NCBI GenBank assembly: GCA_965222075.1
Contig: OZ244937.1
Span: 2,784,001-2,848,000 of the forward strand
Origin: Candidatus Latescibacterota bacterium
GTDB lineage: Bacteria; Latescibacterota; UBA2968; GCA-2709665
DNA length: 64,000 nucleotides
Direction of reading: 5' to 3'
Shown: positions 1 through 64,000 of the stretch, in pieces
How positions within the stretch are numbered: the first letter of the stretch is position 1
Layout: every line of letters starts with the position of its first letter
Translations under genes and position numbers: made by a program
Notes under the pieces: model-generated
The model's database searches: none
Seen by the model: only the letters and a program-made list of their open reading frames with translations
What the model was told of the DNA's origin: nothing

Positions 1-3
1 TGC

Positions 4-618
4 ATGCCCCCCTGGCAGCACTTCAAAAACATCTGCTACCACATCCGAACCGCCGACACCCTCGGCTTCCACGCGGCCATCTTCCTTACCGGCCACTACG
101 GCCCCAACTGGCAGGACCTCAAAACCCTCTGCGACCTGGTCCAGCCCCACGTGGGCACCCGGCTCTACAGCCTGCCCGACCACGAGGCCAACCAGCCCGG
201 CTTCGACAGCGACGGCAAAAGCGGCGGAGACCACGCGGGCAAGGTCGAAACCTCGCTCCTCTGGGCGCTCCACCCCGAATGCGTGGACCTCTCCCGCCTC
301 CCCCCCCAGGAGGAGCCCGGCCCCCACTTTGCCATGGGCCCCACCGTCCGCCTGTCCAACCGCAAAACGGGCGAACGTATGGTTGCCGACGAAGTCCGTT
401 GGCTGGGCGCCAAGGCGCAGGAACGCTTAACCGCCTACGACCGGGAAAAGCCCGAGCACAAACTCCGTACCTTTGAAGACGTCGAGACCCTGTGGGAAAA
501 AGTCGTACACCCCGCGCTAAAAGACTTCCAGACCATGCAGGACGCCTGGCAGGACGGCGAATCCCTGCCCGAAACCTCGGTCTGGTACCCCAACTGGCGT
601 ATCCCCGACCGGGGGTAG
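4..618 (+). CDS. Creatininase/creatinine amidohydrolase family protein, 5'-truncated by the window edge
   Basis: Motifs TGHYGPN and GGDHAGKVETS match creatininase metal-binding motifs. Confidence 0.75.
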   Translation: MPPWQHFKNICYHIRTADTLGFHAAIFLTGHYGPNWQDLKTLCDLVQPHVGTRLYSLPDHEANQPGFDSDGKSGGDHAGKVETSLLWALHPECVDLSRLPPQEEPGPHFAMGPTVRLSNRKTGERMVADEVRWLGAKAQERLTAYDREKPEHKLRTFEDVETLWEKVVHPALKDFQTMQDAWQDGESLPETSVWYPNWRIPDRG

Positions 619-719
619 CTGTGGACCTTCCGGAGATTTGATGAGAAAACAAATTTCCGATAATCTCATCAGAAGAAAACCGGCTTTTGCCTTTTCTTCC
701 GGATTCCGACTTCTGTTAT

Positions 720-1106
720 TCAGGCGTCCGGGCGTTCCAGCAGCTCAATCTCATACCCATCCGGATCGTCCACAAACGCCATCTTCCGCCCGGACACGAA
801 CGTTTCGCGCCACCCGTCCGGCCAGATCTCGATGCCCTTCTTCTCCAATTCGTCGCATTTTGCAATCAGGTCTGGAACCCCGACCGCAAAATGCATCAGA
901 TCTTCCGGTACGTTGAGATCGTACTCATCAGAATAGGTCAACTCCAGCGTATGTGCGCTCCCCGGCATCTCTAAGTTCACAATCTGGTTCCCGGCCGGGG
1001 ACTTGTCCGACCTGCTTTTCACTTGAAATCCGAAGTTTTCGCAATAAAACCGGGCCGACCGGTCCAGACTGCTCACCCGGATGCGGGTATGCAGAAAAAC
1101 AGGCAT
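720..1106 (-). CDS. VOC/glyoxalase (lactoylglutathione lyase-like) protein
   Basis: FLHTRIRV..RFY, LELTY, HFAVGV and FVDDPDGYEIEL motifs; RBS AAAGGAG upstream. Confidence 0.85.
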   Translation of the reverse strand: MPVFLHTRIRVSSLDRSARFYCENFGFQVKSRSDKSPAGNQIVNLEMPGSAHTLELTYSDEYDLNVPEDLMHFAVGVPDLIAKCDELEKKGIEIWPDGWRETFVSGRKMAFVDDPDGYEIELLERPDA

Positions 1107-1286
1107 AACGTGCTCCTTTCTCTGTTAACCGTAGAAATAGGATCTCTCTTCGGTCTCAAAGATACACGCTAAGATGACAAACACAAACAGAAAAAACGCT
1201 CGGGGTACACCTGCCTGGACAAATGCAGGAATCGCGCCGGATCTCAGAAAGCGTTTGACAAACGAGCTTTTGAAAAGGAACTTACA

Positions 1287-2075
1287 ATGGAAAAGACCCT
1301 GCTCAAAATCCAGGACCTCACCTGTGGCTACGGCGGGCAGCCGGTGCTCCGGGAAGTCACCTTCGACCTCTGCACCGGCGACTTTGTGGGCGTGATCGGC
1401 CCCAACGGTTGTGGCAAGAGTACCCTCATCCGGGCCCTCACCGGTATCCTCAAACCCGCCGCGGGTCAGGTCCGCTTGAAGGGCCGGAAAATCGGTGCCT
1501 TCTCCCGCCGGGAGGTCGCCCGACAGGTCGCCGTCATCCCTCAGGACACGGCCCTCCTCTTCGAATTTTCGGTCCTCGAAATGGTGCTGATGGGCCGCAC
1601 CCCCCACCTGAGACGCCTGCAACGTTCCGGAGAAAGGGATCTTGACCTGGCAGAGGAAGCCCTGCGGCAGACCGATATGCTCCACCTGAAAGACCGGAAG
1701 GTGACCGAGCTCTCCGGCGGAGAACGCCAGCGCGCCGTCATTGCCCGCGCCCTGGCTCAGGAACCGCCCCTTCTCCTCCTGGACGAGCCCGACAGCCACT
1801 TAGACATCGGCCATCAGATCGAAATCTTCGGTCTTCTTCAGGACCTCAACCGCACCCGGAGCCTCACCCTCCTGTGCGTTTCCCACGACCTCAACCTCGC
1901 CTCGACCTACTGCAGGCGGCTGATGCTGATGCAGGCCGGGCGCCTCGTAGCCACCGGCCCCCCGGAGGAAATCATCACCCCCGAACACATCCGGGCCGTC
2001 TACGGCGTCAACGCCGTTGTACAGCCCAGCCCGGTCAATGGCACCCCCCAGATCACGCCCTACACTCAGAATTGA
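1287..2075 (+). CDS. Cobalamin/iron-siderophore ABC transporter ATP-binding subunit
   Basis: Walker A GPNGCGKST, signature LSGGERQR, Walker B LLLDEP, SHDLN. Confidence 0.92.
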   Translation: MEKTLLKIQDLTCGYGGQPVLREVTFDLCTGDFVGVIGPNGCGKSTLIRALTGILKPAAGQVRLKGRKIGAFSRREVARQVAVIPQDTALLFEFSVLEMVLMGRTPHLRRLQRSGERDLDLAEEALRQTDMLHLKDRKVTELSGGERQRAVIARALAQEPPLLLLDEPDSHLDIGHQIEIFGLLQDLNRTRSLTLLCVSHDLNLASTYCRRLMLMQAGRLVATGPPEEIITPEHIRAVYGVNAVVQPSPVNGTPQITPYTQN

Positions 2076-2138
2076 AAATTGCCAGGATTGACCTTATCTT
2101 CAAACAGCAATCTTCAATTTCCAAGAAAGGATCTCCTA

Positions 2139-3047
2139 TTGAAACCCTTGCCCCACCTCGTCCTGTCCATCCTCCTCCTCTTTGTTACACCATCCCAGGC
2201 GCAGGACTTTCCCCTCAAGCTCGCCGACGCCCTGGGCGACACCCTTACCCTCCACGCCTATCCGAAGCGCATCATCTCTCTGGCCCCCAGCAACACCGAA
2301 CTCCTCTTCGCCGTGGGCGCCGGCAGCCGGGTCGTGGGCGTCACAGACTACTGCAACTACCCCCCCCAGGCGGCTTGGAAACCCAAAATCGGCGGGTTTT
2401 CGGACGCTAGCCTGGAATTGATCGTCTCCAAGCAGCCCGATCTTGTTCTGGGCGCGCGTTTCAATCCCCAAGAAAGCCTGGATGGACTCCGGCGGTTTAA
2501 CATACCGGTCTTTGTACTGGCCCCATCGACCGTGGATGAAACCCTCTCTGCCCTCCTGCAGGTCGGGCGGATCACAGGCCAGGACGAGGCCGCCGCCCGC
2601 TTAGAGGCCGCCCTGGTGGTCCGGGTGCAGGCTATTAAAGAGGCCGTGGATGAAATCCCGGTACACGCCCGGCCCCGGGTCCTCTGGGGAAAGCTGAGCG
2701 CTCCGATGTACACAGCCGGTCCCGGCAGCTTTATCGACGACCTTATCCGCCTGGCCGGGGGGGGAAGCATCGTGCACGACGCGAGCGCAAACTGGCCCCG
2801 GGTGGGGCTGGAAACCATCGTGGACAGAAACCCCCAGGTCATCGTGGTTTCCAGCACACCCCCCCCAAAAATAGGGGAAGCCCTCAACCGGCTCCGGAAG
2901 ACGCCCGGATGGAAAAAAATCGACGCCGTGATCAGCGGCCGCATCTACCACATCAACCTGGACCTCCTGGGACGCCCGGGCCCCCGGCTGGTTGACGGCC
3001 TGGAACGTCTGGCGCACGCCTTCCATCCCGATCGGTTCCCCCAATGA
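2139..3047 (+). CDS. Cobalamin/iron ABC transporter substrate-binding protein (BtuF-like)
   Basis: RIISLAPSNTELLFAVG, VGVTDYCNYP and RPGPRLVDGLE motifs; signal peptide; TTG start chosen after GAAAGGA. Confidence 0.88.
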   Translation: MKPLPHLVLSILLLFVTPSQAQDFPLKLADALGDTLTLHAYPKRIISLAPSNTELLFAVGAGSRVVGVTDYCNYPPQAAWKPKIGGFSDASLELIVSKQPDLVLGARFNPQESLDGLRRFNIPVFVLAPSTVDETLSALLQVGRITGQDEAAARLEAALVVRVQAIKEAVDEIPVHARPRVLWGKLSAPMYTAGPGSFIDDLIRLAGGGSIVHDASANWPRVGLETIVDRNPQVIVVSSTPPPKIGEALNRLRKTPGWKKIDAVISGRIYHINLDLLGRPGPRLVDGLERLAHAFHPDRFPQ

Positions 3048-4057
3048 GCGCCCGATGGCGGAAACCCGGCCTGCTGGTCCCTCCTCTCTGCCTCCTGCTC
3101 CTGGGATCGGGGATCGTTTCCCTGGGCATCGGGACCGCGCGCATCCCCCCGCACGATGTGCTAAGCGTTTTGATCGGAAAACCGGTTCAGGGGCCGGCCG
3201 AGGCCATCGTGCGGGACATCCGCCTTCCCCGCCTGATCCTGGCCGTGCTGGTCGGCGCGGCCCTGGCCGTTGCCGGAACGGCAATGCAGGGATTCTTTCA
3301 AAACCCCATGGCCGATCCTTACGTCGTGGGAGTCTCTTCGGGCGCGGCCCTGGGGGCCACCCTGGGGATGGTCCTCCACATCGACTTCTGGATCGCCGGC
3401 CTCAGCGCAACCCCCGTCTTCGCCTTTGCCGGAGCGCTGGGCACCACCTTCCTGGTCTACGCCCTCTCCCTGCGGGGTGGGCGTGTGCCCGTGGGGCTCC
3501 TCCTCCTCATCGGCGTTGCCGTGGGTGCCCTGGCGGCCGCAGCCACTTCCTTCCTGATGATCATCGGGGACAAAGACCTCCGCCTGATCCTCTTCTGGCT
3601 CCTGGGCAGCCTCTCGTCCAGGCGGTGGGACCACGTCCAGATGATCCTCCCCTACGTCATTTTGGGAATCACCCTCATCTGGGCCTATGCCCGGGACCTC
3701 AACCTCTTTCTCCTGGGCGAAGAGACCGCCCAGCATACCGGCGTGGAGGTTGAACAGGTCAAACGAATCGTGCTGAGCGCCGCCGCCCTGCTGGCCGCCG
3801 CCGCCGTTTCCGTCAGCGGCATTATCGGCTTCGTCGGCCTCATCGTACCCCACCTGATGCGTCTCATCGTGGGTCCCGATCACCGCCGGCTCATCCCCAT
3901 CTCCGCCCTGTCGGGCGCCCTCCTGATGGTCCAGGCCGATGTGCTCGCCCGCACCCTCGCCGCACCTTCCGAAATCCCCATCGGCATTATCACTTCGGCG
4001 CTGGGATGCCCCTTCTTCCTCCTCCTCATCGCCCGCCGGAAAGACATCGTGTTTTAG
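3044..4057 (+). CDS. FecCD/BtuC family ABC transporter permease
   Basis: IRLPR, NPMADPYVVGVSSGA and GIIGFVGLIVPH motifs; multiple TM segments. Confidence 0.92.
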   Translation: MSARWRKPGLLVPPLCLLLLGSGIVSLGIGTARIPPHDVLSVLIGKPVQGPAEAIVRDIRLPRLILAVLVGAALAVAGTAMQGFFQNPMADPYVVGVSSGAALGATLGMVLHIDFWIAGLSATPVFAFAGALGTTFLVYALSLRGGRVPVGLLLLIGVAVGALAAAATSFLMIIGDKDLRLILFWLLGSLSSRRWDHVQMILPYVILGITLIWAYARDLNLFLLGEETAQHTGVEVEQVKRIVLSAAALLAAAAVSVSGIIGFVGLIVPHLMRLIVGPDHRRLIPISALSGALLMVQADVLARTLAAPSEIPIGIITSALGCPFFLLLIARRKDIVF

Positions 4058-4132
4058 ACCACACGGATGGAACCCCAAAAATAAAAAAGACAGCCAAAAA
4101 GCTGTCGTCCGTGGTCTATCGTCCGTCGTCGC

Positions 4133-4624
4133 TTAAACGGTGAGAGGTTCAGCAGGGGTTTCTCTGGGAGGATTGGCCGAAGATTTGGAACGTTGAGGCT
4201 CAACCCCCAGGGCCTGGCGGACCTGGCGAACCCCCTGGCGGTAGTAGCTTTGAACAGTGCTCTTTGAGATCGAAAGAATCAGCGCGATCTCCGACATGGA
4301 CTTGCCCTGAGAACGGAGGAGCAGCACCTCGTATTTTCGGCCGGTTACGGCAGTTTCAATCACCTCCTTCACCCGGTCCAGGGAGTCGGCATTCGGACCA
4401 TTCCGGACAAAATGGGGGGATTGCAGGACGTTCTGGCAGATAAAAGACAGAACGATCGTTTCAGTGGAGGGATAACACTGCTCCCGAACGGTATCGTAAC
4501 GTGGCCAAGCCATGTCTAATTGATTCTCCCAGAAAGAGATAACCCTGGTTAAGCGGAAACGCAGGTCCGTTAAACCCTTGATGAATTTAGCATTTTCTAC
4601 GGTTTCAAGCAAGGGAAAACTCAT
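4133..4624 (-). CDS. Small LuxR/sigma-70 region 4 HTH protein (start uncertain)
   Basis: C-terminal TGRKYEVLLLRSQGKSMSEIALILSISKSTVQSY HTH pattern. Confidence 0.55.
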   Translation of the reverse strand: MSFPLLETVENAKFIKGLTDLRFRLTRVISFWENQLDMAWPRYDTVREQCYPSTETIVLSFICQNVLQSPHFVRNGPNADSLDRVKEVIETAVTGRKYEVLLLRSQGKSMSEIALILSISKSTVQSYYRQGVRQVRQALGVEPQRSKSSANPPRETPAEPLTV

Positions 4625-4863
4625 CCAGCAGGTCCAGCTGATCCAAGGGGTTGCCCACGCAACCCCAGGTCTTCCACAAGCCGGAGCGCCCGCCGGGAAA
4701 TGTCACGGCCTCCGTCTGCCTCTGGTATTTTTCCGGAAATTTGGCTATATTATAAATATGATTGGACGCTCCACCTGTGCTGTTGTTACTCCCCTGAACC
4801 GTTCTTGAATCCCAGCACAAACGACCAAACTGCTGCCCCTGAAATCCCCCATAGGAGGTCGGC

Positions 4864-7065
4864 GTGGCGACGCCAACAGACGTGTCCAAATCTCCTCCGG
4901 ACGCCGAGGCCATCATCGCCCGGGAATCGAATTACCCCAAACTCCAGGACCTGCTCCAAAAAGCCCTCCAGGTCCGCCCCACCCACGACATTGAACTGAT
5001 ATCAAAAGCCTACCACTGTGCCGAACTGGCCCACAGGAACCAGTACCGGAAATCGGGCCAGCTCACCATCCATCACGCTACGGAAGTCGCGCAAATCCTC
5101 ATCGACCTGAGCTTAGACACCACCACGATTGCCGCGGGCCTGCTCCACGATGTGGTCGAAGACACCGGCATTCCGCTCTCCCGGATCAACGCGGAGTTCG
5201 GGGATAAAATCGCCGGGCTTGTGGACGGGGTCACCAAGATCAAGGACCTCACCTTCCAGACCCCCGCAGCCGAACAGGCCGAAAACTTCCGCAAGATGCT
5301 CCTCTCCATGGCCCAGGATATCCGGGTGGTCCTCGTCAAGTTCGCCGACCGGCTCCACAACCTGCGCACGCTCAAATACCTCAAACCGGAAATCCGCCGC
5401 CAGATGGCCTTAGAAAGCCGGGACATCTACGCCCCCCTTGCCCACCGGCTCGGAATGGCCCGCATCCGTTCCGAACTGGAAGACCTCAGCCTGAAATGGC
5501 TGGAGCCGGAAGCCTACCGCGACATCCAGAAAAAGATCAACCTGACCCGGAAAGAGCGGGAGGCTTACATCGAGCAGGTCCACGCCTCCCTGCAGGGGGC
5601 GCTTCAAAAAGGCGGCATCCAGGCCGACATCAAGGGCCGCCCCAAAAACTTCCACAGCGTTTACCGAAAGATCGCCACCCAGGGCAAAGCTTTTGAGGAG
5701 ATCTTCGACCTCCTGGCCATCCGCATCCTGGTCAATACCGTGCCCGAGTGTTACAACGCCCTCGGCCTGGTCCACGCCATGTACACACCGGCCATGGCCC
5801 GGTTCAAGGACTTCATCGCCACCCCCAAGAGCAACATGTACCAGTCGCTGCACACCACCGTCGTCGGTCCCGGGGGGGTAATGGTGGAGATCCAGATCCG
5901 GACCTGGGAGATGCACCAGACCGCCGAAGTCGGCATCGCGGCCCACTGGCGCTACAAAGAGGGGAAACGCGGCCCCTCGGACCTGGACCGGCACATGGCC
6001 TGGCTGCGCAGCCTCTTAGAGTGGCAGCGGGAAACCACAGACCCGCACGAATTCATGGAAGAGTTGAAGATCGACCTCTTTCCCAACGAAATCTACGTCT
6101 TCACCCCCAGGGGCGACCTCATCCAGCTCCCCGAAGGCGCCACTCCGATCGACTTCGCCTTTGCGGTGCACACCGATGTGGGCTTCCACTGCATGGGCGC
6201 CAGAGTCGACGGCCAGATGGTCCCCCTCTCCACCCCCCTGCAAACCGGCAAAACCGTGGAAGTGATCACCTCCCCGCACCAGCATCCCAGCCGGGACTGG
6301 CTCACCTATGTCAAAAGCACCAAGGCCCGCAGCCGCATCCGGCGCTGGCTGAAAGATGAAGAACACGCGCACAGCGTCCGGCTCGGCCAGGAAATCCTGG
6401 AGCGCGAACTCAAACGGCGCAGAAAACGGGCCGCGGACAAAAAGCTTGAGGAAGTCGCAGCCGACTTTGGCGTCACCGACGTCGAACACCTCTATGCGGG
6501 CATGGGAAACGGCGATTTCTCATTAAACAGGGTCATCCACAAACTCTTCCCCACCGCCCGCCCCACACCCAAGAAAACCCGCCCGGAGCCCCCGCGCAGG
6601 CGCGGGAAGAGTCCCCTCAAAATCCAGGGCCTGAACAACCTGATGATCCACTTTGCCCGCTGCTGCCGTCCCATCTCCGGAGATTCGATCTTAGGCGTCA
6701 TCACCCGGGGCCAGGGGGTGTCGGTGCACCGCAGGGACTGTCCCAATATCCTCGCTCTCACTCAAGACCCGGAACGCATCCTGGAACTGGACTGGGACGT
6801 CGAAGAAGAAGAGACCTTTGTCGTCCGCATCCAGGTCATCGGCACCGACCGTCCCAATTTCCTGCGCGACGTCACCCAGGCCATTGCCGACCGGGGGGTT
6901 CCGATCGTCGGCGGCGAACTCACGACCGCGCACGGACAGGTTGGCGACCGGTTTCTGGTCGAGGTAAAAGACAGGCACCAGCTCAACGCACTCTTCAAAA
7001 AGATTTTGGCAGTGTCGGACGTTGCCGACGTGCAGCGGGTGGACGAGGCGGAAGAGGAAGAATGA
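4864..7065 (+). CDS. rel: Bifunctional (p)ppGpp synthetase/hydrolase, long RSH
   Basis: HD motif LLHDVVEDT, synthetase YQSLHT/EIQIRT, TGS (TPIDFAFAVHT), ZFD CCRP..HRRDC, ACT domain. Confidence 0.95.
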   Translation: MATPTDVSKSPPDAEAIIARESNYPKLQDLLQKALQVRPTHDIELISKAYHCAELAHRNQYRKSGQLTIHHATEVAQILIDLSLDTTTIAAGLLHDVVEDTGIPLSRINAEFGDKIAGLVDGVTKIKDLTFQTPAAEQAENFRKMLLSMAQDIRVVLVKFADRLHNLRTLKYLKPEIRRQMALESRDIYAPLAHRLGMARIRSELEDLSLKWLEPEAYRDIQKKINLTRKEREAYIEQVHASLQGALQKGGIQADIKGRPKNFHSVYRKIATQGKAFEEIFDLLAIRILVNTVPECYNALGLVHAMYTPAMARFKDFIATPKSNMYQSLHTTVVGPGGVMVEIQIRTWEMHQTAEVGIAAHWRYKEGKRGPSDLDRHMAWLRSLLEWQRETTDPHEFMEELKIDLFPNEIYVFTPRGDLIQLPEGATPIDFAFAVHTDVGFHCMGARVDGQMVPLSTPLQTGKTVEVITSPHQHPSRDWLTYVKSTKARSRIRRWLKDEEHAHSVRLGQEILERELKRRRKRAADKKLEEVAADFGVTDVEHLYAGMGNGDFSLNRVIHKLFPTARPTPKKTRPEPPRRRGKSPLKIQGLNNLMIHFARCCRPISGDSILGVITRGQGVSVHRRDCPNILALTQDPERILELDWDVEEEETFVVRIQVIGTDRPNFLRDVTQAIADRGVPIVGGELTTAHGQVGDRFLVEVKDRHQLNALFKKILAVSDVADVQRVDEAEEEE

Positions 7066-7191
7066 AAATTCGTGAAATGTAGAATCGCTCGCGTTCTACC
7101 CCCCTTCCACGGCGTATTGCAAACGCAGCCGATTTTCCGGGCCGGGTGCACAAAGAGCCCGGCTTATCACCAGACTTTGCGTACGCTACCT

Positions 7192-9858
7192 CTACACCCC
7201 ACCCTCGGCCCTGGAAGCCTCCGACGATTCCACCTGCCGCTTCAGCGCCTCTAACTTCGTCAGCGCCTCCAGCGGCGTCGTGCGCTCGATATCCACCCCG
7301 CGCAGTTCGTTCAAAACCGGATGCTCCGGTGGCGCTGGGGCCTGCTTTGGAACGAAAAGGGAGATCTGCTCCTCGTCCGTCAGCCCCTTCCGCTTCCGGG
7401 ATAGCCGCACTGCGGACCGGGTTAGCGTCAGGTCGTTCTGCTCCAGCCGCCCCAGTACCTCTTTTGCGCGCGCAATCAGCTCCGGGGGCATCCCGGCCAG
7501 CTGGGCCACCTCGATGCCGTAGCTGTGGTCGCATCCCCCGGGCACCAGCCGGTACAGGAAAACGACCGTATCTCTCGTCTTCCGAACGGACACGCTGTAG
7601 TTCTTAACCCGGGGCAACATCTCCTCCAGCTCCGTCAACTCGTGGTAGTGGGTTGCAAATAAGGTACGCGGCCGGATGCCTCCTGAATTGTGCAGGTACT
7701 CCGTCATCGCCCAGGCAATGCTGAGGCCGTCGAACGTGCTCGTCCCCCGCCCGATCTCGTCCAAAAGGACCAGGCTCTTAGGCGTCGCATTGTTCAGGAT
7801 ATTGGCCGCCTCGTTCATCTCCACTAAAAATGTGCTCTCCCCCCGCGCTAAGTTGTCCGACGCCCCCACCCGGGTAAAAATCCGGTCCACCGCGCCCACG
7901 CGGGCCGACCGGGCAGGCACAAAGCTGCCCACCTGTGCCAGCAGCACAATCAGCCCCACCTGCCGCAAAACCGTCGACTTCCCGGCCATATTCGGCCCCG
8001 TAACAATCAGGATCTGCTCCTGACCGCCATCCAGGAACACGTCGTTCGGGACGAATTTTCCGCTCGGCAGAAGCCGTTCCACCACCGGATGGCGCCCCTC
8101 CCGGACCTCGATTACCGTGCTCTCGTCCACATCGGGACGGACGTAATCGCTGCCGGCGGCGACCTCCGCTAAGGAGGCCAGCACATCCACCACCCCCACC
8201 GTCTGTGCTGTCCGCTGCACCGGATCCACCCATCCGGCCACTTGCTCCCGCAGCCGGTGAAACAGCTCCTTCTCTAATGCCTTGGCCCGCTCGTCCGCCC
8301 CCAGGATCTTCGCCTCCCACTCCTTCAACGCCGGCGTGATAAACCGCTCGGCATTCACCAGCGTCTGCTTCCGGATATAATCCTCTTCCGGCACCTTGTC
8401 TAAGTTGGCCCTGGTCACCTCAATATAGTACCCGAACGCCTTGTTGTACCCCACCTTCAAAGACGCGATGCCGGTCCGCTCCCGCTCCTTGCTCTGCAGC
8501 TCCGCCACCCAGCTCCGTCCTCCGGAAGCCACATCGCGCAGTTCGTCTAATTCGGCGTGATGGCCAGACCGGATCATTCCCCCCTCGCTCAACACCACCG
8601 GAGGCTCATCTTCAATTGTGCGATCGATCAGGTCGGCCAACTCGCTCAAATCGGGCATTCCCTTATCCCGCGCCCGCCCCAGCAAACCAGCGCCCACTTC
8701 CCCAAGCGCATCCCGCAGGGGCGGCACGGCTCGCAGAGAAAGCTTCAGTCCGACCAAATCCCGGGGATTGGCGCGGCCGCAGCAGATCCTGGACATCAAC
8801 CGCTCTAAGTCTCCCACCCCCCGCAACGCAGACCGCACCGCTTCCCGCAGCGTTGGGGACCAGACCAGCGCGTCCACCGCATCCAGCCTCGCTTCGATCC
8901 GGGAAATATCCAGCAGTGGCTGGGCAAGCCAAGTCCGCAGGGTGCGCGCGCCCAAGGCCGTACACGTGCAGTCCAGCACCGAGAACAGGGAGCCCTCCCG
9001 GCGTCCCTCCTGCAGGGTCGTGACCAGCTCCAGGTTTCGCTGGGTCACCAGATCCAGCGCCATATACGAACCCGTATGCTCGCGGGACAGCCGGGTAATA
9101 TGCGAAATCGCCCCCTTCTGATTCTGCCGGAGGTAGCACAAAAGCCCGCCCGCAGCGCAGATTCCGGTCTTGAGGTCCTCGCAGCCGAACCCCTTCAGCG
9201 AAGACACCTGGAACTGTTCCAGCAGGGCATCGTAGGCGTAGGTATACCCGAAATACCAGTCCTCCTGACGGGTCAGCAGCACGCCCGGCAGGCGCTCCTG
9301 GCACGCCGCCTCGTTGGCCTCCGCCCAGGACTCGGGCGCCAGGATCTCCGCAGGCCCGATCCCCTCCAACGCCTCCCAGAGATCCCCTGCGCCCCGCTCT
9401 AAGGCCCGGAAGGTGCCCGTTGAAAGATCGGTCACGGCCAGCCCCGCCCGATCATCCTCAACATAGACGCCCACCAGGTAGTTGTTCCGCTTCTGATCCA
9501 GCAGATTGTCCGTAAGCGCCGTTCCCGGAGACACCACCTGCACCACCTCCCGGCGCACAATCTGCTTCCCCTTCTGCGGCGGCTCCATCTGTTCGCAGAT
9601 CGCCACCTTCTTCCCCGCCTTGATCAGCCGCGCCAGGTAGGTATCCAGGGCATGGTGGGGAACCCCCGCTAAAGGAATATCCTCGGCCCGGCCGTTGTTG
9701 CGCGCCGTCAGCGTCAGCCCGAGCAGCTGGGACATCTCCACCGCGTCTTCGTAGAATGTCTCATAAAAATCGCCCATCCGAAAGAGCAGAATCGCGTCGG
9801 CGTGCTCCTCCTTAAACCGCATATACTGCTCCATCATCGGAGTCATCTCTCTAACCAT
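7192..9858 (-). CDS. mutS: DNA mismatch repair protein MutS
   Basis: TPMMEQY, FRMGDFYE, TGPNMAGKST, STFLVEM and DEIGRGTST motifs. Confidence 0.98.
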   Translation of the reverse strand: MVREMTPMMEQYMRFKEEHADAILLFRMGDFYETFYEDAVEMSQLLGLTLTARNNGRAEDIPLAGVPHHALDTYLARLIKAGKKVAICEQMEPPQKGKQIVRREVVQVVSPGTALTDNLLDQKRNNYLVGVYVEDDRAGLAVTDLSTGTFRALERGAGDLWEALEGIGPAEILAPESWAEANEAACQERLPGVLLTRQEDWYFGYTYAYDALLEQFQVSSLKGFGCEDLKTGICAAGGLLCYLRQNQKGAISHITRLSREHTGSYMALDLVTQRNLELVTTLQEGRREGSLFSVLDCTCTALGARTLRTWLAQPLLDISRIEARLDAVDALVWSPTLREAVRSALRGVGDLERLMSRICCGRANPRDLVGLKLSLRAVPPLRDALGEVGAGLLGRARDKGMPDLSELADLIDRTIEDEPPVVLSEGGMIRSGHHAELDELRDVASGGRSWVAELQSKERERTGIASLKVGYNKAFGYYIEVTRANLDKVPEEDYIRKQTLVNAERFITPALKEWEAKILGADERAKALEKELFHRLREQVAGWVDPVQRTAQTVGVVDVLASLAEVAAGSDYVRPDVDESTVIEVREGRHPVVERLLPSGKFVPNDVFLDGGQEQILIVTGPNMAGKSTVLRQVGLIVLLAQVGSFVPARSARVGAVDRIFTRVGASDNLARGESTFLVEMNEAANILNNATPKSLVLLDEIGRGTSTFDGLSIAWAMTEYLHNSGGIRPRTLFATHYHELTELEEMLPRVKNYSVSVRKTRDTVVFLYRLVPGGCDHSYGIEVAQLAGMPPELIARAKEVLGRLEQNDLTLTRSAVRLSRKRKGLTDEEQISLFVPKQAPAPPEHPVLNELRGVDIERTTPLEALTKLEALKRQVESSEASRAEGGV

Positions 9859-9862
9859 CGCC

Positions 9863-10789
9863 CTATTCCTCTGCTCGCTTCTTCACCTGGCACGTAAGCT
9901 TTTCTGCCGTTTCAATCTGCTTGCGCGCCGCCTCTGCCGCCTCCCGATCCGCAAAAGGTCCCGTCAGCAGGAGGCGCAGCGCGCTTTCCCCAACGGCCTC
10001 CTCCCGGACCTGCAACCCCGCCTCCACCAAACGCGCGGACAGCCTCCCCAGGTTATCCCTATTCCCGAAAGCCCCCACCTGCACCCAAAAACGGCCCCCT
10101 TTCTGCGTCTCCTCACGCCTGCCTTCGCCGGATGTCCGGCCCACCTGCTTCCTCAACGCCGCAACCCGCTCCAGCATGGCTGCCTTCACCGGCCCTGCAT
10201 CGCCCTCCAGCAGCGCCTCTGCCACCCGCAACGCCTCGGACGCATCCCCCTGCTGCGCCTTTGCCTCCACGATCCCCAGGCGAACGTAGGGCGTAGTCTC
10301 CGAATCCGGAAACCGGCTCAGCGCCTCTTGTAAAGCCACGGAGGCGGAATCGGGCTGCCGCATCACCAGATAGGTCATCCCTATCCTGTAGAGCGCCCGG
10401 GGGGCCAGGGGGCTGTCCGGATAGGACGCCAGAAGCTGCCGGTAGCGGCGCCGGGCCGTCATATAAAGCCCTGCCGGATCCGCATAATCCGCCTCTGCCA
10501 GTTCAAAAAGCGCATCGTCGGCCAGGGCGTGCGCCGGGTGGGCCGCCAGCAGCCGCGCAAAGTAGCCCCGTGATTTCCCCCCCTCAGCCGTCAGCCGTCC
10601 CAGGTAGTAAAGCGCCTCGGCATCCCCCGGCTGGGCCGCCAGCCGCTTGAGAAACGCCGTCCGCGCCTCATCGAAACGACCCGCTTCAAACAGCGCGACC
10701 GGATCTTCTGCCCAAAGTGAACTTCCCTGCAGGGTCAGGACGGCGAAAGCGCACGTCCAGAGTATCGATGATTTAAAGGTCGCCCTCAT
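9863..10789 (-). CDS. Exported TPR + SPOR domain protein
   Basis: Signal peptide, TPR-like helices, C-terminal FWVQVGAF SPOR motif. Confidence 0.8.
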   Translation of the reverse strand: MRATFKSSILWTCAFAVLTLQGSSLWAEDPVALFEAGRFDEARTAFLKRLAAQPGDAEALYYLGRLTAEGGKSRGYFARLLAAHPAHALADDALFELAEADYADPAGLYMTARRRYRQLLASYPDSPLAPRALYRIGMTYLVMRQPDSASVALQEALSRFPDSETTPYVRLGIVEAKAQQGDASEALRVAEALLEGDAGPVKAAMLERVAALRKQVGRTSGEGRREETQKGGRFWVQVGAFGNRDNLGRLSARLVEAGLQVREEAVGESALRLLLTGPFADREAAEAARKQIETAEKLTCQVKKRAEE

Positions 10790-11291
10790 CAGCTCCCAAT
10801 GCTTTCTCTTTCCTGCGGGTCAAAACGAACCGATCTTCCTGTTTCCGATAATATCCCGAAACAAACTCACGCTCTGTAAACCCCCAGCCCTCATAGAGCC
10901 GGATGGCGCTCTTGTTAGCCGGATCGACCGTCAGAAAACAGTCCACACCCAGCGCATCCACCTCGACAAACAGCGCCTCCATCAGCCGGGTGCCGACCCC
11001 TTTCCCCCTCTGCGCCTCACCCACAAACACCTTGTGCAAACAATAAGATCCGGATACCGTAGGAAATGCAACCAGCGCCCCCAGAACCTCCCCGTCTTCC
11101 TTCGCGCAGAAAACCAGCGCGTGCTCAATCCAGATCCGCCACACGTGCTCCCCGTCCGGAATATACTCAGAATGCCGGGTCTTTGTCCAGGCCATTCGAT
11201 CCAACCGGGCAATCTCAAGAAAATCCTGCGTCTTTGCACGTTCGATGCGAACCACTACGGAATCCCCTCCTCCCGAACCTTCAGGTACCAT
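10773..11291 (-). CDS. GNAT family N-acetyltransferase
   Basis: VFVGEAQRGKGVGTRLM acetyl-CoA motif; N..AIRLYE.WGF. Confidence 0.85.
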   Translation of the reverse strand: MVPEGSGGGDSVVVRIERAKTQDFLEIARLDRMAWTKTRHSEYIPDGEHVWRIWIEHALVFCAKEDGEVLGALVAFPTVSGSYCLHKVFVGEAQRGKGVGTRLMEALFVEVDALGVDCFLTVDPANKSAIRLYEGWGFTEREFVSGYYRKQEDRFVLTRRKEKALGADEGDL

Positions 11292-11367
11292 TTAACAAAC
11301 CACGACTCGTTCCCCACGGGACAGCAGCCGTTCAACCAGGTGGAATCCGATAAATCCGGCCCCCCCC

Positions 11368-12696
11368 TTATTTTGGATTTCGGAATGCGGAACCTAAAAT
11401 CTCGCCCACCACACGATCGCCTTCAATCCGCCTCAGACACACGCGCCGAACCTGGTTCATCGCAGAATCCGGTCCGGGCGCAAATACCCGGATGTAGTTG
11501 TCCGACACCCCCTGCAGGTACCCCATCTCGGACGTCCGACGGTTTTCAAAAAGCACCTCAAGGGACCTGCCCAGAAACTGCCGGTAGAAGGCCTCGGCCT
11601 TCTGCCGGCCCAAAGCGCGCAGGTCGGTCCCCCGTCGCTTCTTTACCGCCGCATCCACCTGCCCCCCCATCCGGGCGGCCGGCGTCTTCTTTCGGGGAGA
11701 GTAAGGGAAGACGTGGAGGTAGGCCATGGGGCTTTGCTCGATCAAATCGGTGGTATTCCGAAAAGCCGCCTCGGTCTCGCCCGGGAAACCGACCATCACA
11801 TCGCCTCCAATGCCGATGCCCGGAATCCGGTCCGCCAGCTTGTCGACCAGCGCCCGATACTGCGACCGGGTATAGGGGCGGCGCATCGCCTCCAGAATAC
11901 CGTCGTCCCCGCTTTGAAGTGGAATGTGAAGGTGGCGGCAGAACTTTCTCGAAGCCGCAAAGAAGTCGATCACAGGATCGGTAACATACGTCGCTTCAAT
12001 CGAACTAACCCGAAAGCGCCGGAGGCCCCCGATCCCGTCTACTGCCTCTAACACGTCGATCAGGTGCAGGCCCTCTAAATCGGTCCCGTAGTCGCCGATA
12101 TGCACCCCGGTCAGCACCACCTCCTGGTGACCCGCGTCGACCAGCCGCCTCACCTGGGTTGCTGTACTCTCCAGCGTGCGACTGCGGCTCCGCCCCCGGG
12201 CAAAGGGAATAATGCAGAAAGAACAGAATGCGTTGCACCCTTCCTGGATTTTCACAAAGGCCCGGGCCCGGCCGCCGAAATTGAAAATATCCATATCCTG
12301 GAAATCGGCCGTGCGGCTCGACGTCACAAAACTCCGCCCCAGAGAGCAGGTATCGTTCACCAGATCCAGCAGCCGGGTCTTCTCCGCCGTGCCCACCACC
12401 AGATCCACCTCGGGCATCTCGACCAGGGCATCCGGATCGGTCTGCGCGTAACAGCCAACGGCCACAACCGTCCCCCCCGGCGAGATGCGGTGCGCCCGGC
12501 GCAGCATCTGCCGCGACTGCGCGTCCCCCTGGCCGGTGACCGTGCAGGTATTCACCACCGTTACGTCTGCCGGCTCACCAAAGGAAACCACGCGGTATCC
12601 CTGTCCCTCGAACTGCTCGCGGTACCATTCCGTATCGTACGCGTTCAATTTGCAGCCGAGGGTGTAGAATGCAACGGTCTTTCCGGTTGTCTTCAT
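11368..12696 (-). CDS. mtaB: tRNA t6A37 methylthiotransferase MtaB
   Basis: TLGCKLN, NTCTVT, radical SAM CNAFCSFC, EVVLTGVHIG, HVFPYS, TRAM domain. Confidence 0.92.
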   Translation of the reverse strand: MKTTGKTVAFYTLGCKLNAYDTEWYREQFEGQGYRVVSFGEPADVTVVNTCTVTGQGDAQSRQMLRRAHRISPGGTVVAVGCYAQTDPDALVEMPEVDLVVGTAEKTRLLDLVNDTCSLGRSFVTSSRTADFQDMDIFNFGGRARAFVKIQEGCNAFCSFCIIPFARGRSRSRTLESTATQVRRLVDAGHQEVVLTGVHIGDYGTDLEGLHLIDVLEAVDGIGGLRRFRVSSIEATYVTDPVIDFFAASRKFCRHLHIPLQSGDDGILEAMRRPYTRSQYRALVDKLADRIPGIGIGGDVMVGFPGETEAAFRNTTDLIEQSPMAYLHVFPYSPRKKTPAARMGGQVDAAVKKRRGTDLRALGRQKAEAFYRQFLGRSLEVLFENRRTSEMGYLQGVSDNYIRVFAPGPDSAMNQVRRVCLRRIEGDRVVGEILGSAFRNPK

Positions 12697-12728
12697 AAAC
12701 CCCTTTCCAGGGTAATACAACACATACA

Positions 12729-12762
12729 GCAAAGAGTTGAGGAAAATTCCTCAACTCTTTGC
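12729..12762. terminator. Perfect hairpin downstream of rpsA, probable intrinsic terminator
   Basis: GCAAAGAGTTGAGGA-AAAT-TCCTCAACTCTTTGC, 15-bp stem. Confidence 0.7.
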
Positions 12763-12790
12763 CTTATCGTTCGATATCGTCAAAAAAGCA

Positions 12791-14704
12791 TCACGATTCC
12801 GACTCCGGCTTCTTCTCCGATTCCTCTTTTTCTCCTGAATCTGAATCCTCAGACGCCCCGGGTGCTGCCTCCGCCCGAGGCCCGGTTTTGCCTTCTGTTC
12901 CGGCAGCTTTTGCCTCTGCGGCCCCGGCTTTCCGTTCCTTTTCCACCACATCGCCAACCGTAACCGGACGGGTCTGGTGGCTTTCCAGGTAGGCGTCAAT
13001 TTCGGCCTGTTCGGCGTCGCGCAAATACTCTTTCACGCTCAGCACGATCTTCCGCTGTTCCTCGTCGAACTCCACCACCTTCAACGGCAGCTCATCCCCT
13101 TCGGAAAAATGGTCCTGCGGGCGTTTCAGGTCTTCCACGCCCAGCTGCGATGCCGGGATAAACCCCTCCACATCGCCCTCTAAGTCAACCACCAGACCCC
13201 GCTCTAAGATCCGGGAGATCTTACCCGGGGTCTGGTTGCCCACGGCATATTGTACGGCCAGATTGCCCCAGGGGTTCTCCACCGTCTGCTTGTGCCCTAA
13301 GGAAATCCGGCGCCGCTTCTTGTCGATACTGAGAACCACCACATCGATCTCCTGGCCCTTCTTGACCACCTCGCTTGGATGCCGCACCCGCCGGGTCCAG
13401 GACATATCCGAGATGTGGACCAGGCCGTCAATGCCCTCTTCGATCTCCACAAAGGCCCCAAAATTGACCAGGTTGCGCACCCTGCCCACCAACCGGGTGC
13501 CAGGCGGGTACTTTTCGTCCAGCGTGAGCCAGGGATCGGACGTCACCTGCTTGAGGCCCAGCGAAATCTTCTGCCCATCCTTATCCACGTTGAGAATCAC
13601 AACGTCTACATCATCGCCGATGGAGAGCAGCTTGGAAGGGTGCCGGATGTGCTGCGTCCAGGACATCTCCGAGATGTGGACCAGGCCCTCTACGCCCTGC
13701 TCCAGCTCCACGAAAGCCCCGTAATCGGTGATGCTCACCACCCGCCCCCGTACCCGGGCCCCCACGGGATACTTCTCTTCGATATTCTCCCAGGGATGGG
13801 GCGTAAGTTGCTTCAGGCCAAGTGAGATCCGCTCCCGCTCTTCGTCGTAATTGAGCACCTTCACCTGCACCCGATCGCCAATGGACAGGGCCTCCGAAGG
13901 GTGCCCCACCCGCCCCCAGGAGATATCGGTAATGTGAAGCAAGCCGTCTAAGCCACCCAGGTCGATAAACGCCCCGAAATCGGTGATGTTCTTGACCACC
14001 CCCTCGCGCACCTGACCCACCTCTAAGGTCTGCAGGATCTGTTTGCGCAGACGCTCCCGCTCTTCCTCTAACACCACGCGCCGTGAAACAACAATATTGC
14101 GCCGATTCTTGTTGAGCTTGATGATGTGGAACGGAAAGACCTCGCCGATAAACTGGTCGAAATTCTTCACCTGCTTAATATCGATCTGGGAACCCGGAAG
14201 GAAGGCATCCACCCCGAACAGGTCAACCACAATCCCACCCTTGATGCGGCGCACCAGGCGCCCTTCAACGATCTGATCGCTGTCGTAGGCGTCCTTGATC
14301 CGGTCCCAGACGCGCATAAAGTCGGCCTTCTGCTTGGAAAGGACGATCTGGCCTTCCTGATCTTCCACATTTTCTAAGTAGACCTCGATCTCCTGTCCAA
14401 CCTCAACATCAGAGAGACCGCCGAACTCCGAAAGGGGGATGGCCCCTTCAGACTTAAATCCGATATCCACGACAACGGTGTTTTCATCAACGGCCAGAAC
14501 GGTACCACTGACGATTTCGCCTTCGGCGATGTTGTTCATCGTATCTTCGTAAAGGCTCATCATCTTGGCAAATTCTTCTTCCGAATATTCGCTTTCATCC
14601 AGAGCCTTCAGCGCGTCTTCCGGAGGGGCGGCCACAGCAGCGGGCGCTTTCCCTTCTATGGTCTGATCGGCACCGGGTTCTTTGTTATTCTCTTCCTCAA
14701 ACAT
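12791..14704 (-). CDS. rpsA: 30S ribosomal protein S1
   Basis: Six S1 repeats (FGAFVEL..GVEGLVHISEMSW); RBS AAGGAGG before ATG at 14704. Confidence 0.97.
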   Translation of the reverse strand: MFEEENNKEPGADQTIEGKAPAAVAAPPEDALKALDESEYSEEEFAKMMSLYEDTMNNIAEGEIVSGTVLAVDENTVVVDIGFKSEGAIPLSEFGGLSDVEVGQEIEVYLENVEDQEGQIVLSKQKADFMRVWDRIKDAYDSDQIVEGRLVRRIKGGIVVDLFGVDAFLPGSQIDIKQVKNFDQFIGEVFPFHIIKLNKNRRNIVVSRRVVLEEERERLRKQILQTLEVGQVREGVVKNITDFGAFIDLGGLDGLLHITDISWGRVGHPSEALSIGDRVQVKVLNYDEERERISLGLKQLTPHPWENIEEKYPVGARVRGRVVSITDYGAFVELEQGVEGLVHISEMSWTQHIRHPSKLLSIGDDVDVVILNVDKDGQKISLGLKQVTSDPWLTLDEKYPPGTRLVGRVRNLVNFGAFVEIEEGIDGLVHISDMSWTRRVRHPSEVVKKGQEIDVVVLSIDKKRRRISLGHKQTVENPWGNLAVQYAVGNQTPGKISRILERGLVVDLEGDVEGFIPASQLGVEDLKRPQDHFSEGDELPLKVVEFDEEQRKIVLSVKEYLRDAEQAEIDAYLESHQTRPVTVGDVVEKERKAGAAEAKAAGTEGKTGPRAEAAPGASEDSDSGEKEESEKKPESES

Positions 14705-14826
14705 TCGACAACAACCTCCTTGTCCATACCTCGAAACTTGGGCAGGTCCCATTCAAGAGGCACAGAACAGGTCCGGAAATAAAGGGTAAAACAGGGACTG
14801 AATCCCCGTTGAAAACAGGCCGGCAT

Positions 14827-15489
14827 CTATGAGAGAACACACGGTGCAGGAGCGGCCGTGCCGGCGTTCCGTCCCCCCCGCTTCAGTTCACTGATCTTGC
14901 GCATCACCTCGCTGCTGATGGATTGATAAGCCTCTTTTCGCCTTGAGGACAACCCGTCTGAATGAAACAGAACCGGCTCGCCGAACTTCACAACCACACG
15001 GCTCAAACCGATCAGACTCTTCCAGACATTGACCGTGCCCGAAATATAGGCCGGTACCACCGGAACCCGGGTACGATAGACCATCATGCCGATGCCCGCC
15101 TTGGGTTCGAGAAAACGGTCCGTTTTGTTCCGGGTCCCTTCTGGGGAGAGGAAGATGGCCCTGCCGGCCTTCAACCGTTTTTCAATGGTCCTCAAGGCGT
15201 TCCGATCGCCCCGAGATCGGTCGATTGGCATGGCGTTCAATTTTTCGACCAATCGTCCAAAAAACGGTACGGAAAAAAACTCCTGCTTAGTAACATACAA
15301 AAGTTCCCGGCTGGCCGCAACCCCGATCAGAACGGGATCGACATAGGAGCAGTGATTGCTGGCTAAGATCAGCCCGCCGTTTGCCGGAATGCGCTCATTT
15401 CCCTCCACCTGAAGCCGAAAGAAGAGCCTGGACAAGCCATACGCAATCCACCAGCAGGCCTGATAAAAACGCATATACGACCTCCCCAA
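14827..15489 (-). CDS. plsC: 1-acyl-sn-glycerol-3-phosphate acyltransferase
   Basis: NHCSYVD (HX4D) and PEGTR motifs; lies between cmk and rpsA. Confidence 0.88.
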   Translation of the reverse strand: MGRSYMRFYQACWWIAYGLSRLFFRLQVEGNERIPANGGLILASNHCSYVDPVLIGVAASRELLYVTKQEFFSVPFFGRLVEKLNAMPIDRSRGDRNALRTIEKRLKAGRAIFLSPEGTRNKTDRFLEPKAGIGMMVYRTRVPVVPAYISGTVNVWKSLIGLSRVVVKFGEPVLFHSDGLSSRRKEAYQSISSEVMRKISELKRGGRNAGTAAPAPCVLS

Positions 15490-15495
15490 CAGGTG

Positions 15496-16224
15496 TCAGG
15501 CCGGGCCGGCCGTGTGCTCCCCTCGGCCCCCCTCTGAGACAGAGCCTCCTCCCCGCTCCAGCGCCAGGCGGACCACACGGTCCACCTGTTCCTCAATCGA
15601 AAGGCCTGTCGTATCCAGACGCACGGCATCGGAAGTCGGCCATTCCCCCATCTTCAACTGTGTGGCTTCGTCCCGGGCATCCCGGGCGCGAATCTGTTCG
15701 ATCAGCGTGGAGAAATCCGCCTCCTCCCCCCACCTGGCCATCTCCACAGAGCGCCGCCGGGCCCGCTCGGCAACGTCAGTAACCAGGAAGATCTTAAGTT
15801 CGGCGTCGGGAAATACCACCGTACCGGTATCCCGGCCCTCCAGCACAATCCCGCCGTCCCACCCGATCTCCTGCTGGAGCCCCACCAGCACCTCCCGAAC
15901 CTCCGGATGGGCCGCAACCCGAGACGCCGCATCCGAGGCCTCCGGCGTCCGGATGGCCCCCGACACATCCTCCCCATCCAGGAGCGTCTGCTGGCCCCTG
16001 GGGTGCAAACGCAGATCGATGCGCACCTGCCGGGCCAGCCGGGCGGCGGTCTCCCCGTCGTCTGGACTGATACCGGCCCGGAGCAACTCCAGACCCAGCG
16101 CCCGGTACATCGCCCCGGTATCCAGATAAAGATACCCCAAACGGCGGGCAACCCCCCGCGCCGTGGTGCTCTTGCCCGATCCGGCCGGACCGTCAATCGC
16201 AATGACGATGCCCTTCTTCCGCAT
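15496..16224 (-). CDS. cmk: Cytidylate kinase
   Basis: IAIDGPAGSGKST, DTGAMYR and EGRDTGTVVFPDA motifs. Confidence 0.95.
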   Translation of the reverse strand: MRKKGIVIAIDGPAGSGKSTTARGVARRLGYLYLDTGAMYRALGLELLRAGISPDDGETAARLARQVRIDLRLHPRGQQTLLDGEDVSGAIRTPEASDAASRVAAHPEVREVLVGLQQEIGWDGGIVLEGRDTGTVVFPDAELKIFLVTDVAERARRRSVEMARWGEEADFSTLIEQIRARDARDEATQLKMGEWPTSDAVRLDTTGLSIEEQVDRVVRLALERGGGSVSEGGRGEHTAGPA

Positions 16225-16975
16225 CGATTGCCCACACACAGGCCGCCTCCAGCCCAACCAGCTGCTTCAAATGCGCGACCTCCCCCCGGCTCAGGCGCCG
16301 CCAGTGACCCGGTTCGAGCCCCTCGGTCGTAATCCCGGCAAAGGCGATCCGTTCCAGCCCACGCACCGGGTGCCCCACTTCCCCACACATCCGTTTGACC
16401 TGCCGCTTCCGCCCCTCGTGCAGCGTCAACTCAAGCACGCCGTTGCCCCCGGCAGTTTCCACCAGCCGGACCTCTGCAGGGGCCGTAAGCCTTCCTTCCA
16501 GCGGGACGCCTTCGCAAAGCCTTCTCAAGACATCTGGAGAGGCAACCCCCTCAACGTGCGCCCGATAGGTCTTCTTCACGCCGTACCTGGGGTGCATCAA
16601 CCGGTAGCTCAAATCTCCATCGTCGGTCAGCAGCAGAACGCCTCGCGTATCCAGGTCGAGCCGTCCCACAGGAAAGACCCGCGCTTTTATCCCCTCTAAG
16701 AGGTCGTATACCGTGCGGCGGTGGTGCGGATCGCCCGAAGAGACGAGGTAGCCGGGCGGCTTGTTCAACACCAGATAGGTACACACCGCAGGCAACCGAA
16801 TCCACCGTCCGTTGTAGACCACCCGGTCGGCCTCAGGATCGATCAGAATGCCGGGATGATCCACCCGCAGCCCGTTAACCTGGACCTGTCCCGCCTGAAT
16901 CAGCCGGTCACTCGCCCTCCGGGAGGCGACACCCGCCCGGGCCAGAAATCGATTCAGACGCTCCCTCTGACCCAT
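16193..16975 (-). CDS. rluB: 23S rRNA pseudouridine synthase (RluB/RsuA family)
   Basis: S4 domain RLNRFLARAGVASRR, GRLD catalytic motif, EGRKRQVKRM; follows scpB. Confidence 0.88.
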   Translation of the reverse strand: MGQRERLNRFLARAGVASRRASDRLIQAGQVQVNGLRVDHPGILIDPEADRVVYNGRWIRLPAVCTYLVLNKPPGYLVSSGDPHHRRTVYDLLEGIKARVFPVGRLDLDTRGVLLLTDDGDLSYRLMHPRYGVKKTYRAHVEGVASPDVLRRLCEGVPLEGRLTAPAEVRLVETAGGNGVLELTLHEGRKRQVKRMCGEVGHPVRGLERIAFAGITTEGLEPGHWRRLSRGEVAHLKQLVGLEAACVWAIDAEEGHRHCD

Positions 16976-17672
16976 CGCCACCGTCTGATTCCCCTTCGTA
17001 AGCGCCATCTGCATCGCCTGCCCCCCTGTCTGGCGTCTCACCGCCCGGCCCGGCCGCTTTGAAAAGATCCTCTAAGACGCCTCCTTCGGAAGCGCGCTCT
17101 TCCCCCTCCTGAAACAGCTCCTCCACTTCCCTCAGCTTTGGCAGGTCCGATAGGGTCTTCAACCCAAAATGCTTCAGAAAATCGCGTGTTGTCCCGTAAA
17201 GCAAAGGGCGCCCCGGCCCGTCGGCACGCCCGGAAATCCGGATCAGCCCCTTCTCCAACAGGTGCCGGAGAACGCCGTCTACCGTCACCCCCCGGATGTG
17301 TTCCACTTCGGCCTTGGTGAGGGGCTGCCTGAAAGCAATCATAGCGAGGGTCTCCAGGGCCGCCTGGGAAAGCCGGGCAGGCGCCTTCTCCCGCAACAGC
17401 CGCCTCGCCCAGGAGGCGTACTCGGGGTGGACCATCAGCTGAAAGCCTCCTGCCACCTCCGTAACCTTAAAGCTGCGGCCGGTGCTGAGGTACTCGTTGT
17501 TCAGGTCATCAACATAGGTGCGGATCTCCCGCGCCTCAACACCGGAAAGCACCGAGGCAATTTTCCCAACACCAATCGGCACATCCGAGGCAATCAGCAG
17601 GGCCTCAATAATGCTGCGGTTGCGGGCATGTTCATCGGGCGCCAGATCTTCTGAATGCGCGTTATCAGACAT
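16908..17672 (-). CDS. scpB: SMC-Scp complex subunit ScpB
   Basis: LSQAALETLA.IAFRQP and GRPLLYGTT..FL.HFGL motifs. Confidence 0.95.
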   Translation of the reverse strand: MSDNAHSEDLAPDEHARNRSIIEALLIASDVPIGVGKIASVLSGVEAREIRTYVDDLNNEYLSTGRSFKVTEVAGGFQLMVHPEYASWARRLLREKAPARLSQAALETLAMIAFRQPLTKAEVEHIRGVTVDGVLRHLLEKGLIRISGRADGPGRPLLYGTTRDFLKHFGLKTLSDLPKLREVEELFQEGEERASEGGVLEDLFKAAGPGGETPDRGAGDADGAYEGESDGGDGSEGASESISGPGGCRLPEGE

Positions 17673-18471
17673 CGCGTTGGGATCCCGGTGGTGTTTTTGC
17701 CTCCTGCGCCTCTGTTTCGGCTTCCTGTTTATAGATCCAGATGTCGCTGTTCAAATCGACCTGTCGGGCCACCACCTGCCCTGTCCGGATCAGTTCAAGG
17801 AGGGCGATAAAAGTCACAATCAACACAATGCGCGGCAGCCCCGAAACCAGCTCAACAAAGGAGGCACGCTCCTTCTGTGCAAGAACATCCAGGATAACCT
17901 CAGCACACTCCTCTGTGTTAACCTCCACCCGCTCAACCTCGTGGAAGTCGACCTTGGGAGCAGCGGCTAAAGCCTGTTTAAAAGCGGCTAAAAGGTCGAA
18001 GAGACCCACCGACCGGCAGGCTTCTAACGCATCCTCCTCAAGCCCCACCATATCCAATGCGGCCCCCCGGTAAAAGCGATCGCGACAGGCCGCCTGCTGG
18101 TCCTCCATCCAGGAAGCCACCTCCTTGAACTGCTGGTATTCCAGCAAGCGCCGGACCAGGTCTTCCCTCGGATCCCCGGCCTCCTCCTCGTCCTCCGGGT
18201 CGGACGGCAGGAGCATCCGGGATTTGATCTTCATCAGGGTGGCCGCCATCAACACAAAGTCTCCGGCCTGTTCCAGGTTGAGGCTTTGAATGACTTCCAC
18301 GTATGCTAAGAACTGCCGGGTGATCTCCGCAATCGGGATATCGTAAATATCGATTTCGTTCTTCCGGATCAGGAAGAGGAGAAGGTCCAGAGGCCCTTCA
18401 AAGATATCGATCTTAATTCCGTAGGGGCCAAAACCGGCATCGACCTGAAAAGCCAGGGAATTTGCGACCAT
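17665..18471 (-). CDS. scpA: Segregation and condensation protein ScpA
   Basis: FEGPLDLLLFLI, IDIYDIPI and FIALLELI motifs. Confidence 0.95.
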   Translation of the reverse strand: MVANSLAFQVDAGFGPYGIKIDIFEGPLDLLLFLIRKNEIDIYDIPIAEITRQFLAYVEVIQSLNLEQAGDFVLMAATLMKIKSRMLLPSDPEDEEEAGDPREDLVRRLLEYQQFKEVASWMEDQQAACRDRFYRGAALDMVGLEEDALEACRSVGLFDLLAAFKQALAAAPKVDFHEVERVEVNTEECAEVILDVLAQKERASFVELVSGLPRIVLIVTFIALLELIRTGQVVARQVDLNSDIWIYKQEAETEAQEAKTPPGSQRDV

Positions 18472-18537
18472 TCGGAAACCCCTTGCGTATTGAAGATCGC
18501 CGGAATTGAATATTGAAAAACATCCAATCTTCAATCT

Positions 18538-19065
18538 TCAATCCATAAATAGATAGGGGCGCCAGCGCCAGTCTGGCACCCCGATGAAATGACTGATAAA
18601 GGTGACGTTGTTGGGCTGACGCGGCTTGCGCAGGAGGGCAAGACCGACCTGATCGGGCGACCGATTTCCCTTTCGGTTGTTGCAGCGCAAACAGGCGCAA
18701 ACCAGATTGTGCCAGGACTCCCTCCCCCCCTGTGTCCTGGGGATCACGTGGTCCACCGTCATCGGCCCCCGCCTGGTGCCGCAGTACTGGCACTGGTGCC
18801 CATCCCGCTTCAGAATATTCCGTTTGGATAGGGCGAGTTGCTTGGGAGAGATCCGTACATAGATGGCCAGGCGCACCACGCTGGGGACGGGAAATTGCTG
18901 TGAAACCGACCGGATACAGGTATCGAGCGACTCGATAACTTCCGCCCGCCCCCGAAAGACCAGCACAATCGCCCGCCGGACGCTGCAAACGTGGATCGGT
19001 TCGTAGCTCTGGTTGAGCACCAGAACAGATCGATTGAGCAGTGGCACACCTGCGGTTTTTATCAT
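18538..19065 (-). CDS. HNH endonuclease (McrA-like, VLVLN..YEP family)
   Basis: RD...CQYCG, TVDHVIP and NLVCAC..CN..KGN motifs. Confidence 0.9.
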   Translation of the reverse strand: MIKTAGVPLLNRSVLVLNQSYEPIHVCSVRRAIVLVFRGRAEVIESLDTCIRSVSQQFPVPSVVRLAIYVRISPKQLALSKRNILKRDGHQCQYCGTRRGPMTVDHVIPRTQGGRESWHNLVCACLRCNNRKGNRSPDQVGLALLRKPRQPNNVTFISHFIGVPDWRWRPYLFMD

Positions 19066-19257
19066 GGCGAAATGGCTCTACAGATACAGGTATTCAAATT
19101 GCTCAGAATCTTTATAAGCTTTTATAGAATAAAGCCTTTATCCTGCAAAGTCAAGTCTTTTAATGATTGTTTATGTCAGTTCCTCTCGTTATGGAAATAA
19201 ATTCCCACGCTACAAAATCAGGAAGTCTGGACAAGCCGGATGATAAAAAACAAACCC

Positions 19258-19647
19258 TCATTCCTCCTCAATAAGCCTCGCATACGCCTCCGCGCTCAAC
19301 AGCGCCTCCAGATCGGTGGCATCCTGAATCCGCAGCTTGATCATCCAGCCTTCACCGTAGGGATCTTCGTTAATCTGCACAGCGTCCTCGGTAAGGGCGG
19401 TATTGACGTCCACGACCTCCCCCGACACGGGCGCATAGAGATCCTCCACCGTCTTTACGGCCTCCACCGTTCCAAAGGCCTTTCCATGTTCCACCGTATC
19501 TCCCACATCGGGGAGTTCCACAAAAACAATATCGCCCAGTTCTCCCTGTGCGTAGTCGGTAATCCCGACCACACCCTGATCGCCTTCCAGGCGCAACCAC
19601 TCGTGTTCCGAGGTATACAAAAGCTCTTCCGGAATTTCTGATGACAT
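19258..19647 (-). CDS. gcvH: Glycine cleavage system H protein
   Basis: HEW, GITDYAQGELGDIVFVELP, VEAVK lipoyl lysine, NEDPYGEGW. Confidence 0.96.
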   Translation of the reverse strand: MSSEIPEELLYTSEHEWLRLEGDQGVVGITDYAQGELGDIVFVELPDVGDTVEHGKAFGTVEAVKTVEDLYAPVSGEVVDVNTALTEDAVQINEDPYGEGWMIKLRIQDATDLEALLSAEAYARLIEEE

Positions 19648-19674
19648 AATGGAAAACTCCTTAAACGTAGTTCT

Positions 19675-21033
19675 TTACCTCTCGTAGCCGAGATTCTGGA
19701 CAAAATCCGTCGCGATCCGTCCGTTTTGAAAATCGGGATGGCGCAGGATCTTGAGGTGGAAAGGAATGGTGGTTGGTACCCCTTCGATCACAAACTCCTG
19801 GAGGGCCCGAACCATCCGCCCAACCGCTTCCTCCCGGTTCTCCCCATAGGCGATCAACTTGGCCAGAAGCGAGTCGTACTGCGCTGGAATCCGATAGCCC
19901 GAATAGGCATGTGAATCGATCCGGATACCGGGCCCTCCCGGCATGTGAAAGGTGGTAACCGTGCCCGGAGAAGGCCGAAAGTTGTGATCGGGGTCTTCGG
20001 CGTTGATCCTGCACTCGATCGCATGCCCGGTGGGGATAACCGCCTCCTGATCAAATCCCAGAGGTGCTTCCGCTGCAATGCGAATCTGGGCCTTCACCAG
20101 GTCGATTCCGGTCACCATTTCGGTCACCGGATGCTCTACCTGAATCCGGGTATTCATTTCCAGAAAATAGAAATCGCCCGACGCATCTAAGAGGAATTCC
20201 ACGGTACCGGCGCTGAAATACCCCACGGACCGCGCCCCGGCAATGGCGGCCTCCCCCATCTGGCGGCGCAAATCGGCATCCACGGCCAGCGAAGGAGACT
20301 CTTCCACCAGTTTCTGGTGCCGCCGCTGGATGGAGCATTCCCGCTCCCCCAGGTGCACAAGGGTGCCCGATTGATCCCCCAGGACCTGAATCTCCACGTG
20401 CCGGGGGCCTTCAACCTCCTTCTCTAAGTACAGCGCACCCGAGGTAAAGGCGGCCTCGGCTTCGGCATGCGCCATCTGCCAGGCCCGCTCCAGTTCCTCC
20501 TCGGAATGAACGGTGCGCATGCCCCGACCACCCCCTCCCACAACCGCCTTGAGCCGAACCGGATACCCGATGCGCGAAACAGCCTCACGCGCTTCTTCCA
20601 GATCCTGCAGCATACCCGTCCCGGGTGAGACGGGCACGCCTGCCTCCACCATGATCTGGCGTGCCACCGCCTTATCGCCCATCTTTCGGATGGATTCGGG
20701 CGAAGGGCCGATAAAGGTGACTCCACAGGACGTGCAGATCTCGGCAAATTCGGCGTATTCCGCCAGCGGCCCGTACCCGGGGTGGATCGCATCGGCGTCG
20801 GTCACCTCAGCAGCACTTAAGATACGCGGGATGTTCCGATAGCTCTGATCTCCGGGAGGAGGTCCTATACAGACATCCTCATCTGCGAATCCGATGTGCA
20901 AAGAGTTGGCGTCGGCCTCGGAGTGGACGGCAACGGTCTGGATGCCGAGTTCCTTACAGGCCCGGATAACCCTCAGGGCGATCTCACCTCGATCGGCCAC
21001 AAGGATCTTTCTGAACAAATGCGTTCGCGACAC
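19675..21033 (-). CDS. accC: Acetyl-CoA carboxylase biotin carboxylase subunit
   Basis: RGEIALR, GGGGRGMR, RECSIQRRHQK and EMNTRIQVEHPVTE motifs. Confidence 0.96.
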   Translation of the reverse strand: MSRTHLFRKILVADRGEIALRVIRACKELGIQTVAVHSEADANSLHIGFADEDVCIGPPPGDQSYRNIPRILSAAEVTDADAIHPGYGPLAEYAEFAEICTSCGVTFIGPSPESIRKMGDKAVARQIMVEAGVPVSPGTGMLQDLEEAREAVSRIGYPVRLKAVVGGGGRGMRTVHSEEELERAWQMAHAEAEAAFTSGALYLEKEVEGPRHVEIQVLGDQSGTLVHLGERECSIQRRHQKLVEESPSLAVDADLRRQMGEAAIAGARSVGYFSAGTVEFLLDASGDFYFLEMNTRIQVEHPVTEMVTGIDLVKAQIRIAAEAPLGFDQEAVIPTGHAIECRINAEDPDHNFRPSPGTVTTFHMPGGPGIRIDSHAYSGYRIPAQYDSLLAKLIAYGENREEAVGRMVRALQEFVIEGVPTTIPFHLKILRHPDFQNGRIATDFVQNLGYER

Positions 21034-21072
21034 GGGAATAAACGGGGGTAGGACGTTGTAATGGTGTGGGCT

Positions 21073-21525
21073 CTAAAGCGGTTCTAAGAGGAAAAGGGGC
21101 GTGTTATACTCAACAGGGTTGCCGCTTTCAACCAGGATACGGGCCACCCGGCCTTTGATATCCGAGTCGATTTCATTCATGATTTTCATCGCCTCAATAA
21201 TACAGAGCGTCTGGCCGGAAGAGACAATATCGCCCTCTTCAACATAGGGAGGCACATCGGGACTGGGGGCGCTGTAAAACATCCCGACCATCGGAGACAG
21301 GACCGGGTGCAGCCCATCGGTCTCATTTGGCTGTACCGGCTCTGCCTCAGCAGCCGTCTGCGTCTCGGGCTGAGGCGCAAAGACCTGGGCGTCTCCGCCT
21401 GTTTTCACAATCCGAATTCTCCCCCCCAGGAACTTGCGTTCAACCTCAATCTCCTTGATGTGATCTTCCCCAACCAGGTCGATCAATTCCTGGAGGACCT
21501 CCCGAAAACGTCTGGAAAGTCTCAC
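21073..21525 (-). CDS. accB: Biotin carboxyl carrier protein
   Basis: SPMVGMFY and IEAMKIMNEI biotinylation motif. Confidence 0.95.
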   Translation of the reverse strand: MRLSRRFREVLQELIDLVGEDHIKEIEVERKFLGGRIRIVKTGGDAQVFAPQPETQTAAEAEPVQPNETDGLHPVLSPMVGMFYSAPSPDVPPYVEEGDIVSSGQTLCIIEAMKIMNEIDSDIKGRVARILVESGNPVEYNTPLFLLEPL

Positions 21526-21537
21526 CTGTGCTCCCTA

Positions 21538-22095
21538 TTAAACACGCTCAACATACACATCGGTCCGCGTGTCAACCTTCAGCACATCGCCGGGCTCCAC
21601 AAACAGGGGCACCTGAATCGAAGCGCCGGTCTCTAAAACGGCCGGCTTGGTTGCCCCGCTGACCGTATCTCCCCGGACGCCCGGGTCGGCCTTCGTAACG
21701 GTCAGTTCGACAAAAATCGGGAGCTCAACGCCAATCGCGCTATTTTCGGCCACCAGTACGTTGACAACCTCGTTTTCCTTGAGATACTTCAGGGCATTGC
21801 CAACGGTCTCGGCCATCAATTCAAACTGGTCGTAGGTCTCATTATCCATAAAAAAGTAGATGTCATCCGATTTGTAGAGATATTGCATTTCTCGCCGTTC
21901 AAGGCGTACATCATCAACCTTATCGCCAGACCGGAAGGTCCGATCGATAACGGCGCCCGTCTTGACATTTTTCAGGCGGGTACGGACCACCGCAGCGCCC
22001 TTACCCGGTTTAAAAGGCTCAAATTCCACCATAGCGAAGAGGTCGCCGTCTAAGCGCAAAACCATACCGTTCCGAAATTCAGACGTCGAGACCAT
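21538..22095 (-). CDS. efp: Elongation factor P
   Basis: KPGKG loop, PGVRGDT, VPLFV..GD.LKVDTR. Confidence 0.97.
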   Translation of the reverse strand: MVSTSEFRNGMVLRLDGDLFAMVEFEPFKPGKGAAVVRTRLKNVKTGAVIDRTFRSGDKVDDVRLERREMQYLYKSDDIYFFMDNETYDQFELMAETVGNALKYLKENEVVNVLVAENSAIGVELPIFVELTVTKADPGVRGDTVSGATKPAVLETGASIQVPLFVEPGDVLKVDTRTDVYVERV

Positions 22096-22900
22096 ACTCG
22101 GAAAATCCTCCACCCTTATTGGGACACTGGCCCGGGACGTCATCCATCGCCTGAAGTTCCTCAAGGCGCTGTTTCACCTGCTGGTTGCCCGGGTCGCGCT
22201 TTAAGACCCGTTCCAGAACCTCAAGGGCCTGCTGGATAAGCCCCTGAGTCGCATAAAGTTCAGCCAATGTAGAGGTTGCAATAGGATCCGTGCCCTCCAA
22301 TGTGCGGTCTCCAGACACCGCCGGTGCTCCAGACACCGAATCCCGGTTCCCGCCAACCTCCCGGACCAGAGCGTCCAGGTCCCCATCCCCCACCGCATCG
22401 AACCCGGCTTCCACCCTTGCCCCCGCACCCGATTCTGGAGCCTGTTCAAGGACGGCCGATTCCCCATCCGGGAAGGCATCCAGAGTCTGTTCCGGCGCAG
22501 GAGGTGCCTGTTGAAAGGATTCGATCTTTGCCAAGAGATCCCGGTTGAAGGGATCCAGAGTATAGGCCCATCCAAAATGCCGACGGGCCAACGCCTCCCA
22601 CCCCACCTCGAGGTCGATTTGCCCAAGGTGCCAGAATGCCGCCAGATTGTCTTGATCCAGCTGAAGAACCCTGTGAAACTCCTGACGGGCCTCTTCAAGC
22701 CGCCCGGCGGCTATGTGGCATTTCCCCATCACCAGATGGCCGGTCACATAGGAAGGCCGGTACCTGAGGCCTCGGCGGCAGATCTCCGACGCCCGCTTCA
22801 CATCGCCCTGACGGAGAACCCCATCGGCTAAGCGCGCAAACAGAATAGAGGTCGGATTCTTGGCACAGATCTCTTCGAGCTTCCCATGGGATACCGGCAT
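22079..22900 (-). CDS. TPR repeat protein
   Basis: N-terminal TPRs, acidic linker, C-terminal T.TLAELY..QG motif. Confidence 0.75.
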   Translation of the reverse strand: MPVSHGKLEEICAKNPTSILFARLADGVLRQGDVKRASEICRRGLRYRPSYVTGHLVMGKCHIAAGRLEEARQEFHRVLQLDQDNLAAFWHLGQIDLEVGWEALARRHFGWAYTLDPFNRDLLAKIESFQQAPPAPEQTLDAFPDGESAVLEQAPESGAGARVEAGFDAVGDGDLDALVREVGGNRDSVSGAPAVSGDRTLEGTDPIATSTLAELYATQGLIQQALEVLERVLKRDPGNQQVKQRLEELQAMDDVPGQCPNKGGGFSEYGLDV

Positions 22901-23140
22901 AGGGCCTCCACGACTGACAGAACCGGACGAAGTATAGAGAAAAGCCCCCCTCTTGTCAATGACAAACTCACACCGCCGTTATTGATGTAACCCATCTGGA
23001 CAAAAAATCTACTGCAAAATAAAGGGGGCCGTCAGAAGCCCCTTCCTTCCCGGGAATTGCCTTGTCTGAAAGTGGGAGATATGCTATATTTTGTTTCACT
23101 TTTATGCCGGTTTTTACGTCCTTGAAAGGGATGACAGGGT

Positions 23141-25270
23141 ATGAGCTACGATCGTGCGGCGGTACGGGCAGTGCTGGATCAGGTGCAAATGGAGGGGCGC
23201 ACGTCCCTCACCGCCCCGGAAGGGGTGCGGGTCTGCGAGGCCTACGGTATTGGGGTGCCTCAGGGTGGACTGGCCACCTCGGCAGAATCTGCCGCGCGTC
23301 TGGCCCAGGAGATCGGCTACCCGGTGGTGTTGAAGATCGCCTCCACCGACATCCTCCACAAAACAGAAGCCGGCGGTGTCCTCACCGGCCTGACCGGCGC
23401 GGCGGACGTGGAGGGGGCATACACCGCCATTCTGGACAATGCCAGGGCCCACAAGCCAGACGCCGATATACTCGGCGTACAGGTGCAGCCCATGCTGTTG
23501 GCCGGTCAGGAGGTCATCGTGGGTGCGACCACCGATCCCAGTTTTGGCAAGTTGGTGGCGTTCGGCCTTGGCGGTGTGCTGGTGGAAATTCTGCAGGACG
23601 TCACCTTCCGCCTGGCCCCTACCACACGCCAGGAAGCCCTTTCCATGCTCGATGACATTCGTGGCGCTGCAATACTGCGTGGCGCCCGCGGGGGGGCCGG
23701 TGTCGATTGCAGCGCTCTGGCCGGGCTCATCGAAAACGTCTCCCACCTCGCACATGACTTCCCGGAAATCAGTGAAATAGACCTCAACCCGGTCTTTGCC
23801 ACCAGCGAGGGCGCCACAGCCGTGGACGTGCGCATCCTGGTGGACTTCACACCGGCACCACCGCGCTATCGGCCCTCGCATGAGGAGATCCTGCGGGCTA
23901 TGCGGCGCATCATGCAGCCGGACGCCGTCGCCGTGATCGGCGCCTCTTCCGAAGAGGGAAAAATCGGCAATTCGGTGATGCTGAACCTCATCAACGGCGG
24001 GTACCAGGGCGCGATCTATCCCGTCCACCCGCGCGCCGAGGAGATCCTCGGGCTGCGCTGCTACAAAAGTGTCCTGGACATCCCGGGGGAAGTAGACATC
24101 GCCATCTTCTGCATTCCCGCCCGCTTTGTCGCCCAGGTGCTCTTGGAAGTGGGGCAGAAACAGATACCCGGAGCCATCCTGATCCCCTCCGGCTTTGCCG
24201 AGGTGGGTGAGGATGGCTTGCAGCAGGACGTGGTACGCGTGGCCCGGGAACACAACGTCCGCCTCATGGGCCCAAACATCTACGGCTTCTACTACACCCC
24301 CAAGCACCTCTGCGCCACTTTCTGCACGCCCTATAACGAAAAGGGCGAGGTCGCCCTGTCATCCCAAAGCGGCGGTGTGGGCATGGCCATCATCGGCTTT
24401 AGCCGCTCGGCGAAAATGGGCGTATCGGCAATCGTGGGCCTGGGGAACAAGTCGGATATCGACGAGGACGACCTGCTCACCTTCTTCGAGCAGGATGACA
24501 ACACCCGGGTCATCGCCATGCACGTAGAAGACCTCAAAGACGGGCGGGCCTTTGCCCAGGTCGCCAAGCGCGTGTCCAAACAGAAGCCGGTCGTCATGCT
24601 CAAGGCCGGGCGCACCCCGATGGGCGCACGCGCCGCTAAGTCGCACACCGGCGCCCTGGCCGGAGACGACAAAATCTACGACGCCGTACTGCGGCAGAGC
24701 GGGGTGATTCGCGCCTTCAGCCTCAACGATATGCTCGAATTTGCCCGCGGCCTTTCCATCCTGTCCACTCCCAAAGGGGAGAACGTGCTGATCATCACCG
24801 GCGCGGGTGGCTCCGGGGTGCTGCTCTCCGACGCCTGTGTGGAAAATGGCCTGAAGCTCATGGACATGCCAGAGGACCTCGATGCGGCCTTCAAGGAACT
24901 CATTCCGCCCTTTGGCGCCTCCGGGAACCCGGTCGATATCACCGGCGGCGAACCCCCGACGACCTATCGCAACGCCATTAAATTGGCGCTGGACGACGAC
25001 CGCGTGCATGCCCTTATCCTGGGCTACTGGCACACCATTATTACCCCGCCCATGGTATTCGCTACCCTGTTGAGCGAAGAGATCGAATCTGCCCGGCAAC
25101 GGGGCATCGACAAGCCCGTGGTCGCTTCTCTGGTCGGCGATGTAGAGGTCGAGGATGCCTGCCGTCATCTGGTAGAGCACAACATCCTGGCCTACCCTTA
25201 CACCACAGAAAAACCGGTGGCCGTGCTCGGCGCCAAATACCGCTGGGCGCGCACCGCCGGCCGGCTGTAA
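23141..25270 (+). CDS. ADP-forming acyl-CoA synthetase (acetate-CoA ligase family), ATP-grasp domain N-terminal
   Basis: PVVLKI.S.DILHKTE.GGV, EIDLNP, VAVIGAS, SQSGG, SHTGALAG (phospho-His) and NPVD motifs. Confidence 0.9.
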   Translation: MSYDRAAVRAVLDQVQMEGRTSLTAPEGVRVCEAYGIGVPQGGLATSAESAARLAQEIGYPVVLKIASTDILHKTEAGGVLTGLTGAADVEGAYTAILDNARAHKPDADILGVQVQPMLLAGQEVIVGATTDPSFGKLVAFGLGGVLVEILQDVTFRLAPTTRQEALSMLDDIRGAAILRGARGGAGVDCSALAGLIENVSHLAHDFPEISEIDLNPVFATSEGATAVDVRILVDFTPAPPRYRPSHEEILRAMRRIMQPDAVAVIGASSEEGKIGNSVMLNLINGGYQGAIYPVHPRAEEILGLRCYKSVLDIPGEVDIAIFCIPARFVAQVLLEVGQKQIPGAILIPSGFAEVGEDGLQQDVVRVAREHNVRLMGPNIYGFYYTPKHLCATFCTPYNEKGEVALSSQSGGVGMAIIGFSRSAKMGVSAIVGLGNKSDIDEDDLLTFFEQDDNTRVIAMHVEDLKDGRAFAQVAKRVSKQKPVVMLKAGRTPMGARAAKSHTGALAGDDKIYDAVLRQSGVIRAFSLNDMLEFARGLSILSTPKGENVLIITGAGGSGVLLSDACVENGLKLMDMPEDLDAAFKELIPPFGASGNPVDITGGEPPTTYRNAIKLALDDDRVHALILGYWHTIITPPMVFATLLSEEIESARQRGIDKPVVASLVGDVEVEDACRHLVEHNILAYPYTTEKPVAVLGAKYRWARTAGRL

Positions 25271-25301
25271 CGCTGTCCTAAATGATGAGGAGAAAGCGGT
25301 T

Positions 25302-26792
25302 TTGTCTACCCTGATGGAATTATTATCCCCCGACCATGCGAAGAAAAAAGCGGTTGTAATTCCCAACGGCGGTCCAGCGCTGACGTATGCGGAGTTGGGA
25401 GAGCAGATTGCCCTGCTTGTGAACAGGCTGAAGCGGGGGGGTATTGGAACCGGCAACCCAGTGTCTATCGTCCTGCCCAACGGGTTGGAGTTTCTGACGA
25501 CCTTTCTGGCGGTAACGTGGGCCCGCGCGGTTGCCGCTCCGCTGAACCCGGCGTACACGGTCGAAGAGTTTCAGTTCTACATGGAAGACACCCGGACACA
25601 GGCGGTCATCCTTCCCCCCGGCGAACACCCTGCGCGGGATGCAGCGGCCGCGTTGAACCTGCCGGTCTGGGCAGTCCGCCTCGACGGGAATGGAAACGTG
25701 CAACTGGAGCCTCCCTCTGCGGCGTCCCAATCAGTGAGCGACGACGCGCCCCAGCCGGACGATGTCGCCCTCTTCCTGCACACCAGCGGGACAACGAGCC
25801 GCCCGAAAGGCGTGCCGCTTACGCACGGCAACCTGATCACCTCCCTTCGCAATATCGTCAGCACCTACAAGCTCACGCCTGAAGACACCGGCCTGATTGT
25901 CATGCCCCTCTTCCACGTACACGGCCTGATGGGCGCCACGCTCTCCACGCTGAATTCCGGTGGCACGGTGGTTGTTCCGCCCCGTTTTTCGGCGAGCAGT
26001 TTTTGGCCGCACGTCCTGGAGCACGGCGTCAACTGGTATTCGGCGGTACCCACGATCCACCAGATTCTGCTCGCACGCGACGCCGACCAGGCCCCGGGCG
26101 GCACGTTCCGCATCATCCGTTCCTGCAGTGCCGCGCTTGCGCCTGCCGTGCTGTCACAGCTGGAAAACCGGTTCGACGCCCCCGTTCTGGAAGCCTACGC
26201 CATGACCGAAGCCTCGCACCAGATGTCTTCCAATCCGCTGCCGCCGGGGATCCACAAACCGGGCACGGTGGGCATGGGCACAGGCGTGGAAATCACCATC
26301 TTAGACGAGCAGGGCAGCGAACTCCCCAACGGAAAACAGGGCGAGGTCTCCATTCGAGGCGGCAACGTCACCAGAGGCTACCACAACAACCCCGGTGCGA
26401 ACGCCGAGGCCTTCACCAACGGCTGGTTCCGAACCGGAGATCAGGGGTTCTTCGACAGCGACAACTACCTGACGCTAACCGGGCGTCTCAAGGAACTCAT
26501 CAATCGAGGCGGCGAGAAGATTTCACCCCTTGAAGTGGATGCGGTCCTGCTGGAACATCCCGCTGTGGCCGAGGCGGTCTGCTTTGGTATGCCCGACGAA
26601 AAATACGGCGAGGAAGTCCACGCCGCCGTCGTGCTCAAACATGAGGCCACCAAGGGTGATATCATCGCCTTCTGCCGTGACCGTCTGGCGGACTTCAAAA
26701 CGCCCAAGATGCTCCACATTACCGATGCGGTCCCCAAAACGGCCACGGGCAAGATCCAACGGCGGCACGTGGCGACGCATTTCAGTGCGTAA
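25302..26792 (+). CDS. AMP-forming acyl-CoA ligase, oxalate-CoA ligase-like (AAE3/PCS60 type)
   Basis: LFLHTSGTTSRPKGVPLTH, PLFHVHGL, WYSAVPTIHQIL, RSCSAAL, EAYAMTEASHQM.SNPLP and KIQRR motifs. Confidence 0.85.
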   Translation: MSTLMELLSPDHAKKKAVVIPNGGPALTYAELGEQIALLVNRLKRGGIGTGNPVSIVLPNGLEFLTTFLAVTWARAVAAPLNPAYTVEEFQFYMEDTRTQAVILPPGEHPARDAAAALNLPVWAVRLDGNGNVQLEPPSAASQSVSDDAPQPDDVALFLHTSGTTSRPKGVPLTHGNLITSLRNIVSTYKLTPEDTGLIVMPLFHVHGLMGATLSTLNSGGTVVVPPRFSASSFWPHVLEHGVNWYSAVPTIHQILLARDADQAPGGTFRIIRSCSAALAPAVLSQLENRFDAPVLEAYAMTEASHQMSSNPLPPGIHKPGTVGMGTGVEITILDEQGSELPNGKQGEVSIRGGNVTRGYHNNPGANAEAFTNGWFRTGDQGFFDSDNYLTLTGRLKELINRGGEKISPLEVDAVLLEHPAVAEAVCFGMPDEKYGEEVHAAVVLKHEATKGDIIAFCRDRLADFKTPKMLHITDAVPKTATGKIQRRHVATHFSA

Positions 26793-26807
26793 CCAGGAGC
26801 GGTTCCA

Positions 26808-28454
26808 ATGGCAAAAATCAGCGGCGGGCATCTGACCGCACGCGCCCTTAAACAGGAAGGCGTCGGCGCGATATTCACACTCTGCGGCGGGCACATCATC
26901 GACATCTACGAGGGGTGCATGGACGAGGGCATCCAGATCGTTGACATCCGACACGAGCAAACCGCCGCCCACGCCGCAGACGGCTGGACCCGGATGACGG
27001 GTGTGCCGGGCGTGGCTGTCGTCACGGCAGGGCCGGGCACGACGGACACGGTAACGGGCATCGCCAATGCCTTCCGCGCCCAGTCGCCCATGCTCCTCAT
27101 CGGCGGGCAGGCCGCACGCAAACAGTATCACATGGGAGGGCTGCAAGAACTCGACCACGTATCGCTGATGAAACCGATCACCAAGTTCGCAACGGCCGTT
27201 CTGGACACCGAGCGCATCCCCGAACTGATCGGCATGGCCTTCCGCGAAGCCTACAACGGCCGGCCCGGTCCGTCCTTTCTGGAAATTCCACGCGACATCC
27301 TGGACGCAGAAGTGGACGAGGAGGCCGTAACGTTTCCAACGCACTACCGCTCACCCGGGCGCGTACACGGCGACCCCAAACTCGTCCAGCAGGCCGCAGA
27401 CTGGTTGAGCGGCGCAGAGCGTCCCGCTCTGTTGGCCGGAAGCCAGATCTGGCACTGCCGTGCGGCGGGGCAATTGCTCGAATTCTCCGAACACGCAGAG
27501 GTCCCGATCTACCTGAACGGCGCCGCCCGCGGCTGTCTCCCGGTCGACTGCCCCACCTTCATGAACTACTCGCGGCGGCACGCCTTATCTCAGGCCGACG
27601 TGGTGCTCGTCATTGGCACGCCATTCGACTTTCGCCTCGGCTACGGGAATCGAATCGCCCCTGATGCTGTGGTCATTCAGGTCGACCTGGACTACGGAGA
27701 ACTGGGGCACAACCGCGACGTGGACATCGGCATCGTCGCCGACGCGGGCGCCCTGCTGGAACAGCTTACCGCCGCCATCACGCCGGAAGGAAAAAGCAAG
27801 GCGTGGCTCAAACAACTGCGCCGACTCGAAGAAAAGGGATACGAGGAGGCCAAACCGTTCCTGTATTCCGATGCAGTGCCCATCCACCCCCTGCGCGTCG
27901 CCCGTGAGATCAACGAGTTTCTAACCGACGACACCATCTTTATCGGCGACGGCGGCGATGTGGTCACCATGTCCGCCAGGGCGATTCAACCCCGCCGGCC
28001 GGGGCACTGGATGGACCCCGGGCCGCTTGGCACCCTCGGTGTGGGCACCCCCTTTGCCATTGCCGCGAAGGTGGCCCGTCCCGAAAAAGAGGTGGTCGTC
28101 CTCTTCGGCGACGGCGCCTTCGGCTGCACCGGGTTCGACTACGACACGCTCATCCGGTTCAACCTGCCCGTCATCGGGGTGGTGGGCAACAACGCCGCCT
28201 GGAATCAGATCCGGTTCGGACAGATTCAGAAATACGGCCCCGAACGGGGCAACGTTGCCAACCTGCTTGCCCCCACCCGCTACGACCGGATTGTGAGTGC
28301 GATGGGGGGACACGGAGAGCACGTCACAAAGCCTCAGCTGATCCGGCCAGCGCTGGAACGCGCCCGTGAATCCGGAAAGCCCGCCTGCATCAACGTCATG
28401 ATCGACCCGGACGTCTTCAGCAGCGGCACCCGGAATCAAACGATGTATAAGTGA
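26808..28454 (+). CDS. ThDP-dependent oxalyl-CoA decarboxylase / 2-hydroxyacyl-CoA lyase family enzyme
   Basis: RHEQ, MDPGPLGTLGVG and GDGAFG..NN ThDP motifs; operon context. Confidence 0.8.
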   Translation: MAKISGGHLTARALKQEGVGAIFTLCGGHIIDIYEGCMDEGIQIVDIRHEQTAAHAADGWTRMTGVPGVAVVTAGPGTTDTVTGIANAFRAQSPMLLIGGQAARKQYHMGGLQELDHVSLMKPITKFATAVLDTERIPELIGMAFREAYNGRPGPSFLEIPRDILDAEVDEEAVTFPTHYRSPGRVHGDPKLVQQAADWLSGAERPALLAGSQIWHCRAAGQLLEFSEHAEVPIYLNGAARGCLPVDCPTFMNYSRRHALSQADVVLVIGTPFDFRLGYGNRIAPDAVVIQVDLDYGELGHNRDVDIGIVADAGALLEQLTAAITPEGKSKAWLKQLRRLEEKGYEEAKPFLYSDAVPIHPLRVAREINEFLTDDTIFIGDGGDVVTMSARAIQPRRPGHWMDPGPLGTLGVGTPFAIAAKVARPEKEVVVLFGDGAFGCTGFDYDTLIRFNLPVIGVVGNNAAWNQIRFGQIQKYGPERGNVANLLAPTRYDRIVSAMGGHGEHVTKPQLIRPALERARESGKPACINVMIDPDVFSSGTRNQTMYK

Positions 28455-28462
28455 GGATAGAA

Positions 28463-29473
28463 ATGGATTATACAAAACTGGCAGAGGTAGCCCTGGAAGG
28501 CCGCCTTTTAACGCCGGAAGAGATGCATGCGGTCCTCACCGCGCCCGAGCACGACCTCCTCCCTATGCTCCAGGCTGCCTTTCAGGTCCGGGAACATTAC
28601 TTTGGGCGCCGGGTGCACCTCCACGTCCTCATCAACGCCAAAAGCGGCCTCTGCCCCGAAGACTGCGCCTACTGCTCCCAGTCTGCCGTCTCCAGCGCCG
28701 CCATCGACAAATACCCCCTCCTGCCCAGAGAGCAGATCGTGGGTGGCGCCGTTGCGGCCAAAGCGGGCGGGGCCTTCCGCTACTGCATTGTCACCAGCGG
28801 ACGGGCCCCCACCGACCGGGAAGTGGAAACCGTTGCCGAGGTTGTCCGGGAAATCAAACGAACCGTTGACATCGACATCTGCTGCTGCCTGGGGCTCCTG
28901 AACAAAAAGAAGGCGAAAATCCTGAAAGCGGCCGGCGTGGGGCGGATCAACCACAACCTGAACACCAGCCAGCGCCACCATCCGGAAATCTGCAGCACGC
29001 ATACCTACGATAACCGCGTGGAAACCGTCCAGAACGTCCAGAAGGCGGGGCTCTCCACCTGCTGCGGCGGCATCGTCGGCATGGGCGAAAAAGCGCAGGA
29101 CGTCATCGACCTCGCCCTGGCCCTGCGGGAACTGGGCGTCGACTCCATCCCGGTCAACTTCCTCCACCCCATCCACGGCACGCCGCTGGAGGGCAGGGAC
29201 GACCTGCACCCTCAGTACTGCCTCAAGGTCCTCTGCCTCTTCCGCTTCCTCAATCCAGACAAGGAGATCCGCGTGGCCGGTGGGCGGGAACGCAGCCTCC
29301 GGTCTCTCCAGCCCCTCGCCCTCTACCCGGCCAACTCCATCTTTATGGAGGGCTACCTCACCACCGGTGGACAGGGCGTCTCCGAGGCCCACCGCATGAT
29401 CGAGGATCTGGGATTCGAAATCGAAGCATACGGTGAATCCGTAGGGTCACAGCATGCCGCTCCCCTACGGTAG
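28463..29473 (+). CDS. bioB: Biotin synthase
   Basis: KSGLCPEDCAYCSQS, NHNLNT, SIPVNFL and ANSIF..YLTT motifs. Confidence 0.95.
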   Translation: MDYTKLAEVALEGRLLTPEEMHAVLTAPEHDLLPMLQAAFQVREHYFGRRVHLHVLINAKSGLCPEDCAYCSQSAVSSAAIDKYPLLPREQIVGGAVAAKAGGAFRYCIVTSGRAPTDREVETVAEVVREIKRTVDIDICCCLGLLNKKKAKILKAAGVGRINHNLNTSQRHHPEICSTHTYDNRVETVQNVQKAGLSTCCGGIVGMGEKAQDVIDLALALRELGVDSIPVNFLHPIHGTPLEGRDDLHPQYCLKVLCLFRFLNPDKEIRVAGGRERSLRSLQPLALYPANSIFMEGYLTTGGQGVSEAHRMIEDLGFEIEAYGESVGSQHAAPLR

Positions 29474-29498
29474 GCCCTTATGTGTATGTAGATAACCC

Positions 29499-31385
29499 AT
29501 GTGGACCTACGACAAACTCTACCACGTCATTGTCGTCGGCGCCGGGCACGCGGGCGCCGAGGCGGCCCTGGCCAGTGCGCGGATGGGGTGTGAAACCCTT
29601 CTGCTTACCATGAACCTGGACACCGTCGCCCAGATGTCCTGTAATCCGGCCGTTGGAGGTATTGCCAAAGGCCACATGGTGCGCGAGATTGACGCCCTGG
29701 GTGGAGAGATGGCCCTCAACATCGATGCAGCCGGGCTCCAGTTCCGGATGCTCAACAGGCGCAAAGGCCCGGCCGTGCAGGCACCCCGGGCGCAGGCCGA
29801 CAAAAAGGCCTATCAGTTCCGGATGAAACAGGTGGTGGAAAAACAGCCCAGGTTGGACCTGAAACAGGGAATGCTTGAAGAACTGCTCGTAGACGGCGGC
29901 CGGGTGCAGGGCATCATCACCAAGTCCAAAACCGTCTTCCTCGGAAAAACCGTAGTGATGACCACGGGCACCTTTCTGAAAGGCCTCCTCCACATCGGCG
30001 ATTTTTCCTACAGCGCCGGACGGGCCGGAGAGCAGTCGGCCGAGCGGGCCTCCGAAGGGCTTTTGCGCCTCGGCTTTGAACTGGGCCGGCTCAAAACGGG
30101 CACCCCCCCCCGGGTGAACGCCCGCAGCATCGGCTACGGCGCCACCCAGATCCAGCCGGGCGACGAGCGCCCCCGGCCCTTCTCATACCGCACCGAAAAA
30201 ATCACGCAGAAGCAACTCCCTTGTCACCTGACACACACCACCCCGGTGACCCACGACATTATCCGGCAGAACCTGAGCCGGTCTGCCATGTACAGCGGCC
30301 GCATCCAGTCTGTGGGGCCCCGCTACTGCCCATCCGTAGAAGACAAAATCGTCAAATTCCCCGAAAAGGAGCAGCATCAGGTCTTCCTGGAACCGGAGGG
30401 CTACAACACCCTCGAAGTCTACCTCAACGGCCTGTCCATGAGCCTGCCCGAAGAGGTCCAGATTGAAGTGGTGCGCAGCATCCCGGGGCTGGAAAAGGCC
30501 CAGGTGATGCGCCCGGCCTACGCAGTAGAGTACGACTATGTGCCCCCCACGCAGATCCTGCCCACCCTGGAGACCAAGCCCATCCGGGGCCTCTTTTTCG
30601 CCGGCCAGATCAACGGAACCACCGGATACGAAGAGGCTGCTGCGCAGGGGGTTATGGCCGGTATCAACGCCGCTTTGCAGGTCAAAGGCGAGCACGCCCT
30701 CCTCCTCGATCGGTCCCAGGCTTACATCGGCGTGCTCATCGACGACCTGGTCACCAAGGGCACGGACGAGCCCTACCGGATGTTTACCTCCCTGGCCGAA
30801 TACCGCCTGCTTTTAAGGCAGGACAACGCCGACCTCCGGCTGACCGAACTGGGGCGCAGGGTCGGTCTCGTCCCGGACGGTCTCTACGCCCGCTTCAAGG
30901 CCCGCAAAGCGGCGGTTGAGGCGGAACGCCGCCGCCTGCAGCAGGTGAAAATCACCCCTTCGGAGCACGTTCAGGAACACCTCCGACAGGCGGACTCGTC
31001 GGCATTGAACAAACCCATGCCCTTAGCCGACCTCCTCCGGCGGCCGGAACTCGACTACCGGTTCGTGGAGGCGGTCTCCCCCCCGTCGCAGGACTTGCCG
31101 GAAGACGTGCGGGAATCGGTAGAAATCGAAATAAAATATGAAGGCTACATCCAGCGGCAGAAGGCCCAGGTCGCCCGCTTCCGGGATCTGGAAAAAAAAG
31201 CAATCCCCGAAGATATCGACTACACGACGCTGCGGGTCATCTCCCGGGAAGCCGCCGAAAAACTCCGCAGGGTGCGCCCCCGGTCTCTGGGGCAGGCATC
31301 GCGCATCCCGGGGGTCTCCCCTGCCGACATCTCGGCCCTGATGGTACTCTTGAAAGCGCGTCAGGGCGCCAGAGGCGCTGCATGA
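29499..31385 (+). CDS. mnmG: tRNA uridine-5-carboxymethylaminomethyl(34) synthesis enzyme MnmG
   Basis: [28 protein letters not shown] and [17 protein letters not shown] motifs. Confidence 0.98.
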
Positions 31386-32215
31386 AACTGAACGCGTCCC
31401 AGATCCGGGCGATCCTGTCCCTCCTCTCGGAAAGCGATAAAGAAATTGTGGCGCAGATCCGAAAAAAACTCTTTGAAATGGGAGAAGGCGCCGTCCGGGA
31501 AGTCCTGCAGGCATCCGGAGCCGGAACCCGGGCAAGGCGGGAAATGGAACGGGTGCTTTACCGACTTGGAGAGCCCCCCCTGGAGGAACAATTTCGAAAC
31601 CTCCCGGAAACGCCCGACGGGGACATCGACCTGGAAGCGGGGGCCTTTACCCTCGCCAAACTTGGATATCCCGATATCGAGATCGGCCACTACAGGGCTC
31701 GTCTGGACCGGATGGCCTCAGACCTGGCCCCCAACATCGCCTCCGACGACCATCCCCTTCGGGCCATCCACACGCTAAACGGCTACCTCTTTGGTGAACA
31801 GGGATTTCACGGACACCGTACGCTCAACCCCGACAACTCCTACCTGAACCGCGTAATCGAGCGGAAGCGGGGCTTGCCCATCGCCCTCTCAGCCATCTAT
31901 ATCCTGCTCGCACGGCGCCTCGAACTGCCCATCGTAGGCATTGACATGCAGGCCCACTTTATTGTGAAATACAAAGCATCCGAGGAAATGGAAATCCTGA
32001 TCGATCCCTTCAACGGCGGTCAGGTGCTGACCAAAAATGCGTGTGCAGAGATCCTGGCGCGTTTCCAGGTCCACTCTGAAGAGGTCCCCCTTCCGGAGGC
32101 TACCAACCGGAGAATTCTGGTCCGGATGATGCACAACCTGGTCAATTCCTATACCGTTCTGAGCGACCAAAAGCGGGCGGAAGCCCTCTTCAAATTTGTC
32201 CAGATCCTCCAGTAG
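31382..32215 (+). CDS. SirB1/transglutaminase-like (Transglut_core2) protein
   Basis: [23 protein letters not shown] and IDPFNGG motifs. Confidence 0.85.
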
Positions 32216-32310
32216 TCACCGCGCACGGGCGCACGGCCGTGCGCCCCTAAACATCCATTTGCTTCTCCTGCCGAATTTTCTTATTATTCATCAACGCCAC
32301 GAACGCTGCC

Positions 32311-32784
32311 ATGTCCAACAGCATCAAAATCATTGTCCAGAACCGCAAGGCCCGCCGCGACTACAAAGTCCTGGACACCTACGAAGCCGGCCTTGAACTG
32401 CGGGGCACCGAGGTCAAATCCCTGCGTCAGGGCAGGGGCAACCTCAAAAACAGCTATGCCCGGATAGAAGCGAACGAAGCCTTTTTGCACAATCTTCACA
32501 TCAGCGAATACGCCCAGGGCAACCGGTTCAACCACGACCCCGTCCGAAAACGCAAGCTCCTGCTTCATCGGCACGAAATCAACCGCTTGAGAGGGCGCGT
32601 GGAGGAAAAAGGCCTCACCCTGATCCCCCTCAAGCTCTACTTCAAACGGGGCAAGGCCAAGGTCGAACTCGCCCTGGCAAAGGGCAAGCGGGAATACGAC
32701 CGGCGGCACGACATTGCAGAGCGCGATGCCAAACGAGAAATCGAAAGGGCCTTTAAGGAGAGAACGCTCACCCACCGGAGGTAA
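32311..32784 (+). CDS. smpB: SsrA-binding protein
   Basis: [24 protein letters not shown] and KGKREYDRR motifs. Confidence 0.98.
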
Positions 32785-34047
32785 ATGACAGAACGAGATC
32801 GGTGCACGCAGCGCAAAGATTTCCCCTTCTGCCTGTTCTGCGCCTGCCTGGTGCTCCTCTTGTTCTCCCCTTTCACATATGCCCAGACGCCCGGGACCGA
32901 CGCCATCTCCCAAGTTCGGCTCCACACGGTCCAACTTGGAGGTGTTCCCTATCTCTCGCTGGGGGGCCTGGCGGAGACCCTGGGGGGACGGCTTCGTTCC
33001 CACCGGCTCAAGCAAAAAGTCGAACTGAAACTGGGCGGACACACCGTTGTCCTCACCTGGCTCTCGGCCCTCGTTGTCATAGACGATGTGGCCTGCCGGA
33101 TGCCCCTGGAAACCCGGCTCTACAGCGGCGGCGTCCACGTACCGGCGGATGCCTTCCTGACGCTTCTCCAGCGAATCATCCCCAAAGGGCGCATCCGGGT
33201 GGTACGGGAATCCCCCACGGCTGGCGCCGCGCCCCCTCCCTCCCCCGGCCGCCAGACAGAATCCGACGGGCGTGTGCCGAAGGTCGATCCGAAACGCTGG
33301 ACCCTCGACACCGTAATCGTTGATCCCGGCCACGGCGGCAAAGACCCGGGCGCCACAGGTCCGGGTGGAACGGCAGAAAAAAAGATCGCCCTGCGGGTCG
33401 CCAAACGCCTCAAAACCCTCCTGGAAAAGCGGCTTCGCGTCCGTGCCGTCCTCACCCGGGATGACGACACCTTTGTCCCGCTCCGGAAACGGGCTCAAAT
33501 GGCCAGAAAAAGCGGGGGGAAACTCTTTCTCAGCCTCCACTGCAACGCCAGCGAAAACCGGCGTTCCCGGGGCATGGAAGTCTACTTCCTCTCCGAGGCC
33601 AAAACCCTCGAAGCCGCCGAAGTGGCCAGGCGGGAAAACGAGGCTATCGCGTTCGAGAAAAACGGCGCTGATTCAGACCTGCCTGCAGCGCAGAGCACTG
33701 CGCAGGCAGGTGGACTCGATCCAGGACTTGGCGGCATCACCTCCGGTCTCCTCTCCACGCAATTTTTGAAAGAAAGCCAGAATCTGGCCGCCTCGATACG
33801 CACCGAAATTGCTCAGACCCTGGTCGGCGTGGAAGACCGGGGGGTGAAACAGGCCAACTTCTATGTGATGCGATACACCATGGGCGATATGCCCTCTGCC
33901 CTGGTCGAAATGGGCTTTCTTTCCAACCCCACAGAGGAAAAACGGCTGCGCAGCACCGCCTTTCAGAAAGCGATGGCTGAAGCCATCTACCGCGGCCTCA
34001 AAACCTTTAAACGCCGCTATGAACAACAACTCTCAACAGCCAGGTAG
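32785..34047 (+). CDS. N-acetylmuramoyl-L-alanine amidase (Amidase_3) with an 11-codon hairpin insertion
   Basis: VDPGHGGKDPGA, EK, SLHCNA and VEMGFLSN motifs. Confidence 0.93.
   Translation: MTERDRCTQRKDFPFCLFCACLVLLLFSPFTYAQTPGTDAISQVRLHTVQLGGVPYLSLGGLAETLGGRLRSHRLKQKVELKLGGHTVVLTWLSALVVIDDVACRMPLETRLYSGGVHVPADAFLTLLQRIIPKGRIRVVRESPTAGAAPPPSPGRQTESDGRVPKVDPKRWTLDTVIVDPGHGGKDPGATGPGGTAEKKIALRVAKRLKTLLEKRLRVRAVLTRDDDTFVPLRKRAQMARKSGGKLFLSLHCNASENRRSRGMEVYFLSEAKTLEAAEVARRENEAIAFEKNGADSDLPAAQSTAQAGGLDPGLGGITSGLLSTQFLKESQNLAASIRTEIAQTLVGVEDRGVKQANFYVMRYTMGDMPSALVEMGFLSNPTEEKRLRSTAFQKAMAEAIYRGLKTFKRRYEQQLSTAR
33678..33710 (+). repeat. CCTG..CAGG hairpin micro-element, 33 bp, in frame in the amidase
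   Basis: cctgcctgcagcgcagagcactgcgcaggcagg, adding LPAAQSTAQAG. Confidence 0.9.
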
Positions 34048-34918
34048 ATCCTCTCCTTCCCGGATTGATCTCCATCCCCGCGATCCCGGCTACTACTACG
34101 ATCCCCATGTCGAAGCTGGACTACACGGAAAAATTAAGCTTTCACCTCGTGTTGAACACCACTGCAAATGTGGCGGGAAACCGCCTTATCAGATTTTCGA
34201 AAGTCCCGACGTCGAACCGGTCTGGTGCCCCTGCCGGTCCTATCAGATGAAGATCCGGCAGATCAATCGCTTCATTGTCGAATCGGGTATTCCGGCGCCG
34301 TTCCGATACAAATTCATAGACGACTTTCACGAAAGCTACGATGGGAAGCCGATCCCCGGGGCAGATCAACTTAAACAGCATCTCAGGACCTTGATAGAAA
34401 AAGCCCGTAGCCGGGAAGCATCATCCCAATCCAATGCTTCTACGGATTCGGTTCCGCCCCTCAGAGGATATTTTTTATGGAGTAAACCCGGCGCCGGTAA
34501 AACCTATTTCTCTTATATAGCCCTTAACGAACTGATCTTCTATTCCGTCCGACCCGGAAAGTTCATCAGCCTTTCCAAGGAATTCTTCCAGACGCTCAGA
34601 TTCGCTTTCGAAGAAAAAAGTCCTTTGCACGGTCAGTCGGAGACATTTATAAAAATCCTTAGCAACGCCCCCTTCCTGGTTATCGACGACTTCGGCGTAC
34701 AGCGCAACACGGAGTGGGAACTCGAGATGCTCTACAACCTGGTGGATACGCGCTACGCCAACCGGCGTTTTACGATTATTACAACCAACCAGAATATCGA
34801 AAGCATCAAGGATCTTGCAGACGGCAGGCTTTACTCCCGATTCCTGGAAATGTGCTACACCATCCACGTCCAGGCCCCGGACTACCGGGAACACTTTAAA
34901 AAAAAATACGAAATCTGA
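34019..34918 (+). CDS. DnaC/IstB-like AAA+ ATPase with N-terminal Cys cluster
   Basis: CKC..WCPC, Walker A PGAGKT, Walker B LVIDDFG, RY....TIITTN, RLYSR, DYR. Confidence 0.8.
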   Translation: MNNNSQQPGRSSPSRIDLHPRDPGYYYDPHVEAGLHGKIKLSPRVEHHCKCGGKPPYQIFESPDVEPVWCPCRSYQMKIRQINRFIVESGIPAPFRYKFIDDFHESYDGKPIPGADQLKQHLRTLIEKARSREASSQSNASTDSVPPLRGYFLWSKPGAGKTYFSYIALNELIFYSVRPGKFISLSKEFFQTLRFAFEEKSPLHGQSETFIKILSNAPFLVIDDFGVQRNTEWELEMLYNLVDTRYANRRFTIITTNQNIESIKDLADGRLYSRFLEMCYTIHVQAPDYREHFKKKYEI

Positions 34919-34998
34919 TAAACCATAGAAAGGGCAGAGGGCAAAGGTAAAACCCGTTCGTCTCGCTTTTTCTGCCCTTTGCCCTCTAAGGAGAACCC

Positions 34999-35715
34999 AT
35001 GACCCTGCGCCTCGACGGCCGAAGGCCGGATGAACTCCGCCCCACCAAAATCACCCGGGGCTTTATGAAACACGCCGAAGGATCGGCCCTCATCGAAATG
35101 GGGGAAACCAGGGTCATCTGCACGGCCAGCGTTGAAAACCGCGTCCCCCCCTTCCTTGTGGGCAAACGCACCGGATGGCTCACCGCCGAATACGCCATGC
35201 TCCCCCGCTCCACCCAAACGCGCAGCCAGCGGGAAACCCGGGGCACCAAAGGCCGCACCCAGGAGATTCAGCGCCTCATCGGCCGCACCCTCCGCGCCGT
35301 CGTCAACCTCGACAAACTGGGTGTACGTACCCTCTGGATCGACTGCGACGTCATCCAGGCCGATGGCGGCACCCGCACCGCCGCCATCTCCGGGGCCTAC
35401 GTCGCCGTCGCCGACGCGCTTGCCCATCTGTTCAAACGGAGACAGATCGATAAAAACCTGCTGCGTGACTCCGTGGCCGCCGTCAGCGTCGGCATCATCC
35501 ACGGCCAGCCCATGCTCGACCTCTGCTACACGGAGGATGTCTCTGCCGAAGTCGACATGAACATCGTCATGACCGGCTCCGGCAAATTCATCGAACTGCA
35601 GGGCACCGCCGAAGGCCAGCCCTTCAGCCGAACGCAGATGGACGCCATGGTCGTCCTGGCCAGAGCGGGCATCCAGCAGATCAGAGCGATTCAGGACGAT
35701 GTCCTTGAAAAATGA
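34999..35715 (+). CDS. rph: Ribonuclease PH
   Basis: [28 protein letters not shown] and [11 protein letters not shown] motifs. Confidence 0.97.
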
Positions 35716-36311
35716 ATCCCCTCATCATCGCCACCCGCAATCCCGGCAAACTCGAAGAGATCCGCCAGATCCTCGGCCCTGAAATCCAGCTCCGTTCCCT
35801 TGCAGACTTCGCAGACCTCCCCGGCATCGTCGAAGACGGGGACACCTTTGAGGCCAACGCGGTCAAAAAGGCCCGCGCCGTCGCTCGCCATACCGGTTGT
35901 CCTGCCCTGGCCGATGATTCCGGCCTGGAGGTGGATGCGCTCGGCGGCGCCCCCGGCGTCCACTCTGCCCGTTTTGCGGGCGAAAAAGCGACCGACGCAC
36001 AGAACAACGCCAAACTCCTCCACCTGCTCGGTGAAACCCCAAAAGAAAAACGGACCGCACGCTTCCGGTGTGTCATTGTAGTCACAACACCAGACGGCGC
36101 GGTCCGCACTGCCCAGGGCAAGTGTGAAGGACGAATCCTGAAAAGGCCCAGAGGCCGTGGGGGATTCGGTTACGATCCCCTCTTTCTGGTACCGGCCCTC
36201 AAGCTTACTTTTGCTGAACTTTCTCCTGGTGAAAAAAACCGGATCAGCCACCGGGGCCGGGCCCTCAAGGCCGCCAGGCCCCTTATTCTGGACGCCCTGG
36301 CCCTCGACTAA
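35712..36311 (+). CDS. rdgB: dITP/XTP pyrophosphatase (RdgB/HAM1)
   Basis: [27 protein letters not shown] and [10 protein letters not shown] motifs. Confidence 0.96.
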
Positions 36312-36375
36312 TGGTGTGGTCTAAGAAGTCCTCGCCCACAGGTAACGCCAGGGGAACTCGACAGCAAGCGGCCCC

Positions 36376-36445
36376 CATTACTCCCCCCTTGAGGGGGAGT
36401 CGCAGAAGCCGAGCCGACAGGCGACGGCTGATGCGGTGGGGGGAT
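36376..36445. repeat. ~70-bp palindromic repeat, left copy
   Basis: ACTCCCCCCTTGAGGGGGAGT hairpin plus tail; reverse complement of 52646-52760. Confidence 0.85.
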
Positions 36446-36802
36446 CGCAGATATGCCAGCGTAAACAAAAACGTGAAATATAGCGTAGGGACAGGGATTG
36501 CCTTTGCCCCTGCGAGGTCACCCCCAAAGGGAGTCTCCAGCAACCTCGATACCCGTTCCCTACCTGAACATGAACAAATTCTACCTTGATAACAAAACAC
36601 CTTTTTTGTATATTTCCTTATGTCAACTATCAGGCAAACCTGCATGTCGGTAGCCTGCCGAATACAATAGCCAACGATCAATTGAAGGTATGCTGGAAGG
36701 ACAAGTCTTAAAATCTGCTCAACAATGAGGGACCAGAGGTCCAGTTAAGCGCCGTCCATATATTGGTGTTCCCCTCGGACCTGTTGAGTTAAGGAAGACG
36801 AC

Positions 36803-36988
36803 ATGCCAGCTTCTCAAGAATTTATGGACTATCACGCGGAAAGTCTTGCAGAACTCAAAGGGCTATCCCAACAGATGGACAAGCGTATTGAGTTTATGGA
36901 ACGTCTGTACATCAGTATAGATCGAAAATTGTGGGCAATTATCTTGCTTGTTATTGGTGCTATTGTTATTCCCCTCATTCGAAGTTAA
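36803..36988 (+). CDS. Small coiled-coil protein with C-terminal TM helix
   Basis: RBS AAGGAAG; heptad pattern followed by LWAIILLVIGAIVIPLI. Confidence 0.6.
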   Translation: MPASQEFMDYHAESLAELKGLSQQMDKRIEFMERLYISIDRKLWAIILLVIGAIVIPLIRS

Positions 36989-37115
36989 AGGGGATAGGTA
37001 GCCTTCGCAAGCTCAAGAGATACTCTTCCCGACAGGCCGGAGCGCATGGCTTTGGTTATTCCCCCCAAAAAGAAAGTTCGAAAATTCCCCATAAAAGACG
37101 TAATGATGTAAAGCT

Positions 37116-37310
37116 TCAAGGGGTAAGCGTCCGGGCAACTCGAAAACCCCCATCGTTGTACCGGTAATCGGAACTGTACCTGATGCGACTCGCCGAGCGA
37201 AGGAGCCCCGGATAGCTGCACCACGAACCACCACGCAACACGCGCCTCGAGCACTCCCCGGACTCCCACGCAGACCCGTCAGCAGGTGCCCCCTCGTAAT
37301 TGCCGTTCCA
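37116..37310 (-). pseudogene. Orphan C-terminal FGE-sulfatase/C-type-lectin-fold fragment (DGR variable-region-like)
   Basis: [34 protein letters not shown], paralogous to the C-terminus of 42569-45019. Confidence 0.8.
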
Positions 37311-37354
37311 CACGATTGCGTCCAGGTCGGCACAGCCTCCCTCCGAAGCACCCT

Positions 37355-37380
37355 CACGCCCACAAGGGGCGCCCCTACCA
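37355..37380 (-). repeat. GTAG-family REP-like palindrome
   Basis: GTAGGGGCGCCCCTTGTGGGCGTG on the minus strand. Confidence 0.65.
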
Positions 37381-37391
37381 GGATGACAATT

Positions 37392-37660
37392 CTGGCCAGC
37401 TGACGCCCGAAATCGTCCCTCCCGTCCCAATTCAGCGTGTAATACCCCGCCTCCAGGGTTGCATCGACCAGGGTCCGAACCTCCTGCCCCAGCAGGTTGT
37501 AAACCCCCAGATGGACCTGCCCCGACTCTGGCAACTGATATCCGATGGTCGTGGAAGGGTTGAACGGATTGGGCATATTCTGATCCAGACCGAAGCTGTC
37601 CGGCAGCGGCTTCAGGTTGCCAACCTCCAGGTGGTGGACCGGAAATTGCTGCCCATCGGG
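37392..37660 (-). pseudogene. Truncated FlgD-Ig / secretion C-terminal sorting domain fragment
   Basis: [51 protein letters not shown]; no upstream gene body. Confidence 0.8.
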
Positions 37661-37702
37661 TGAAAAAGCTTCAGGTACCGAGCCCGTACCAACGAAAATT
37701 GC

Positions 37703-37739
37703 TTGACTGGCTAAGTATTTTGTAACATATTTTGTAACA
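37703..37739 (+). promoter_or_regulatory. Putative sigma-70 promoter with tandem 12-bp operator-like repeat
   Basis: TTGACT-17 nt-CATATT; TATTTTGTAACA x2 at 37716-37739 overlapping the -10. Confidence 0.45.
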
Positions 37740-37803
37740 TGTAAGAGGATGAAGTCCGTATCTTGTAATTGCGACGGGATGTTGTTGACTACGGAGGTCC
37801 GCC

Positions 37804-38319
37804 ATGGTCAGTGACGCTACTCGAAAGATGGCCTGGAATGAGTATCTGGATGTAGAGAGGGCGGCCAGATACTACGATGAACTTTCTCGTTATTATCGTA
37901 GGCGACACAATGCTGTCATGATAGGACTTGCGCTGTGCGCAATAGCTGGGGCTGGTCGCTTTATGTTTTCGGACTACGTAAGCAGGCTGGCTGAAGTCAT
38001 GGTAGATTTGGGCATTATAGCAGTTAGCGTGCTTGGCTTACTTGGGAATCATGCAAGAAAATCCGCCAGTCTTCATGCGGTTAGCGTGATGTGTTTTGAT
38101 TTGCAAGACAAACACAAAGCGTTGTGGTCGAAGATAGAAAACAATGCGATAGACAATAACGAAGCCTACGATATACTGATGGACCTTATTGAATCCGGCG
38201 AGAGGGCAACAAGTATTCCTGGTTGGGCAGATATTTCAGTAAATGACAAATTGAACAGCAAGAGCCAAAGAGAAGCAGATGATTCGCTGGTAGATCAATA
38301 TTCAATCAGGGAGGCATGA
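37804..38319 (+). CDS. Two-TM membrane protein, SLATT-like
   Basis: RBS GGAGG; helix-TM-TM-helix layout; lower GC than core genes. Confidence 0.55.
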   Translation: MVSDATRKMAWNEYLDVERAARYYDELSRYYRRRHNAVMIGLALCAIAGAGRFMFSDYVSRLAEVMVDLGIIAVSVLGLLGNHARKSASLHAVSVMCFDLQDKHKALWSKIENNAIDNNEAYDILMDLIESGERATSIPGWADISVNDKLNSKSQREADDSLVDQYSIREA

Positions 38320-38463
38320 TGGGGAAAGAGGCAGAGAAGAAAGAGCCATAAGGCCACCGCGTAATCCCGAAAGCCCCAGGCCAGCACCGCCCCCAAGGCC
38401 AGAAACAATTCCACAGTCACCACCCAGGCCACAATCACCGCCCGGACCACGAGAAAATAGATG

Positions 38464-38499
38464 ACAAAGAAGCCGAGGCGAAAACCTCGGCTTCTTTGT
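38464..38499. terminator. Perfect hairpin between convergent genes, probable bidirectional terminator
   Basis: ACAAAGAAGCCGAGG-CGAAAA-CCTCGGCTTCTTTGT. Confidence 0.7.
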
Positions 38500-38638
38500 G
38501 CCTGTCGCATTCTCTATTTCAGGACGCCAGGTGGTGGATGCGGATGGGATTGGGTATGTGGTATCGGTATTCCATCGCATCGAATTGTCCCCAAACCCGG
38601 TTCGTTGCACGCGCCGACCACGTCACCCAACGTAGGGG

Positions 38639-38671
38639 CCTGCCTGCAGCGCAGACCGCTGCGCAGGCAGG
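38639..38671 (+). repeat. CCTG..CAGG hairpin micro-element, 33 bp, inside a GTAG REP
   Basis: cctgcctgcagcgcagaccgctgcgcaggcagg. Confidence 0.9.
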
Positions 38672-38789
38672 CAACCCTTGTGGTTGCCCTGATTTCTGTA
38701 ACGGTGACCGTCGCTTCTGATCCGGTCACAGGCGATGTGGCACTCCCGGGCGTAACTACAGCGCCTTCAGTGATCGGGCTTCCCTGCTC

Positions 38790-39500
38790 TCACTCTTCCG
38801 CTTGGCCACAGGTACAGTCTTTCTCCCGATTTCTTTCCTCCAGACTGAAACCGATTTTATATCCTCCTTCTGTCCCCTTACCTGAGATACAGAGGTCCTT
38901 TGAGGCCCCATCCCCTGGTAGGTCTTCGTCTTTGAATTTGCGCGATCCTCTGAACAGGACCTTATCACCCCCGGCAAGCTTCTTCAAGAGGAAAGATTGC
39001 ACATCGTCGGCAGCGCCTCCCAAAGTTTCTGGAAGGGATAAGGGCAATGTCTCCGGGATGACGCCTTTGATCTTGCCGATGACAGCTCCAACAATTCCCC
39101 CCAGGGTATTCTTCACCTTGTCCCAAGCATCTTTCCGATCGACATCAATCACCTTGAACTGGATGGAATGAACGCTGTTTCCCTTCACGAGAAGAATCAG
39201 CCTATCCCAATCGTCGACGGCGCACATGTCAAACTGACTGTAACAGCCTTTATCCTCACTGTGACGGACATAGTTCGGCCTGTCCTTTCGACCCGTGTCG
39301 CACTCCCAGAAGGTATCCAGGCTCGGCATCACGGCGTGTTCCGTCGTGAACTGACCCTTGCTGTTGATGAACCGCAGGTCAACAACGAACCGAAAGTTGG
39401 CCTTGCCATTCGACAAGTCCTTGGGAAATAGAAACTTTGCGAGTGTGAGTTCGAAGGTTTTCACGGGCGATTCCTCCTTGGTTGTCTTGTTTGGATCCAT
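38790..39500 (-). CDS. Hypothetical protein, co-oriented downstream of the patatin gene
   Basis: Long ORF with protein-like composition; no family recognised. Confidence 0.6.
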   Translation of the reverse strand: MDPNKTTKEESPVKTFELTLAKFLFPKDLSNGKANFRFVVDLRFINSKGQFTTEHAVMPSLDTFWECDTGRKDRPNYVRHSEDKGCYSQFDMCAVDDWDRLILLVKGNSVHSIQFKVIDVDRKDAWDKVKNTLGGIVGAVIGKIKGVIPETLPLSLPETLGGAADDVQSFLLKKLAGGDKVLFRGSRKFKDEDLPGDGASKDLCISGKGTEGGYKIGFSLEERNREKDCTCGQAEE

Positions 39501-39644
39501 AGCTCGGTAACCCCAAGACTCATGAGATCGAAATGAACTGGCCTCGTTCACCCCCCTTGCTCTTGACCATTTCCTCGCTTTCACGATGAACTGGCGTCCA
39601 TTCACGGCTTCATTTTGCGAGCAAAAATGAGGGCGTATTTTCAA

Positions 39645-41936
39645 TCATCTACACTCATCCTCCAGCAGTGCCTTAAGGCCTACCCCGCAGATCATTTTCT
39701 TGGCAATCTTGTAACCCAGTTCGCGGTAGGCCTCAAACTGCTCTTCATCGAAAAACTGGTCGGCGGTGCTCTGGTCGGGGAAATCAGGGTTTGCGCCTTT
39801 GTAGCCTTTGAGCAGTAGGCCAAGGTTCTGGATCATCGTTGTTTTGAGCAGGATCAGCGTACTCTCGGCCCCGCCCGGGTAGATAATCGTCCCCTTGATG
39901 TAGCCTCGCTCCGCAAATTTGACACCGACGGGATAGGCGTCGGTCTTCGGATCTCGGTCAATGACTTTTTGGGGGGCGGGGTCACGGGGGATGAGGCGTT
40001 CCAGATGGTTGTGGCAGTCAAATTCGATTCGGGCCCCGAAATCGGTGCCGATTCGGCGCACCAAAACCTGCAAATCTTTAAAACTGAACTCGGGGTCAGC
40101 GCCGCCGTCGCAACAGATGATCAGCTTCACCTTGCGGCGCACCAACTCATATACCCCAAGGTTTTCGAAATGACCGCCGTCACTGATTTGGAGCAACTCC
40201 TGGTTTTCCTCATAGCCGTGCGGCCTCAGCTCATCGTAGGCGGCGCGAAAGTGATTTGCGACTCTTCGGGGCTTGGGTTTGCCGGGGTGTGGGACCCAAT
40301 AACCGAGGCGGACGTTCAGCAAGGACATCAACAGAGACAACACAGGATTTCGTGTAGGGCCTGATCCTCCGGCACCTGTGTTCGGATTGGCGGCAGCCCC
40401 GGATATGGCCACCGCCGTCGCCAGGGTGAGGCGGTCTTTCTTCATATAACAGGCGGTTGGCACCCAGCCTGTCGCTGTGCTACCGCAATACTTTGGCGAC
40501 AGAAGAAAGGCGTCTCCGCCCCTAACCCGCCACCGGTGATCGTCGGAGTCAACCAGGACCACATTGGTATTCACCAGATGATAGGGTGCATGCTCGCTAC
40601 ACATGTTACTCAGTTCCGCCTTGTCGGCGTCTTTTGCGGCACCGGTTGTTCCGTCCGTATTCGGGTCGGGCATGAAAGCCTCCATGAGCCGGTCCCGATA
40701 GTAGCGGTGGATCGAGATGTAGTTGAGATTCACACACCAGCCTGTCCCAAGTGAGATGACTAAGCTTAAGCTACCTCCCAGGAGCACCCAATTGAACCAA
40801 GCAGCACAAAAGCACAACAAGGCAAGCTCATACGACGCCCACGCCAGTCCATAGAAAAACGGGATGGATGCGAGAGGTGCGAGGACACCGAGGGGGATCT
40901 TTCCGTTGCTACCCGAGCGGAAAGACAACACCCAGCTAACGACGGCGAGCAAGACTGACGCGACGCCAGCTTCCTTTACGTAACCCTCCAGCCATCCTGT
41001 CACCGCTGGAAGGGATCCCAGTACAAGGAAAAACAGACCTATCCACAGCGGCCACCGGATCCACTTCTCAAATTTTCGTCGTCTCAGGTATGGGTCCTTG
41101 AAGATGAGCTTCCAAAAGATGGGTTTCCGGGTGGCTATTGAATAAAGAATACTCGCAACGAGGAACAAGATCCCCATGAGGCCCGCGGGGTAGAGCAGTA
41201 AATCAAGTCCACCCTCGTTCTTAACGTTGCATGCCTGGCAGATCTTTTGGAGGGCACTCCATATAGCATCCCAGCTGCCGACCGCGTTGAAGTCACTCAC
41301 TATATGCCAAATAGCACGCGACACGAACAAGAGTACGACCATAAGGGTGACCACCAACGGCAACCACACCACAAGGTTGAGAAGGATGCCCCGGAGAATC
41401 ACGGCGATCAGCGATGTCGTCGTGACCCCTTTGCCGGGTATGAGGTATTTACCGTGAAGGCGCAGATGCTTGAGAATGTTGGACTGTTTCTCACGTCGCC
41501 ATTCTTCTTCTGGATCCTTGACGCCGTATGGGAAATTGGCGCAGGTGGTCCCGAAAGCTTTACTGGCGTTGAGGAGCCACGTCAAAGCGCCTCCGATGTA
41601 TCCGCCCCCGGAAACCGTCGAGAGGTAATCCACGTGTTTGAGGCAGCCCGCTTTGGCGAGTCTTTGCATAACCCCCAGTGAGAAGGTCGCCGACCGGATT
41701 CCGCCCCCCGAGAGCGCCAGGCCGACGAGCTTGTCCTTAAGTTCCGATTCTTCGGCTTTTTTTGAGTCAGAATTGGCTTCAGTCGGTGCCTCCTCAGAGG
41801 ACTTGCAGAGGACGGTGTTCCGTCTCTTGCGTATGGTTTCAAGTTCCGCGCATAGGATCTTCTCGGGAATCTCGAACGACTCGCACTTAGGACGAGGTAC
41901 ATACGATTCATTCTGCTCATTCTGCTTGGCTGCCAT
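39645..41936 (-). CDS. Patatin/cPLA2-like phospholipase with central TM segments
   Basis: GLALSGGGIRSA, DYLSTVSGGG nucleophile elbow, DGGHFENLG catalytic Asp, FPDQST.DQFFDE.QFEAY. Confidence 0.88.
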   Translation of the reverse strand: MAAKQNEQNESYVPRPKCESFEIPEKILCAELETIRKRRNTVLCKSSEEAPTEANSDSKKAEESELKDKLVGLALSGGGIRSATFSLGVMQRLAKAGCLKHVDYLSTVSGGGYIGGALTWLLNASKAFGTTCANFPYGVKDPEEEWRREKQSNILKHLRLHGKYLIPGKGVTTTSLIAVILRGILLNLVVWLPLVVTLMVVLLFVSRAIWHIVSDFNAVGSWDAIWSALQKICQACNVKNEGGLDLLLYPAGLMGILFLVASILYSIATRKPIFWKLIFKDPYLRRRKFEKWIRWPLWIGLFFLVLGSLPAVTGWLEGYVKEAGVASVLLAVVSWVLSFRSGSNGKIPLGVLAPLASIPFFYGLAWASYELALLCFCAAWFNWVLLGGSLSLVISLGTGWCVNLNYISIHRYYRDRLMEAFMPDPNTDGTTGAAKDADKAELSNMCSEHAPYHLVNTNVVLVDSDDHRWRVRGGDAFLLSPKYCGSTATGWVPTACYMKKDRLTLATAVAISGAAANPNTGAGGSGPTRNPVLSLLMSLLNVRLGYWVPHPGKPKPRRVANHFRAAYDELRPHGYEENQELLQISDGGHFENLGVYELVRRKVKLIICCDGGADPEFSFKDLQVLVRRIGTDFGARIEFDCHNHLERLIPRDPAPQKVIDRDPKTDAYPVGVKFAERGYIKGTIIYPGGAESTLILLKTTMIQNLGLLLKGYKGANPDFPDQSTADQFFDEEQFEAYRELGYKIAKKMICGVGLKALLEDECR

Positions 41937-42296
41937 TGGGGACCTCCGGATGCCTTTCTATCTGGTCAGTGGATATTCTATTTCGATACCTATTGCATCT
42001 TCAAGATGACTTCCAAAATGGTGGAAAGATTGCTGCTGGGATGAAGATATCTCCCAGACCTGACCCCCTCTCCAGCTCAGTTTCGATTTCATCAAGGATT
42101 CTGGTTCTTCTTTCAATCCAATGCTCTGAATCGCTTGCTTGCACCGTTGGAGATGCGTCCTGCACCGCCACGATTCCGGTGGCCGACAGTAGACAAGCAA
42201 CGATGGTTGCAGACAACTGGATTCATCGTGGCACAGTCATATTCTCTTTCCCTCCTTTCTTGTTGCCCTCAATGGGAAGCCTGAAATCAACGGACC

Positions 42297-42474
42297 GCCC
42301 CCCACGGTGGATCGCCAGTGGATGGGGCAACCGCTCCCCTCCGGTCGGGTGGCCTGCAAAGCGCGAGGACAGTATCCGCTGCTCCGGCTCGCCCAACTCC
42401 CTGGGCAAGGCGAACCGGACTTCGCGGTACGCCCGCCCGTTGGCCCACTCGTGCGCACGTCTTTTTGCCCAAAA
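42297..42474 (-). pseudogene. MobA/MobL (MOBQ) relaxase fragment
   Basis: AHEWANGRAYREVRFALPREL..FAGHPTGGERLPHPLAIHRGG resembles RSF1010-type MobA. Confidence 0.7.
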
Positions 42475-42519
42475 ATCGACCCCACCACCAAAATCCATCC
42501 CCCTCCCTCCCCCACAAAA

Positions 42520-42549
42520 CCTGCCTGCCGCGCTCGCGGCGCAGGCAGG
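42520..42549 (+). repeat. CCTG..CAGG hairpin micro-element, 30 bp, intergenic
   Basis: cctgcctgccgcgctcgcggcgcaggcagg. Confidence 0.9.
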
Positions 42550-42568
42550 GAGGTAAAGAGGTAAAGAT

Positions 42569-45019
42569 TCAAGGCTTAAGCGTCCGGGCAACTCGAAAAC
42601 CGTTGCCGATGCCGTAGAGCCGACGGTCTGCGGATTCCCTGTCGCGCCTAGCGGCGCGGAACGCCCCGTTGCCCGACGATCCGCCGCGCAAAACTCGATA
42701 TGAGCAGTCACCGCTCTCCCAGGCAGAACCGTCCGCTGGTGCTCCACGATAACTGCGGTTCCAGCAGTCCTGAACCCACTCCGACACGTTCCCGTGCATG
42801 TCGTGAAGACCCCAAGCGTTGGGAGCGAACGAACCCACCGGAAGAAAACGCCTAAGGTCTGGCCACCGGATGTCGCAACCATAGCAATTGGCCCGGTTGC
42901 TGCCGACCTCATCCCCCCAGCTATACCTCGTCGTCGTCCCCGCACGCGCGGCATACTCCCACTCCGCCTCGCTCGGCAAACGATACCGGTCCTCTCCCTC
43001 CATCTCGTTCAGCTTCCCTACAAACGACTGTGCATCATTCCACGAAACATACTTCACGGGGCAATCCCCGCACCCCTTGAAGTGTGACGGAGAAAGGCTA
43101 CCCATCACCGCCTCCCACAGCCCCTGCGTCACCTCATACTTACCCAGGTAGAACCCCTGGCTGATCGTCACCTCATGCACCGGCCCCTCGATGTCGCGAT
43201 GACCCTCCTCCGACGGAGGCGATCCCATCTGAAACGTTCCCGACGGTATCCGCACCATCTCCAGCTCTGCGCCCCCCGGCATTATAAAGATGATAGTAGG
43301 TGGTAGAGGACGTAATACTTCCACCTGCACCTGCCTGTCCAACCCGTTTGGCCGGTCGAACACAGTCAGAGTCGTTATCTGCCCGGAGTCCCCAACCGCG
43401 ATCGCCCCTGCCACCGACGCATCAACCGGATCCGGCTCGATCGCGATGATATCGCCGTCGCTCGACTCCCAGCGATACTGCGGGGATTTGAACTCCGGGA
43501 ACGTCACCGCCTGCAGGCGCACCGTATCGCCCTCGCCGATCCACAATTTCTGGATCCCGTCCGGGTTGGTAGGCAACGGTTTGACGAACACTTCCGGGCG
43601 CACCGAATAGAAATCCCTGCTATTGAAACTCCCTTCGATCGTGTAATTGACCTCATTCCCCTTCACACTCAACGCCAGCGAATGCTCCCCGTCCCCACGC
43701 TTGGGGCTGAGGTATCTCAGCCAGTAGAAACTGTCCGCGAACGAGACGATCCTTTTCTGAATCTCGATAAACCGGTCAGCCAGTTGATCAGCCAGTTTGC
43801 TCACGTCCGAGATCTGGAAGAATCCGGCGTTGCCCAGTTCCTTCAGGACTTCCGGGTCAATCTCGTTCCCCAGGCCGATGGTGTAGACATTCTTGTTTTC
43901 CCGCGCCGTAAGCGCCTCCGACAGCGTATAAGACCCCTGCGTGTCGCTCCCGTCGGTCAGGATGACCAGGAACCCCTGCTGGACTTCGGTTGTCGTAAAG
44001 ATGTCCTGCCACCGCCGGGTTCCGGTGATAATACTACCGTACAGGTTGGTGGTGGGAAAACCCAGACGGATCTCCCGAATCGCTTTGGTCAGGGCCGCCA
44101 CGTCGTCGGTGAAATCCTGCAAGAGCTCCGGCTTTTCAGAGAATTCGTACAGGGCGATCTCCTGGTTCTCGGTCATGTTTTGCACCAGAATGATCGCCGC
44201 CTGTTTAATCTGCTCCAGGTGTTCCTTTACGCTCGTGCTGGTGTCCAGCATCAGAACGGTCTTCACCCTGAAAGTATGCGGAATGGCCTCCCGCTTTTGG
44301 ACGCGCATTGCCGACTCGGTAGGGGACACGACCTGATCGTCCTCGCGCACTTCAAAGTGTTCGGTGGTCAGTGACGTCACTCCCCAGTTATCGGAGTCGA
44401 TTACCTGGAAGAGAATATTGACAAAGCTGGGCTCCTCGGTCGTGATCCGGTGTCTGACCAGCCTGAACCGAAATTCCACCACCCTCACGGTGATCGTCTC
44501 CGAAGCCCTCCCGCCCCGGCTGTCTCTTACCGTGAACGTGATGCGGTGGGTCTCGCCCTCGCCGCCTGTGGGGGTCCAGCGGAAGGTGGACCCCGAAAGC
44601 GACGATCCCTCGGGGTGGCCGCTCACACGGTAGGTCAGATCACCCCCATCCGGATCGGAAGCGACCAACTCTATGATCAGGGTACCGCCTTTTGGTACGC
44701 CCTGGTCGCCGATCCGCTCCAATATCGGCGCCTCGTTGGGAACGGCGCTTTGACCAAAAAATCCGGCGAACGCCACAAAATCCCCGAAACCCACCTGTCC
44801 GTCGCCATCCAGATCGTACTTTGCCTCGTACCTGCCATCGCCCTGGCTGGTCCCGAATTTGCCTGCAAACGACACAAAATCGCTGAAACCAACCTTGCCA
44901 TCGCCGTCAAAATCCGCATCCGCTGCGGTTTGGGCATACACAAAAGCAAGCCCTGCGAAAACAATCCCCAGCCCCACCAACAATCCACCAACAGACCTTC
45001 TCGTGAATTTCATTGCCAT
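42569..45019 (-). CDS. Exported multidomain protein: dockerin-like EF-hand repeats, Ig/cadherin-like, vWA, Ig-like and FGE-sulfatase (CLec-fold) domains
   Basis: Signal peptide; DFDGDGKVGFSDF x2; vWA MIDAS DTSTS and TDG; F.MGS, YEVT, RLPSEAEWEYAAR, DMHGNVSEW, GFRVAR. Confidence 0.9.
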   Translation of the reverse strand: MAMKFTRRSVGGLLVGLGIVFAGLAFVYAQTAADADFDGDGKVGFSDFVSFAGKFGTSQGDGRYEAKYDLDGDGQVGFGDFVAFAGFFGQSAVPNEAPILERIGDQGVPKGGTLIIELVASDPDGGDLTYRVSGHPEGSSLSGSTFRWTPTGGEGETHRITFTVRDSRGGRASETITVRVVEFRFRLVRHRITTEEPSFVNILFQVIDSDNWGVTSLTTEHFEVREDDQVVSPTESAMRVQKREAIPHTFRVKTVLMLDTSTSVKEHLEQIKQAAIILVQNMTENQEIALYEFSEKPELLQDFTDDVAALTKAIREIRLGFPTTNLYGSIITGTRRWQDIFTTTEVQQGFLVILTDGSDTQGSYTLSEALTARENKNVYTIGLGNEIDPEVLKELGNAGFFQISDVSKLADQLADRFIEIQKRIVSFADSFYWLRYLSPKRGDGEHSLALSVKGNEVNYTIEGSFNSRDFYSVRPEVFVKPLPTNPDGIQKLWIGEGDTVRLQAVTFPEFKSPQYRWESSDGDIIAIEPDPVDASVAGAIAVGDSGQITTLTVFDRPNGLDRQVQVEVLRPLPPTIIFIMPGGAELEMVRIPSGTFQMGSPPSEEGHRDIEGPVHEVTISQGFYLGKYEVTQGLWEAVMGSLSPSHFKGCGDCPVKYVSWNDAQSFVGKLNEMEGEDRYRLPSEAEWEYAARAGTTTRYSWGDEVGSNRANCYGCDIRWPDLRRFLPVGSFAPNAWGLHDMHGNVSEWVQDCWNRSYRGAPADGSAWESGDCSYRVLRGGSSGNGAFRAARRDRESADRRLYGIGNGFRVARTLKP

Positions 45020-45057
45020 ATCCTCCCAACTCCTTGATCCGGACCCGATCTTTCATA

Positions 45058-45118
45058 CCTGCCTGCAACAGGCAGGCAGCAACCACCTGCCTGCCGAGCA
45101 GATCTCGGCGCAGGCAGG
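45058..45118 (+). repeat. Two CCTG..CAGG elements: a 19-bp mini copy (45058-45076) and a 33-bp copy (45086-45118)
   Basis: cctgcctgcaacaggcagg; cctgcctgccgagcagatctcggcgcaggcagg. Confidence 0.85.
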
Positions 45119-45123
45119 CAGGG

Positions 45124-46653
45124 TCAGAATGCTGATCCCTCCACCAGATCGTATGCCTTGATCCGGCGACGGAGGGTATTGCGCGAAATGCCAAGCAACC
45201 CGGCAGCCCGGCTCTGATTTCCATCGCACCTGCGGATGGCCTCCCCCACCGCCTGCCGTTCAAGCGCGGCCAGATTCAGGCTCTCCACCCCGGCCACATC
45301 CAGCGCAACGGGCAGACCGCCCGCCTCGCAAGGGACAGGCCTGCCTGCTGGCGCGCCAGCGCAGGCAGGCGCCGTCTGCCTGCGGCTGTCCGGCAATCCA
45401 CCCGCCTGCCTGCCGGGCAGATCTCGGCGCAGGCAGGCGCCAACAGTCAGATCCTGCAGGTGATCTGCCCTCACCTGACCGTTCCCGCACAGAATCGCAG
45501 CCCGTTCAATCGTATTGTTCAACTCTCGAACATTGCCAGGAAAAGGGTAGGCCTCCAGCAGCGCCACCGCCTCCGGGGCAAACCCCTGGATCGACTTGCG
45601 CATCTCCTTCGCATACCGGCTTAAAAAGTACTGCGCCAGCGGGAGAATATCCTCCAAACGCTCCCGCAGCAGCGGAACCCGGATGGTGAACACATTGAGC
45701 CGGTAGAACAGATCCTCCCGAAAAACACCCTCACGGACCATCCCGGACAGATCCCGGTTCGTGGCCGAGACCACCCGCACATCCACCGCAACCTCCCTGC
45801 ACCCGCCCACCCGACGGATACACTTCTCCTCCAGGGTGCGCAACAGCTTCCTCTGCATCCCCAGGTCCATATCGCCGATCTCGTCCAAAAACAGCGTGCC
45901 CCCGTCCGCCTGCTCAAAGTGGCCCTTCCGTGCCCGCCGGGCATCGGTGAACGCACCCTGTTCGTGGCCGTAGAACTCGCTTTCAAACAGCGCCTCAGGG
46001 ACGGCCGAGCAATTCACAGGCACAAACGGTCCGCCTGCCCGGGCGCTTTCGGTGTGAATGGCCCGCGCCACCAGCTCCTTGCCCGTACCCGTCTCGCCGC
46101 AGACGAGCACCGTGGTATCCACAGACTGGCAGACCTGCCGGATCTGCTCCCGCACCGCGCAAATGGCCCCACTCTCCCCCACAATCGCCGCCAGCCCAAA
46201 GCGCTGCCTGGACTCCGTGTTGATGCGCTCCAGACGCGCCTGCATCCTGTTCTTCTCCCGATGAAGCCCCTGGTAACGCATGGTCCGCTGCAAAGAAGCG
46301 TTCAGCTCCTCCACCTTGAACGGCTTCGTAAAAAAATCAAAAGCCCCATCCCGCATCGCCCGAAAGGCATGCTCGACCTCACTGAAGGCCGTAATCACAA
46401 TCACCTCCGTATCAGGAGACAGGCGCTTGACCTCCCTTAAGACCTCGAACCCATCCATCCCCGGCATCTTCACATCCGTGATCACGATGTCAACAGCCTC
46501 CCTCCGAAGGACCTTCACGCCCACGAACCCGTCTGCGGCCTCGTAGACCATGTGCCCCCGCGCCTGCAGAAACATCCCCACGGAAGACCGGATCTCCGGG
46601 TCGTCATCAATCACCAGAATGGACATCGGGATCTTTTTGTCGGACCTGGGCAT
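45124..46653 (-). CDS. Sigma-54-dependent response regulator (NtrC family)
   Basis: REC domain (ILVIDDD, DVKMP, TKP), GETGTGKE, GAFTDA, FPGNVREL, Fis HTH; RBS GGAGG before 46653. Confidence 0.92.
   Translation of the reverse strand: MPRSDKKIPMSILVIDDDPEIRSSVGMFLQARGHMVYEAADGFVGVKVLRREAVDIVITDVKMPGMDGFEVLREVKRLSPDTEVIVITAFSEVEHAFRAMRDGAFDFFTKPFKVEELNASLQRTMRYQGLHREKNRMQARLERINTESRQRFGLAAIVGESGAICAVREQIRQVCQSVDTTVLVCGETGTGKELVARAIHTESARAGGPFVPVNCSAVPEALFESEFYGHEQGAFTDARRARKGHFEQADGGTLFLDEIGDMDLGMQRKLLRTLEEKCIRRVGGCREVAVDVRVVSATNRDLSGMVREGVFREDLFYRLNVFTIRVPLLRERLEDILPLAQYFLSRYAKEMRKSIQGFAPEAVALLEAYPFPGNVRELNNTIERAAILCGNGQVRADHLQDLTVGACLRRDLPGRQAGGLPDSRRQTAPACAGAPAGRPVPCEAGGLPVALDVAGVESLNLAALERQAVGEAIRRCDGNQSRAAGLLGISRNTLRRRIKAYDLVEGSAF
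45340..45437 (+). repeat. Two CCTG..CAGG elements (45340-45369, 30 bp; 45405-45437, 33 bp) in frame in the NtrC linker
   Basis: cctgcctgctggcgcgccagcgcaggcagg; cctgcctgccgggcagatctcggcgcaggcagg. Confidence 0.9.
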
Positions 46654-46791
46654 CGTTATCGGCCTCCCCTGAGGTGATGAAAATTCTTCCCTGAACCCTT
46701 TTGTCGGTGCTGCAAAGACCGTCACGGGCGCGAGGGACGTGTCGGTACCCTCCCTGAATCGCCCTTCCAGGCCAGCAGAGCGAGTCCGAGA

Positions 46792-47234
46792 GTGGACATG
46801 GCCTTGTGGCAACGTCGTCCCAAGGACGTGATCCATCACTCCGACCAGGGATCGCAGTATACCTCCATCGCCTTTGGTCTGCGCTGCAAAAGGGCCGGTG
46901 TCCGTCCCTCCACAGGATCGGTCGGAGACTGCTTCGACAACGCGATGTGCGAGAGTTTCTTCGCTACACTCGAATGCGAACTGCTCGACCGCCACTGCTT
47001 CCGCATTTACCAGGCCTGCCTGCAGCGCAGGGCACTGCGCAGGCAGGAAGCGCAACGGGCCCTCTTCGCGTATATCGACCTGTCTGCGTGCTACGCACAG
47101 GCAGGGGGGTGGTATAATCCACATCGCAGACATTCAGCTCTGGGATACGACTCACCCACAACCTACGAAGAAAAACACCAGGCATGGGCTTGACACCCAA
47201 GCCTAAAACCGTCCACGAAACCGAGGTAACTCCA
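46792..47234 (+). mobile_element. IS3-family remnant: transposase OrfB C-terminus and right end
   Basis: IHHSDQGSQYTS, GDCFDNAMCESFFATLECE, WYNPHRRHSALGY; ends ..GTCCACGAAACCGAGGTAACTCCA. Confidence 0.88.
47015..47105 (+). repeat. Two CCTG..CAGG elements (47015-47047, 33 bp; 47079-47105, 27 bp) in frame in IS3 OrfB
   Basis: cctgcctgcagcgcagggcactgcgcaggcagg; cctgtctgcgtgctacgcacaggcagg. Confidence 0.92.
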
Positions 47235-47407
47235 GTTAAAGCACTCTATTTCAATCAGCATTACCTGGATCGAATTATTCGCATCTTCGGTTGGGCGCGG
47301 TCCCATAGTGTGACAAAAAAGATAGCATAACATCCTCAATAATTTCTTATGGTTAGAGGAAAGTTTGGGAAATTTACTTCTAACCAACAAGAATCAGAAA
47401 GGACGTT

Positions 47408-48925
47408 ATGCTGGATCATATCATAGATCAAGTGACAGAAAAAGTCAACCAAAAGTTGCCTAAGATGGTGAGCGACCTGCAAGAGAGTCTTTCGTTTGCC
47501 GACTTGGAGCATGGCTTGATCGGTTTGCTCCAGGAGGTGGTGGGCATCGTCGTGAGTCCGGTGTTGAATCAGGTTTTTCAGGATGAGGCCTTGCTGTTTG
47601 GGCTGCGTCAGGCAGCCGGTAGTATGGGCTACAGATATAAGGAACATCGGCCTTTGACCGTACGGGTTTTGGAAGGTGTAGAAGTTGAAGTCTCTTCGCC
47701 CTATTTCGTTAAGCGGGGTCGCAAACGGGGCAGGAAGAAGCGGGGTCCCAATGGTCGAGGGTGTCATCTGTTATTGGATGTGCTTGGGTTTATCGGTCGG
47801 TGCAGTCCGGAGTTTGTAGATGAAGCTGTGAAGTTGGCCTTGTTATGCCCCTCCTTTGAGGTGGCCACTCAGGTGTTGGATGCCCGTCAGATAAAGCTGG
47901 ACAAAAAAACCCTTCGAAGATTGTGCAAAGCTTTAGGCGAATTGGGTCTGGAGCAGAGAGCCACGATTGCTCTAAAAGATGAGCTCTCCTTTTCAGGTCG
48001 CACGGTGTATATCGGCATCGATGGGGGTCGGATGCGGATGCGTGAGCCCAAGCGGGGTCGAAAGCCAAAGGGAAAGAAATATCCCCGATATGATACACCT
48101 TGGAGAGAACCCAAGTTGTTTACCATCTACATGTTGGACGAAAAAGGTCGCGTCGAAAAATCGTGGACGCCTATCCACGATGCGACTCGGGGCAATGCCG
48201 ATTTGATGTTTGAGATGCTGGAAGCTACCCTTTTGGAACTGCCCCTGCAACAGGCCGATCGGGTCGTGTTTATCGCCGATGGGGCAGAATGGATCTGGCC
48301 GAGGGTAGAGCGTCTGATCTGGAGGTTGGGGGTGCCTCCAAGCAAGGCGATCCAGATCCTCGACTATTACCATAATAGTGAAACCCTCTTTGAACTGGTG
48401 CAACTCCAACCCAAGCTTAAAGAAAAGGCACAACGTGCCCTGTATGAGACGTGGAAGACCTGGATGTGGAATGGGGAGCTTTTAAAACTCCGACCTGCCT
48501 GTGCGTGCTGTCTCACGCACGCAGACAGGAAAGAAGTGCTCCAGCAGCTTCGCGGGGAAAAACGAAAACAGGCCATCACATCCCTGAACCATTTCGACCG
48601 TCATGCGCATCGAATGCGCTATCCTACCTTCAAAGAACAGGGCCTTCCCACCTGTCTGCGTGCCACGCACAGGCAGGTCGGAAGTGGACACGTCGAAAGC
48701 GCCATCCGTCGTGTCATCAACCTTCGGATCAAAGCACCAGGCACGTTCTGGAAAAAAGACATGGGCGAATACTTCCTGTTTCTGCGCTCACAGTTGATCT
48801 GTGGAAGATGGCCTATCTTCTTCCAGAATGTCACAGGACGATACCGAACGGGTGAGTTTGCCCAACATCTCTTTCCCTCTTCTCCGAAAATGGGTTTGCT
48901 CAAGACAGGGACAGATGATCACTAA
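47408..48925 (+). CDS. DDE transposase (ISKra4/ISLre2-like) carrying two in-frame hairpin insertions
   Basis: IDGG, ADGAEWIW, LDYYH and RMRY....G.P[insert]GSG.VES motifs. Confidence 0.88.
   Translation: MLDHIIDQVTEKVNQKLPKMVSDLQESLSFADLEHGLIGLLQEVVGIVVSPVLNQVFQDEALLFGLRQAAGSMGYRYKEHRPLTVRVLEGVEVEVSSPYFVKRGRKRGRKKRGPNGRGCHLLLDVLGFIGRCSPEFVDEAVKLALLCPSFEVATQVLDARQIKLDKKTLRRLCKALGELGLEQRATIALKDELSFSGRTVYIGIDGGRMRMREPKRGRKPKGKKYPRYDTPWREPKLFTIYMLDEKGRVEKSWTPIHDATRGNADLMFEMLEATLLELPLQQADRVVFIADGAEWIWPRVERLIWRLGVPPSKAIQILDYYHNSETLFELVQLQPKLKEKAQRALYETWKTWMWNGELLKLRPACACCLTHADRKEVLQQLRGEKRKQAITSLNHFDRHAHRMRYPTFKEQGLPTCLRATHRQVGSGHVESAIRRVINLRIKAPGTFWKKDMGEYFLFLRSQLICGRWPIFFQNVTGRYRTGEFAQHLFPSSPKMGLLKTGTDDH
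48494..48529 (-). repeat. CCTG..CAGG element, 36 bp, inverted orientation, in frame in the transposase
   Basis: cctgcctgtgcgtgctgtctcacgcacgcagacagg, adding PACACCLTHADR. Confidence 0.88.
48651..48677 (+). repeat. CCTG..CAGG element, 27 bp, in frame within the PIGSG motif
   Basis: cctgtctgcgtgccacgcacaggcagg. Confidence 0.92.
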
Positions 48926-49691
48926 CGCAATCAACCGCTTATTCAACAACTTAACACGACTTTCTATATGTCATACTTTAGGACTGCACCCTCTTCGGTT
49001 TGGACAATATGGTGAACAGTTTTTCTGCGTATGAGTTCAAATAAATCAAGGGGTTACAAATGGACGCCCTTTTTTTTTAAACTTAGCCCATCCCCTGAGT
49101 TTAAAAAAACGGCTGATTTAAAAAAGGCTTGTATTTTAACAACTTATCATTTTTAAGCCGTTAAGAACTTACCAAAAAGTATTCACAGTATTGATATCGT
49201 TGCCACAATGACAATAACGAAGATCACGAAAATAAAAACCAACATCAACATGTTGAATCTCCTTTCACGTCAACAGGGGGGTAATGTCTTAAATTTCCTG
49301 CAAAAAGAACCGGCGCGAACTATCTTCCTGAGGTCATTATCAAACTCAACGCCCCGAGTGGGCACAATGCCATCGGCATGGACAAACGGGATGGGCGGGT
49401 TGGACTTCACATGTAGCCGATCATCACCGCGGTAACAGGCGGAACGTCTTCTTCGCTCATTTCCTCCTCCTTTCAGTTGATGTTCGAGAGTCCGCCGTGG
49501 ACGGTGCTGCGTGGTCCGTTCATCGAACAAGAGCGCCCGCGAAGCGTTCGTGGGCTCGGGAGATTCCCCAGCAGACAGCAGGTCGGGTCACGCTCATGAC
49601 CGCCACGGCGGGCTCGATGCTCCATTTTGTCCGAACCTCGTCATGCGTTCCCAGAATGTTGACCCCCGGCACCTCCTGGTGAAGAGACTGA

Positions 49692-50456
49692 TCAGCGAGG
49701 GCTTAACCGGATCGTCCAGATGACGCCGGGCGGAGCATTCATCCTCCCCAACATCGAACGATTATTTGTGCTATATTCTTCAAGTTCCTCTAAATCCTCA
49801 AGAAGCTCCAATAAATAGTATGTTCCTACTGCCACCCCCGCGAGAGTCCAAAACCAGCCATACCAATTGGTTTCTGATTTTTGCACTACAACTACCTTTG
49901 TCGGCAGTTCTTCCTCCTTCTCTTTCTCCTTCTCTTTCTCCTTCTCTTTCTCCTTTCCAGCTTTCTCATCTATCATGAAGTCCATGTTATCCTTCGCGTA
50001 AAGACTGATCAACGTGGGCTTCAAAGGATCACCGAAGTGGAACTGGTCGATGTATCGGATGTCCCGCTTCGTGCCTTCCTGCTGGGCTAGAAGAGGCAGG
50101 TCTCCCAGTGTCATGCCAGGCCGTGGCGCCTCGTTGCCGAAACTGGCAAAACGCGCTACGGCGATATGGCTGGACAAGCGGAGAGACCGCCACGGACTTT
50201 GAAGTAGCACGGCATAAGGCTGTTGAAGGGCGCTGGCAAAGAATGGCGTCGGTTTCAACGGCAGGTCACTCAAATGGTTGTCACGGTAGTAAATCCGCCA
50301 GTCTGTGTAGTTGAGATCCTGTTGCACCAAGTTGTCGGCGTCCATATACCGTGTGATCAACGAATTCCCGTTTGTTTTGGATGTTGCCGCGCTGGTCACC
50401 AATAGCACGGACCAGAGCACGACAACAGCATCTGTCAATATCATTAGCCTTCTCAT
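49692..50456 (-). CDS. Hypothetical exported/membrane protein with (KE)n tract
   Basis: RBS AAGGAGG; N-terminal hydrophobic segment; KEKEKEKEKEKEKEEE; C-terminal TM. Confidence 0.65.
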   Translation of the reverse strand: MRRLMILTDAVVVLWSVLLVTSAATSKTNGNSLITRYMDADNLVQQDLNYTDWRIYYRDNHLSDLPLKPTPFFASALQQPYAVLLQSPWRSLRLSSHIAVARFASFGNEAPRPGMTLGDLPLLAQQEGTKRDIRYIDQFHFGDPLKPTLISLYAKDNMDFMIDEKAGKEKEKEKEKEKEKEEELPTKVVVVQKSETNWYGWFWTLAGVAVGTYYLLELLEDLEELEEYSTNNRSMLGRMNAPPGVIWTIRLSPR

Positions 50457-50469
50457 CTTTCCTCCTTAT

Positions 50470-50520
50470 TGAAGTGGACCCCAAAGTCAAGACCAATTTG
50501 AGGCGGATTTAAGGTGGATA
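50470..50520 (-). mobile_element. Isolated IS3-family terminal inverted repeat (remnant)
   Basis: TGAAGTGGACCCCAAAGTCAAGAC resembles IS3/IS150-type ends (TG..GGACCCC); no transposase attached. Confidence 0.45.
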
Positions 50521-50858
50521 GCATTTTTCTTCTCGATAGGGTTCTCCTTTCCGGGATTTTACGTGAAGCCGTAAATGCCCCTCTAAACTCCTCGAAGTGA
50601 AACGCGCCCCCCCAAAAAAACCCGCGCCGGGTCTGGACCGCTTACGCTGACTTATCCGCCTTGCGCCGTGTTTTGATATTCACGGCAGCCATTACTGTCG
50701 AACCACGTCCATGCCAACTGCCGCTCAGAATTCGTCAACCAAGTCACACCCGCCCGCAGATCTTGCACCAGGCCTTTAAACACCTTGACCACGTAACGGG
50801 TCGAATGACATCGCAGCTGACGCATGGTTTCCTTCCTTCCAATTACGCAGGGAGCACA

Positions 50859-51917
50859 TTATTTCAAATTCATACGCCAGATATTGTATTTCCCTTCTGC
50901 CGTCGCTCGCTGTGACACAAAATACAGGGAACGACCATCGTGTGACCATCGAGGGCATATATCGTGGCCAGGATGAAAAGTCATCTGCGTCAGATCAGTT
51001 CCATCTATGTTAACGAAAAAAATGTCCAAATTGCGTGGAGTATTTCCTCCATAACTGGCTGCAACAACGGCCAGTTTCTTACCATCTGGCGAAACCGAAC
51101 ACTCGGAGTAACCTCGATCTTGAGAAGAAAGGATGAGGAATTCCTGTCCCTTTTCAAGATCAACCAACCAGATTTCGGCATATCCGGTTTCTCTATTGCC
51201 TCGGATAGTCGCAACTTTTTTGCCATCAGGCGTGAACGATAACCCTCTTCCCTCGACATACTGAGTCAGGGCATTATTGGTTAAATCGTACGTCCATAAA
51301 TAGGCCCTTTCTCCCTGGTATTCGTAAAATAGAATTTTCGAATTGTCAGGAGAGAAAACCGGATAAAATGTCTTCGTTTTGCTCCTTGTTATCTGACGTA
51401 TCGCAAAGCCGCTTTCTGAGGCTATTGTATAAATATTCGTATTACCATCCCGGTTGTCTGCAAATGCTAAATTTTGCCCATCAGGCGAAAATGAAACATC
51501 CCAGATATCTTCGCTGAATGTCCTTTGCAGCACCGCCCTCCCGCCCTTTAAATTCTTGATGAACACATTGTCTTTTTTGTTTTTACGGCCTACGTAGGCT
51601 ATTTTCTCGTTCGTAATACTGAAAATCTGCCGCGGGGTGTAACTGAGGCCTCTGCCTTGTCGTGTTTTTTTTATCGGCGGCGTAATAACCGTCTCTTCAT
51701 CCTCGGTCAACCTCGTAAAGCTGATGCCGCCTTCTTCCGGAACGCTGGGAAGACTGTAATCTATCCGAGGTGGTGGAGGTGGTGGAGGTGGAGGTGGTGG
51801 AGTCGTTGCGCACCCACACATTAATAGCAATAAAGTAAGGTGTGACTTTAAATAGACAAGAGGAGGAACCTTCCGTATAATTAGAACTTTCCTGAACAAC
51901 GAAGACGTTGAAGACAT
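50859..51917 (-). CDS. TolB-like PD40 beta-propeller protein, probable lipoprotein, with poly-Pro linker
   Basis: LLLLMCGC lipobox-like motif, poly-Pro run, repeated FSPDG/WS.DG motifs. Confidence 0.85.
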   Translation of the reverse strand: MSSTSSLFRKVLIIRKVPPLVYLKSHLTLLLLMCGCATTPPPPPPPPPPPRIDYSLPSVPEEGGISFTRLTEDEETVITPPIKKTRQGRGLSYTPRQIFSITNEKIAYVGRKNKKDNVFIKNLKGGRAVLQRTFSEDIWDVSFSPDGQNLAFADNRDGNTNIYTIASESGFAIRQITRSKTKTFYPVFSPDNSKILFYEYQGERAYLWTYDLTNNALTQYVEGRGLSFTPDGKKVATIRGNRETGYAEIWLVDLEKGQEFLILSSQDRGYSECSVSPDGKKLAVVAASYGGNTPRNLDIFFVNIDGTDLTQMTFHPGHDICPRWSHDGRSLYFVSQRATAEGKYNIWRMNLK

Positions 51918-52207
51918 GATGGACCTCCCGTGTTATTGGAAGCTGCCGTGGCCCTGGAGGACGCCTAATTCAACTACGGGTCGTCTGTTCATCCAGTCCT
52001 GTGATTTGACTCATCTTGCGGATGCTCCCGTGACCCATGCGCTAAAAATCAGCTGATCCCAGGTGATTTCCGATGTACAAAATAAAACCCACCCGCAATG
52101 CGAGTGGGCATTTTCCGATCATGCACAGCGAGTCCGGAGATGCTGACAGCTTCACCGGACAGACTGTTAACTCTTTTGTTAGTTCCCTAACACTCTCCCT
52201 CAAAATT

Positions 52208-52225
52208 GGGGGGGGGGGGGGGGGG
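52208..52225 (+). repeat. Poly-G tract (18 nt)
   Basis: Directly visible. Confidence 0.85.
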
Positions 52226-52645
52226 TAAGTAAGTTTCTGTTTTTATTACACTTATATGGTCTATATTTGCATAAATCGCCGGTAGTCTGAATGACACCGA
52301 GGAGCACTGGACCCATTTTGACCGCCATGTTAAACCAACCCTGAATGTGTCGCAGTCCAGATTGCAACCGACACCAAAAATATCAGAATGAGGGCATCGC
52401 GCTTCATTTACCCGGCGGGTATTTTCATCATGCCGAATGCAAGCTCAGCCCCTTAAACGGGAACATTATAACACAACTACTACCGTTGTCAAGCAAAAAT
52501 TTGGGAGTTTGGCCCGGATCAGGGCCAGGTTGTCAGGAAGGCAGGATAGGGGTAGGGATACTGGGGGTTGGATACCGGCTTGCAGGGGGAGTGAAGTGTT
52601 TGAGAACTGTTTTGGTGTGCTGGAGAGGGTGTACAAGACGTTGAC

Positions 52646-52760
52646 ATCCCCCCCACCGCATCAGCCGTCGCCTGCCCTTCGACAATCCTTCGACAGGCTC
52701 AGGACAAGGCTCAGGGGACCGGCTCGGCTTCTGCGACTCCCCCTCAAGGGGGGAGTAATG
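52646..52760. repeat. ~70-bp palindromic repeat, right copy, with nested CCTTCGACA..GCTCAGG insertions
   Basis: Reverse complement of 36376-36445 interrupted at about 52675-52719. Confidence 0.85.
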
Positions 52761-52810
52761 AGGGGGGTGGCGCAGGCAGGTCTGGCTGACATGGACGCCC
52801 TGGCCCTCGA

Positions 52811-53023
52811 CTAATTGTCGCCTGCATCCCTCTCTTTGCGCATCCGGTAGCGTTTGACCCGCCGAACAAAAATCCAGATCAGCCCCACCACGGCCACGTA
52901 CTTCAAGACCTCCCAGGTCCATCCGTCCCATCCCAGAATCGTCGGCCACAGCGCAAAAATCGACAGCAGGATAAACAGATCCTCCAAAGCCATCCAAAAC
53001 CACGTCCGATCACCGTTACGCAT
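52811..53023 (-). CDS. Small two-TM membrane protein
   Basis: Two hydrophobic helices; stop codon overlaps the right 24-bp repeat. Confidence 0.7.
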   Translation of the reverse strand: MRNGDRTWFWMALEDLFILLSIFALWPTILGWDGWTWEVLKYVAVVGLIWIFVRRVKRYRMRKERDAGDN

Positions 53024-53061
53024 ACCCCGAGCGCCTCCTGTGCGTGTCGGCCCTTGCCGCG

Positions 53062-55227
53062 CTAACGCAAAAGGCCCTTTTCATGCGGCCGATCCTCCCC
53101 CTGCAGGTAGGAATAGACCTGATAGTTCCTGTAGACCAGCTTCACGTAGTTCCGCGTCTCCCGGTAGGGAATGCTCTCCACAAACTCATCCACATCCTCC
53201 CTCGGCAATCTTTTGGACCAGCGCCGGGCCGCCTTCAACCCGGCGTTGTAGGCCGAAAGCGCCAGCCCCAGTTGTCGGTCCTTGCTCCGATCGAAATACC
53301 GGAGGTGGTCCGACAGGTGGCGCCCCCCCAGGCGGATCGACGTCCGGGGCTCCCACAGGTCGGCGGTGGAGAACCCCGCCATGCGAACCTTGCGCGCCAT
53401 CCTCCGCCCTGTCGCCGGCATCACCTGCATCAGCCCCCGGGCGCCTGCCGAAGACAGGGCCTCCTCATTAAACGCACTCTCCTGCCGGATAATAGCCAGA
53501 ATCAGGTTGGGATCCAGATCGACCTCCCGGGCCGTCCGGCTGATCTCTCCCCAGTAGTAGGTCGGATACAGCCGCCGGAACGAAGCCAGCGTGATCCGAA
53601 TCCCCTGCCGCTGTTCCACACCGACCATCCAATTGGAGACCCGCAACGCCTGATACGTCGAACCAATCCGTTCGTAGCGCTGCAGCAGATCGCCCAGGGC
53701 AAACCGGTTGTCTCGATGCGCCCGACCGACGCGCATATACTCCCGTTCGGCCAGCCGGTAGAGCCCCAGCGATGCCAGCACATCCCCTTTCAAAAGGTAA
53801 GCCGACGGCTCATACGCCTCCTCTGCAGCCGCAACGTCCACCTCCGGGACCACCGGGAAGACATCGGACGTTACGCCCAGCACGGCGCGGGCGCGGGCGG
53901 AATAATAAGACATGGGAAACCCCTGAGCTGCCCGCTGCATCCAGAAGGCGCCCTCCTCCTCCTGGCCGGACCGCCGGTAGCACTTTCCCGCCCAGTAAAA
54001 GCCCTGATCGCGCAGGTAGGCTTTGGAGGTCGTCCTGGACAGACGCAAAAAGGTGCGGCCCCCCTCCTTGTAGTCCCCGACCTTGTAAAGCGCAAACCCG
54101 GCCCGCCACCGCCCCTTATCCGCAAACTCGCTCCTGGGATAACGGGCCGCCAGCTTCAAAAAGATCTCCCGGGCCTGCCGGTACCTGCCCCGCCGCTCGT
54201 TGGCCATAGCCGCATTCCAGAGGGCCCTGGCCGCTCCGGTCACAGACGGGTAACGTTGCGCAAACGTCTGAAACTGTTCCACCGCCTCTAAGTCTCGCCC
54301 CAGCCTCACCGAACAACGCCCCAACTCGAACAGGGCCCTGGGCACCCCATAGACCCGATAGGCCTTCTGAAAGGCGCGTTCCGCGGTCCGATAATCCCTT
54401 CGGTTGTAATACATCAGCCCCAGTTCGTACTGCGCCCGCCCGCGCCAGTTCCCATTGGAAGCGTTCCGAATAATCTGCCGGAAGAGCGCCGCCGCCTTCC
54501 GGAATTTCCCCACCTTCGCATAGGCCACCCCGCCGTAAAAGCACTCCTGTACACGCTTCAACGGCCCCATCTGCTTCAGGGCGACAATCGCCTGAGGGGT
54601 CTTCGGATAGTCCCGAACCAGTCGCAATCGGGCCTTTCGGGCCTCTGTTGAGTCCCCTGAAGCCTCCAGCGCCTCCACCAGACCGACCAGGGCTCGCACC
54701 TCCTGCCTGCTGATCCCAAGCAGATGCCGGTAGCGCGCAACCGCGTCTCCCGCACGGCCCTGCGCTAAGTGCAGATCTGCCACCCGCAGCACGGCCGAAT
54801 CCTTCAGCAGCGATGCCATCTGCAAAACGTGCGTGTACGCCGACACCGCACGGTCAAACTGGCCCAACGCCTCAAAACACTCACCCTGCCAGAAAACCAG
54901 ATAGTCCTCAACGGTTTCAACTTTCGCCTCCAGGACTCTAAATCCGGCCAGCGCCTCGCCATATTGCCCCAGGAACTTCTGGCACACTGCCCGCTGGAGC
55001 AGAACCTTCTGCGCCTCCGACGTATCCAGCCCCTCTGTTTTCAGCCCCGAAAGCAGCGTCAGGGCCTCCCGGTACTGTCCTTTGGAGATCAGCGCCTCCG
55101 CCTGCCACAGCAGGTCCAGGCGTTCGCTCATGGCCAGCCGTCCGGGAGTGCCCAGCAGTGCCCCGATAACCAGCAGCACAACGCCAGATACGACCGGCCA
55201 GTACCGTATTCGCTGTTTTTTTGTCAT
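53062..55227 (-). CDS. Soluble lytic transglycosylase with TPR repeats (Slt70-like)
   Basis: IRQES.F, GARGLMQVMP, AYNAG and IPYRETRNYV motifs. Confidence 0.92.
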   Translation of the reverse strand: MTKKQRIRYWPVVSGVVLLVIGALLGTPGRLAMSERLDLLWQAEALISKGQYREALTLLSGLKTEGLDTSEAQKVLLQRAVCQKFLGQYGEALAGFRVLEAKVETVEDYLVFWQGECFEALGQFDRAVSAYTHVLQMASLLKDSAVLRVADLHLAQGRAGDAVARYRHLLGISRQEVRALVGLVEALEASGDSTEARKARLRLVRDYPKTPQAIVALKQMGPLKRVQECFYGGVAYAKVGKFRKAAALFRQIIRNASNGNWRGRAQYELGLMYYNRRDYRTAERAFQKAYRVYGVPRALFELGRCSVRLGRDLEAVEQFQTFAQRYPSVTGAARALWNAAMANERRGRYRQAREIFLKLAARYPRSEFADKGRWRAGFALYKVGDYKEGGRTFLRLSRTTSKAYLRDQGFYWAGKCYRRSGQEEEGAFWMQRAAQGFPMSYYSARARAVLGVTSDVFPVVPEVDVAAAEEAYEPSAYLLKGDVLASLGLYRLAEREYMRVGRAHRDNRFALGDLLQRYERIGSTYQALRVSNWMVGVEQRQGIRITLASFRRLYPTYYWGEISRTAREVDLDPNLILAIIRQESAFNEEALSSAGARGLMQVMPATGRRMARKVRMAGFSTADLWEPRTSIRLGGRHLSDHLRYFDRSKDRQLGLALSAYNAGLKAARRWSKRLPREDVDEFVESIPYRETRNYVKLVYRNYQVYSYLQGEDRPHEKGLLR

Positions 55228-55398
55228 CCTGGTTGTTCTGAAAAATGTTCACAGTATCGCAACTACAAATTTACACAGAAAATAGCCCGATTGTCAAGTC
55301 CGAGGGGAGTCGCGCAACTTTGATTATAAGACAAAATAGGCGCCAGGTTCCCATTTTTGTTGTCCCGAACCCCGGGATCGCGTATAATTAGCATCGGG

Positions 55399-56526
55399 AT
55401 GGAAAAAAACATGGCACACCATTCAGCAGCCTCTCTATTGAAGGCGGCAGACCGGAAGCGCGAAGGCAGCCAGTTCGACGAGGCCCTATCGCTCTACCGC
55501 AAAGCCCAGACGCACTTCCGCACGGAAAAGGACCTGGAGGGCCTCCTCACCTGTCGTCTGTCCAAAGGGCACTGTCTGCGTCTCATCGGCCGCTTTAAGC
55601 AGGCCCTGTCCGAATACCGGACCGCCCAACGCCTGGCGCTCGATGCTGGAGACGAGGTTGCGCTTGCCGATGCCGTCGTGGGCCGGGGGATGGCCGTGCG
55701 GGCTTTGTGGGACATCCCCGAATCGCTCCGGCTCTTTGACCGGGCGGTGACCCTCTATCGGGCGCTTGAGGACGGCGCCGGAGAGGCCTATACCCTCTGG
55801 GCCAAAGGCGGCGCCCTCCGCGTGCGGGGAGACCTCACCCTCGCCTTAAAGACCTTCCACGACGCCCGTCAGCGGTTTGACGCACAGAGCAACCGGGAAG
55901 GAACGGTCTATGCCCTGTGCGGCCTGGGCGGCATCTCCCGTATCATGGGCCGGTTCGACGACTCCCTCGCATTCTACACCGAAGCAAACGAGCGCCTCCG
56001 CCGCTCCCGTGACAGGTTCGGCCGGGCCTACTCCTTCTGCGGCCGGGCGAATGCGTGGCGCGTGCTGGGCGACTACGACACTTCTCTGTCCCTCTTCGAC
56101 CGCGCCCGGTGGCTCTACGACGAAATCGGCGACCGCGTCAGCTACGCCTACACCGTATGGGGAGAAGGCACGGCCTACAAGATGCTCAAGCGCTACGACG
56201 ATGCCGAACAGAACTTCCGGGAGGCCGAAGCCCTGTTTCGAGCTACCAAAGACTTGCGCGGCAGGGTCTACACCCTGCTGGGGCGGGGAGAACTCCGACT
56301 GCTGGCGGGTAAAACCGGCCCGGCGGATCGGCTGTTCCGGAAGGCCTCCGACACCGCCCGGCAGTTCGGCCTCCGGCTTGAGGAACACCACGCCGAGCTT
56401 CTCTTAAAACTCCTCCAAAAGGAACAGGGAAGGCGCGTCTCCTTCCACGGCCTCCGCAAGCGGTACGAACGCCTGGGCACGACGTTTCTGGAGGATGAAC
56501 CTTCAGTACCATTAAACCTGCCTTGA
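55399..56526 (+). CDS. TPR repeat protein
   Basis: About eight ~40-aa helical repeats (D..G.AY.L.G.G). Confidence 0.8.
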   Translation: MEKNMAHHSAASLLKAADRKREGSQFDEALSLYRKAQTHFRTEKDLEGLLTCRLSKGHCLRLIGRFKQALSEYRTAQRLALDAGDEVALADAVVGRGMAVRALWDIPESLRLFDRAVTLYRALEDGAGEAYTLWAKGGALRVRGDLTLALKTFHDARQRFDAQSNREGTVYALCGLGGISRIMGRFDDSLAFYTEANERLRRSRDRFGRAYSFCGRANAWRVLGDYDTSLSLFDRARWLYDEIGDRVSYAYTVWGEGTAYKMLKRYDDAEQNFREAEALFRATKDLRGRVYTLLGRGELRLLAGKTGPADRLFRKASDTARQFGLRLEEHHAELLLKLLQKEQGRRVSFHGLRKRYERLGTTFLEDEPSVPLNLP

Positions 56527-56531
56527 GCCCT

Positions 56532-57500
56532 TTATTTCACCGCAATCGGGTTTCCCGGAGATCCTGTGCCCCCCTTCAACCGCAGCGGTGCAAACACAAA
56601 CGCGAACTCGTACACCCCGTCTGCGGCCAGCCCCTCCAGGTCCAGGTTCTCTAAATTGTAGATCCCGTTCCGGTTAATCAGGACCTGGTGGGCTTCAAAC
56701 GGCCGGTTCGGATCGTCTCCCGGCACCGCCTCCACGGCCCAGCTATCCCCGCCCGTCATCGCAACCTTCTGCTCCACCAGCCACCGGGCGGCCTCCAGCC
56801 CGATGCCCGGCTCGCCCGAATTGTACGTCTTATTGTCCACCATCCACAGCTTCCCGTGGCCCGTCCGAAAAAGCACCACATCCCCCTCGGTAATCTCCAC
56901 CCCCTGTTTTTTCAACGCCCCCTGAATATCCCCCACCGTAACAATGTACCCCACCTCCAGTCGTTCGGCCCCCTTGTATCCGGCCACATCAACCAGCACC
57001 CCCCGTGTGAAGAACACCCCCACGTTCTCGACCCCCAGCTTTTCCAGGCCATACGCCTTGCTAAACTCCGACCGCTTGAACCCGTTGTAGAAAAAATCCT
57101 CATCTCCCACCCGGGTGCCGATGTGTCCCAGGCCGTCGAACTGGGTGCCGATCTGTCCGATCTCTCCACTGAACATCTCATCGTGCCAGACCAGTTGATT
57201 CGCTCCCTCGGCCACGCCGGACGGAGACCCCACAATTGTCAAACTGTAGTGTCGGTTGCCAAACAGCGGCATCCCGTTCTCGTAGACCCTGCCCAATTGA
57301 TAGACCTTCCCCTCTTTAATCAACCCTGCGGCCTGGAGCACCTTCTGGGGCGTAATCCGGTTGATTGCCCCGCGCTGGTCCTCCGGCCCCCACTCGGAGG
57401 GCCACCATTTCGGCCCTATCGGGGTCTCCTGGGCCTTCAACGGTACAACGGTCAGCCACACATACCCAAGTGCGAGAAAACATCCATACAGACACCGCAT
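56532..57500 (-). CDS. Cyclase family (kynurenine formamidase-like) metallohydrolase
   Basis: GTQFDGLGH, TRGVLVDV, ENLDL and GGTGSP.NPIA motifs; signal peptide. Confidence 0.88.
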   Translation of the reverse strand: MRCLYGCFLALGYVWLTVVPLKAQETPIGPKWWPSEWGPEDQRGAINRITPQKVLQAAGLIKEGKVYQLGRVYENGMPLFGNRHYSLTIVGSPSGVAEGANQLVWHDEMFSGEIGQIGTQFDGLGHIGTRVGDEDFFYNGFKRSEFSKAYGLEKLGVENVGVFFTRGVLVDVAGYKGAERLEVGYIVTVGDIQGALKKQGVEITEGDVVLFRTGHGKLWMVDNKTYNSGEPGIGLEAARWLVEQKVAMTGGDSWAVEAVPGDDPNRPFEAHQVLINRNGIYNLENLDLEGLAADGVYEFAFVFAPLRLKGGTGSPGNPIAVK

Positions 57501-57696
57501 ATTCTACCTCCTATCGCATTGAGGTAACAGCCTGTTTCTCGTGATATCGACGCCAAGATAATGCGCCCCCGCCTGAAACGCAAGGGCAGAATATTTCCAT
57601 CGGAAATGGGAATAGAAGGTCGTTGCATTGGCCCGCGCTCCATGCTATCTTACCTCTGCTTCAGAAACTTGTGTAGATAAACTAAGGAGAAAAACA

Positions 57697-58665
57697 ATGA
57701 AAACCAAACCCCTGGGCCGGACCGGCCTGGAGGTCTCCATCGTGGGGCTGGGCGCTGCATTCATCGGCATCCCCGACCCCAACCGGGCCGCCCTGGAATA
57801 CGACGGCCAGCCGGGGCAGATGCAGGATGACCTGGGTGTCCGGACCGTCCACGCGGCTATCGAATCCGGATGCACCCTCATCGACACCGCCCCCCTCTAC
57901 GGCCGGACCCGCAGCGAAGAGATCGTCGGCCGGGCCCTCAAAGAGCGCCCGGACCTGGCCGCTCGATGCACCGTCACCACCAAAGTCGGCTGCCTCGCAG
58001 ATGGATTCGACTACACCTACGACGGCATCATGCGCCACGTGGAAGCGAGCCAGCAGCGCCTCGGCCTGGACACCTTCGAGGTCCTCTACATCCACGACGC
58101 CATGGATGTCCCGGTAGAGCAGGTGATGGGCAAAGACGGCGCCCTGGGCGCCCTGCGCAAACTCCAGGACGAGGGCGTTGTGCGGTTCGTCGGTGTCGCC
58201 GCCAACGAACCTGAAACCAACGCCCCTTACATCGAAACCGGGGAATTCGACGCCGCCGTCATCCCCGAGGCCTGGAGCCTCTTAAACCAGCTTGCCGCAC
58301 AACGCATCCTGCCTGCCGCAGAGAAACACAACGTCGGCCTTGTCATCGCCACCCCGGTCGAGCGCGGCCTCCTGGCCACCGGCCCCGCCCCGGGCACCAA
58401 CTACCTGGCCCGCAGCTTCAGCCAGGCCTGCTTAGACCACGTCACCAAAATCCAGACCCTCTGCCGGGACCACAACATCCCCATGGTCACCGCCGCCCTC
58501 CAGTGGTGCACCCGCCACCCCCAGGTCGCCGCCGCCATCCCGGGCGCTCGAACCCCCGGTGAGGCCGCCGAAAACGCCCGCGCCGGCGAAACAGACATCC
58601 CCGGGGCCTTCTGGGAAGACCTGGCGCACCTGGTCCGGCACTTTGAGGCGGGAGTGGACCGGTAG
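57697..58665 (+). CDS. Aldo/keto reductase
   Basis: LGRTGLEVS.VGLG, DTAPLYG, TKVG, YIHD and IPGART motifs. Confidence 0.9.
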   Translation: MKTKPLGRTGLEVSIVGLGAAFIGIPDPNRAALEYDGQPGQMQDDLGVRTVHAAIESGCTLIDTAPLYGRTRSEEIVGRALKERPDLAARCTVTTKVGCLADGFDYTYDGIMRHVEASQQRLGLDTFEVLYIHDAMDVPVEQVMGKDGALGALRKLQDEGVVRFVGVAANEPETNAPYIETGEFDAAVIPEAWSLLNQLAAQRILPAAEKHNVGLVIATPVERGLLATGPAPGTNYLARSFSQACLDHVTKIQTLCRDHNIPMVTAALQWCTRHPQVAAAIPGARTPGEAAENARAGETDIPGAFWEDLAHLVRHFEAGVDR

Positions 58666-58712
58666 AGCCCTCACCCCCCGTGAAACCCTTACCAACGGAG
58701 GACCTCTCATCG

Positions 58713-59603
58713 ATGTCCCTCACCCTGACCCTTTTGGGAACCGGCACCCCCACCCCCCTCACCTACCGCGCGGGCTCCAGCTATCTCGTCACCCTGGGTG
58801 ATGAAGCCCTTCTCTTCGACTGCGGGCCGATGTGCGTTCACCGCCTCCTGAAAAAAGGCGTGCCCCCAGAACGCATCACCGGTCTCTTCCTCACCCATCT
58901 GCACTACGACCACTGTGTCGACTACGGCTATCTCGTCTTAAACCGCTGGGACCAGGGCGCCGGAAAAATCCCGGAACTTTTAGTCTACGGCCCTCCGCCC
59001 ACCGCCCGGATGACCGACCGGCTCTTTGGAGAAGACGGCGCATTCGGACCCGACCTCGAAGCCAGGACCCGCCACCCGGGCAGCGAATTCGTCTATGAGA
59101 TGCGCGGCGGCACCCTGCCCAGAAAACGCCCCGCGCCTATCGTCACCGAAGTCGCCCACGGCGACGTGGTAGAAAAGAAGGGATGGCGCGTGAAAGTGGC
59201 CGAAGTGATCCACACCCAGCCTCAGCTCACCTGCCTCGCCTATCGCCTGGACACGCCCGACCGCGTCGTCGTCTTTGGAGGCGACACCGCGCCGATAGAG
59301 CGCCTCACCGAACTGTCGGAGGGCGCTGATATCCTGCTGCACATGTGCCACCTCGTCAACAATGCCGTCACCGACCCCAGAATCACAGGCTGTTGTTCGG
59401 GGCACTTAGACGCGGCACGCACCGCACGCGACGCCGGCGTCAACACCCTGGTTCTCGTCCACATCACCGAACAGGTCGAACGTCCCGGCATCCGCGAGCG
59501 GGTCCTGCACGAAGCGGGTGAAATCTTCGACGGCCACATCATCTTTGGCGAAGACCTCCTGGACGTTCCGCTGGGCGACATCGCGCCGGAGAAGATCCAG
59601 TAG
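58713..59603 (+). CDS. MBL-fold metallohydrolase (RNase Z/arylsulfatase-like), copy 1
   Basis: LLGTGTP, THLHYDH, GDT and LVH motifs. Confidence 0.88.
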   Translation: MSLTLTLLGTGTPTPLTYRAGSSYLVTLGDEALLFDCGPMCVHRLLKKGVPPERITGLFLTHLHYDHCVDYGYLVLNRWDQGAGKIPELLVYGPPPTARMTDRLFGEDGAFGPDLEARTRHPGSEFVYEMRGGTLPRKRPAPIVTEVAHGDVVEKKGWRVKVAEVIHTQPQLTCLAYRLDTPDRVVVFGGDTAPIERLTELSEGADILLHMCHLVNNAVTDPRITGCCSGHLDAARTARDAGVNTLVLVHITEQVERPGIRERVLHEAGEIFDGHIIFGEDLLDVPLGDIAPEKIQ

Positions 59604-59656
59604 GGGCAGGTCTCCCCTACGACAACAAACCACCTGATCCAGAAAGAGACCCCCCT

Positions 59657-60547
59657 ATGTCCCTTACCCTGACACTCCTGGGAACCGGCTCCCCCACACC
59701 ACTCCTGTACCGCGCGGGATCGAGCTATCTCGTCACGCTTGGTGATGAAACCCTCCTCTTCGATTGCGGCCCGGCGTGCGTCCAGCGCCTCCTCAAGAAG
59801 GGCGTACCGCCCAAACGAATCACCAGCCTCTTCCTGACCCATTTCCACTACGACCATTGTGCCGACTACGGCTATCTCGTCATCAACCGCTGGGATCTGG
59901 ACGCCGGTCAGAACCCGGAACTGGATGTCTACGGTCCTCCGCACACCGCCCGTATGACCGAGCTCCTCTTCGGAGAAACCGGAGTCTACGGCCCCGACCT
60001 CGCGGCCAGAACTCAGCGTCCGGGCAGCCAGTTCATCTATGAAGTGCGTGGGGGAACATTGCCCAGAAAGCGTCCCCAACCGGCCGTTACCGAGGTCGCC
60101 CACGGCTCCATTGTGAAAAAAGAGAACTGGCGCGTAAAGGTAGCCGAAGTCGCCCATGCCCAGCCCTACCTGATCTGCCTTGCCTACCGGCTGGACATCC
60201 TGAACCGGTCGATCGTCTTTGGAGGGGATACAGCGCCCACAGAGACCCTCACCGAACTGGCCAGTGGCGCCGACGTCCTGCTGCACATGTGTCACTATGT
60301 CAACGGCGCGGTTGAAGACCCCAGAATAAGAGCCGGCTGTTCTGGCCACTTAGACGCGGCACGCACCGCACGCGACGCCGGCGTCAACACCCTGGTTCTC
60401 GTCCACATCACCGAACAACTGGAACGCCCCGGCATCCGCGAGCGGGTCCTGTACGAGGCCGGCGAAATCTTCGACGGCCACATCATCTTTGGCGAAGACC
60501 TCCTGGAGGTCCCGCTGGGCGACATCGCGCCGGAGAAGATCCAGTAG
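59657..60547 (+). CDS. MBL-fold metallohydrolase (RNase Z/arylsulfatase-like), copy 2
   Basis: LLGTGSP and THFHYDH motifs; tandem paralog of copy 1. Confidence 0.88.
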   Translation: MSLTLTLLGTGSPTPLLYRAGSSYLVTLGDETLLFDCGPACVQRLLKKGVPPKRITSLFLTHFHYDHCADYGYLVINRWDLDAGQNPELDVYGPPHTARMTELLFGETGVYGPDLAARTQRPGSQFIYEVRGGTLPRKRPQPAVTEVAHGSIVKKENWRVKVAEVAHAQPYLICLAYRLDILNRSIVFGGDTAPTETLTELASGADVLLHMCHYVNGAVEDPRIRAGCSGHLDAARTARDAGVNTLVLVHITEQLERPGIRERVLYEAGEIFDGHIIFGEDLLEVPLGDIAPEKIQ

Positions 60548-60574
60548 GGGCAGATTTCTTAAAGGAGGCAGAAC

Positions 60575-61630
60575 ATGGGCCAGACCGCACGCGCGTCCGT
60601 CATGGTCGGAGAACGGTTTGAAATCCGGGAGTACCCCGTGCCCGAACCGGGGCCCGGGACCATTCTCTTAAAGCAGGAACTGGGCGGCATCTGCGGCACG
60701 GACCTCCACAACTGGGAGTATCAACAGCTGGAGGGAGAAATCATCCTGGGCCACGAAAACGTCGGCATCGTCCACAAACTGGGTCAGGGCGCCGAAACCG
60801 ACTACCTGGGGCGACCGCTCAGCGTCGGCGACCGCGTCATCCTGGCTCCCGGCACAAACAAAGGCGCCTACGGATTCATGCAGGCCGAGGAAGAGCCATA
60901 CTTGCGGGGTGGATTCGCCGACTACATCTACCTCTGGAACCCCGACAGCGTGGTCCTCAAAACGGACCTGTCCCCCGAGATCGCGGTCCTCACCGAACCC
61001 TTCACCATCGGCGTGCACGCCGTCATGAGGGCCCGCATCCAGTTTGGAGACACCGTCGTCGTCCAGGGCACCGGGGCCATCGGCCTGGTCACCCTCATCT
61101 GCGCCAGAATCAGCGGCGCTGCCCGGCTCATCATGGTCGGCGGTCCCCCGGGCCGTCTGGAACTGGCGAAAAAGATGGGCGCCGACGTCACCATCGACAT
61201 CGGCGAAATCAAAGACCCCGAAGCGCGCACAAAACGCGTCCTGGAAAACACCCCCCAGGGCAGGGGCGCCGACGTGGTCTTTGAATGCGCGGGCTTCCTC
61301 CCCGCCCTGCCCGAAGGCCTGGGCTACGTACGCCAGAGCGGCACCTACGTGGAAATGGGGCACTTCGTGGATGTCGGTACCATCGACTTCAACCCCAACC
61401 GGCTGCTGATGCGCAAAAACCTCCGCCTCGAAGCCATCTGGGGCAGCCGCCCCGAACACTTCGTGCGCGGCCTGCCCATCCTGGAACGAAACGAATTCCC
61501 CTTCGCCGAAATGGTCAGCCACATCCTCCCTTTAGACCGGGTCGCCGAAGGTTTCAACGCCCTCTCCGGCGGCTACCGCTTAGATGGGAGGGACGCCATT
61601 AAGATTGCGGTCAAAGGTGGAGTGGAATAA
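60575..61630 (+). CDS. Zinc-binding alcohol dehydrogenase (MDR family)
   Basis: GICGTDLH, GHE and GTGAIG motifs. Confidence 0.9.
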   Translation: MGQTARASVMVGERFEIREYPVPEPGPGTILLKQELGGICGTDLHNWEYQQLEGEIILGHENVGIVHKLGQGAETDYLGRPLSVGDRVILAPGTNKGAYGFMQAEEEPYLRGGFADYIYLWNPDSVVLKTDLSPEIAVLTEPFTIGVHAVMRARIQFGDTVVVQGTGAIGLVTLICARISGAARLIMVGGPPGRLELAKKMGADVTIDIGEIKDPEARTKRVLENTPQGRGADVVFECAGFLPALPEGLGYVRQSGTYVEMGHFVDVGTIDFNPNRLLMRKNLRLEAIWGSRPEHFVRGLPILERNEFPFAEMVSHILPLDRVAEGFNALSGGYRLDGRDAIKIAVKGGVE

Positions 61631-61726
61631 GAGGGGTCAAGAGAAAAACCGATTGTGGAATGCGGATTGCGGAATGATGCTTTTCAATCCGAAATCCGAA
61701 ATAACCTTCTGCCTTCTGTTTTTACC

Positions 61727-63655
61727 ATGACGCGACGCGCCTTCCTCCTTGGCCTGGTCATGGCCGTGGTGATCAACCTCTGGCCGACCTACTCCAGCCT
61801 GATCGTCCACTCCTCGCGGGCGGACTATGCCCACCTCTCGGTGGCCTTTCTCATCCCCTTCATCTGCCTGCTGGGGCTCAACCTCCTGCTGGAGCGCAAG
61901 GGACAGGGCCTCTCCGCCTCGGAACTGCTGACCATCTGCTGCATCGGCATGGTTGCCGCTACCATGCAGGGCGAATGGCTCTCCGGCTACTTCTTAGGGG
62001 TCACCACCGCCCCCACCTATTTTGCCACCCCGGAAAATCGGTGGGGGGAACTTCTGCTCCATCACATGCCCCGCTGGAGCATCGTGGCCGACAGGCAGGC
62101 CACCGCCGGGTTCTACGAAAGCCTGATGAAGGGAGACACCTTTCCATGGGGGGCCTGGGGCGCCCCGCTCTTCTGGTGGACAAGCTTCTTCGGAGCGGTT
62201 CTGACGGCCAGCTTCTGTCTGGTGATCATCCTGCGAAAGCAGTGGATGGAACACGAACGGCTCACCTTTCCCATCGCCGCTGCCCTGCTGGAACTGACCG
62301 GGGTCTCCGGCTCGGTGGGAACCCTTCAGAACCTGATCCGTTCCCGGCCTTTTCGAATAGGCTTCGGCATTGTCCTGGGCATCATCTGCTGGAACATCGT
62401 CACCTGGTTTGCGACAACCTTCCCTTCGCTTCCCGTACTGACCCGGCGGGACATCCCCATCGCGAAGGGCTTTCCAAGCCTCCGTGTCATCGTCCACCCG
62501 ATGACCATCGCATTCGGCTACTTCACCAAATCGGAAGTCCTGCTCAGCATCTGGGTCTTCCACCTGCTGGCCATCCTGCAGGTGGGCATCTTCGACCGCA
62601 CGGGCTTCAGCATCGGCGGCTCCGACCCCTGGTGTTCCTTCGATCCGGCCATCGGCTGGCAGAGCTTCGGGGGGATGATCGTCTTTGTGGGCTGGGGCCT
62701 CTGGACGGCCCGTTCCCACCTCTCGGCCGTCTTCCAGACGGCATTCACAGCACGGGGAAACATCCAGGATGCCGGAGAACTCCTCTCCTGCCGAACGGCC
62801 GTCTATCTGCTGCTCGCCTGCAGCCTCTACCTGATCTTATGGCTTCACCACGCCGGCATGGAATGGGGGCCCCTGCTGGCCTTCTGGTTCGGCACCCTGA
62901 TCCTCTACCTCGGATTGGCACGCATCATCGTGGAAAGCGGGCTCGTCTTCCTCCGGGGGCCCATCACCGCTCAGGCCTTCACCTGGCACCTCTTCGGCAT
63001 TGCCGGCATGGGACCGGCCAGCGCGGTCAGCCTGGGGCTTACCTACACCTTCTTCTGCGACGCCAAAACCTTCGGCATCACGGCGCTTGCCCACATCCCC
63101 CGCCTCGGCACTGCCATGGCCTCCACGCATCGCCGGTTTCTGGTCCCGGCCGTACTCCTGGCCGCCCTGGCCGGGGCCAGCGCGGCCGTCGGCTACACCC
63201 TCCACCAGGGCTACTACACCGTTGGGAGCTACAACTTCGGGGCCTCCAGCTTCAACGGCTCGGCAGACGGCGCCGTGGGAATCTGGCGGCTCACCGCCAA
63301 CCGCATCCAGCACGGCACGTTCGGAACCGACTGGAACCGCGTTCAATTCCTCGGCATCGGCGCGGCCTTCACCGGACTCCTGTTCTACCTGCGCTACCGC
63401 TTTCCCACCTTTCCCATCCACCCCATCGGATTTACCATCTCCTCCTCCGCCTTTTTGAGAAACAGCGTTTCATCCATCTTCTTAGTCTGGCTGGCCAAAA
63501 CCCTGCTGCTCAAACTCGGAGGCTTAGAGCGCTACCGGCGCACGGCGCCCCTCTTCCTGGGCATCGCCCTGGGCTACTTGACCGGCATCGGGCTGGGGCT
63601 CCTCATCGACATCATCTGGTTCAACGGAAACGGACACCTCGTCAACAGACCTTAA
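61727..63655 (+). CDS. Polytopic membrane protein, DUF6785/OPT-like putative transporter
   Basis: MT.RAFLLGL, YFATPENRW, LRKQW..ERL.FPI and FPIHPIG motifs. Confidence 0.7.
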   Translation: MTRRAFLLGLVMAVVINLWPTYSSLIVHSSRADYAHLSVAFLIPFICLLGLNLLLERKGQGLSASELLTICCIGMVAATMQGEWLSGYFLGVTTAPTYFATPENRWGELLLHHMPRWSIVADRQATAGFYESLMKGDTFPWGAWGAPLFWWTSFFGAVLTASFCLVIILRKQWMEHERLTFPIAAALLELTGVSGSVGTLQNLIRSRPFRIGFGIVLGIICWNIVTWFATTFPSLPVLTRRDIPIAKGFPSLRVIVHPMTIAFGYFTKSEVLLSIWVFHLLAILQVGIFDRTGFSIGGSDPWCSFDPAIGWQSFGGMIVFVGWGLWTARSHLSAVFQTAFTARGNIQDAGELLSCRTAVYLLLACSLYLILWLHHAGMEWGPLLAFWFGTLILYLGLARIIVESGLVFLRGPITAQAFTWHLFGIAGMGPASAVSLGLTYTFFCDAKTFGITALAHIPRLGTAMASTHRRFLVPAVLLAALAGASAAVGYTLHQGYYTVGSYNFGASSFNGSADGAVGIWRLTANRIQHGTFGTDWNRVQFLGIGAAFTGLLFYLRYRFPTFPIHPIGFTISSSAFLRNSVSSIFLVWLAKTLLLKLGGLERYRRTAPLFLGIALGYLTGIGLGLLIDIIWFNGNGHLVNRP

Positions 63656-63669
63656 ATGGAGGACTTTTC

Positions 63670-64000
63670 ATGCGGTTCGACACCCTCATCCGCAACAGCA
63701 CCGTCGTCGACGGCGCCGGCATTCGAGACCCCTTTCCCTCCGACCTGGGCATCACAGGCGACCGCATCGCCGCCCTGGGTGATCTCAAGGACGCGCAGGC
63801 GGACCGGGTGATCAACGCGGCAGACCGGATCGTCAGCCCCGGCTTCATCGACGTCCACGTCCACTCCGAAATCGCCCTCCTCACCGGCAGGGACCAATTC
63901 GCCGGTATCCAGCAGGGCGTCACTACCCAGCTCACCGCGCCCGATGGCTTCGGCTGGACCGGCCTCTCTCCCGAGCAGACCCAACAGATGTGGGAGTACA
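63670..64000 (+). CDS. N-acyl-D-amino-acid deacylase / amidohydrolase, 3'-truncated by the window edge
   Basis: MRFDTLIRNSTVVDG..GDRIAA.G..VSPGFIDVHVHSE..QGVTT; RBS GGAGG. Confidence 0.85.
   Translation, partial: MRFDTLIRNSTVVDGAGIRDPFPSDLGITGDRIAALGDLKDAQADRVINAADRIVSPGFIDVHVHSEIALLTGRDQFAGIQQGVTTQLTAPDGFGWTGLSPEQTQQMWEY

Follow-up and report, generated by a model that had tools for sequence, protein, structure and literature searches.

A family of very small DNA hairpins that spread recently through the genome of an uncultured bacterium

Results

Hairpin copies and host genes in the window

The window analysed here is a 64-kb stretch of the genome of a Candidatus Latescibacterota-like bacterium (5.36 Mb assembly), and it carries short hairpins both within and between genes (Table 1). 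An earlier note on this DNA had listed ten full copies, all with lengths divisible by three, together with a 19-bp mini copy at 45058 and a half copy near 52770-52780. A pattern scan of the window recovered all ten at those positions, every length was a multiple of three, the mini copy was in its place, and the half copy was found as a 3' arm at 52772-52780 on the minus strand. The copies at 38639, 42520, 45058 and 45086 were intergenic and the other full copies genic. The pattern CCTGYCT..AGGCAGG gave 19 strand matches versus 0.04 expected (the ten full copies and the 19-nt copy), and CCTGYCTGC occurred 22 times versus 1.59 expected, the largest count in shuffles being 4.

Table 1. Hairpin copies and neighbouring genes in the window
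Feature	Position	Strand	Remark
N-acetylmuramoyl-L-alanine amidase, host gene	32785..34047	+	Amidase_3, residues 177-406, E 2e-52
33-nt hairpin in Amidase_3 gene	33678..33710	+	starts at third codon base (phase 2); adds LPAAQSTAQAG
33-nt hairpin, intergenic	38639..38671	+	pattern match
30-nt hairpin, intergenic	42520..42549	+	20 nt past stop of VWA/FGE-sulfatase gene
VWA/FGE-sulfatase gene	42569-45019	-	neighbour of 42520 and 45058 copies
19-nt mini copy, intergenic	45058..45076		8-bp stem, 3-nt loop; 39 nt upstream of 42569-45019 gene start
33-nt hairpin, intergenic	45086..45118	+	directly after sigma-54 activator gene stop
Response regulator / sigma-54 activator / Fis HTH, host gene	45124..46650	-	putative start; listed ORF continues to 47133 over IS3 remnant
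30-nt hairpin in sigma-54 activator linker	45340..45369	+	between AAA+ lid and Fis HTH
33-nt hairpin in same linker	45405..45437	+	common to paralogue, genome 500150
IS3-family transposase C-terminal remnant	46792..47193	+	rve, rve_3
33-nt hairpin, in frame in IS3-type integrase (rve) remnant	47015..47047	+	pattern match
27-nt hairpin, CCTGTCT variant, in frame in IS3-type rve remnant	47079..47105	+	pattern match
UPF0236-family transposase, host gene	47408..48925	+	second genomic copy at 3463606-3465400
36-nt hairpin, opposite orientation, in frame in UPF0236 (ISLre2-like) transposase gene	48494..48529	-
27-nt hairpin, in frame in UPF0236 transposase gene	48651..48677	+
Half copy, 3' arm GCGCAGGCAGG only, intergenic	52770..52780		arm match on minus strand

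The amidase insert was absent from 7/7 aligned orthologues and falls in a low-confidence coil of a structure model (mean pLDDT 58) that is too weak to show a surface loop. An ORF overlapping the 38639 hairpin (38461-39171) had a hexamer score of -113.7 and no Pfam match. The mini copy at 45058 is common to a paralogous segment at genome position 500424. The 45086 hairpin, which was extended to 37 nt by the tool as GCAGG follows it, is missing from the 94%-identical paralogous segment and from contigs of runs X1 and X3. In the sigma-54 activator (a 669-aa ORF with Response_reg at 172-281, Sigma54_activat, AAA_lid_14 and HTH_8), the 45340 hairpin lies inside a 54-nt stretch missing from the paralogue. 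The 45405 hairpin is shared with the paralogue and therefore predates the duplication; it is missing from a divergent RNA-run contig (X22 record 16). An X1 contig joined 47014 to 47106, keeping solely the 31 nt between the hairpins at 47015 and 47079, and contigs of X3 (depth 158) and of the RNA run X18 omitted exactly the 36 nt at 48494 and the 27 nt at 48651. The RNA-run contigs all derive from element-free copies.

Sequence, fold and distribution of the family

Scanning the whole genome for the motif gave 240 strict copies at 198 flank-distinct sites, and the reversed-pattern control gave 0 matches in G000. The family takes the form 5'-CCTG(C/T)CTGC .. inner stem/loop .. (G/A)C AGGCAGG-3', mostly of 27, 30, 33 or 36 nt, the strict copies ranging from 19 to 39 nt. 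Its arms are terminal inverted repeats, CCTGYCTGC / GCAGGCAGG, as in MITEs, and with 240 strict copies it is also a many-copy, dispersed, GC-rich imperfect palindrome in the 20-40 bp size class of REPs. The fold described previously for the window (an outer stem of 7 bp and an inner stem, with a GC or AC bulge of 2 nt on the 3' side, and a loop) held genome-wide: among 40 distinct 33-mers the inner stem was paired in 92% of cells, versus 24-55% when the 3' partner was slid by 1-2 positions. Compensatory changes had also been proposed for the inner stem, and real pair switches were observed at pairs 10/22, 11/21 and 12/20. The hairpin is imperfect, with the 2-nt bulge conserved and a G-T wobble on one strand. 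Most copies (198/240) had no other copy inside 100 nt; nested and partial copies were common in the genome.

Among 168 genomes of the phylum, at least 60 copies were found in just 9, and close relatives of those had 0-6. Identical 27- and 33-mers were present in genera whose PurL is only ~71% identical. The family has spread recently through the genome of this uncultured bacterium.

Empty sites, junctions and target preference

The hairpins are precise insertions without target-site duplication, in either orientation, and the single hairpin is the moving unit. Two copies of the UPF0236 IS shared 1682/1691 aligned bases (99.5%) and otherwise differed by four hairpins only; these extra hairpins, all in the second copy, were 27, 27, 25 and 25 nt long at GA|TG, GA|TT, CA|TC and GA|TG, respectively. 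In PurL, inserts of 33+21 nt (18 aa), with DNA junctions G|C and A|C, were missing from 13/13 aligned orthologues, including a same-genus genome at 95% identity, and UvrA inserts of 12 aa and 20 aa (the latter from nested 27+33 nt) were missing from 8/8, again including the same-genus genome. The sigma-54 paralogues differed by 54-nt and 33-nt stretches. A phage prohead-protease/capsid gene carried a 33-mer in three related contigs and had an empty site in three others, one of which carried a 21-mer elsewhere. No duplicated bases were seen at any compared junction of UPF0236, PurL, the sigma-54 paralogues or the phage gene. The earlier description of a minimal non-autonomous mobile hairpin is thus upheld by precise insertion at the UPF0236, PurL, sigma-54, UvrA and phage sites; the PurL, UvrA and amidase inserts were missing from all aligned orthologues, with exact junctions.

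Flanks had been reported to show no consistent target duplication, which stood, but the sites were not free of preference: an R|Y junction occurred at 151/198 flank-distinct sites versus 23.6% of genome dinucleotides, with C at -4 in 105/198 and G at +4 in 101/198. The preferred target, C-N-B-R|Y-V-N-G, is weakly palindromic and resembles the hairpin ends CCTG|CAGG. Flank composition held no GTAG or CGTC tag, and the empty-site comparisons set the ends at CCTG..CAGG. Both orientations were used, and orientation showed no dependence on the replichore (Fisher p 0.24). Housekeeping and phage genes had received insertions, as had intergenic DNA, other repeats and decaying IS copies, and copies accumulated in decayed IS remnants.

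Length, phase and reading in genes

Genes were called crudely from hexamers, which gave 3504 genes over 80% of the genome, so some copies counted as intergenic (125/198 sites) may be genic, and the reverse. By these calls, a length of 3n was found at 48/51 genic-core sites versus 91/125 intergenic sites (Fisher p 0.001). Of the three genic sites with other lengths, two had poor hairpins; 7/8 of the 19-mers were intergenic, and 89/115 distinct hairpin sequences were 3n. Different phases had been noted in the window and were indeed used genome-wide, though unevenly: phases 0, 1 and 2 counted 12, 6 and 30, where R|Y sites in genes predict 0.17, 0.49 and 0.33 (chi-square p 1.3e-6). The favoured phase (30/48) reads LPA..QAG; the encoded peptide varies with phase and orientation, and the commonest variant, on inspection, had no stop codon in any frame. 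Host genes included those for PurL, UvrA, a UvrD-like helicase, AcrB, xanthine dehydrogenase, hydantoinase, TPP enzymes and a histidine kinase; the Pfam scan covered 20 of 28 qualifying genes, and 18 had a Pfam family. Genic copies are most likely translated as an in-frame insert of 7-13 residues, as the excess of 3n lengths in genes and a phase bias unexplained by target preference argue for translation and against RNA removal or bypass. The suggestion that the insert is tolerated as a short peptide is supported on the same grounds.

Discussion

We consider, at a probability of about 0.8, that these hairpins make up a family of tiny, REP-like mobile elements of the non-autonomous kind, which spread and were then filtered by selection. 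They insert precisely and preferentially at R|Y-type sites, in either orientation and in coding or intergenic DNA alike. Copies breaking the frame would be lost from working genes, whereas 3n copies would be read through and survive as loops of 7-13 residues rich in Ala, Gly, Arg, Pro and Gln, with survival probably best in the cysteine-free phase reading (x)LPA..QAG. Since about 80% of the genome is coding, we propose that more copies survive from lineages of 3n length, and this would account for the predominance of 3n among intergenic copies as well; a small number of founder subfamilies could contribute to this intergenic bias, although 89/115 distinct sequences are 3n. The most likely agent of movement would be a trans-acting protein with affinity for the bulged hairpin; no mobilising gene was found in the genome.

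One suggested mover was an HUH/RAYT-like enzyme. Such a single-strand transposase, a RAYT or the TnpA of an IS200/IS605 element, would work on the bulged hairpin once it is extruded, in the way assumed for classical REPs and REPINs. Exact insertion without target duplication, the imperfect hairpin with its conserved bulge and one-strand wobble, and the presence in the genome of one RAYT-like gene (3242104-3242871) and one intact IS200-like TnpA would all suit such an enzyme; bulged imperfect hairpins also occur at IS608-type ends. We nevertheless regard it as rather doubtful. Two direct copies of ~145 nt, with GTAG-type hairpins instead of CCTG hairpins, flank the RAYT-like gene, which lies more than ~29 kb from the nearest family copy, and the TnpA has its own, unrelated hairpins. 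Among the RAYT-like genes of G009, G002, G018, G003 and G001, 8/10 loci had no family copy within ~2 kb. Y1_Tnp content did not correlate with hairpin copy number in 31 genomes: G004 had 32 hits but 2 elements, whereas G009 had 212 elements and weak partial hits only. The target is moreover symmetric, with no fixed one-sided word, and orientation is unbiased between replichores. Dense copy clusters and the surroundings of Y1 genes showed no IS sharing the hairpin ends, and IS110 was not found in the genome. Spread by host replication or repair, for example when the template switches, or when microhomology mediates copying, between existing copies and CCNR|YNGG-like sites, would require no dedicated enzyme, and none was found; the flanks resemble the hairpin ends (C -4, R -1, Y +1, G +4), and nested and partial copies are common. 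This route is nonetheless improbable: the patchy distribution over the phylum is more readily explained by a factor that was gained or lost than by a process common to all hosts, and identical hairpins across diverged genera point to a constraint on the whole sequence.

The copies might alternatively be retained because they help the host, by ending transcripts, stabilising mRNA or modifying protein loops. Roles of this sort are described for classical REPs (PMC3733652, in part), and the window copies at 42520 and 45086 sit just past stop codons. However, there was no 3'-end excess (13/114 facing distances were <=30 nt, with a median of 551), and by our own gene calls the copies were split over intergenic types as the available DNA is. 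Together with the lineage-specific inserts of PurL, UvrA and the amidase, which the same-genus genome lacks, and the pile-up in decayed IS remnants, this makes a host function highly improbable. It is hardly credible that the inserts are cut from mRNA or bypassed by the ribosome, as mitochondrial byps or T4 gene 60 are, which had been raised as a second way of tolerating them. Stable GC-rich hairpins do lie within coding sequence, and in one contig from an RNA run (X18 record 13) the transposase gene is without its 36-mer and its 27-mer, but the same element-less form occurs in X3 (depth 158) and X1, runs of unrecorded kind, and the genome's own IS copies differ in hairpin content. Skipping would also require neither 3n length nor a preferred phase, and stops would be allowed.

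The hairpin family shares features with several known systems. Like MITEs, the hairpins have terminal inverted repeats, but they make no target-site duplication. IS200/IS605 elements also insert without target duplication and are recognised through bulged imperfect hairpins; their insertion point lies 3' of a set word of 4-5 nt, they require a distinct hairpin at each end, and they favour the template of the lagging strand. The present family shares the bulged imperfect hairpin and the lack of duplication and differs in its symmetric R|Y target, in that one hairpin is the whole element, in the absence of strand bias and in the unrelated hairpins of the TnpA. The byps of Magnusiomyces mitochondria and T4 gene 60, as far as the sources describe them, are likewise short GC-rich inserts in coding sequence with which the protein stays functional, yet bypassed inserts need no frame conservation, whereas the hairpins are 3n, stop-free (commonest variant) and phase-selected.

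The novelty suggested in the earlier note was overstated, as in-frame intragenic REPs of the GTAG and CGTC super-families, often in uvrA/uvrD, have been published (Di Nocera, De Gregorio and Rocco, 2013, BMC Genomics; PMC3733652, in the part considered here). These are GC-rich palindromes of 20-40 bp in many copies, some wholly intragenic and read in frame; their hosts include uvrA, uvrB and UvrD-type genes, as UvrA and UvrD-like genes are here, and the CGTC class also lacks a dedicated transposase. Compared with the same part of that paper, our hairpins carry no unpaired GTAG/CGTC tag or tail, are mostly single instead of dimers, show no excess downstream of ORFs and belong to a different phylum. 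That part says nothing of lengths biased to 3n, of a preferred phase or of exact junctions at empty sites; Additional file 3 of the paper, on intragenic REPs, could be relevant to these points. REPs in general are described as mostly extragenic, with a preference for positions directly after ORFs or between genes that converge; here, by our own gene calls, 125/198 sites are intergenic, with neither preference. In Rickettsia, RPEs are palindromic repeats in frame in many unrelated, apparently functional genes (PMC10969869 and PMC3733652, both in part), as our inserts are in PurL, UvrA and the amidase. According to the same portions, RPE-1-type repeats measure ~100-150 bp with a conserved peptide and their hosts are reduced and intracellular, whereas here the hairpins have 19-39 nt and a varying peptide in a free-standing 5.4 Mb genome. 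The REPIN-RAYT system (Bertels and Rainey, 2011, described in PMC8049555, in part) also consists of short non-autonomous hairpin repeats forming within-genome populations; its unit is an inverted REP doublet, singlets being regarded as remnants that no longer move, and the RAYT, present once, has its own REPs on both sides, while here single hairpins insert and no RAYT is linked. The hairpin sequence family was not found in the literature searched. In-frame intragenic repeats are already known, and judged from sequence, this family and its insertion mode appear new in being untagged, single-hairpin, without a linked RAYT and biased in length to multiples of three.

Copy number and fold of the hairpin family

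The ten full copies and the 19-nt mini copy of the CCTGYCT..AGGCAGG hairpin that the earlier note had listed in the window were all recovered at their positions, together with a half copy (see table). The motif CCTGYCTGC was observed 22 times in the window versus 1.59 expected, and the hairpin pattern gave 19 strand matches versus 0.04 expected. By a neighbouring SLT/TPR protein, the closest named assemblies were those of Candidatus Latescibacterota bacterium (91, 79 and 52% identity). The window covers bases 2784001-2848000 of the source genome (G000), a single contig of 5,360,005 bases with 59.3% G+C, where the strict pattern detected 240 non-nested copies and the reversed control pattern none, and the family was the commonest short hairpin of this genome. 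A relaxed pattern (one mismatch per arm) gave 308 matches, but it was set aside because it also gave 26 matches in the reversed control and trimmed real copies short; the strict set of 240 was therefore kept. Since copies with like flanks are not independent, they were merged, leaving 198 sites. Eleven to 12 copies of the commonest 33-mer share one site, GAGCGG|CGCCC, within a repeat of 250-300 bp, and this site is empty in the repeat's other copies. In G117, a genome of the same class, the reversed control pattern gave 55 matches, so another abundant palindromic repeat family is present there.

The family comprised 115 distinct sequences, 89 of which had a length divisible by three (3n), and the main classes were 27, 30, 33 and 36 nt. 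The common fold described from the window held genome-wide. The outer 7 bp were constant except for a C/T exchange, which preserves a G-T pair, and the bulge consisted of 2 nt, GC or AC, on the 3' side. Among 40 distinct 33-mers, 92% of inner-stem cells were paired versus 24-55% with slid partners, and CG, AT, GC and TA alternatives covaried at three inner-stem pairs. No Rfam family reached its gathering score in the window, and a search of 42400-48800 at E up to 1 gave two chance-level matches only. The possibility that the 19-mers are operator sites was rejected, as they had no position or neighbour in common.

Positions of the features discussed, in the window, the source genome (G000) or a phage contig
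Position	Sequence	Feature	Observation
33678	window	copy in Amidase_3 gene	predicted junction peptide ..SDLPAAQSTAQAGGL..
36000-39600; 48000-52000	window	low-G+C stretches	G+C 49-55% vs about 60%; few confidently scored genes; a transposase gene and ORFs without Pfam match; may be an acquired island
45000-47250	window	inverted segmental duplicate of G000 497885-500520	94% identity
45058	window	19-mer	common to both duplicates
45086	window	33-mer	window duplicate only
45340	window	54 nt around the copy	window duplicate only
45405	window	33-mer	common to both duplicates
52772-52780	window	half copy	
54702-54710; 58308-58316	window	lone CCTGCCTGC arms, plus strand	no 3' partner in range; possible decayed half copies
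1139014-1139359	G000	three identical 27-mers, ~150-165 nt spacing	directly downstream of a gene; hairpin appears to be part of a tandemly repeated unit
1160163-1160229	G000	PurL insert	
1905700-1906050	G000	example of the 250-300 bp repeat family, which has no copy in the window	core palindrome GGCCTTTTTCTTG..CAAGAAAAAGGCC 44 times in G000; MITE or small RNA as candidate natures
3241500-3242990	G000	REPtron-like unit	no dispersed REP family
3242104-3242871	G000	RAYT-like HUH gene	two flanking direct ~145-nt copies with GTAG-type hairpins
3463606-3465400	G000	second UPF0236 transposase copy	
9074-11608, minus strand	IMG/VR phage contig L107	fused prohead protease (Peptidase_S78)/major capsid (Phage_capsid_4) gene	845 codons

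Filled and empty sites

That the hairpins are mobile, as the earlier note had proposed, was supported by exact filled and empty sites in IS copies, paralogues, orthologues and phage genes. Judged from these sequence comparisons, the hairpins have been inserted, and recently. The window's UPF0236 transposase gene and its second genomic copy were identical at 1682 of 1691 aligned bases, and apart from this the sole difference is four extra hairpins in the second copy (27, 27, 25 and 25 nt), all between A and T and without duplication of any base. Its reading frame is disrupted by the two 25-mers. In agreement with the lack of a consistent target duplication reported before, none was found at any junction compared. 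Contigs lacking both the 36-mer and the 27-mer of the window's transposase gene were present in a public run of unrecorded kind (X3, depth 158) and in an RNA run (X18). Furthermore, a contig of another run of unrecorded kind (X1) holds the IS3 remnant without either hairpin, and public-run contigs include relatives in which the 45086 and 45405 copies are missing. Within the inverted segmental duplication lie several hairpins, a sigma-54 response regulator and an IS3 remnant, and the hairpins of each duplicate are given in the table.

Empty alleles in orthologues, which the earlier note had suggested looking for, were found for three genes. In PurL, a 33-mer and a 21-mer together add 18 residues that were absent from all 13 aligned orthologues, including that of a same-genus genome with 95% identity. 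This insert was the sole internal indel of at least 5 columns in the 14-row alignment, the remaining gaps being C-terminal, and the DNA junctions were G|C and A|C. In UvrA, a 36-mer and a nested 27+33-mer were absent from 8/8 aligned orthologues (locus L075 was left out of the alignment). The amidase copy adds LPAAQSTAQAG, which none of seven aligned orthologues has. An AlphaFold model of the amidase, built from a 7-row alignment, was too weak to serve as evidence (mean pLDDT 58.4, pTM 0.46); it placed helices at 274-292 and 325-345 and the insert in a coil between them (pLDDT about 26-32).

The same pattern was observed in phages. Relatives of the fused capsid gene were compared by DNA alignment: a 33-mer occupies a G|C site in three related contigs, and the same site is empty in three others, while a 21-mer occupies an A|C site in one contig free of the 33-mer, that site being empty in all the rest. 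Among the capsid relatives (L148-L152 and L162), the hairpin is in frame in the N-terminal part of some and not others, and one relative has a stop codon in that frame. Our scan of viral contigs gave 70 family matches in 68 contigs, six of them identical to a G000 variant. The inner stem reached at least 4 bp in 42 of the 70, of which 39 were 3n. The open-frame test on viral contigs ran without a coding-potential control, and no phase claim rests on it.

REP-like repeats are abundant and their mobility is seldom caught, while here single hairpins of 21-36 nt have exact filled and empty sites. Such sites show where the element ends and what the reaction targets, and they provide a clean substrate for an enzyme hunt.

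Hairpins within genes

Genes were called by a hexamer scorer trained on long ORFs (3504 genes, 80% of the genome); this caller is crude, and the genic and intergenic counts depend on it. Fifty-one of the 198 sites lay in gene cores, 22 near a gene edge and 125 in intergenic DNA, with 48, 21 and 91 of them 3n, respectively. The observation that the full copies in the window are multiples of three extended to a genome-wide 3n excess, stronger in gene cores than in intergenic DNA (Fisher p 0.001). Two of the three non-3n copies in cores are poor hairpins resembling chance matches. As only about a quarter of the sites are in gene cores while 80% of the genome is coding, most genic insertions appear to be lost. 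Intergenic copies were also 73% 3n (binomial versus one third, p 2e-19); where coding DNA is dense, more copies of 3n-length lineages would survive, which could produce this intergenic excess. Host genes were scanned for 20 of 28 qualifying cases and include PurL, UvrA, a UvrD-like helicase, AcrB, molybdopterin dehydrogenase, hydantoinase A, two TPP enzymes, a histidine kinase ATPase domain and a type I restriction R subunit.

Codon position 3 is the starting point of 30 of the 48 genic 3n copies, which read (x)LPA..QAG; being a palindrome, the element gives this reading in both orientations. Twelve copies read PAC..GR and six CL..RQ. If target preference alone acted, phases 0, 1 and 2 would take 17, 49 and 33% of the copies, and the observed phases depart strongly from this (chi-square p 1.3e-6). 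By inspection, no frame of the commonest variant contains a stop codon. These length and phase statistics support the earlier suggestion that genic copies are tolerated in frame, as what would be a short peptide insert. The other suggestion, that the element is removed or bypassed at the RNA level, is unlikely given the 3n and phase constraints in genes, since filters on length and, in a peptide-dependent way, on phase fit translation of the insert rather than RNA removal or ribosomal bypass. All four public runs consisted of contigs; the RNA runs covered 13 of 30 bins, and among them no RNA contig spanning a filled element was seen. The two RNA runs holding part of the window are labelled sponge metagenome. 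The length and phase statistics show selection on a selfish element via the peptide it adds, and the hairpins give conserved enzymes, e.g., PurL, UvrA and AcrB, a simple natural supply of inserted loops. For annotation, the inserts account for odd extra protein loops in this clade, and non-3n hairpin lengths mark decaying genes.

Target site, enzyme and spread

In 151 of the 198 sites the insertion point lay between a purine and a following pyrimidine (R|Y), namely G|C in 58, A|T in 52, G|T in 23 and A|C in 18. Such steps make up 23.6% of genome dinucleotides. Y|R flanks were found at one site. C occurred at -4 in 105 and G at +4 in 101 of the 198 sites, whereas A at -2 and T at +2 were almost never seen. 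The site is therefore a weak palindrome, C-N-B-R|Y-V-N-G, similar to the hairpin's own ends. Orientation was not biased relative to host-gene strand (23 vs 24) or replichore (Fisher p 0.24), and intergenic copies showed no excess near 3' gene ends.

An HUH/RAYT-like enzyme had been proposed as the mobilising factor; however, this is unsupported, as no Y1_Tnp or RAYT-like gene was linked to the family. In G000, IS200-like TnpA is present as one intact gene, whose hairpins are unrelated to the family, and one broken copy, and the ~145-nt copies flanking its RAYT-like gene are absent from the rest of the genome. Across 31 genomes, Y1_Tnp content was not linked to family copy number: G004 had 32 Y1_Tnp hits and 2 elements, while G009 had 212 elements and weak partial hits only. 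An IS110 search of the 31 genomes found none in G000. In five relatives, 8 of 10 RAYT-like loci had no family copy in the fetched flanks. Nor did a nuclease or transposase gene amid dense copies, another expectation of the earlier note, emerge when six dense hairpin clusters were scanned: in Pfam, their 105 stop-to-stop frames matched nothing but ordinary genes and remnants of IS elements (DDE_Tnp_1, rve, DDE_5), and the densest clusters consist of decayed IS remnants and gene-poor DNA with no candidate enzyme among them.

At least 60 copies were present in nine of 168 phylum genomes (G000, G003, G070, G009, G071, G072, G002, G018 and G021), eight belonging to the window's family and one to a sister family. 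These adjoin relatives with 0-6 copies, and a same-genus genome has 23. Genera with about 71% PurL identity share identical 27- and 33-mers. Such a patchy copy number and such identity across genera fit a putative trans-acting factor that is gained and lost, perhaps with transfer by phage.

Our joint reading, to which we give a rough probability of 0.3, is that the hairpin of 21-36 nt is the whole element, which would place it with the smallest DNA units whose movement has been demonstrated by empty-site comparison, and that a putative structure-specific enzyme other than RAYT cuts symmetric CCNR|YNGG-like sites and joins the ends without duplication. The lineage would have been shaped to be frame-neutral (3n, stop-free, with a benign peptide in the favoured phase) and could therefore colonise the coding sequence of a gene-dense genome, and phages with copies in capsid genes may carry it between sponge-associated bacteria. 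Of the earlier note's proposals, the mobile hairpin tolerated within reading frames is supported. The main value is that mobility and selection are documented with unusual clarity for a very small element.

Comparison with known repeats

Our literature search, with supplementary tables outside it, found no description of this family, and a paper on sponge Latescibacterota mentions CRISPR repeats as the sole repeats (PMC12993501). The kind of element is already known, since in-frame repeats have been reported both by Di Nocera et al. (2013) and for Rickettsia, whose RPEs are the classic in-frame palindromic repeats (PMC10969869). Di Nocera et al. (2013; PMC3733652) recognised two super-families of REPs, one tagged GTAG and the other CGTC, described REPs wholly within genes in several species, often uvrA, uvrB, UvrD-type and polymerase genes, and noted CGTC REPs without a dedicated transposase. 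However, the family here lacks the defining GTAG/CGTC tag. In the REPIN literature, classical REP singlets are called immobile remnants (PMC8049555), and in the current view REPIN doublets alone move, driven by RAYT. In contrast, the hairpins here are mostly single and have no linked RAYT, and the family has features of its own: its empty sites are exact, its R|Y target is symmetric, and it shows the combined 3n and phase signature.

Follow-up and report, generated by a model that had tools for sequence, protein, structure and literature searches.

Insertion sequence and transposase gene

The window, by which we mean the whole 64,000-nucleotide stretch of Candidatus Latescibacterota DNA that was analysed, contains an ISKra4-like insertion sequence (IS), here called copy A, whose transposase gene carries two short hairpin elements; further members of the same hairpin family lie to its left (Table 1). 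The ends of copy A were set by homology to a second copy in the same genome (copy B, genome positions 3463599-3465401), which starts and stops exactly at the first and last base listed for the element. A 9-bp duplication is present at both copies, and the two duplications differ in sequence. The first-pass annotation had described an IS with both of its ends, a perfect 9-bp duplication and an open frame of 505 aa, and this description is borne out. The IS itself was not found among the 40 relatives searched, in which all matches were to hairpins only.

The best model for the 505-aa transposase is the NCBIfam ISKra4 model (NF033572; E 3.7e-32), its Pfam match is PF06782, and its top Foldseek matches are ISCth4 transposase chains (E 3.8e-5 to 3.6e-4, TM 0.30-0.45). 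The ISKra4 group is placed among the Mutator-related prokaryotic transposases as p-MULT 4 by Guerillot et al. 2014 (PMC3942029). Like that group, the host IS combines inverted repeats with a 9-bp duplication and with a DDE-type fold that is closest to that of the IS256-family ISCth4, but unlike ISKra4 equivalogs its transposase scores below the curated cut-off of 205 bits, reaching 112 bits with the inserts and 129.7 bits in an insert-free form (P0122). By sequence comparison the host transposase is thus best described as a distant relative of the ISKra4 family and no equivalog. Residues D205, D291 and E430 (E409 in insert-free numbering) are invariant in 15/15 aligned sequences, and this conservation, taken with the predicted RNase-H-like fold of Mutator/IS256 type, points to them as a candidate catalytic triad.

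Table 1 Features of the insertion sequence and hairpin family members in the window
Feature	Position	Strand	Remarks
33-nt family member	33678-33710		from the census
33-nt family member	38639-38671		from the census
30-nt family member	42520-42549		from the census
33-nt family member	45086-45118		a few bases downstream of the stop codon of the sigma-54 response regulator
30-nt family member	45340-45369		in frame, in the linker of the sigma-54 response regulator (45127-46620, minus strand)
33-nt family member	45405-45437		same linker of the sigma-54 response regulator
33-nt element, sister subfamily	47015-47047		IS3-type remnant (ORF 46792-47193)
27-nt element	47079-47105	-	same neighbouring IS3-type integrase-core remnant
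9-bp target-site duplication, left copy	47284-47292		same 9-mer at 48992-49000
Left terminal inverted repeat	47293-47317	+	19/25 positions match the reverse complement of the right end
ISKra4-like IS (copy A)	47293-48991	+	1699 bp, of which 63 bp are hairpin inserts
Transposase ORF	47408-48925	+	505 aa; 484 aa without the two inserts; candidate triad D205, D291, E430
36-nt hairpin element, site d	48494-48529	+	adds 12 aa after L361
27-nt hairpin element, site g	48651-48677	- (canonical strand minus)	adds 9 aa between P414 and G425
Right terminal inverted repeat	48967-48991	-	pairs with the left end, 19/25
9-bp target-site duplication, right copy	48992-49000		perfect direct repeat of the left copy

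Two in-frame inserts in the transposase

Both inserts are imperfect palindromes within the 505-aa frame, and the arm motif that they have in common occurs four times in the window against 0.13 expected, a count that was reached in 0/100 shuffles. The first-pass annotation had read the two stretches as inserted micro-elements whose deletion restores the motif GLPIGSGHVES, and this is exactly the state of the relatives: 15/15 aligned homologues (42-89% identity) lack both the 12-aa and the 9-aa stretch and read G-L-P-I-G-S-G-H-V-E-S. Six proteins of 484 aa (505 minus 21) at 99% identity, which come from other assemblies, together with one 482-aa variant, are free of every insert, and the 484-aa proteins are present on up to 8 contigs. 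At the DNA level, contigs from four runs of four studies skip 48494-48529 exactly, and in two of these runs (X7 and X18) exactly 27 nt are additionally missing at 48651; the 1636-nt contig of run X7 corresponds to 47293-48991 minus both inserts, which is the whole IS in insert-free form. Moreover, the identical 36-mer of site d and identical 27-mers of site g recur elsewhere in the genome. These comparisons confirm, at the level of sequence, that both stretches are insertions into a pre-existing transposase gene, seamless and in frame.

A different explanation is that this transposase lineage itself has variable loops at the two places, so that the stretches of 9 and 12 aa would be native, as their reading frame and the open ORF would allow. 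The stretches are missing from every one of the 15 homologues and from the 99%-identical 484-aa copies, are skipped exactly by contigs from elsewhere, and consist of DNA that is repeated at unrelated loci, so that native loops can be regarded as next to impossible. The objection, raised with the first-pass annotation itself, that homologous transposases might routinely carry a loop at the 9-aa site fails because no homologue has one there.

The 36-nt insert splits a helix that has pLDDT >90 in the insert-free AlphaFold model, and the 27-nt insert is placed directly against the helix that bears E430; AlphaFold models of the protein with and lacking the inserts give the position of the inserts and carry no information on whether the enzyme works. 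The 27-nt insert, which lies six residues ahead of E430, also turns an isoleucine into a valine. An earlier claim that this insert falls in the motif of a catalytic residue stands insofar as the insert adjoins the conserved G-S-G-x-V-E-S with its invariant glutamate, whereas the catalytic role of that glutamate is one that we infer.

A dispersed family of bulged hairpins

Both inserts are members of a hitherto undescribed family of bulged hairpins of 25-36 nt that start with 5' CCTG and end with CAGG 3' in all subfamilies, and from which the REP tags GTAG and CGTC are absent. The canonical strand reads CCTGCC...ACAGG and folds into four unpaired 5' nucleotides followed by a stem that is interrupted by a 2-nt bulge and capped by a 3-nt loop. 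The genome holds 238 copies, compared with four in a reversed-sequence control, and 19/41 genomes of relatives hold between 1 and 85 copies with no control match in any of them. A scan of public genomes returned at least 121 stretches of the family, of which the 80 loci among the matches listed span many phyla, and viral contigs contributed 33 stretches. Rfam 15 gave no match at E up to 1 for positions 46900-49100. Literature searches with the hairpin-arm sequences gave unrelated papers among the matches listed, with the reservation that the supplementary lists of PMC3733652 might contain related sequences; searches for Latescibacteria and repeats returned nothing relevant.

Near copy A, the 27-nt element of the IS3-type remnant, whose host ORF has integrase core (rve) domains, is 96% identical to 48650-48677, and the sister-subfamily element in the same remnant has a predicted DNA fold of -14.4 kcal/mol (z -3.4). 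According to Pfam, the linker of the sigma-54 response regulator that holds two members follows the AAA lid, which ends at residue 390, and precedes HTH_8, which begins at residue 450.

The length of the elements is a multiple of three in 188/238 copies in the genome, in 72/80 cross-phylum loci among the matches listed and in 33/33 viral loci, and 126 of 145 distinct elements are stop-free in all six frames, compared with 83.9 ± 5.3 in dinucleotide shuffles; these counts, drawn from four or five related subfamilies, are not independent. Among the matches listed for one relative (G009), a 28-nt variant is common. Pfam domains were found in 17 of the 20 host ORFs tested, and in-frame copies occur in real genes, including uvrA-like, purL, AcrB-type and Cas4-Cas1 genes. 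Since some of these are housekeeping genes, in-frame copies appear, from their sequence context, to be translated as loops of 9-13 aa. The persistence of hairpin-encoded loops of this kind in uvrA and purL matters for annotation, for protein-family alignments and for the interpretation of indels in metagenome-assembled genomes.

Most copies lie in non-coding-like DNA according to a codon-usage test of limited sensitivity, which called 1293/3000 random positions intragenic. This test replaced an ORF-span test, which was dropped as uninformative because at 59% G+C some 97% of random positions fall in open frames of 100 codons or more. Repeats that are 500 nt or longer contain 15/238 copies against 6.8 expected, and 7 of the 15 are in the ISKra4-like IS. 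Another repeated segment holds three elements.

Polymorphic insert sites and their junctions

Copy B shares both inserts of copy A, at the same sites and with identical sequence. From the distinct duplications and the shared inserts, the inserts therefore appear to be older than at least one transposition event, unless each site was struck twice or the copies exchanged sequence, and the proposal of the first-pass annotation that both arrived after a fairly recent IS insertion is not supported. If the inserts are older than the split of the two copies, the insert-bearing IS must have moved on one or more occasions, through its own enzyme or possibly in trans through the enzyme of an insert-free copy. 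Up to six family elements are found in one 1.8-kb IS copy, and two members of 25 nt frameshift the transposase of copy B.

These observations bear on the possibility that the enzyme is made free of the inserts, through their excision from the transcript in the manner of a mini-intron or through ribosomal bypass during translation. Hairpins could in principle act as processing signals, and the contig of run X18, which lacks both inserts, comes from an RNA library. Insert-free DNA copies exist, as seen in the X7 contig and in the 484-aa proteins, and therefore the RNA contig needs no splicing; removal of the insert, which the first-pass annotation had left as an option, gives way here to polymorphism between copies. 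Assembled contigs of other samples lend no support to RNA-level removal, contigs cannot in any case reveal processing, and an RNA library may contain DNA. The excess of multiple-of-three and stop-free elements is predicted by translation through the insert and would be needless if the insert were removed, and in copy B the frame is disrupted by 25-nt members. We consider removal at the RNA level to be extremely improbable.

Comparison of 21 near-identical transposase proteins reveals eight polymorphic insert sites (a-h) that are filled in mixed combinations, with 7 of the proteins insert-free, such that some copies share the inserts, some lack them and some differ in them. All four combinations of presence and absence are found for the site pairs b/g and a/b; mixed combinations could equally arise if IS copies recombined with one another or if hot spots were hit repeatedly. 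Filled and empty sites could be compared directly between the two IS copies of the genome in four pairs, and in 4/4 the target duplication is absent, the junction is unshiftable and the element ends are exact, as the earlier suggestion of insertion without target duplication had anticipated. No crossover dinucleotide is shared by the two junctions at these filled/empty sites.

On the canonical strand, the four bases before the element follow the motif C-N-N-R, and this motif is one-sided. The C at -4 is present at 8/8 IS sites, of which six were read from DNA and two were deduced from the protein position and the DNA of the window. Genome-wide, among 60 members of subfamily A, position -4 is C in 48, position -1 is A or G in 59 and position +1 is T or C in 55, with the right flank unconserved beyond +1 and a flanking base pair A...T or G...C in 48/60.

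These junctions argue against a reading in which the hairpins are minimal MITE-like elements that move as duplex DNA by means of a DDE transposase or a site-specific recombinase. It is possible to see short terminal inverted repeats in the two arms, and the genome has many DDE ISs. However, MITEs differ from the hairpin family in having a target-site duplication, the target motif here is one-sided, the two junctions share no crossover dinucleotide, and from general knowledge of DDE transposition 25-36 bp is too short for a duplex synaptic complex. A duplex mode of movement is, for these reasons, improbable.

A further possibility is that the elements spread mainly by recombination, gene conversion or templated repair, and that the pattern within the IS reflects exchange between IS copies. 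The occurrence of all four combinations at site pairs in 99%-identical ISs would follow readily, and multi-copy ISs make conversion easy. Such exchange cannot make the first copy at each of eight new IS sites, nor can it make the in-frame copies in the single-copy purL and uvrA-like genes, and the conserved one-sided motif argues for an enzyme that chooses its site. Spread mainly by conversion is thus unlikely, though it deserves consideration.

The density of elements within the IS also raises the question of whether a host function inserts hairpins deliberately to cripple ISs and foreign DNA, a hypothesis that fits the six elements in one copy, the eight polymorphic sites, the three elements in another repeated segment and the two frameshifting members. 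Nevertheless, the enrichment in repeated DNA is modest (15 versus 6.8, with 7 in a single IS), copies also lie in housekeeping genes and for the most part in non-coding-like DNA, and most copies keep the frame. The local density is explained by a neutral build-up of copies in genes that are dispensable. Deliberate crippling is very improbable on this evidence. Hairpin insertion offers a possible path to the decay or modulation of ISs.

Proposed mode of movement and candidate enzymes

On balance, it is probable that a mobile family of 25-36-nt hairpins entered the ISKra4-like gene and that it moves in single-stranded form by means of an HUH/Y1 enzyme acting in trans. Movement of this type has been proposed for REPs and shown for IS200/IS605. 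By analogy with these systems, an HUH/Y1 tyrosine transposase would carry the elements from place to place as single strands, with the unpaired 5' CCTG as a guide that would pick both the element's own 3' end, CAGG, which is its exact complement, and CAGG-like targets. Precise excision is possible in IS200/IS605-type transposition, and the single-strand route would permit it here also.

Relative to replication, with the origin and terminus placed by a clear GC skew, the elements show a weak orientation bias of 37:23 (subfamily A) and 15:7 (subfamily C), and the direction of the bias differs from that expected were the canonical strand IS608 top-strand-like.

The genome encodes one IS200-type TnpA (genome positions 2071937-2072380) and two RAYT-like genes (at about 3242104-3242871 and 1858861-1859469) as potential Y1 enzymes. 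No transposase could be tied to the family in this genome and five hairpin-rich relatives, where other, unrelated palindromes flank the IS200-type gene as well as each of the RAYT-like genes examined; the hairpins of the IS200 copy in the genome are unrelated to the family. At the RAYT loci of the five relatives, 4/23 have any CCTG-type hairpin, the placement is inconsistent, and other palindromes are present. Across 41 relatives, the number of Y1_Tnp (PF01797) matches had no clear association with hairpin counts: G019, with its 85 hairpins, gave no PF01797 match but weak RAYT-like matches to a more sensitive model, and G004 and G038 have 32 and 75 matches, respectively, and no hairpin. The PF01797 search is insensitive because it missed the genome's own RAYT-like gene. 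An IS91-type Y2 transposase was also considered as the mover and rejected, as one broken fragment was all that was found.

A bolder extension of the single-strand reading, which we put forward tentatively and hold to be possible but doubtful, is that the hairpins would form an orphan, CCTG-tagged third superfamily of REP-like single-strand micro-transposons distributed across bacterial phyla and viruses. Such elements would have evolved lengths in multiples of three and freedom from stop codons to settle in ORFs, such as those of IS transposases, DNA-repair genes and phage genes, would insert seamlessly after a CAGG-like tetranucleotide chosen by the 5' CCTG guide and leave without a scar, and would still be on the move in natural populations, which the eight polymorphic sites in a single 99%-identical IS suggest. 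Their enzyme would perhaps be of a kind not yet linked to REPs.

Comparison with known palindromic elements

REP-type hairpins are among the commonest repeats in bacteria. To our knowledge, their movement has rarely been caught and their targets are largely unknown. The ISKra4-like IS is a natural insertion trap, with near-identical copies that carry or lack inserts at eight sites, and its filled and empty copies give exact junctions, the lack of a duplication and a one-sided motif, such that REP-like movement becomes testable with defined substrates.

The CCTG hairpins are a further variant of REP-like elements, and intragenic REPs are themselves not new: the available text of Di Nocera et al. 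2013 (PMC3733652) already names uvrA and UvrD-type helicase genes among their hosts, describes the CGTC REP superfamily as having no dedicated transposase, makes no mention in that part of insertion sites or duplications, and cites the Rickettsia palindromic elements (RPEs). As far as REPs are described there, the hairpin family resembles them in consisting of imperfect palindromes of 20-40 nt with tens to hundreds of copies and a patchy distribution across phyla, in having an unpaired 5' tetranucleotide followed by a stem-loop, and in lying mostly outside genes with an in-frame minority whose hosts in both cases include uvrA and UvrD-type helicases; with the CGTC REPs it has in common that no dedicated transposase is known. 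It differs from REPs in its tag, which is CCTG instead of GTAG or CGTC, and in its stem with a 2-nt bulge, and no REPtron was found; in comparison with REPs, its junctions, missing duplication and one-sided motif were read directly from filled and empty sites.

The design of a tag with a bulged stem is that of the REPs cleaved by TnpA-REP (RAYT), in which Corneloup et al. 2021 (PMC8266576) present the bulge or mismatch as functionally needed. In TnpA-REP and IS200/IS605 systems, a 5' tetranucleotide guides the choice of cleavage site, a role that we infer for the hairpin family. As in IS200/IS605, there is no target duplication and insertion is beside a short one-sided target; unlike IS200/IS605 elements, which have separate left and right hairpins and their own tnpA, a family member is a single hairpin of 25-36 nt without a gene.

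RPEs are selfish palindromic repeats that lie in frame within coding genes and are tolerated as extra peptide segments; the classic RPE-1 is longer than 25-36 nt and confined to one genus. The hairpin family is likewise found in frame in genes, but its members are 25-36 nt long and occur in many phyla. Dispersed cyanobacterial repeats of about 21-27 nt were reportedly described by Elhai et al. in 2008 as including hairpin-forming members, as nested in ISs and other repeats and as arguably mobile; they differ from the present family in sequence and in hosts.

Inserts in the transposase gene

The transposase gene of the insertion sequence in the window (copy A of the IS) carries two imperfect palindromes, at sites d and g (Table), that share an arm motif found four times in the window versus 0.13 expected. 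Neither stretch is present in any of 15 aligned homologues (42-89% identity), all of which read G-L-P-I-G-S-G-H-V-E-S, the motif that the first-pass annotation had recovered by deleting 48651-48677, and the usual homologue length of 484 aa equals 505 - 21. Assembled contigs from four sequencing runs in four studies, one contig per run, skip 48494-48529 exactly with an unambiguous joint; in runs X7 and X18 exactly 27 nt are missing at 48651 as well, and the 1636-nt X7 contig is the complete IS minus both inserts. The X1 and X13 contigs end at element borders, as expected if filled and empty forms coexist. The absence in homologues together with these exact skips identifies both stretches as inserted elements, and sites d, g and their relatives are almost certainly mobile inserts. 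The 90%-identity clusters of the 505-aa protein and of its frameshifted sister hold 30 members, nine of them short fragments (146-258 aa) excluded from alignment. Among the 21 aligned, near-identical transposases, seven are insert-free (six of 484 aa, one of 482 aa) and 14 have 1-6 inserts each, distributed over eight sites (a-h). Every presence/absence combination (four each) is found for b/g and for a/b, and the history of these copies must therefore include inter-copy recombination, repeated hits or precise loss, with which the mixed combinations are equally compatible.

Features of the window and genome. Positions are those of the window unless marked genome; for sites a-h, the four bases are target positions -4 to -1.
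Feature	Position	Strand	Length	Remarks
IS copy A	47293-48991	+		terminal inverted repeats and 9-bp duplication
Target-site duplication flanking copy A	47284-47292 and 48992-49000		9 bp	perfect
Transposase ORF	47408-48925	+	505 aa	single open frame
Site a	after M209		27 nt	CGGA
Site b	after D265		27 nt	CCGA
Site c	after D284		27 nt	CCGA (inferred)
Site d	after L361, 48494-48529		36 nt	CCGA
Site e	after Q379		33 nt	CCAG (inferred)
Site f	after H401		25 nt	CGCA
Site g	after P414, 48651-48677		27 nt	CCGA, opposite strand of IS
Site h	after D503		25 nt	CAGA
IS copy B	genome 3463599-3465401			own 9-bp duplication; 9 single-position differences from copy A
Copy B extra insert	after 48038		27 nt	empty in copy A
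Copy B extra insert	after 48201		27 nt	empty in copy A
Copy B extra insert	after 48609		25 nt	empty in copy A
Copy B extra insert	after 48915		25 nt	empty in copy A
Sigma-54 response regulator	45127-46620	-		receiver, AAA+, lid, HTH_8
IS3-type integrase core remnant	46792-47193			two in-frame hairpins, 33 and 27 nt
RAYT-like tyrosine transposase gene	genome 3242104-3242871 (locus L174, 997-1764)			own unrelated palindrome family
RAYT-like tyrosine transposase gene	genome 1858861-1859469 (locus L182)			own unrelated palindrome family

The IS keeps its inverted repeats (imperfect, 19/25 positions matching), its duplication and its open frame, as had been described. The best model for the 505-aa protein is NCBIfam ISKra4 (E 3.7e-32; 112 bits, below the 205-bit cut-off), Pfam PF06782 is also matched, and D205, D291 and E430 are invariant in 15/15 aligned transposase sequences. 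The structure nearest to its AlphaFold model is the IS256-family ISCth4 transposase, in line with PMC3942029, which places ISKra4 with the Mutator-related transposases. The IS is present in 20 of 24 runs among those listed (8 studies), and the only runs recorded as RNA carry the label sponge metagenome. Summed depth over 48672-48735 is very high in the four runs examined for it, the source being short contigs over 48691-48732 that seem to represent a much more abundant relative of the transposase.

Second IS copy and effect on the transposase

The genome (one 5.36-Mb contig, 59% G+C) holds a second copy of the IS, copy B, with the same 36-nt and 27-nt inserts and four further ones for which copy A provides the empty-site reference. 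At 4/4 filled/empty sites the inserted block begins with CCTG and finishes with CAGG, with no base duplicated and none lost, which bears out the proposal of insertion without target duplication; the junctions are unshiftable because the neighbouring bases are not those at the element's ends. The copy B transposase is broken by a frameshift that the 25-nt insert after 48609 causes. Since copies A and B share inserts d and g at different loci and within different duplications, both inserts predate at least one IS transposition. Identical double hits or gene conversion are the alternatives that would explain the inserts common to the two copies. The first-pass observation and its main interpretation hold, and one of its options, that both inserts arrived after a recent IS insertion, is contradicted.

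In the insert-free AlphaFold model (mean pLDDT 79.8), residues 358-367 form a single confident helix and the G-S-G-x-V-E-S block opens helix 406-417. With both inserts present (505 aa, mean pLDDT 73.6), the model shows the 12-aa insert as a low-confidence loop (363-373) that divides the first of these helices, and the 9-aa insert as a low-confidence loop (418-427) directly before the helix now starting at E430. The remaining predicted fold is preserved. That the 505-aa transposase retains activity is a tentative reading, somewhat short of an even chance, supported by the sharing of inserts between two separately inserted IS copies. An easy alternative is that insert-free copies move the insert-bearing IS in trans, and insert-free copies of the transposase are indeed found on more contigs.

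Target and spread of the family

Target bases were read on the strand on which the element is CCTGCC...ACAGG, with the flanks of six sites taken from DNA and those of sites c and e inferred from protein position and window DNA. Among 60 genome-wide subfamily members with distinct flanks, C occupies -4 in 48 and -3 in 35, a purine stands at -1 in 59 and a pyrimidine at +1 in 55, with no conservation past +1 on the element's far side; in 48/60 the two bases next to the element are each other's complement (A/T or G/C). The target is similar to the element's own 3' end, CAGG, itself the exact complement of the 5' CCTG.

A structural census (ends CCYGYCYG and CRGRCRGG, length 21-48 nt, at least 9 stacked pairs) returned 238 elements, 229 of them with distinct flanks, versus 4 raw hits when the genome was reversed; the main lengths are 33 (93 copies), 27 (56), 30 (18), 25 (17) and 36 nt (13). 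When single-stranded, the canonical strand is predicted to leave four 5' bases unpaired and then to form a stem that has a bulge of 2 nt and a loop of 3 nt. The strict pattern occurs in 19 of 41 related genomes (1-85 copies each; control hits zero), and a one-genome-per-species scan found at least 121 stretches. By record title, the 80 loci listed include Thermodesulfobacteriota, Brocadiaceae, Zetaproteobacteria, Latescibacterota, Verrucomicrobiota, Methylomirabilis, Nitrospirota, WOR-3, Bipolaricaulota, Patescibacteria and further groups; 33 stretches lie on viral contigs. The 33-nt subfamily is often found inside longer repeats of 100-200 nt in dozens of copies (genome 388140-394139 and many loci), which suggests composite, BIME-like mosaic elements. 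Outside the window, both copies of another repeated segment (genome 1604218-1604556 and 4161490-4161828) share one set of three hairpins (25, 27 and 25 nt); this second repeat family was therefore duplicated after gaining inserts.

Possible mechanism

The elements insert seamlessly and have fixed ends, their target is a one-sided stretch of four bases, their bulged hairpin leaves a 5' tetranucleotide unpaired, and the insert pattern is compatible with clean loss. These features are hallmarks of HUH/Y1 single-strand transposition. In IS200/IS605 and in TnpA-REP cleavage of REP, the 5' tetranucleotide guides cleavage-site choice and the bulge is needed, according to PMC8266576. A Y1 enzyme in trans would move the hairpin as single-stranded DNA, with CCTG serving as the guide. 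Several observations count against this reading. The IS200 TnpA and two RAYT-like (TnpA-REP type) genes of the genome are flanked by other palindromes, as are the RAYT-like genes of five hairpin-rich relatives; hairpin counts are not tracked by Y1 matches across the 41 related genomes; and strand bias is weak relative to the clear replication origin and terminus (near 4.21 and 1.34 Mb by cumulative GC skew, with the window at 2.78-2.85 Mb on the replichore with a C-rich plus strand). A single-strand/HUH route for the family is put at only slightly under an even chance. At least five other REP families occur in the clade, each with its own enzyme. The RAYT-like gene at 1858861-1859469 apparently contains a palindrome of its own type in frame, with a truncated duplicate upstream. 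In the related genomes G002, G009, G018, G020 and G021, RAYT-like genes sit among arrayed copies of a 19-22-nt palindrome that has no relation to the CCTG family, and ORFs of ~1200 aa with a Y1-like segment lie ~10-16 kb from them.

Coding context and known systems

Lengths are multiples of three in 188/238 census copies, 72/80 of the cross-phylum loci listed and 33/33 viral loci, and 126 of 145 distinct sequences have no stop in six frames versus 83.9 ± 5.3 in dinucleotide-preserving shuffles (maximum 98 in 200); these counts are suggestive only, because just a few related subfamilies underlie them. By codon usage, 23/181 multiple-of-three copies, 0/48 of other lengths and 1293/3000 random positions lie inside a continuous coding frame, and neither flank is coding-like for 108/181, 35/48 and 637/3000, respectively. 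The family therefore lies mostly outside typical genes, as do REPs. The Pfam test covered 20 host ORFs, comprising 19 of the 23 in-frame calls (the other four, open frames of 149-181 codons, were excluded) and one frame-shifted call, two of the 20 being parts of one long uvrA-type frame. Domains were found in 17: hosts include PurL, a UvrA-type gene (two elements), a UvrD-type helicase, an AcrB-type pump in which the insert interrupts the domain match, a second AcrB-type ORF that carries an element close to the 3' end, molybdopterin dehydrogenase, hydantoinase A, a Cas4-Cas1 fusion, a histidine kinase, an ABC transporter, a type I restriction R subunit, a glycosyltransferase, a C25 peptidase, an fn3/LRR protein (two elements), a beta-propeller (FG-GAP) repeat protein and an EamA-family transporter.

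Rickettsia provides the classic case of in-frame palindromic elements. Intragenic REPs, including uvrA and uvrD-type hosts, and a REP superfamily without a transposase are already described (PMC3733652). The literature covered held nothing relevant on the arm sequences or like descriptions. Apparently new are the CCTG-tagged family itself, its wide occurrence in different phyla and on viral contigs, the filled and empty sites that directly show seamless insertion guided by a motif, and the surplus of copies that are multiples of three in length and free of stops.

In the window, the sigma-54 regulator has two in-frame hairpins (33 and 30 nt) in its lid-HTH linker. A third family hairpin lies directly beyond its stop codon (hairpins span 45086-45437), and the ISKra4-like IS lies directly downstream of the IS3-type remnant.
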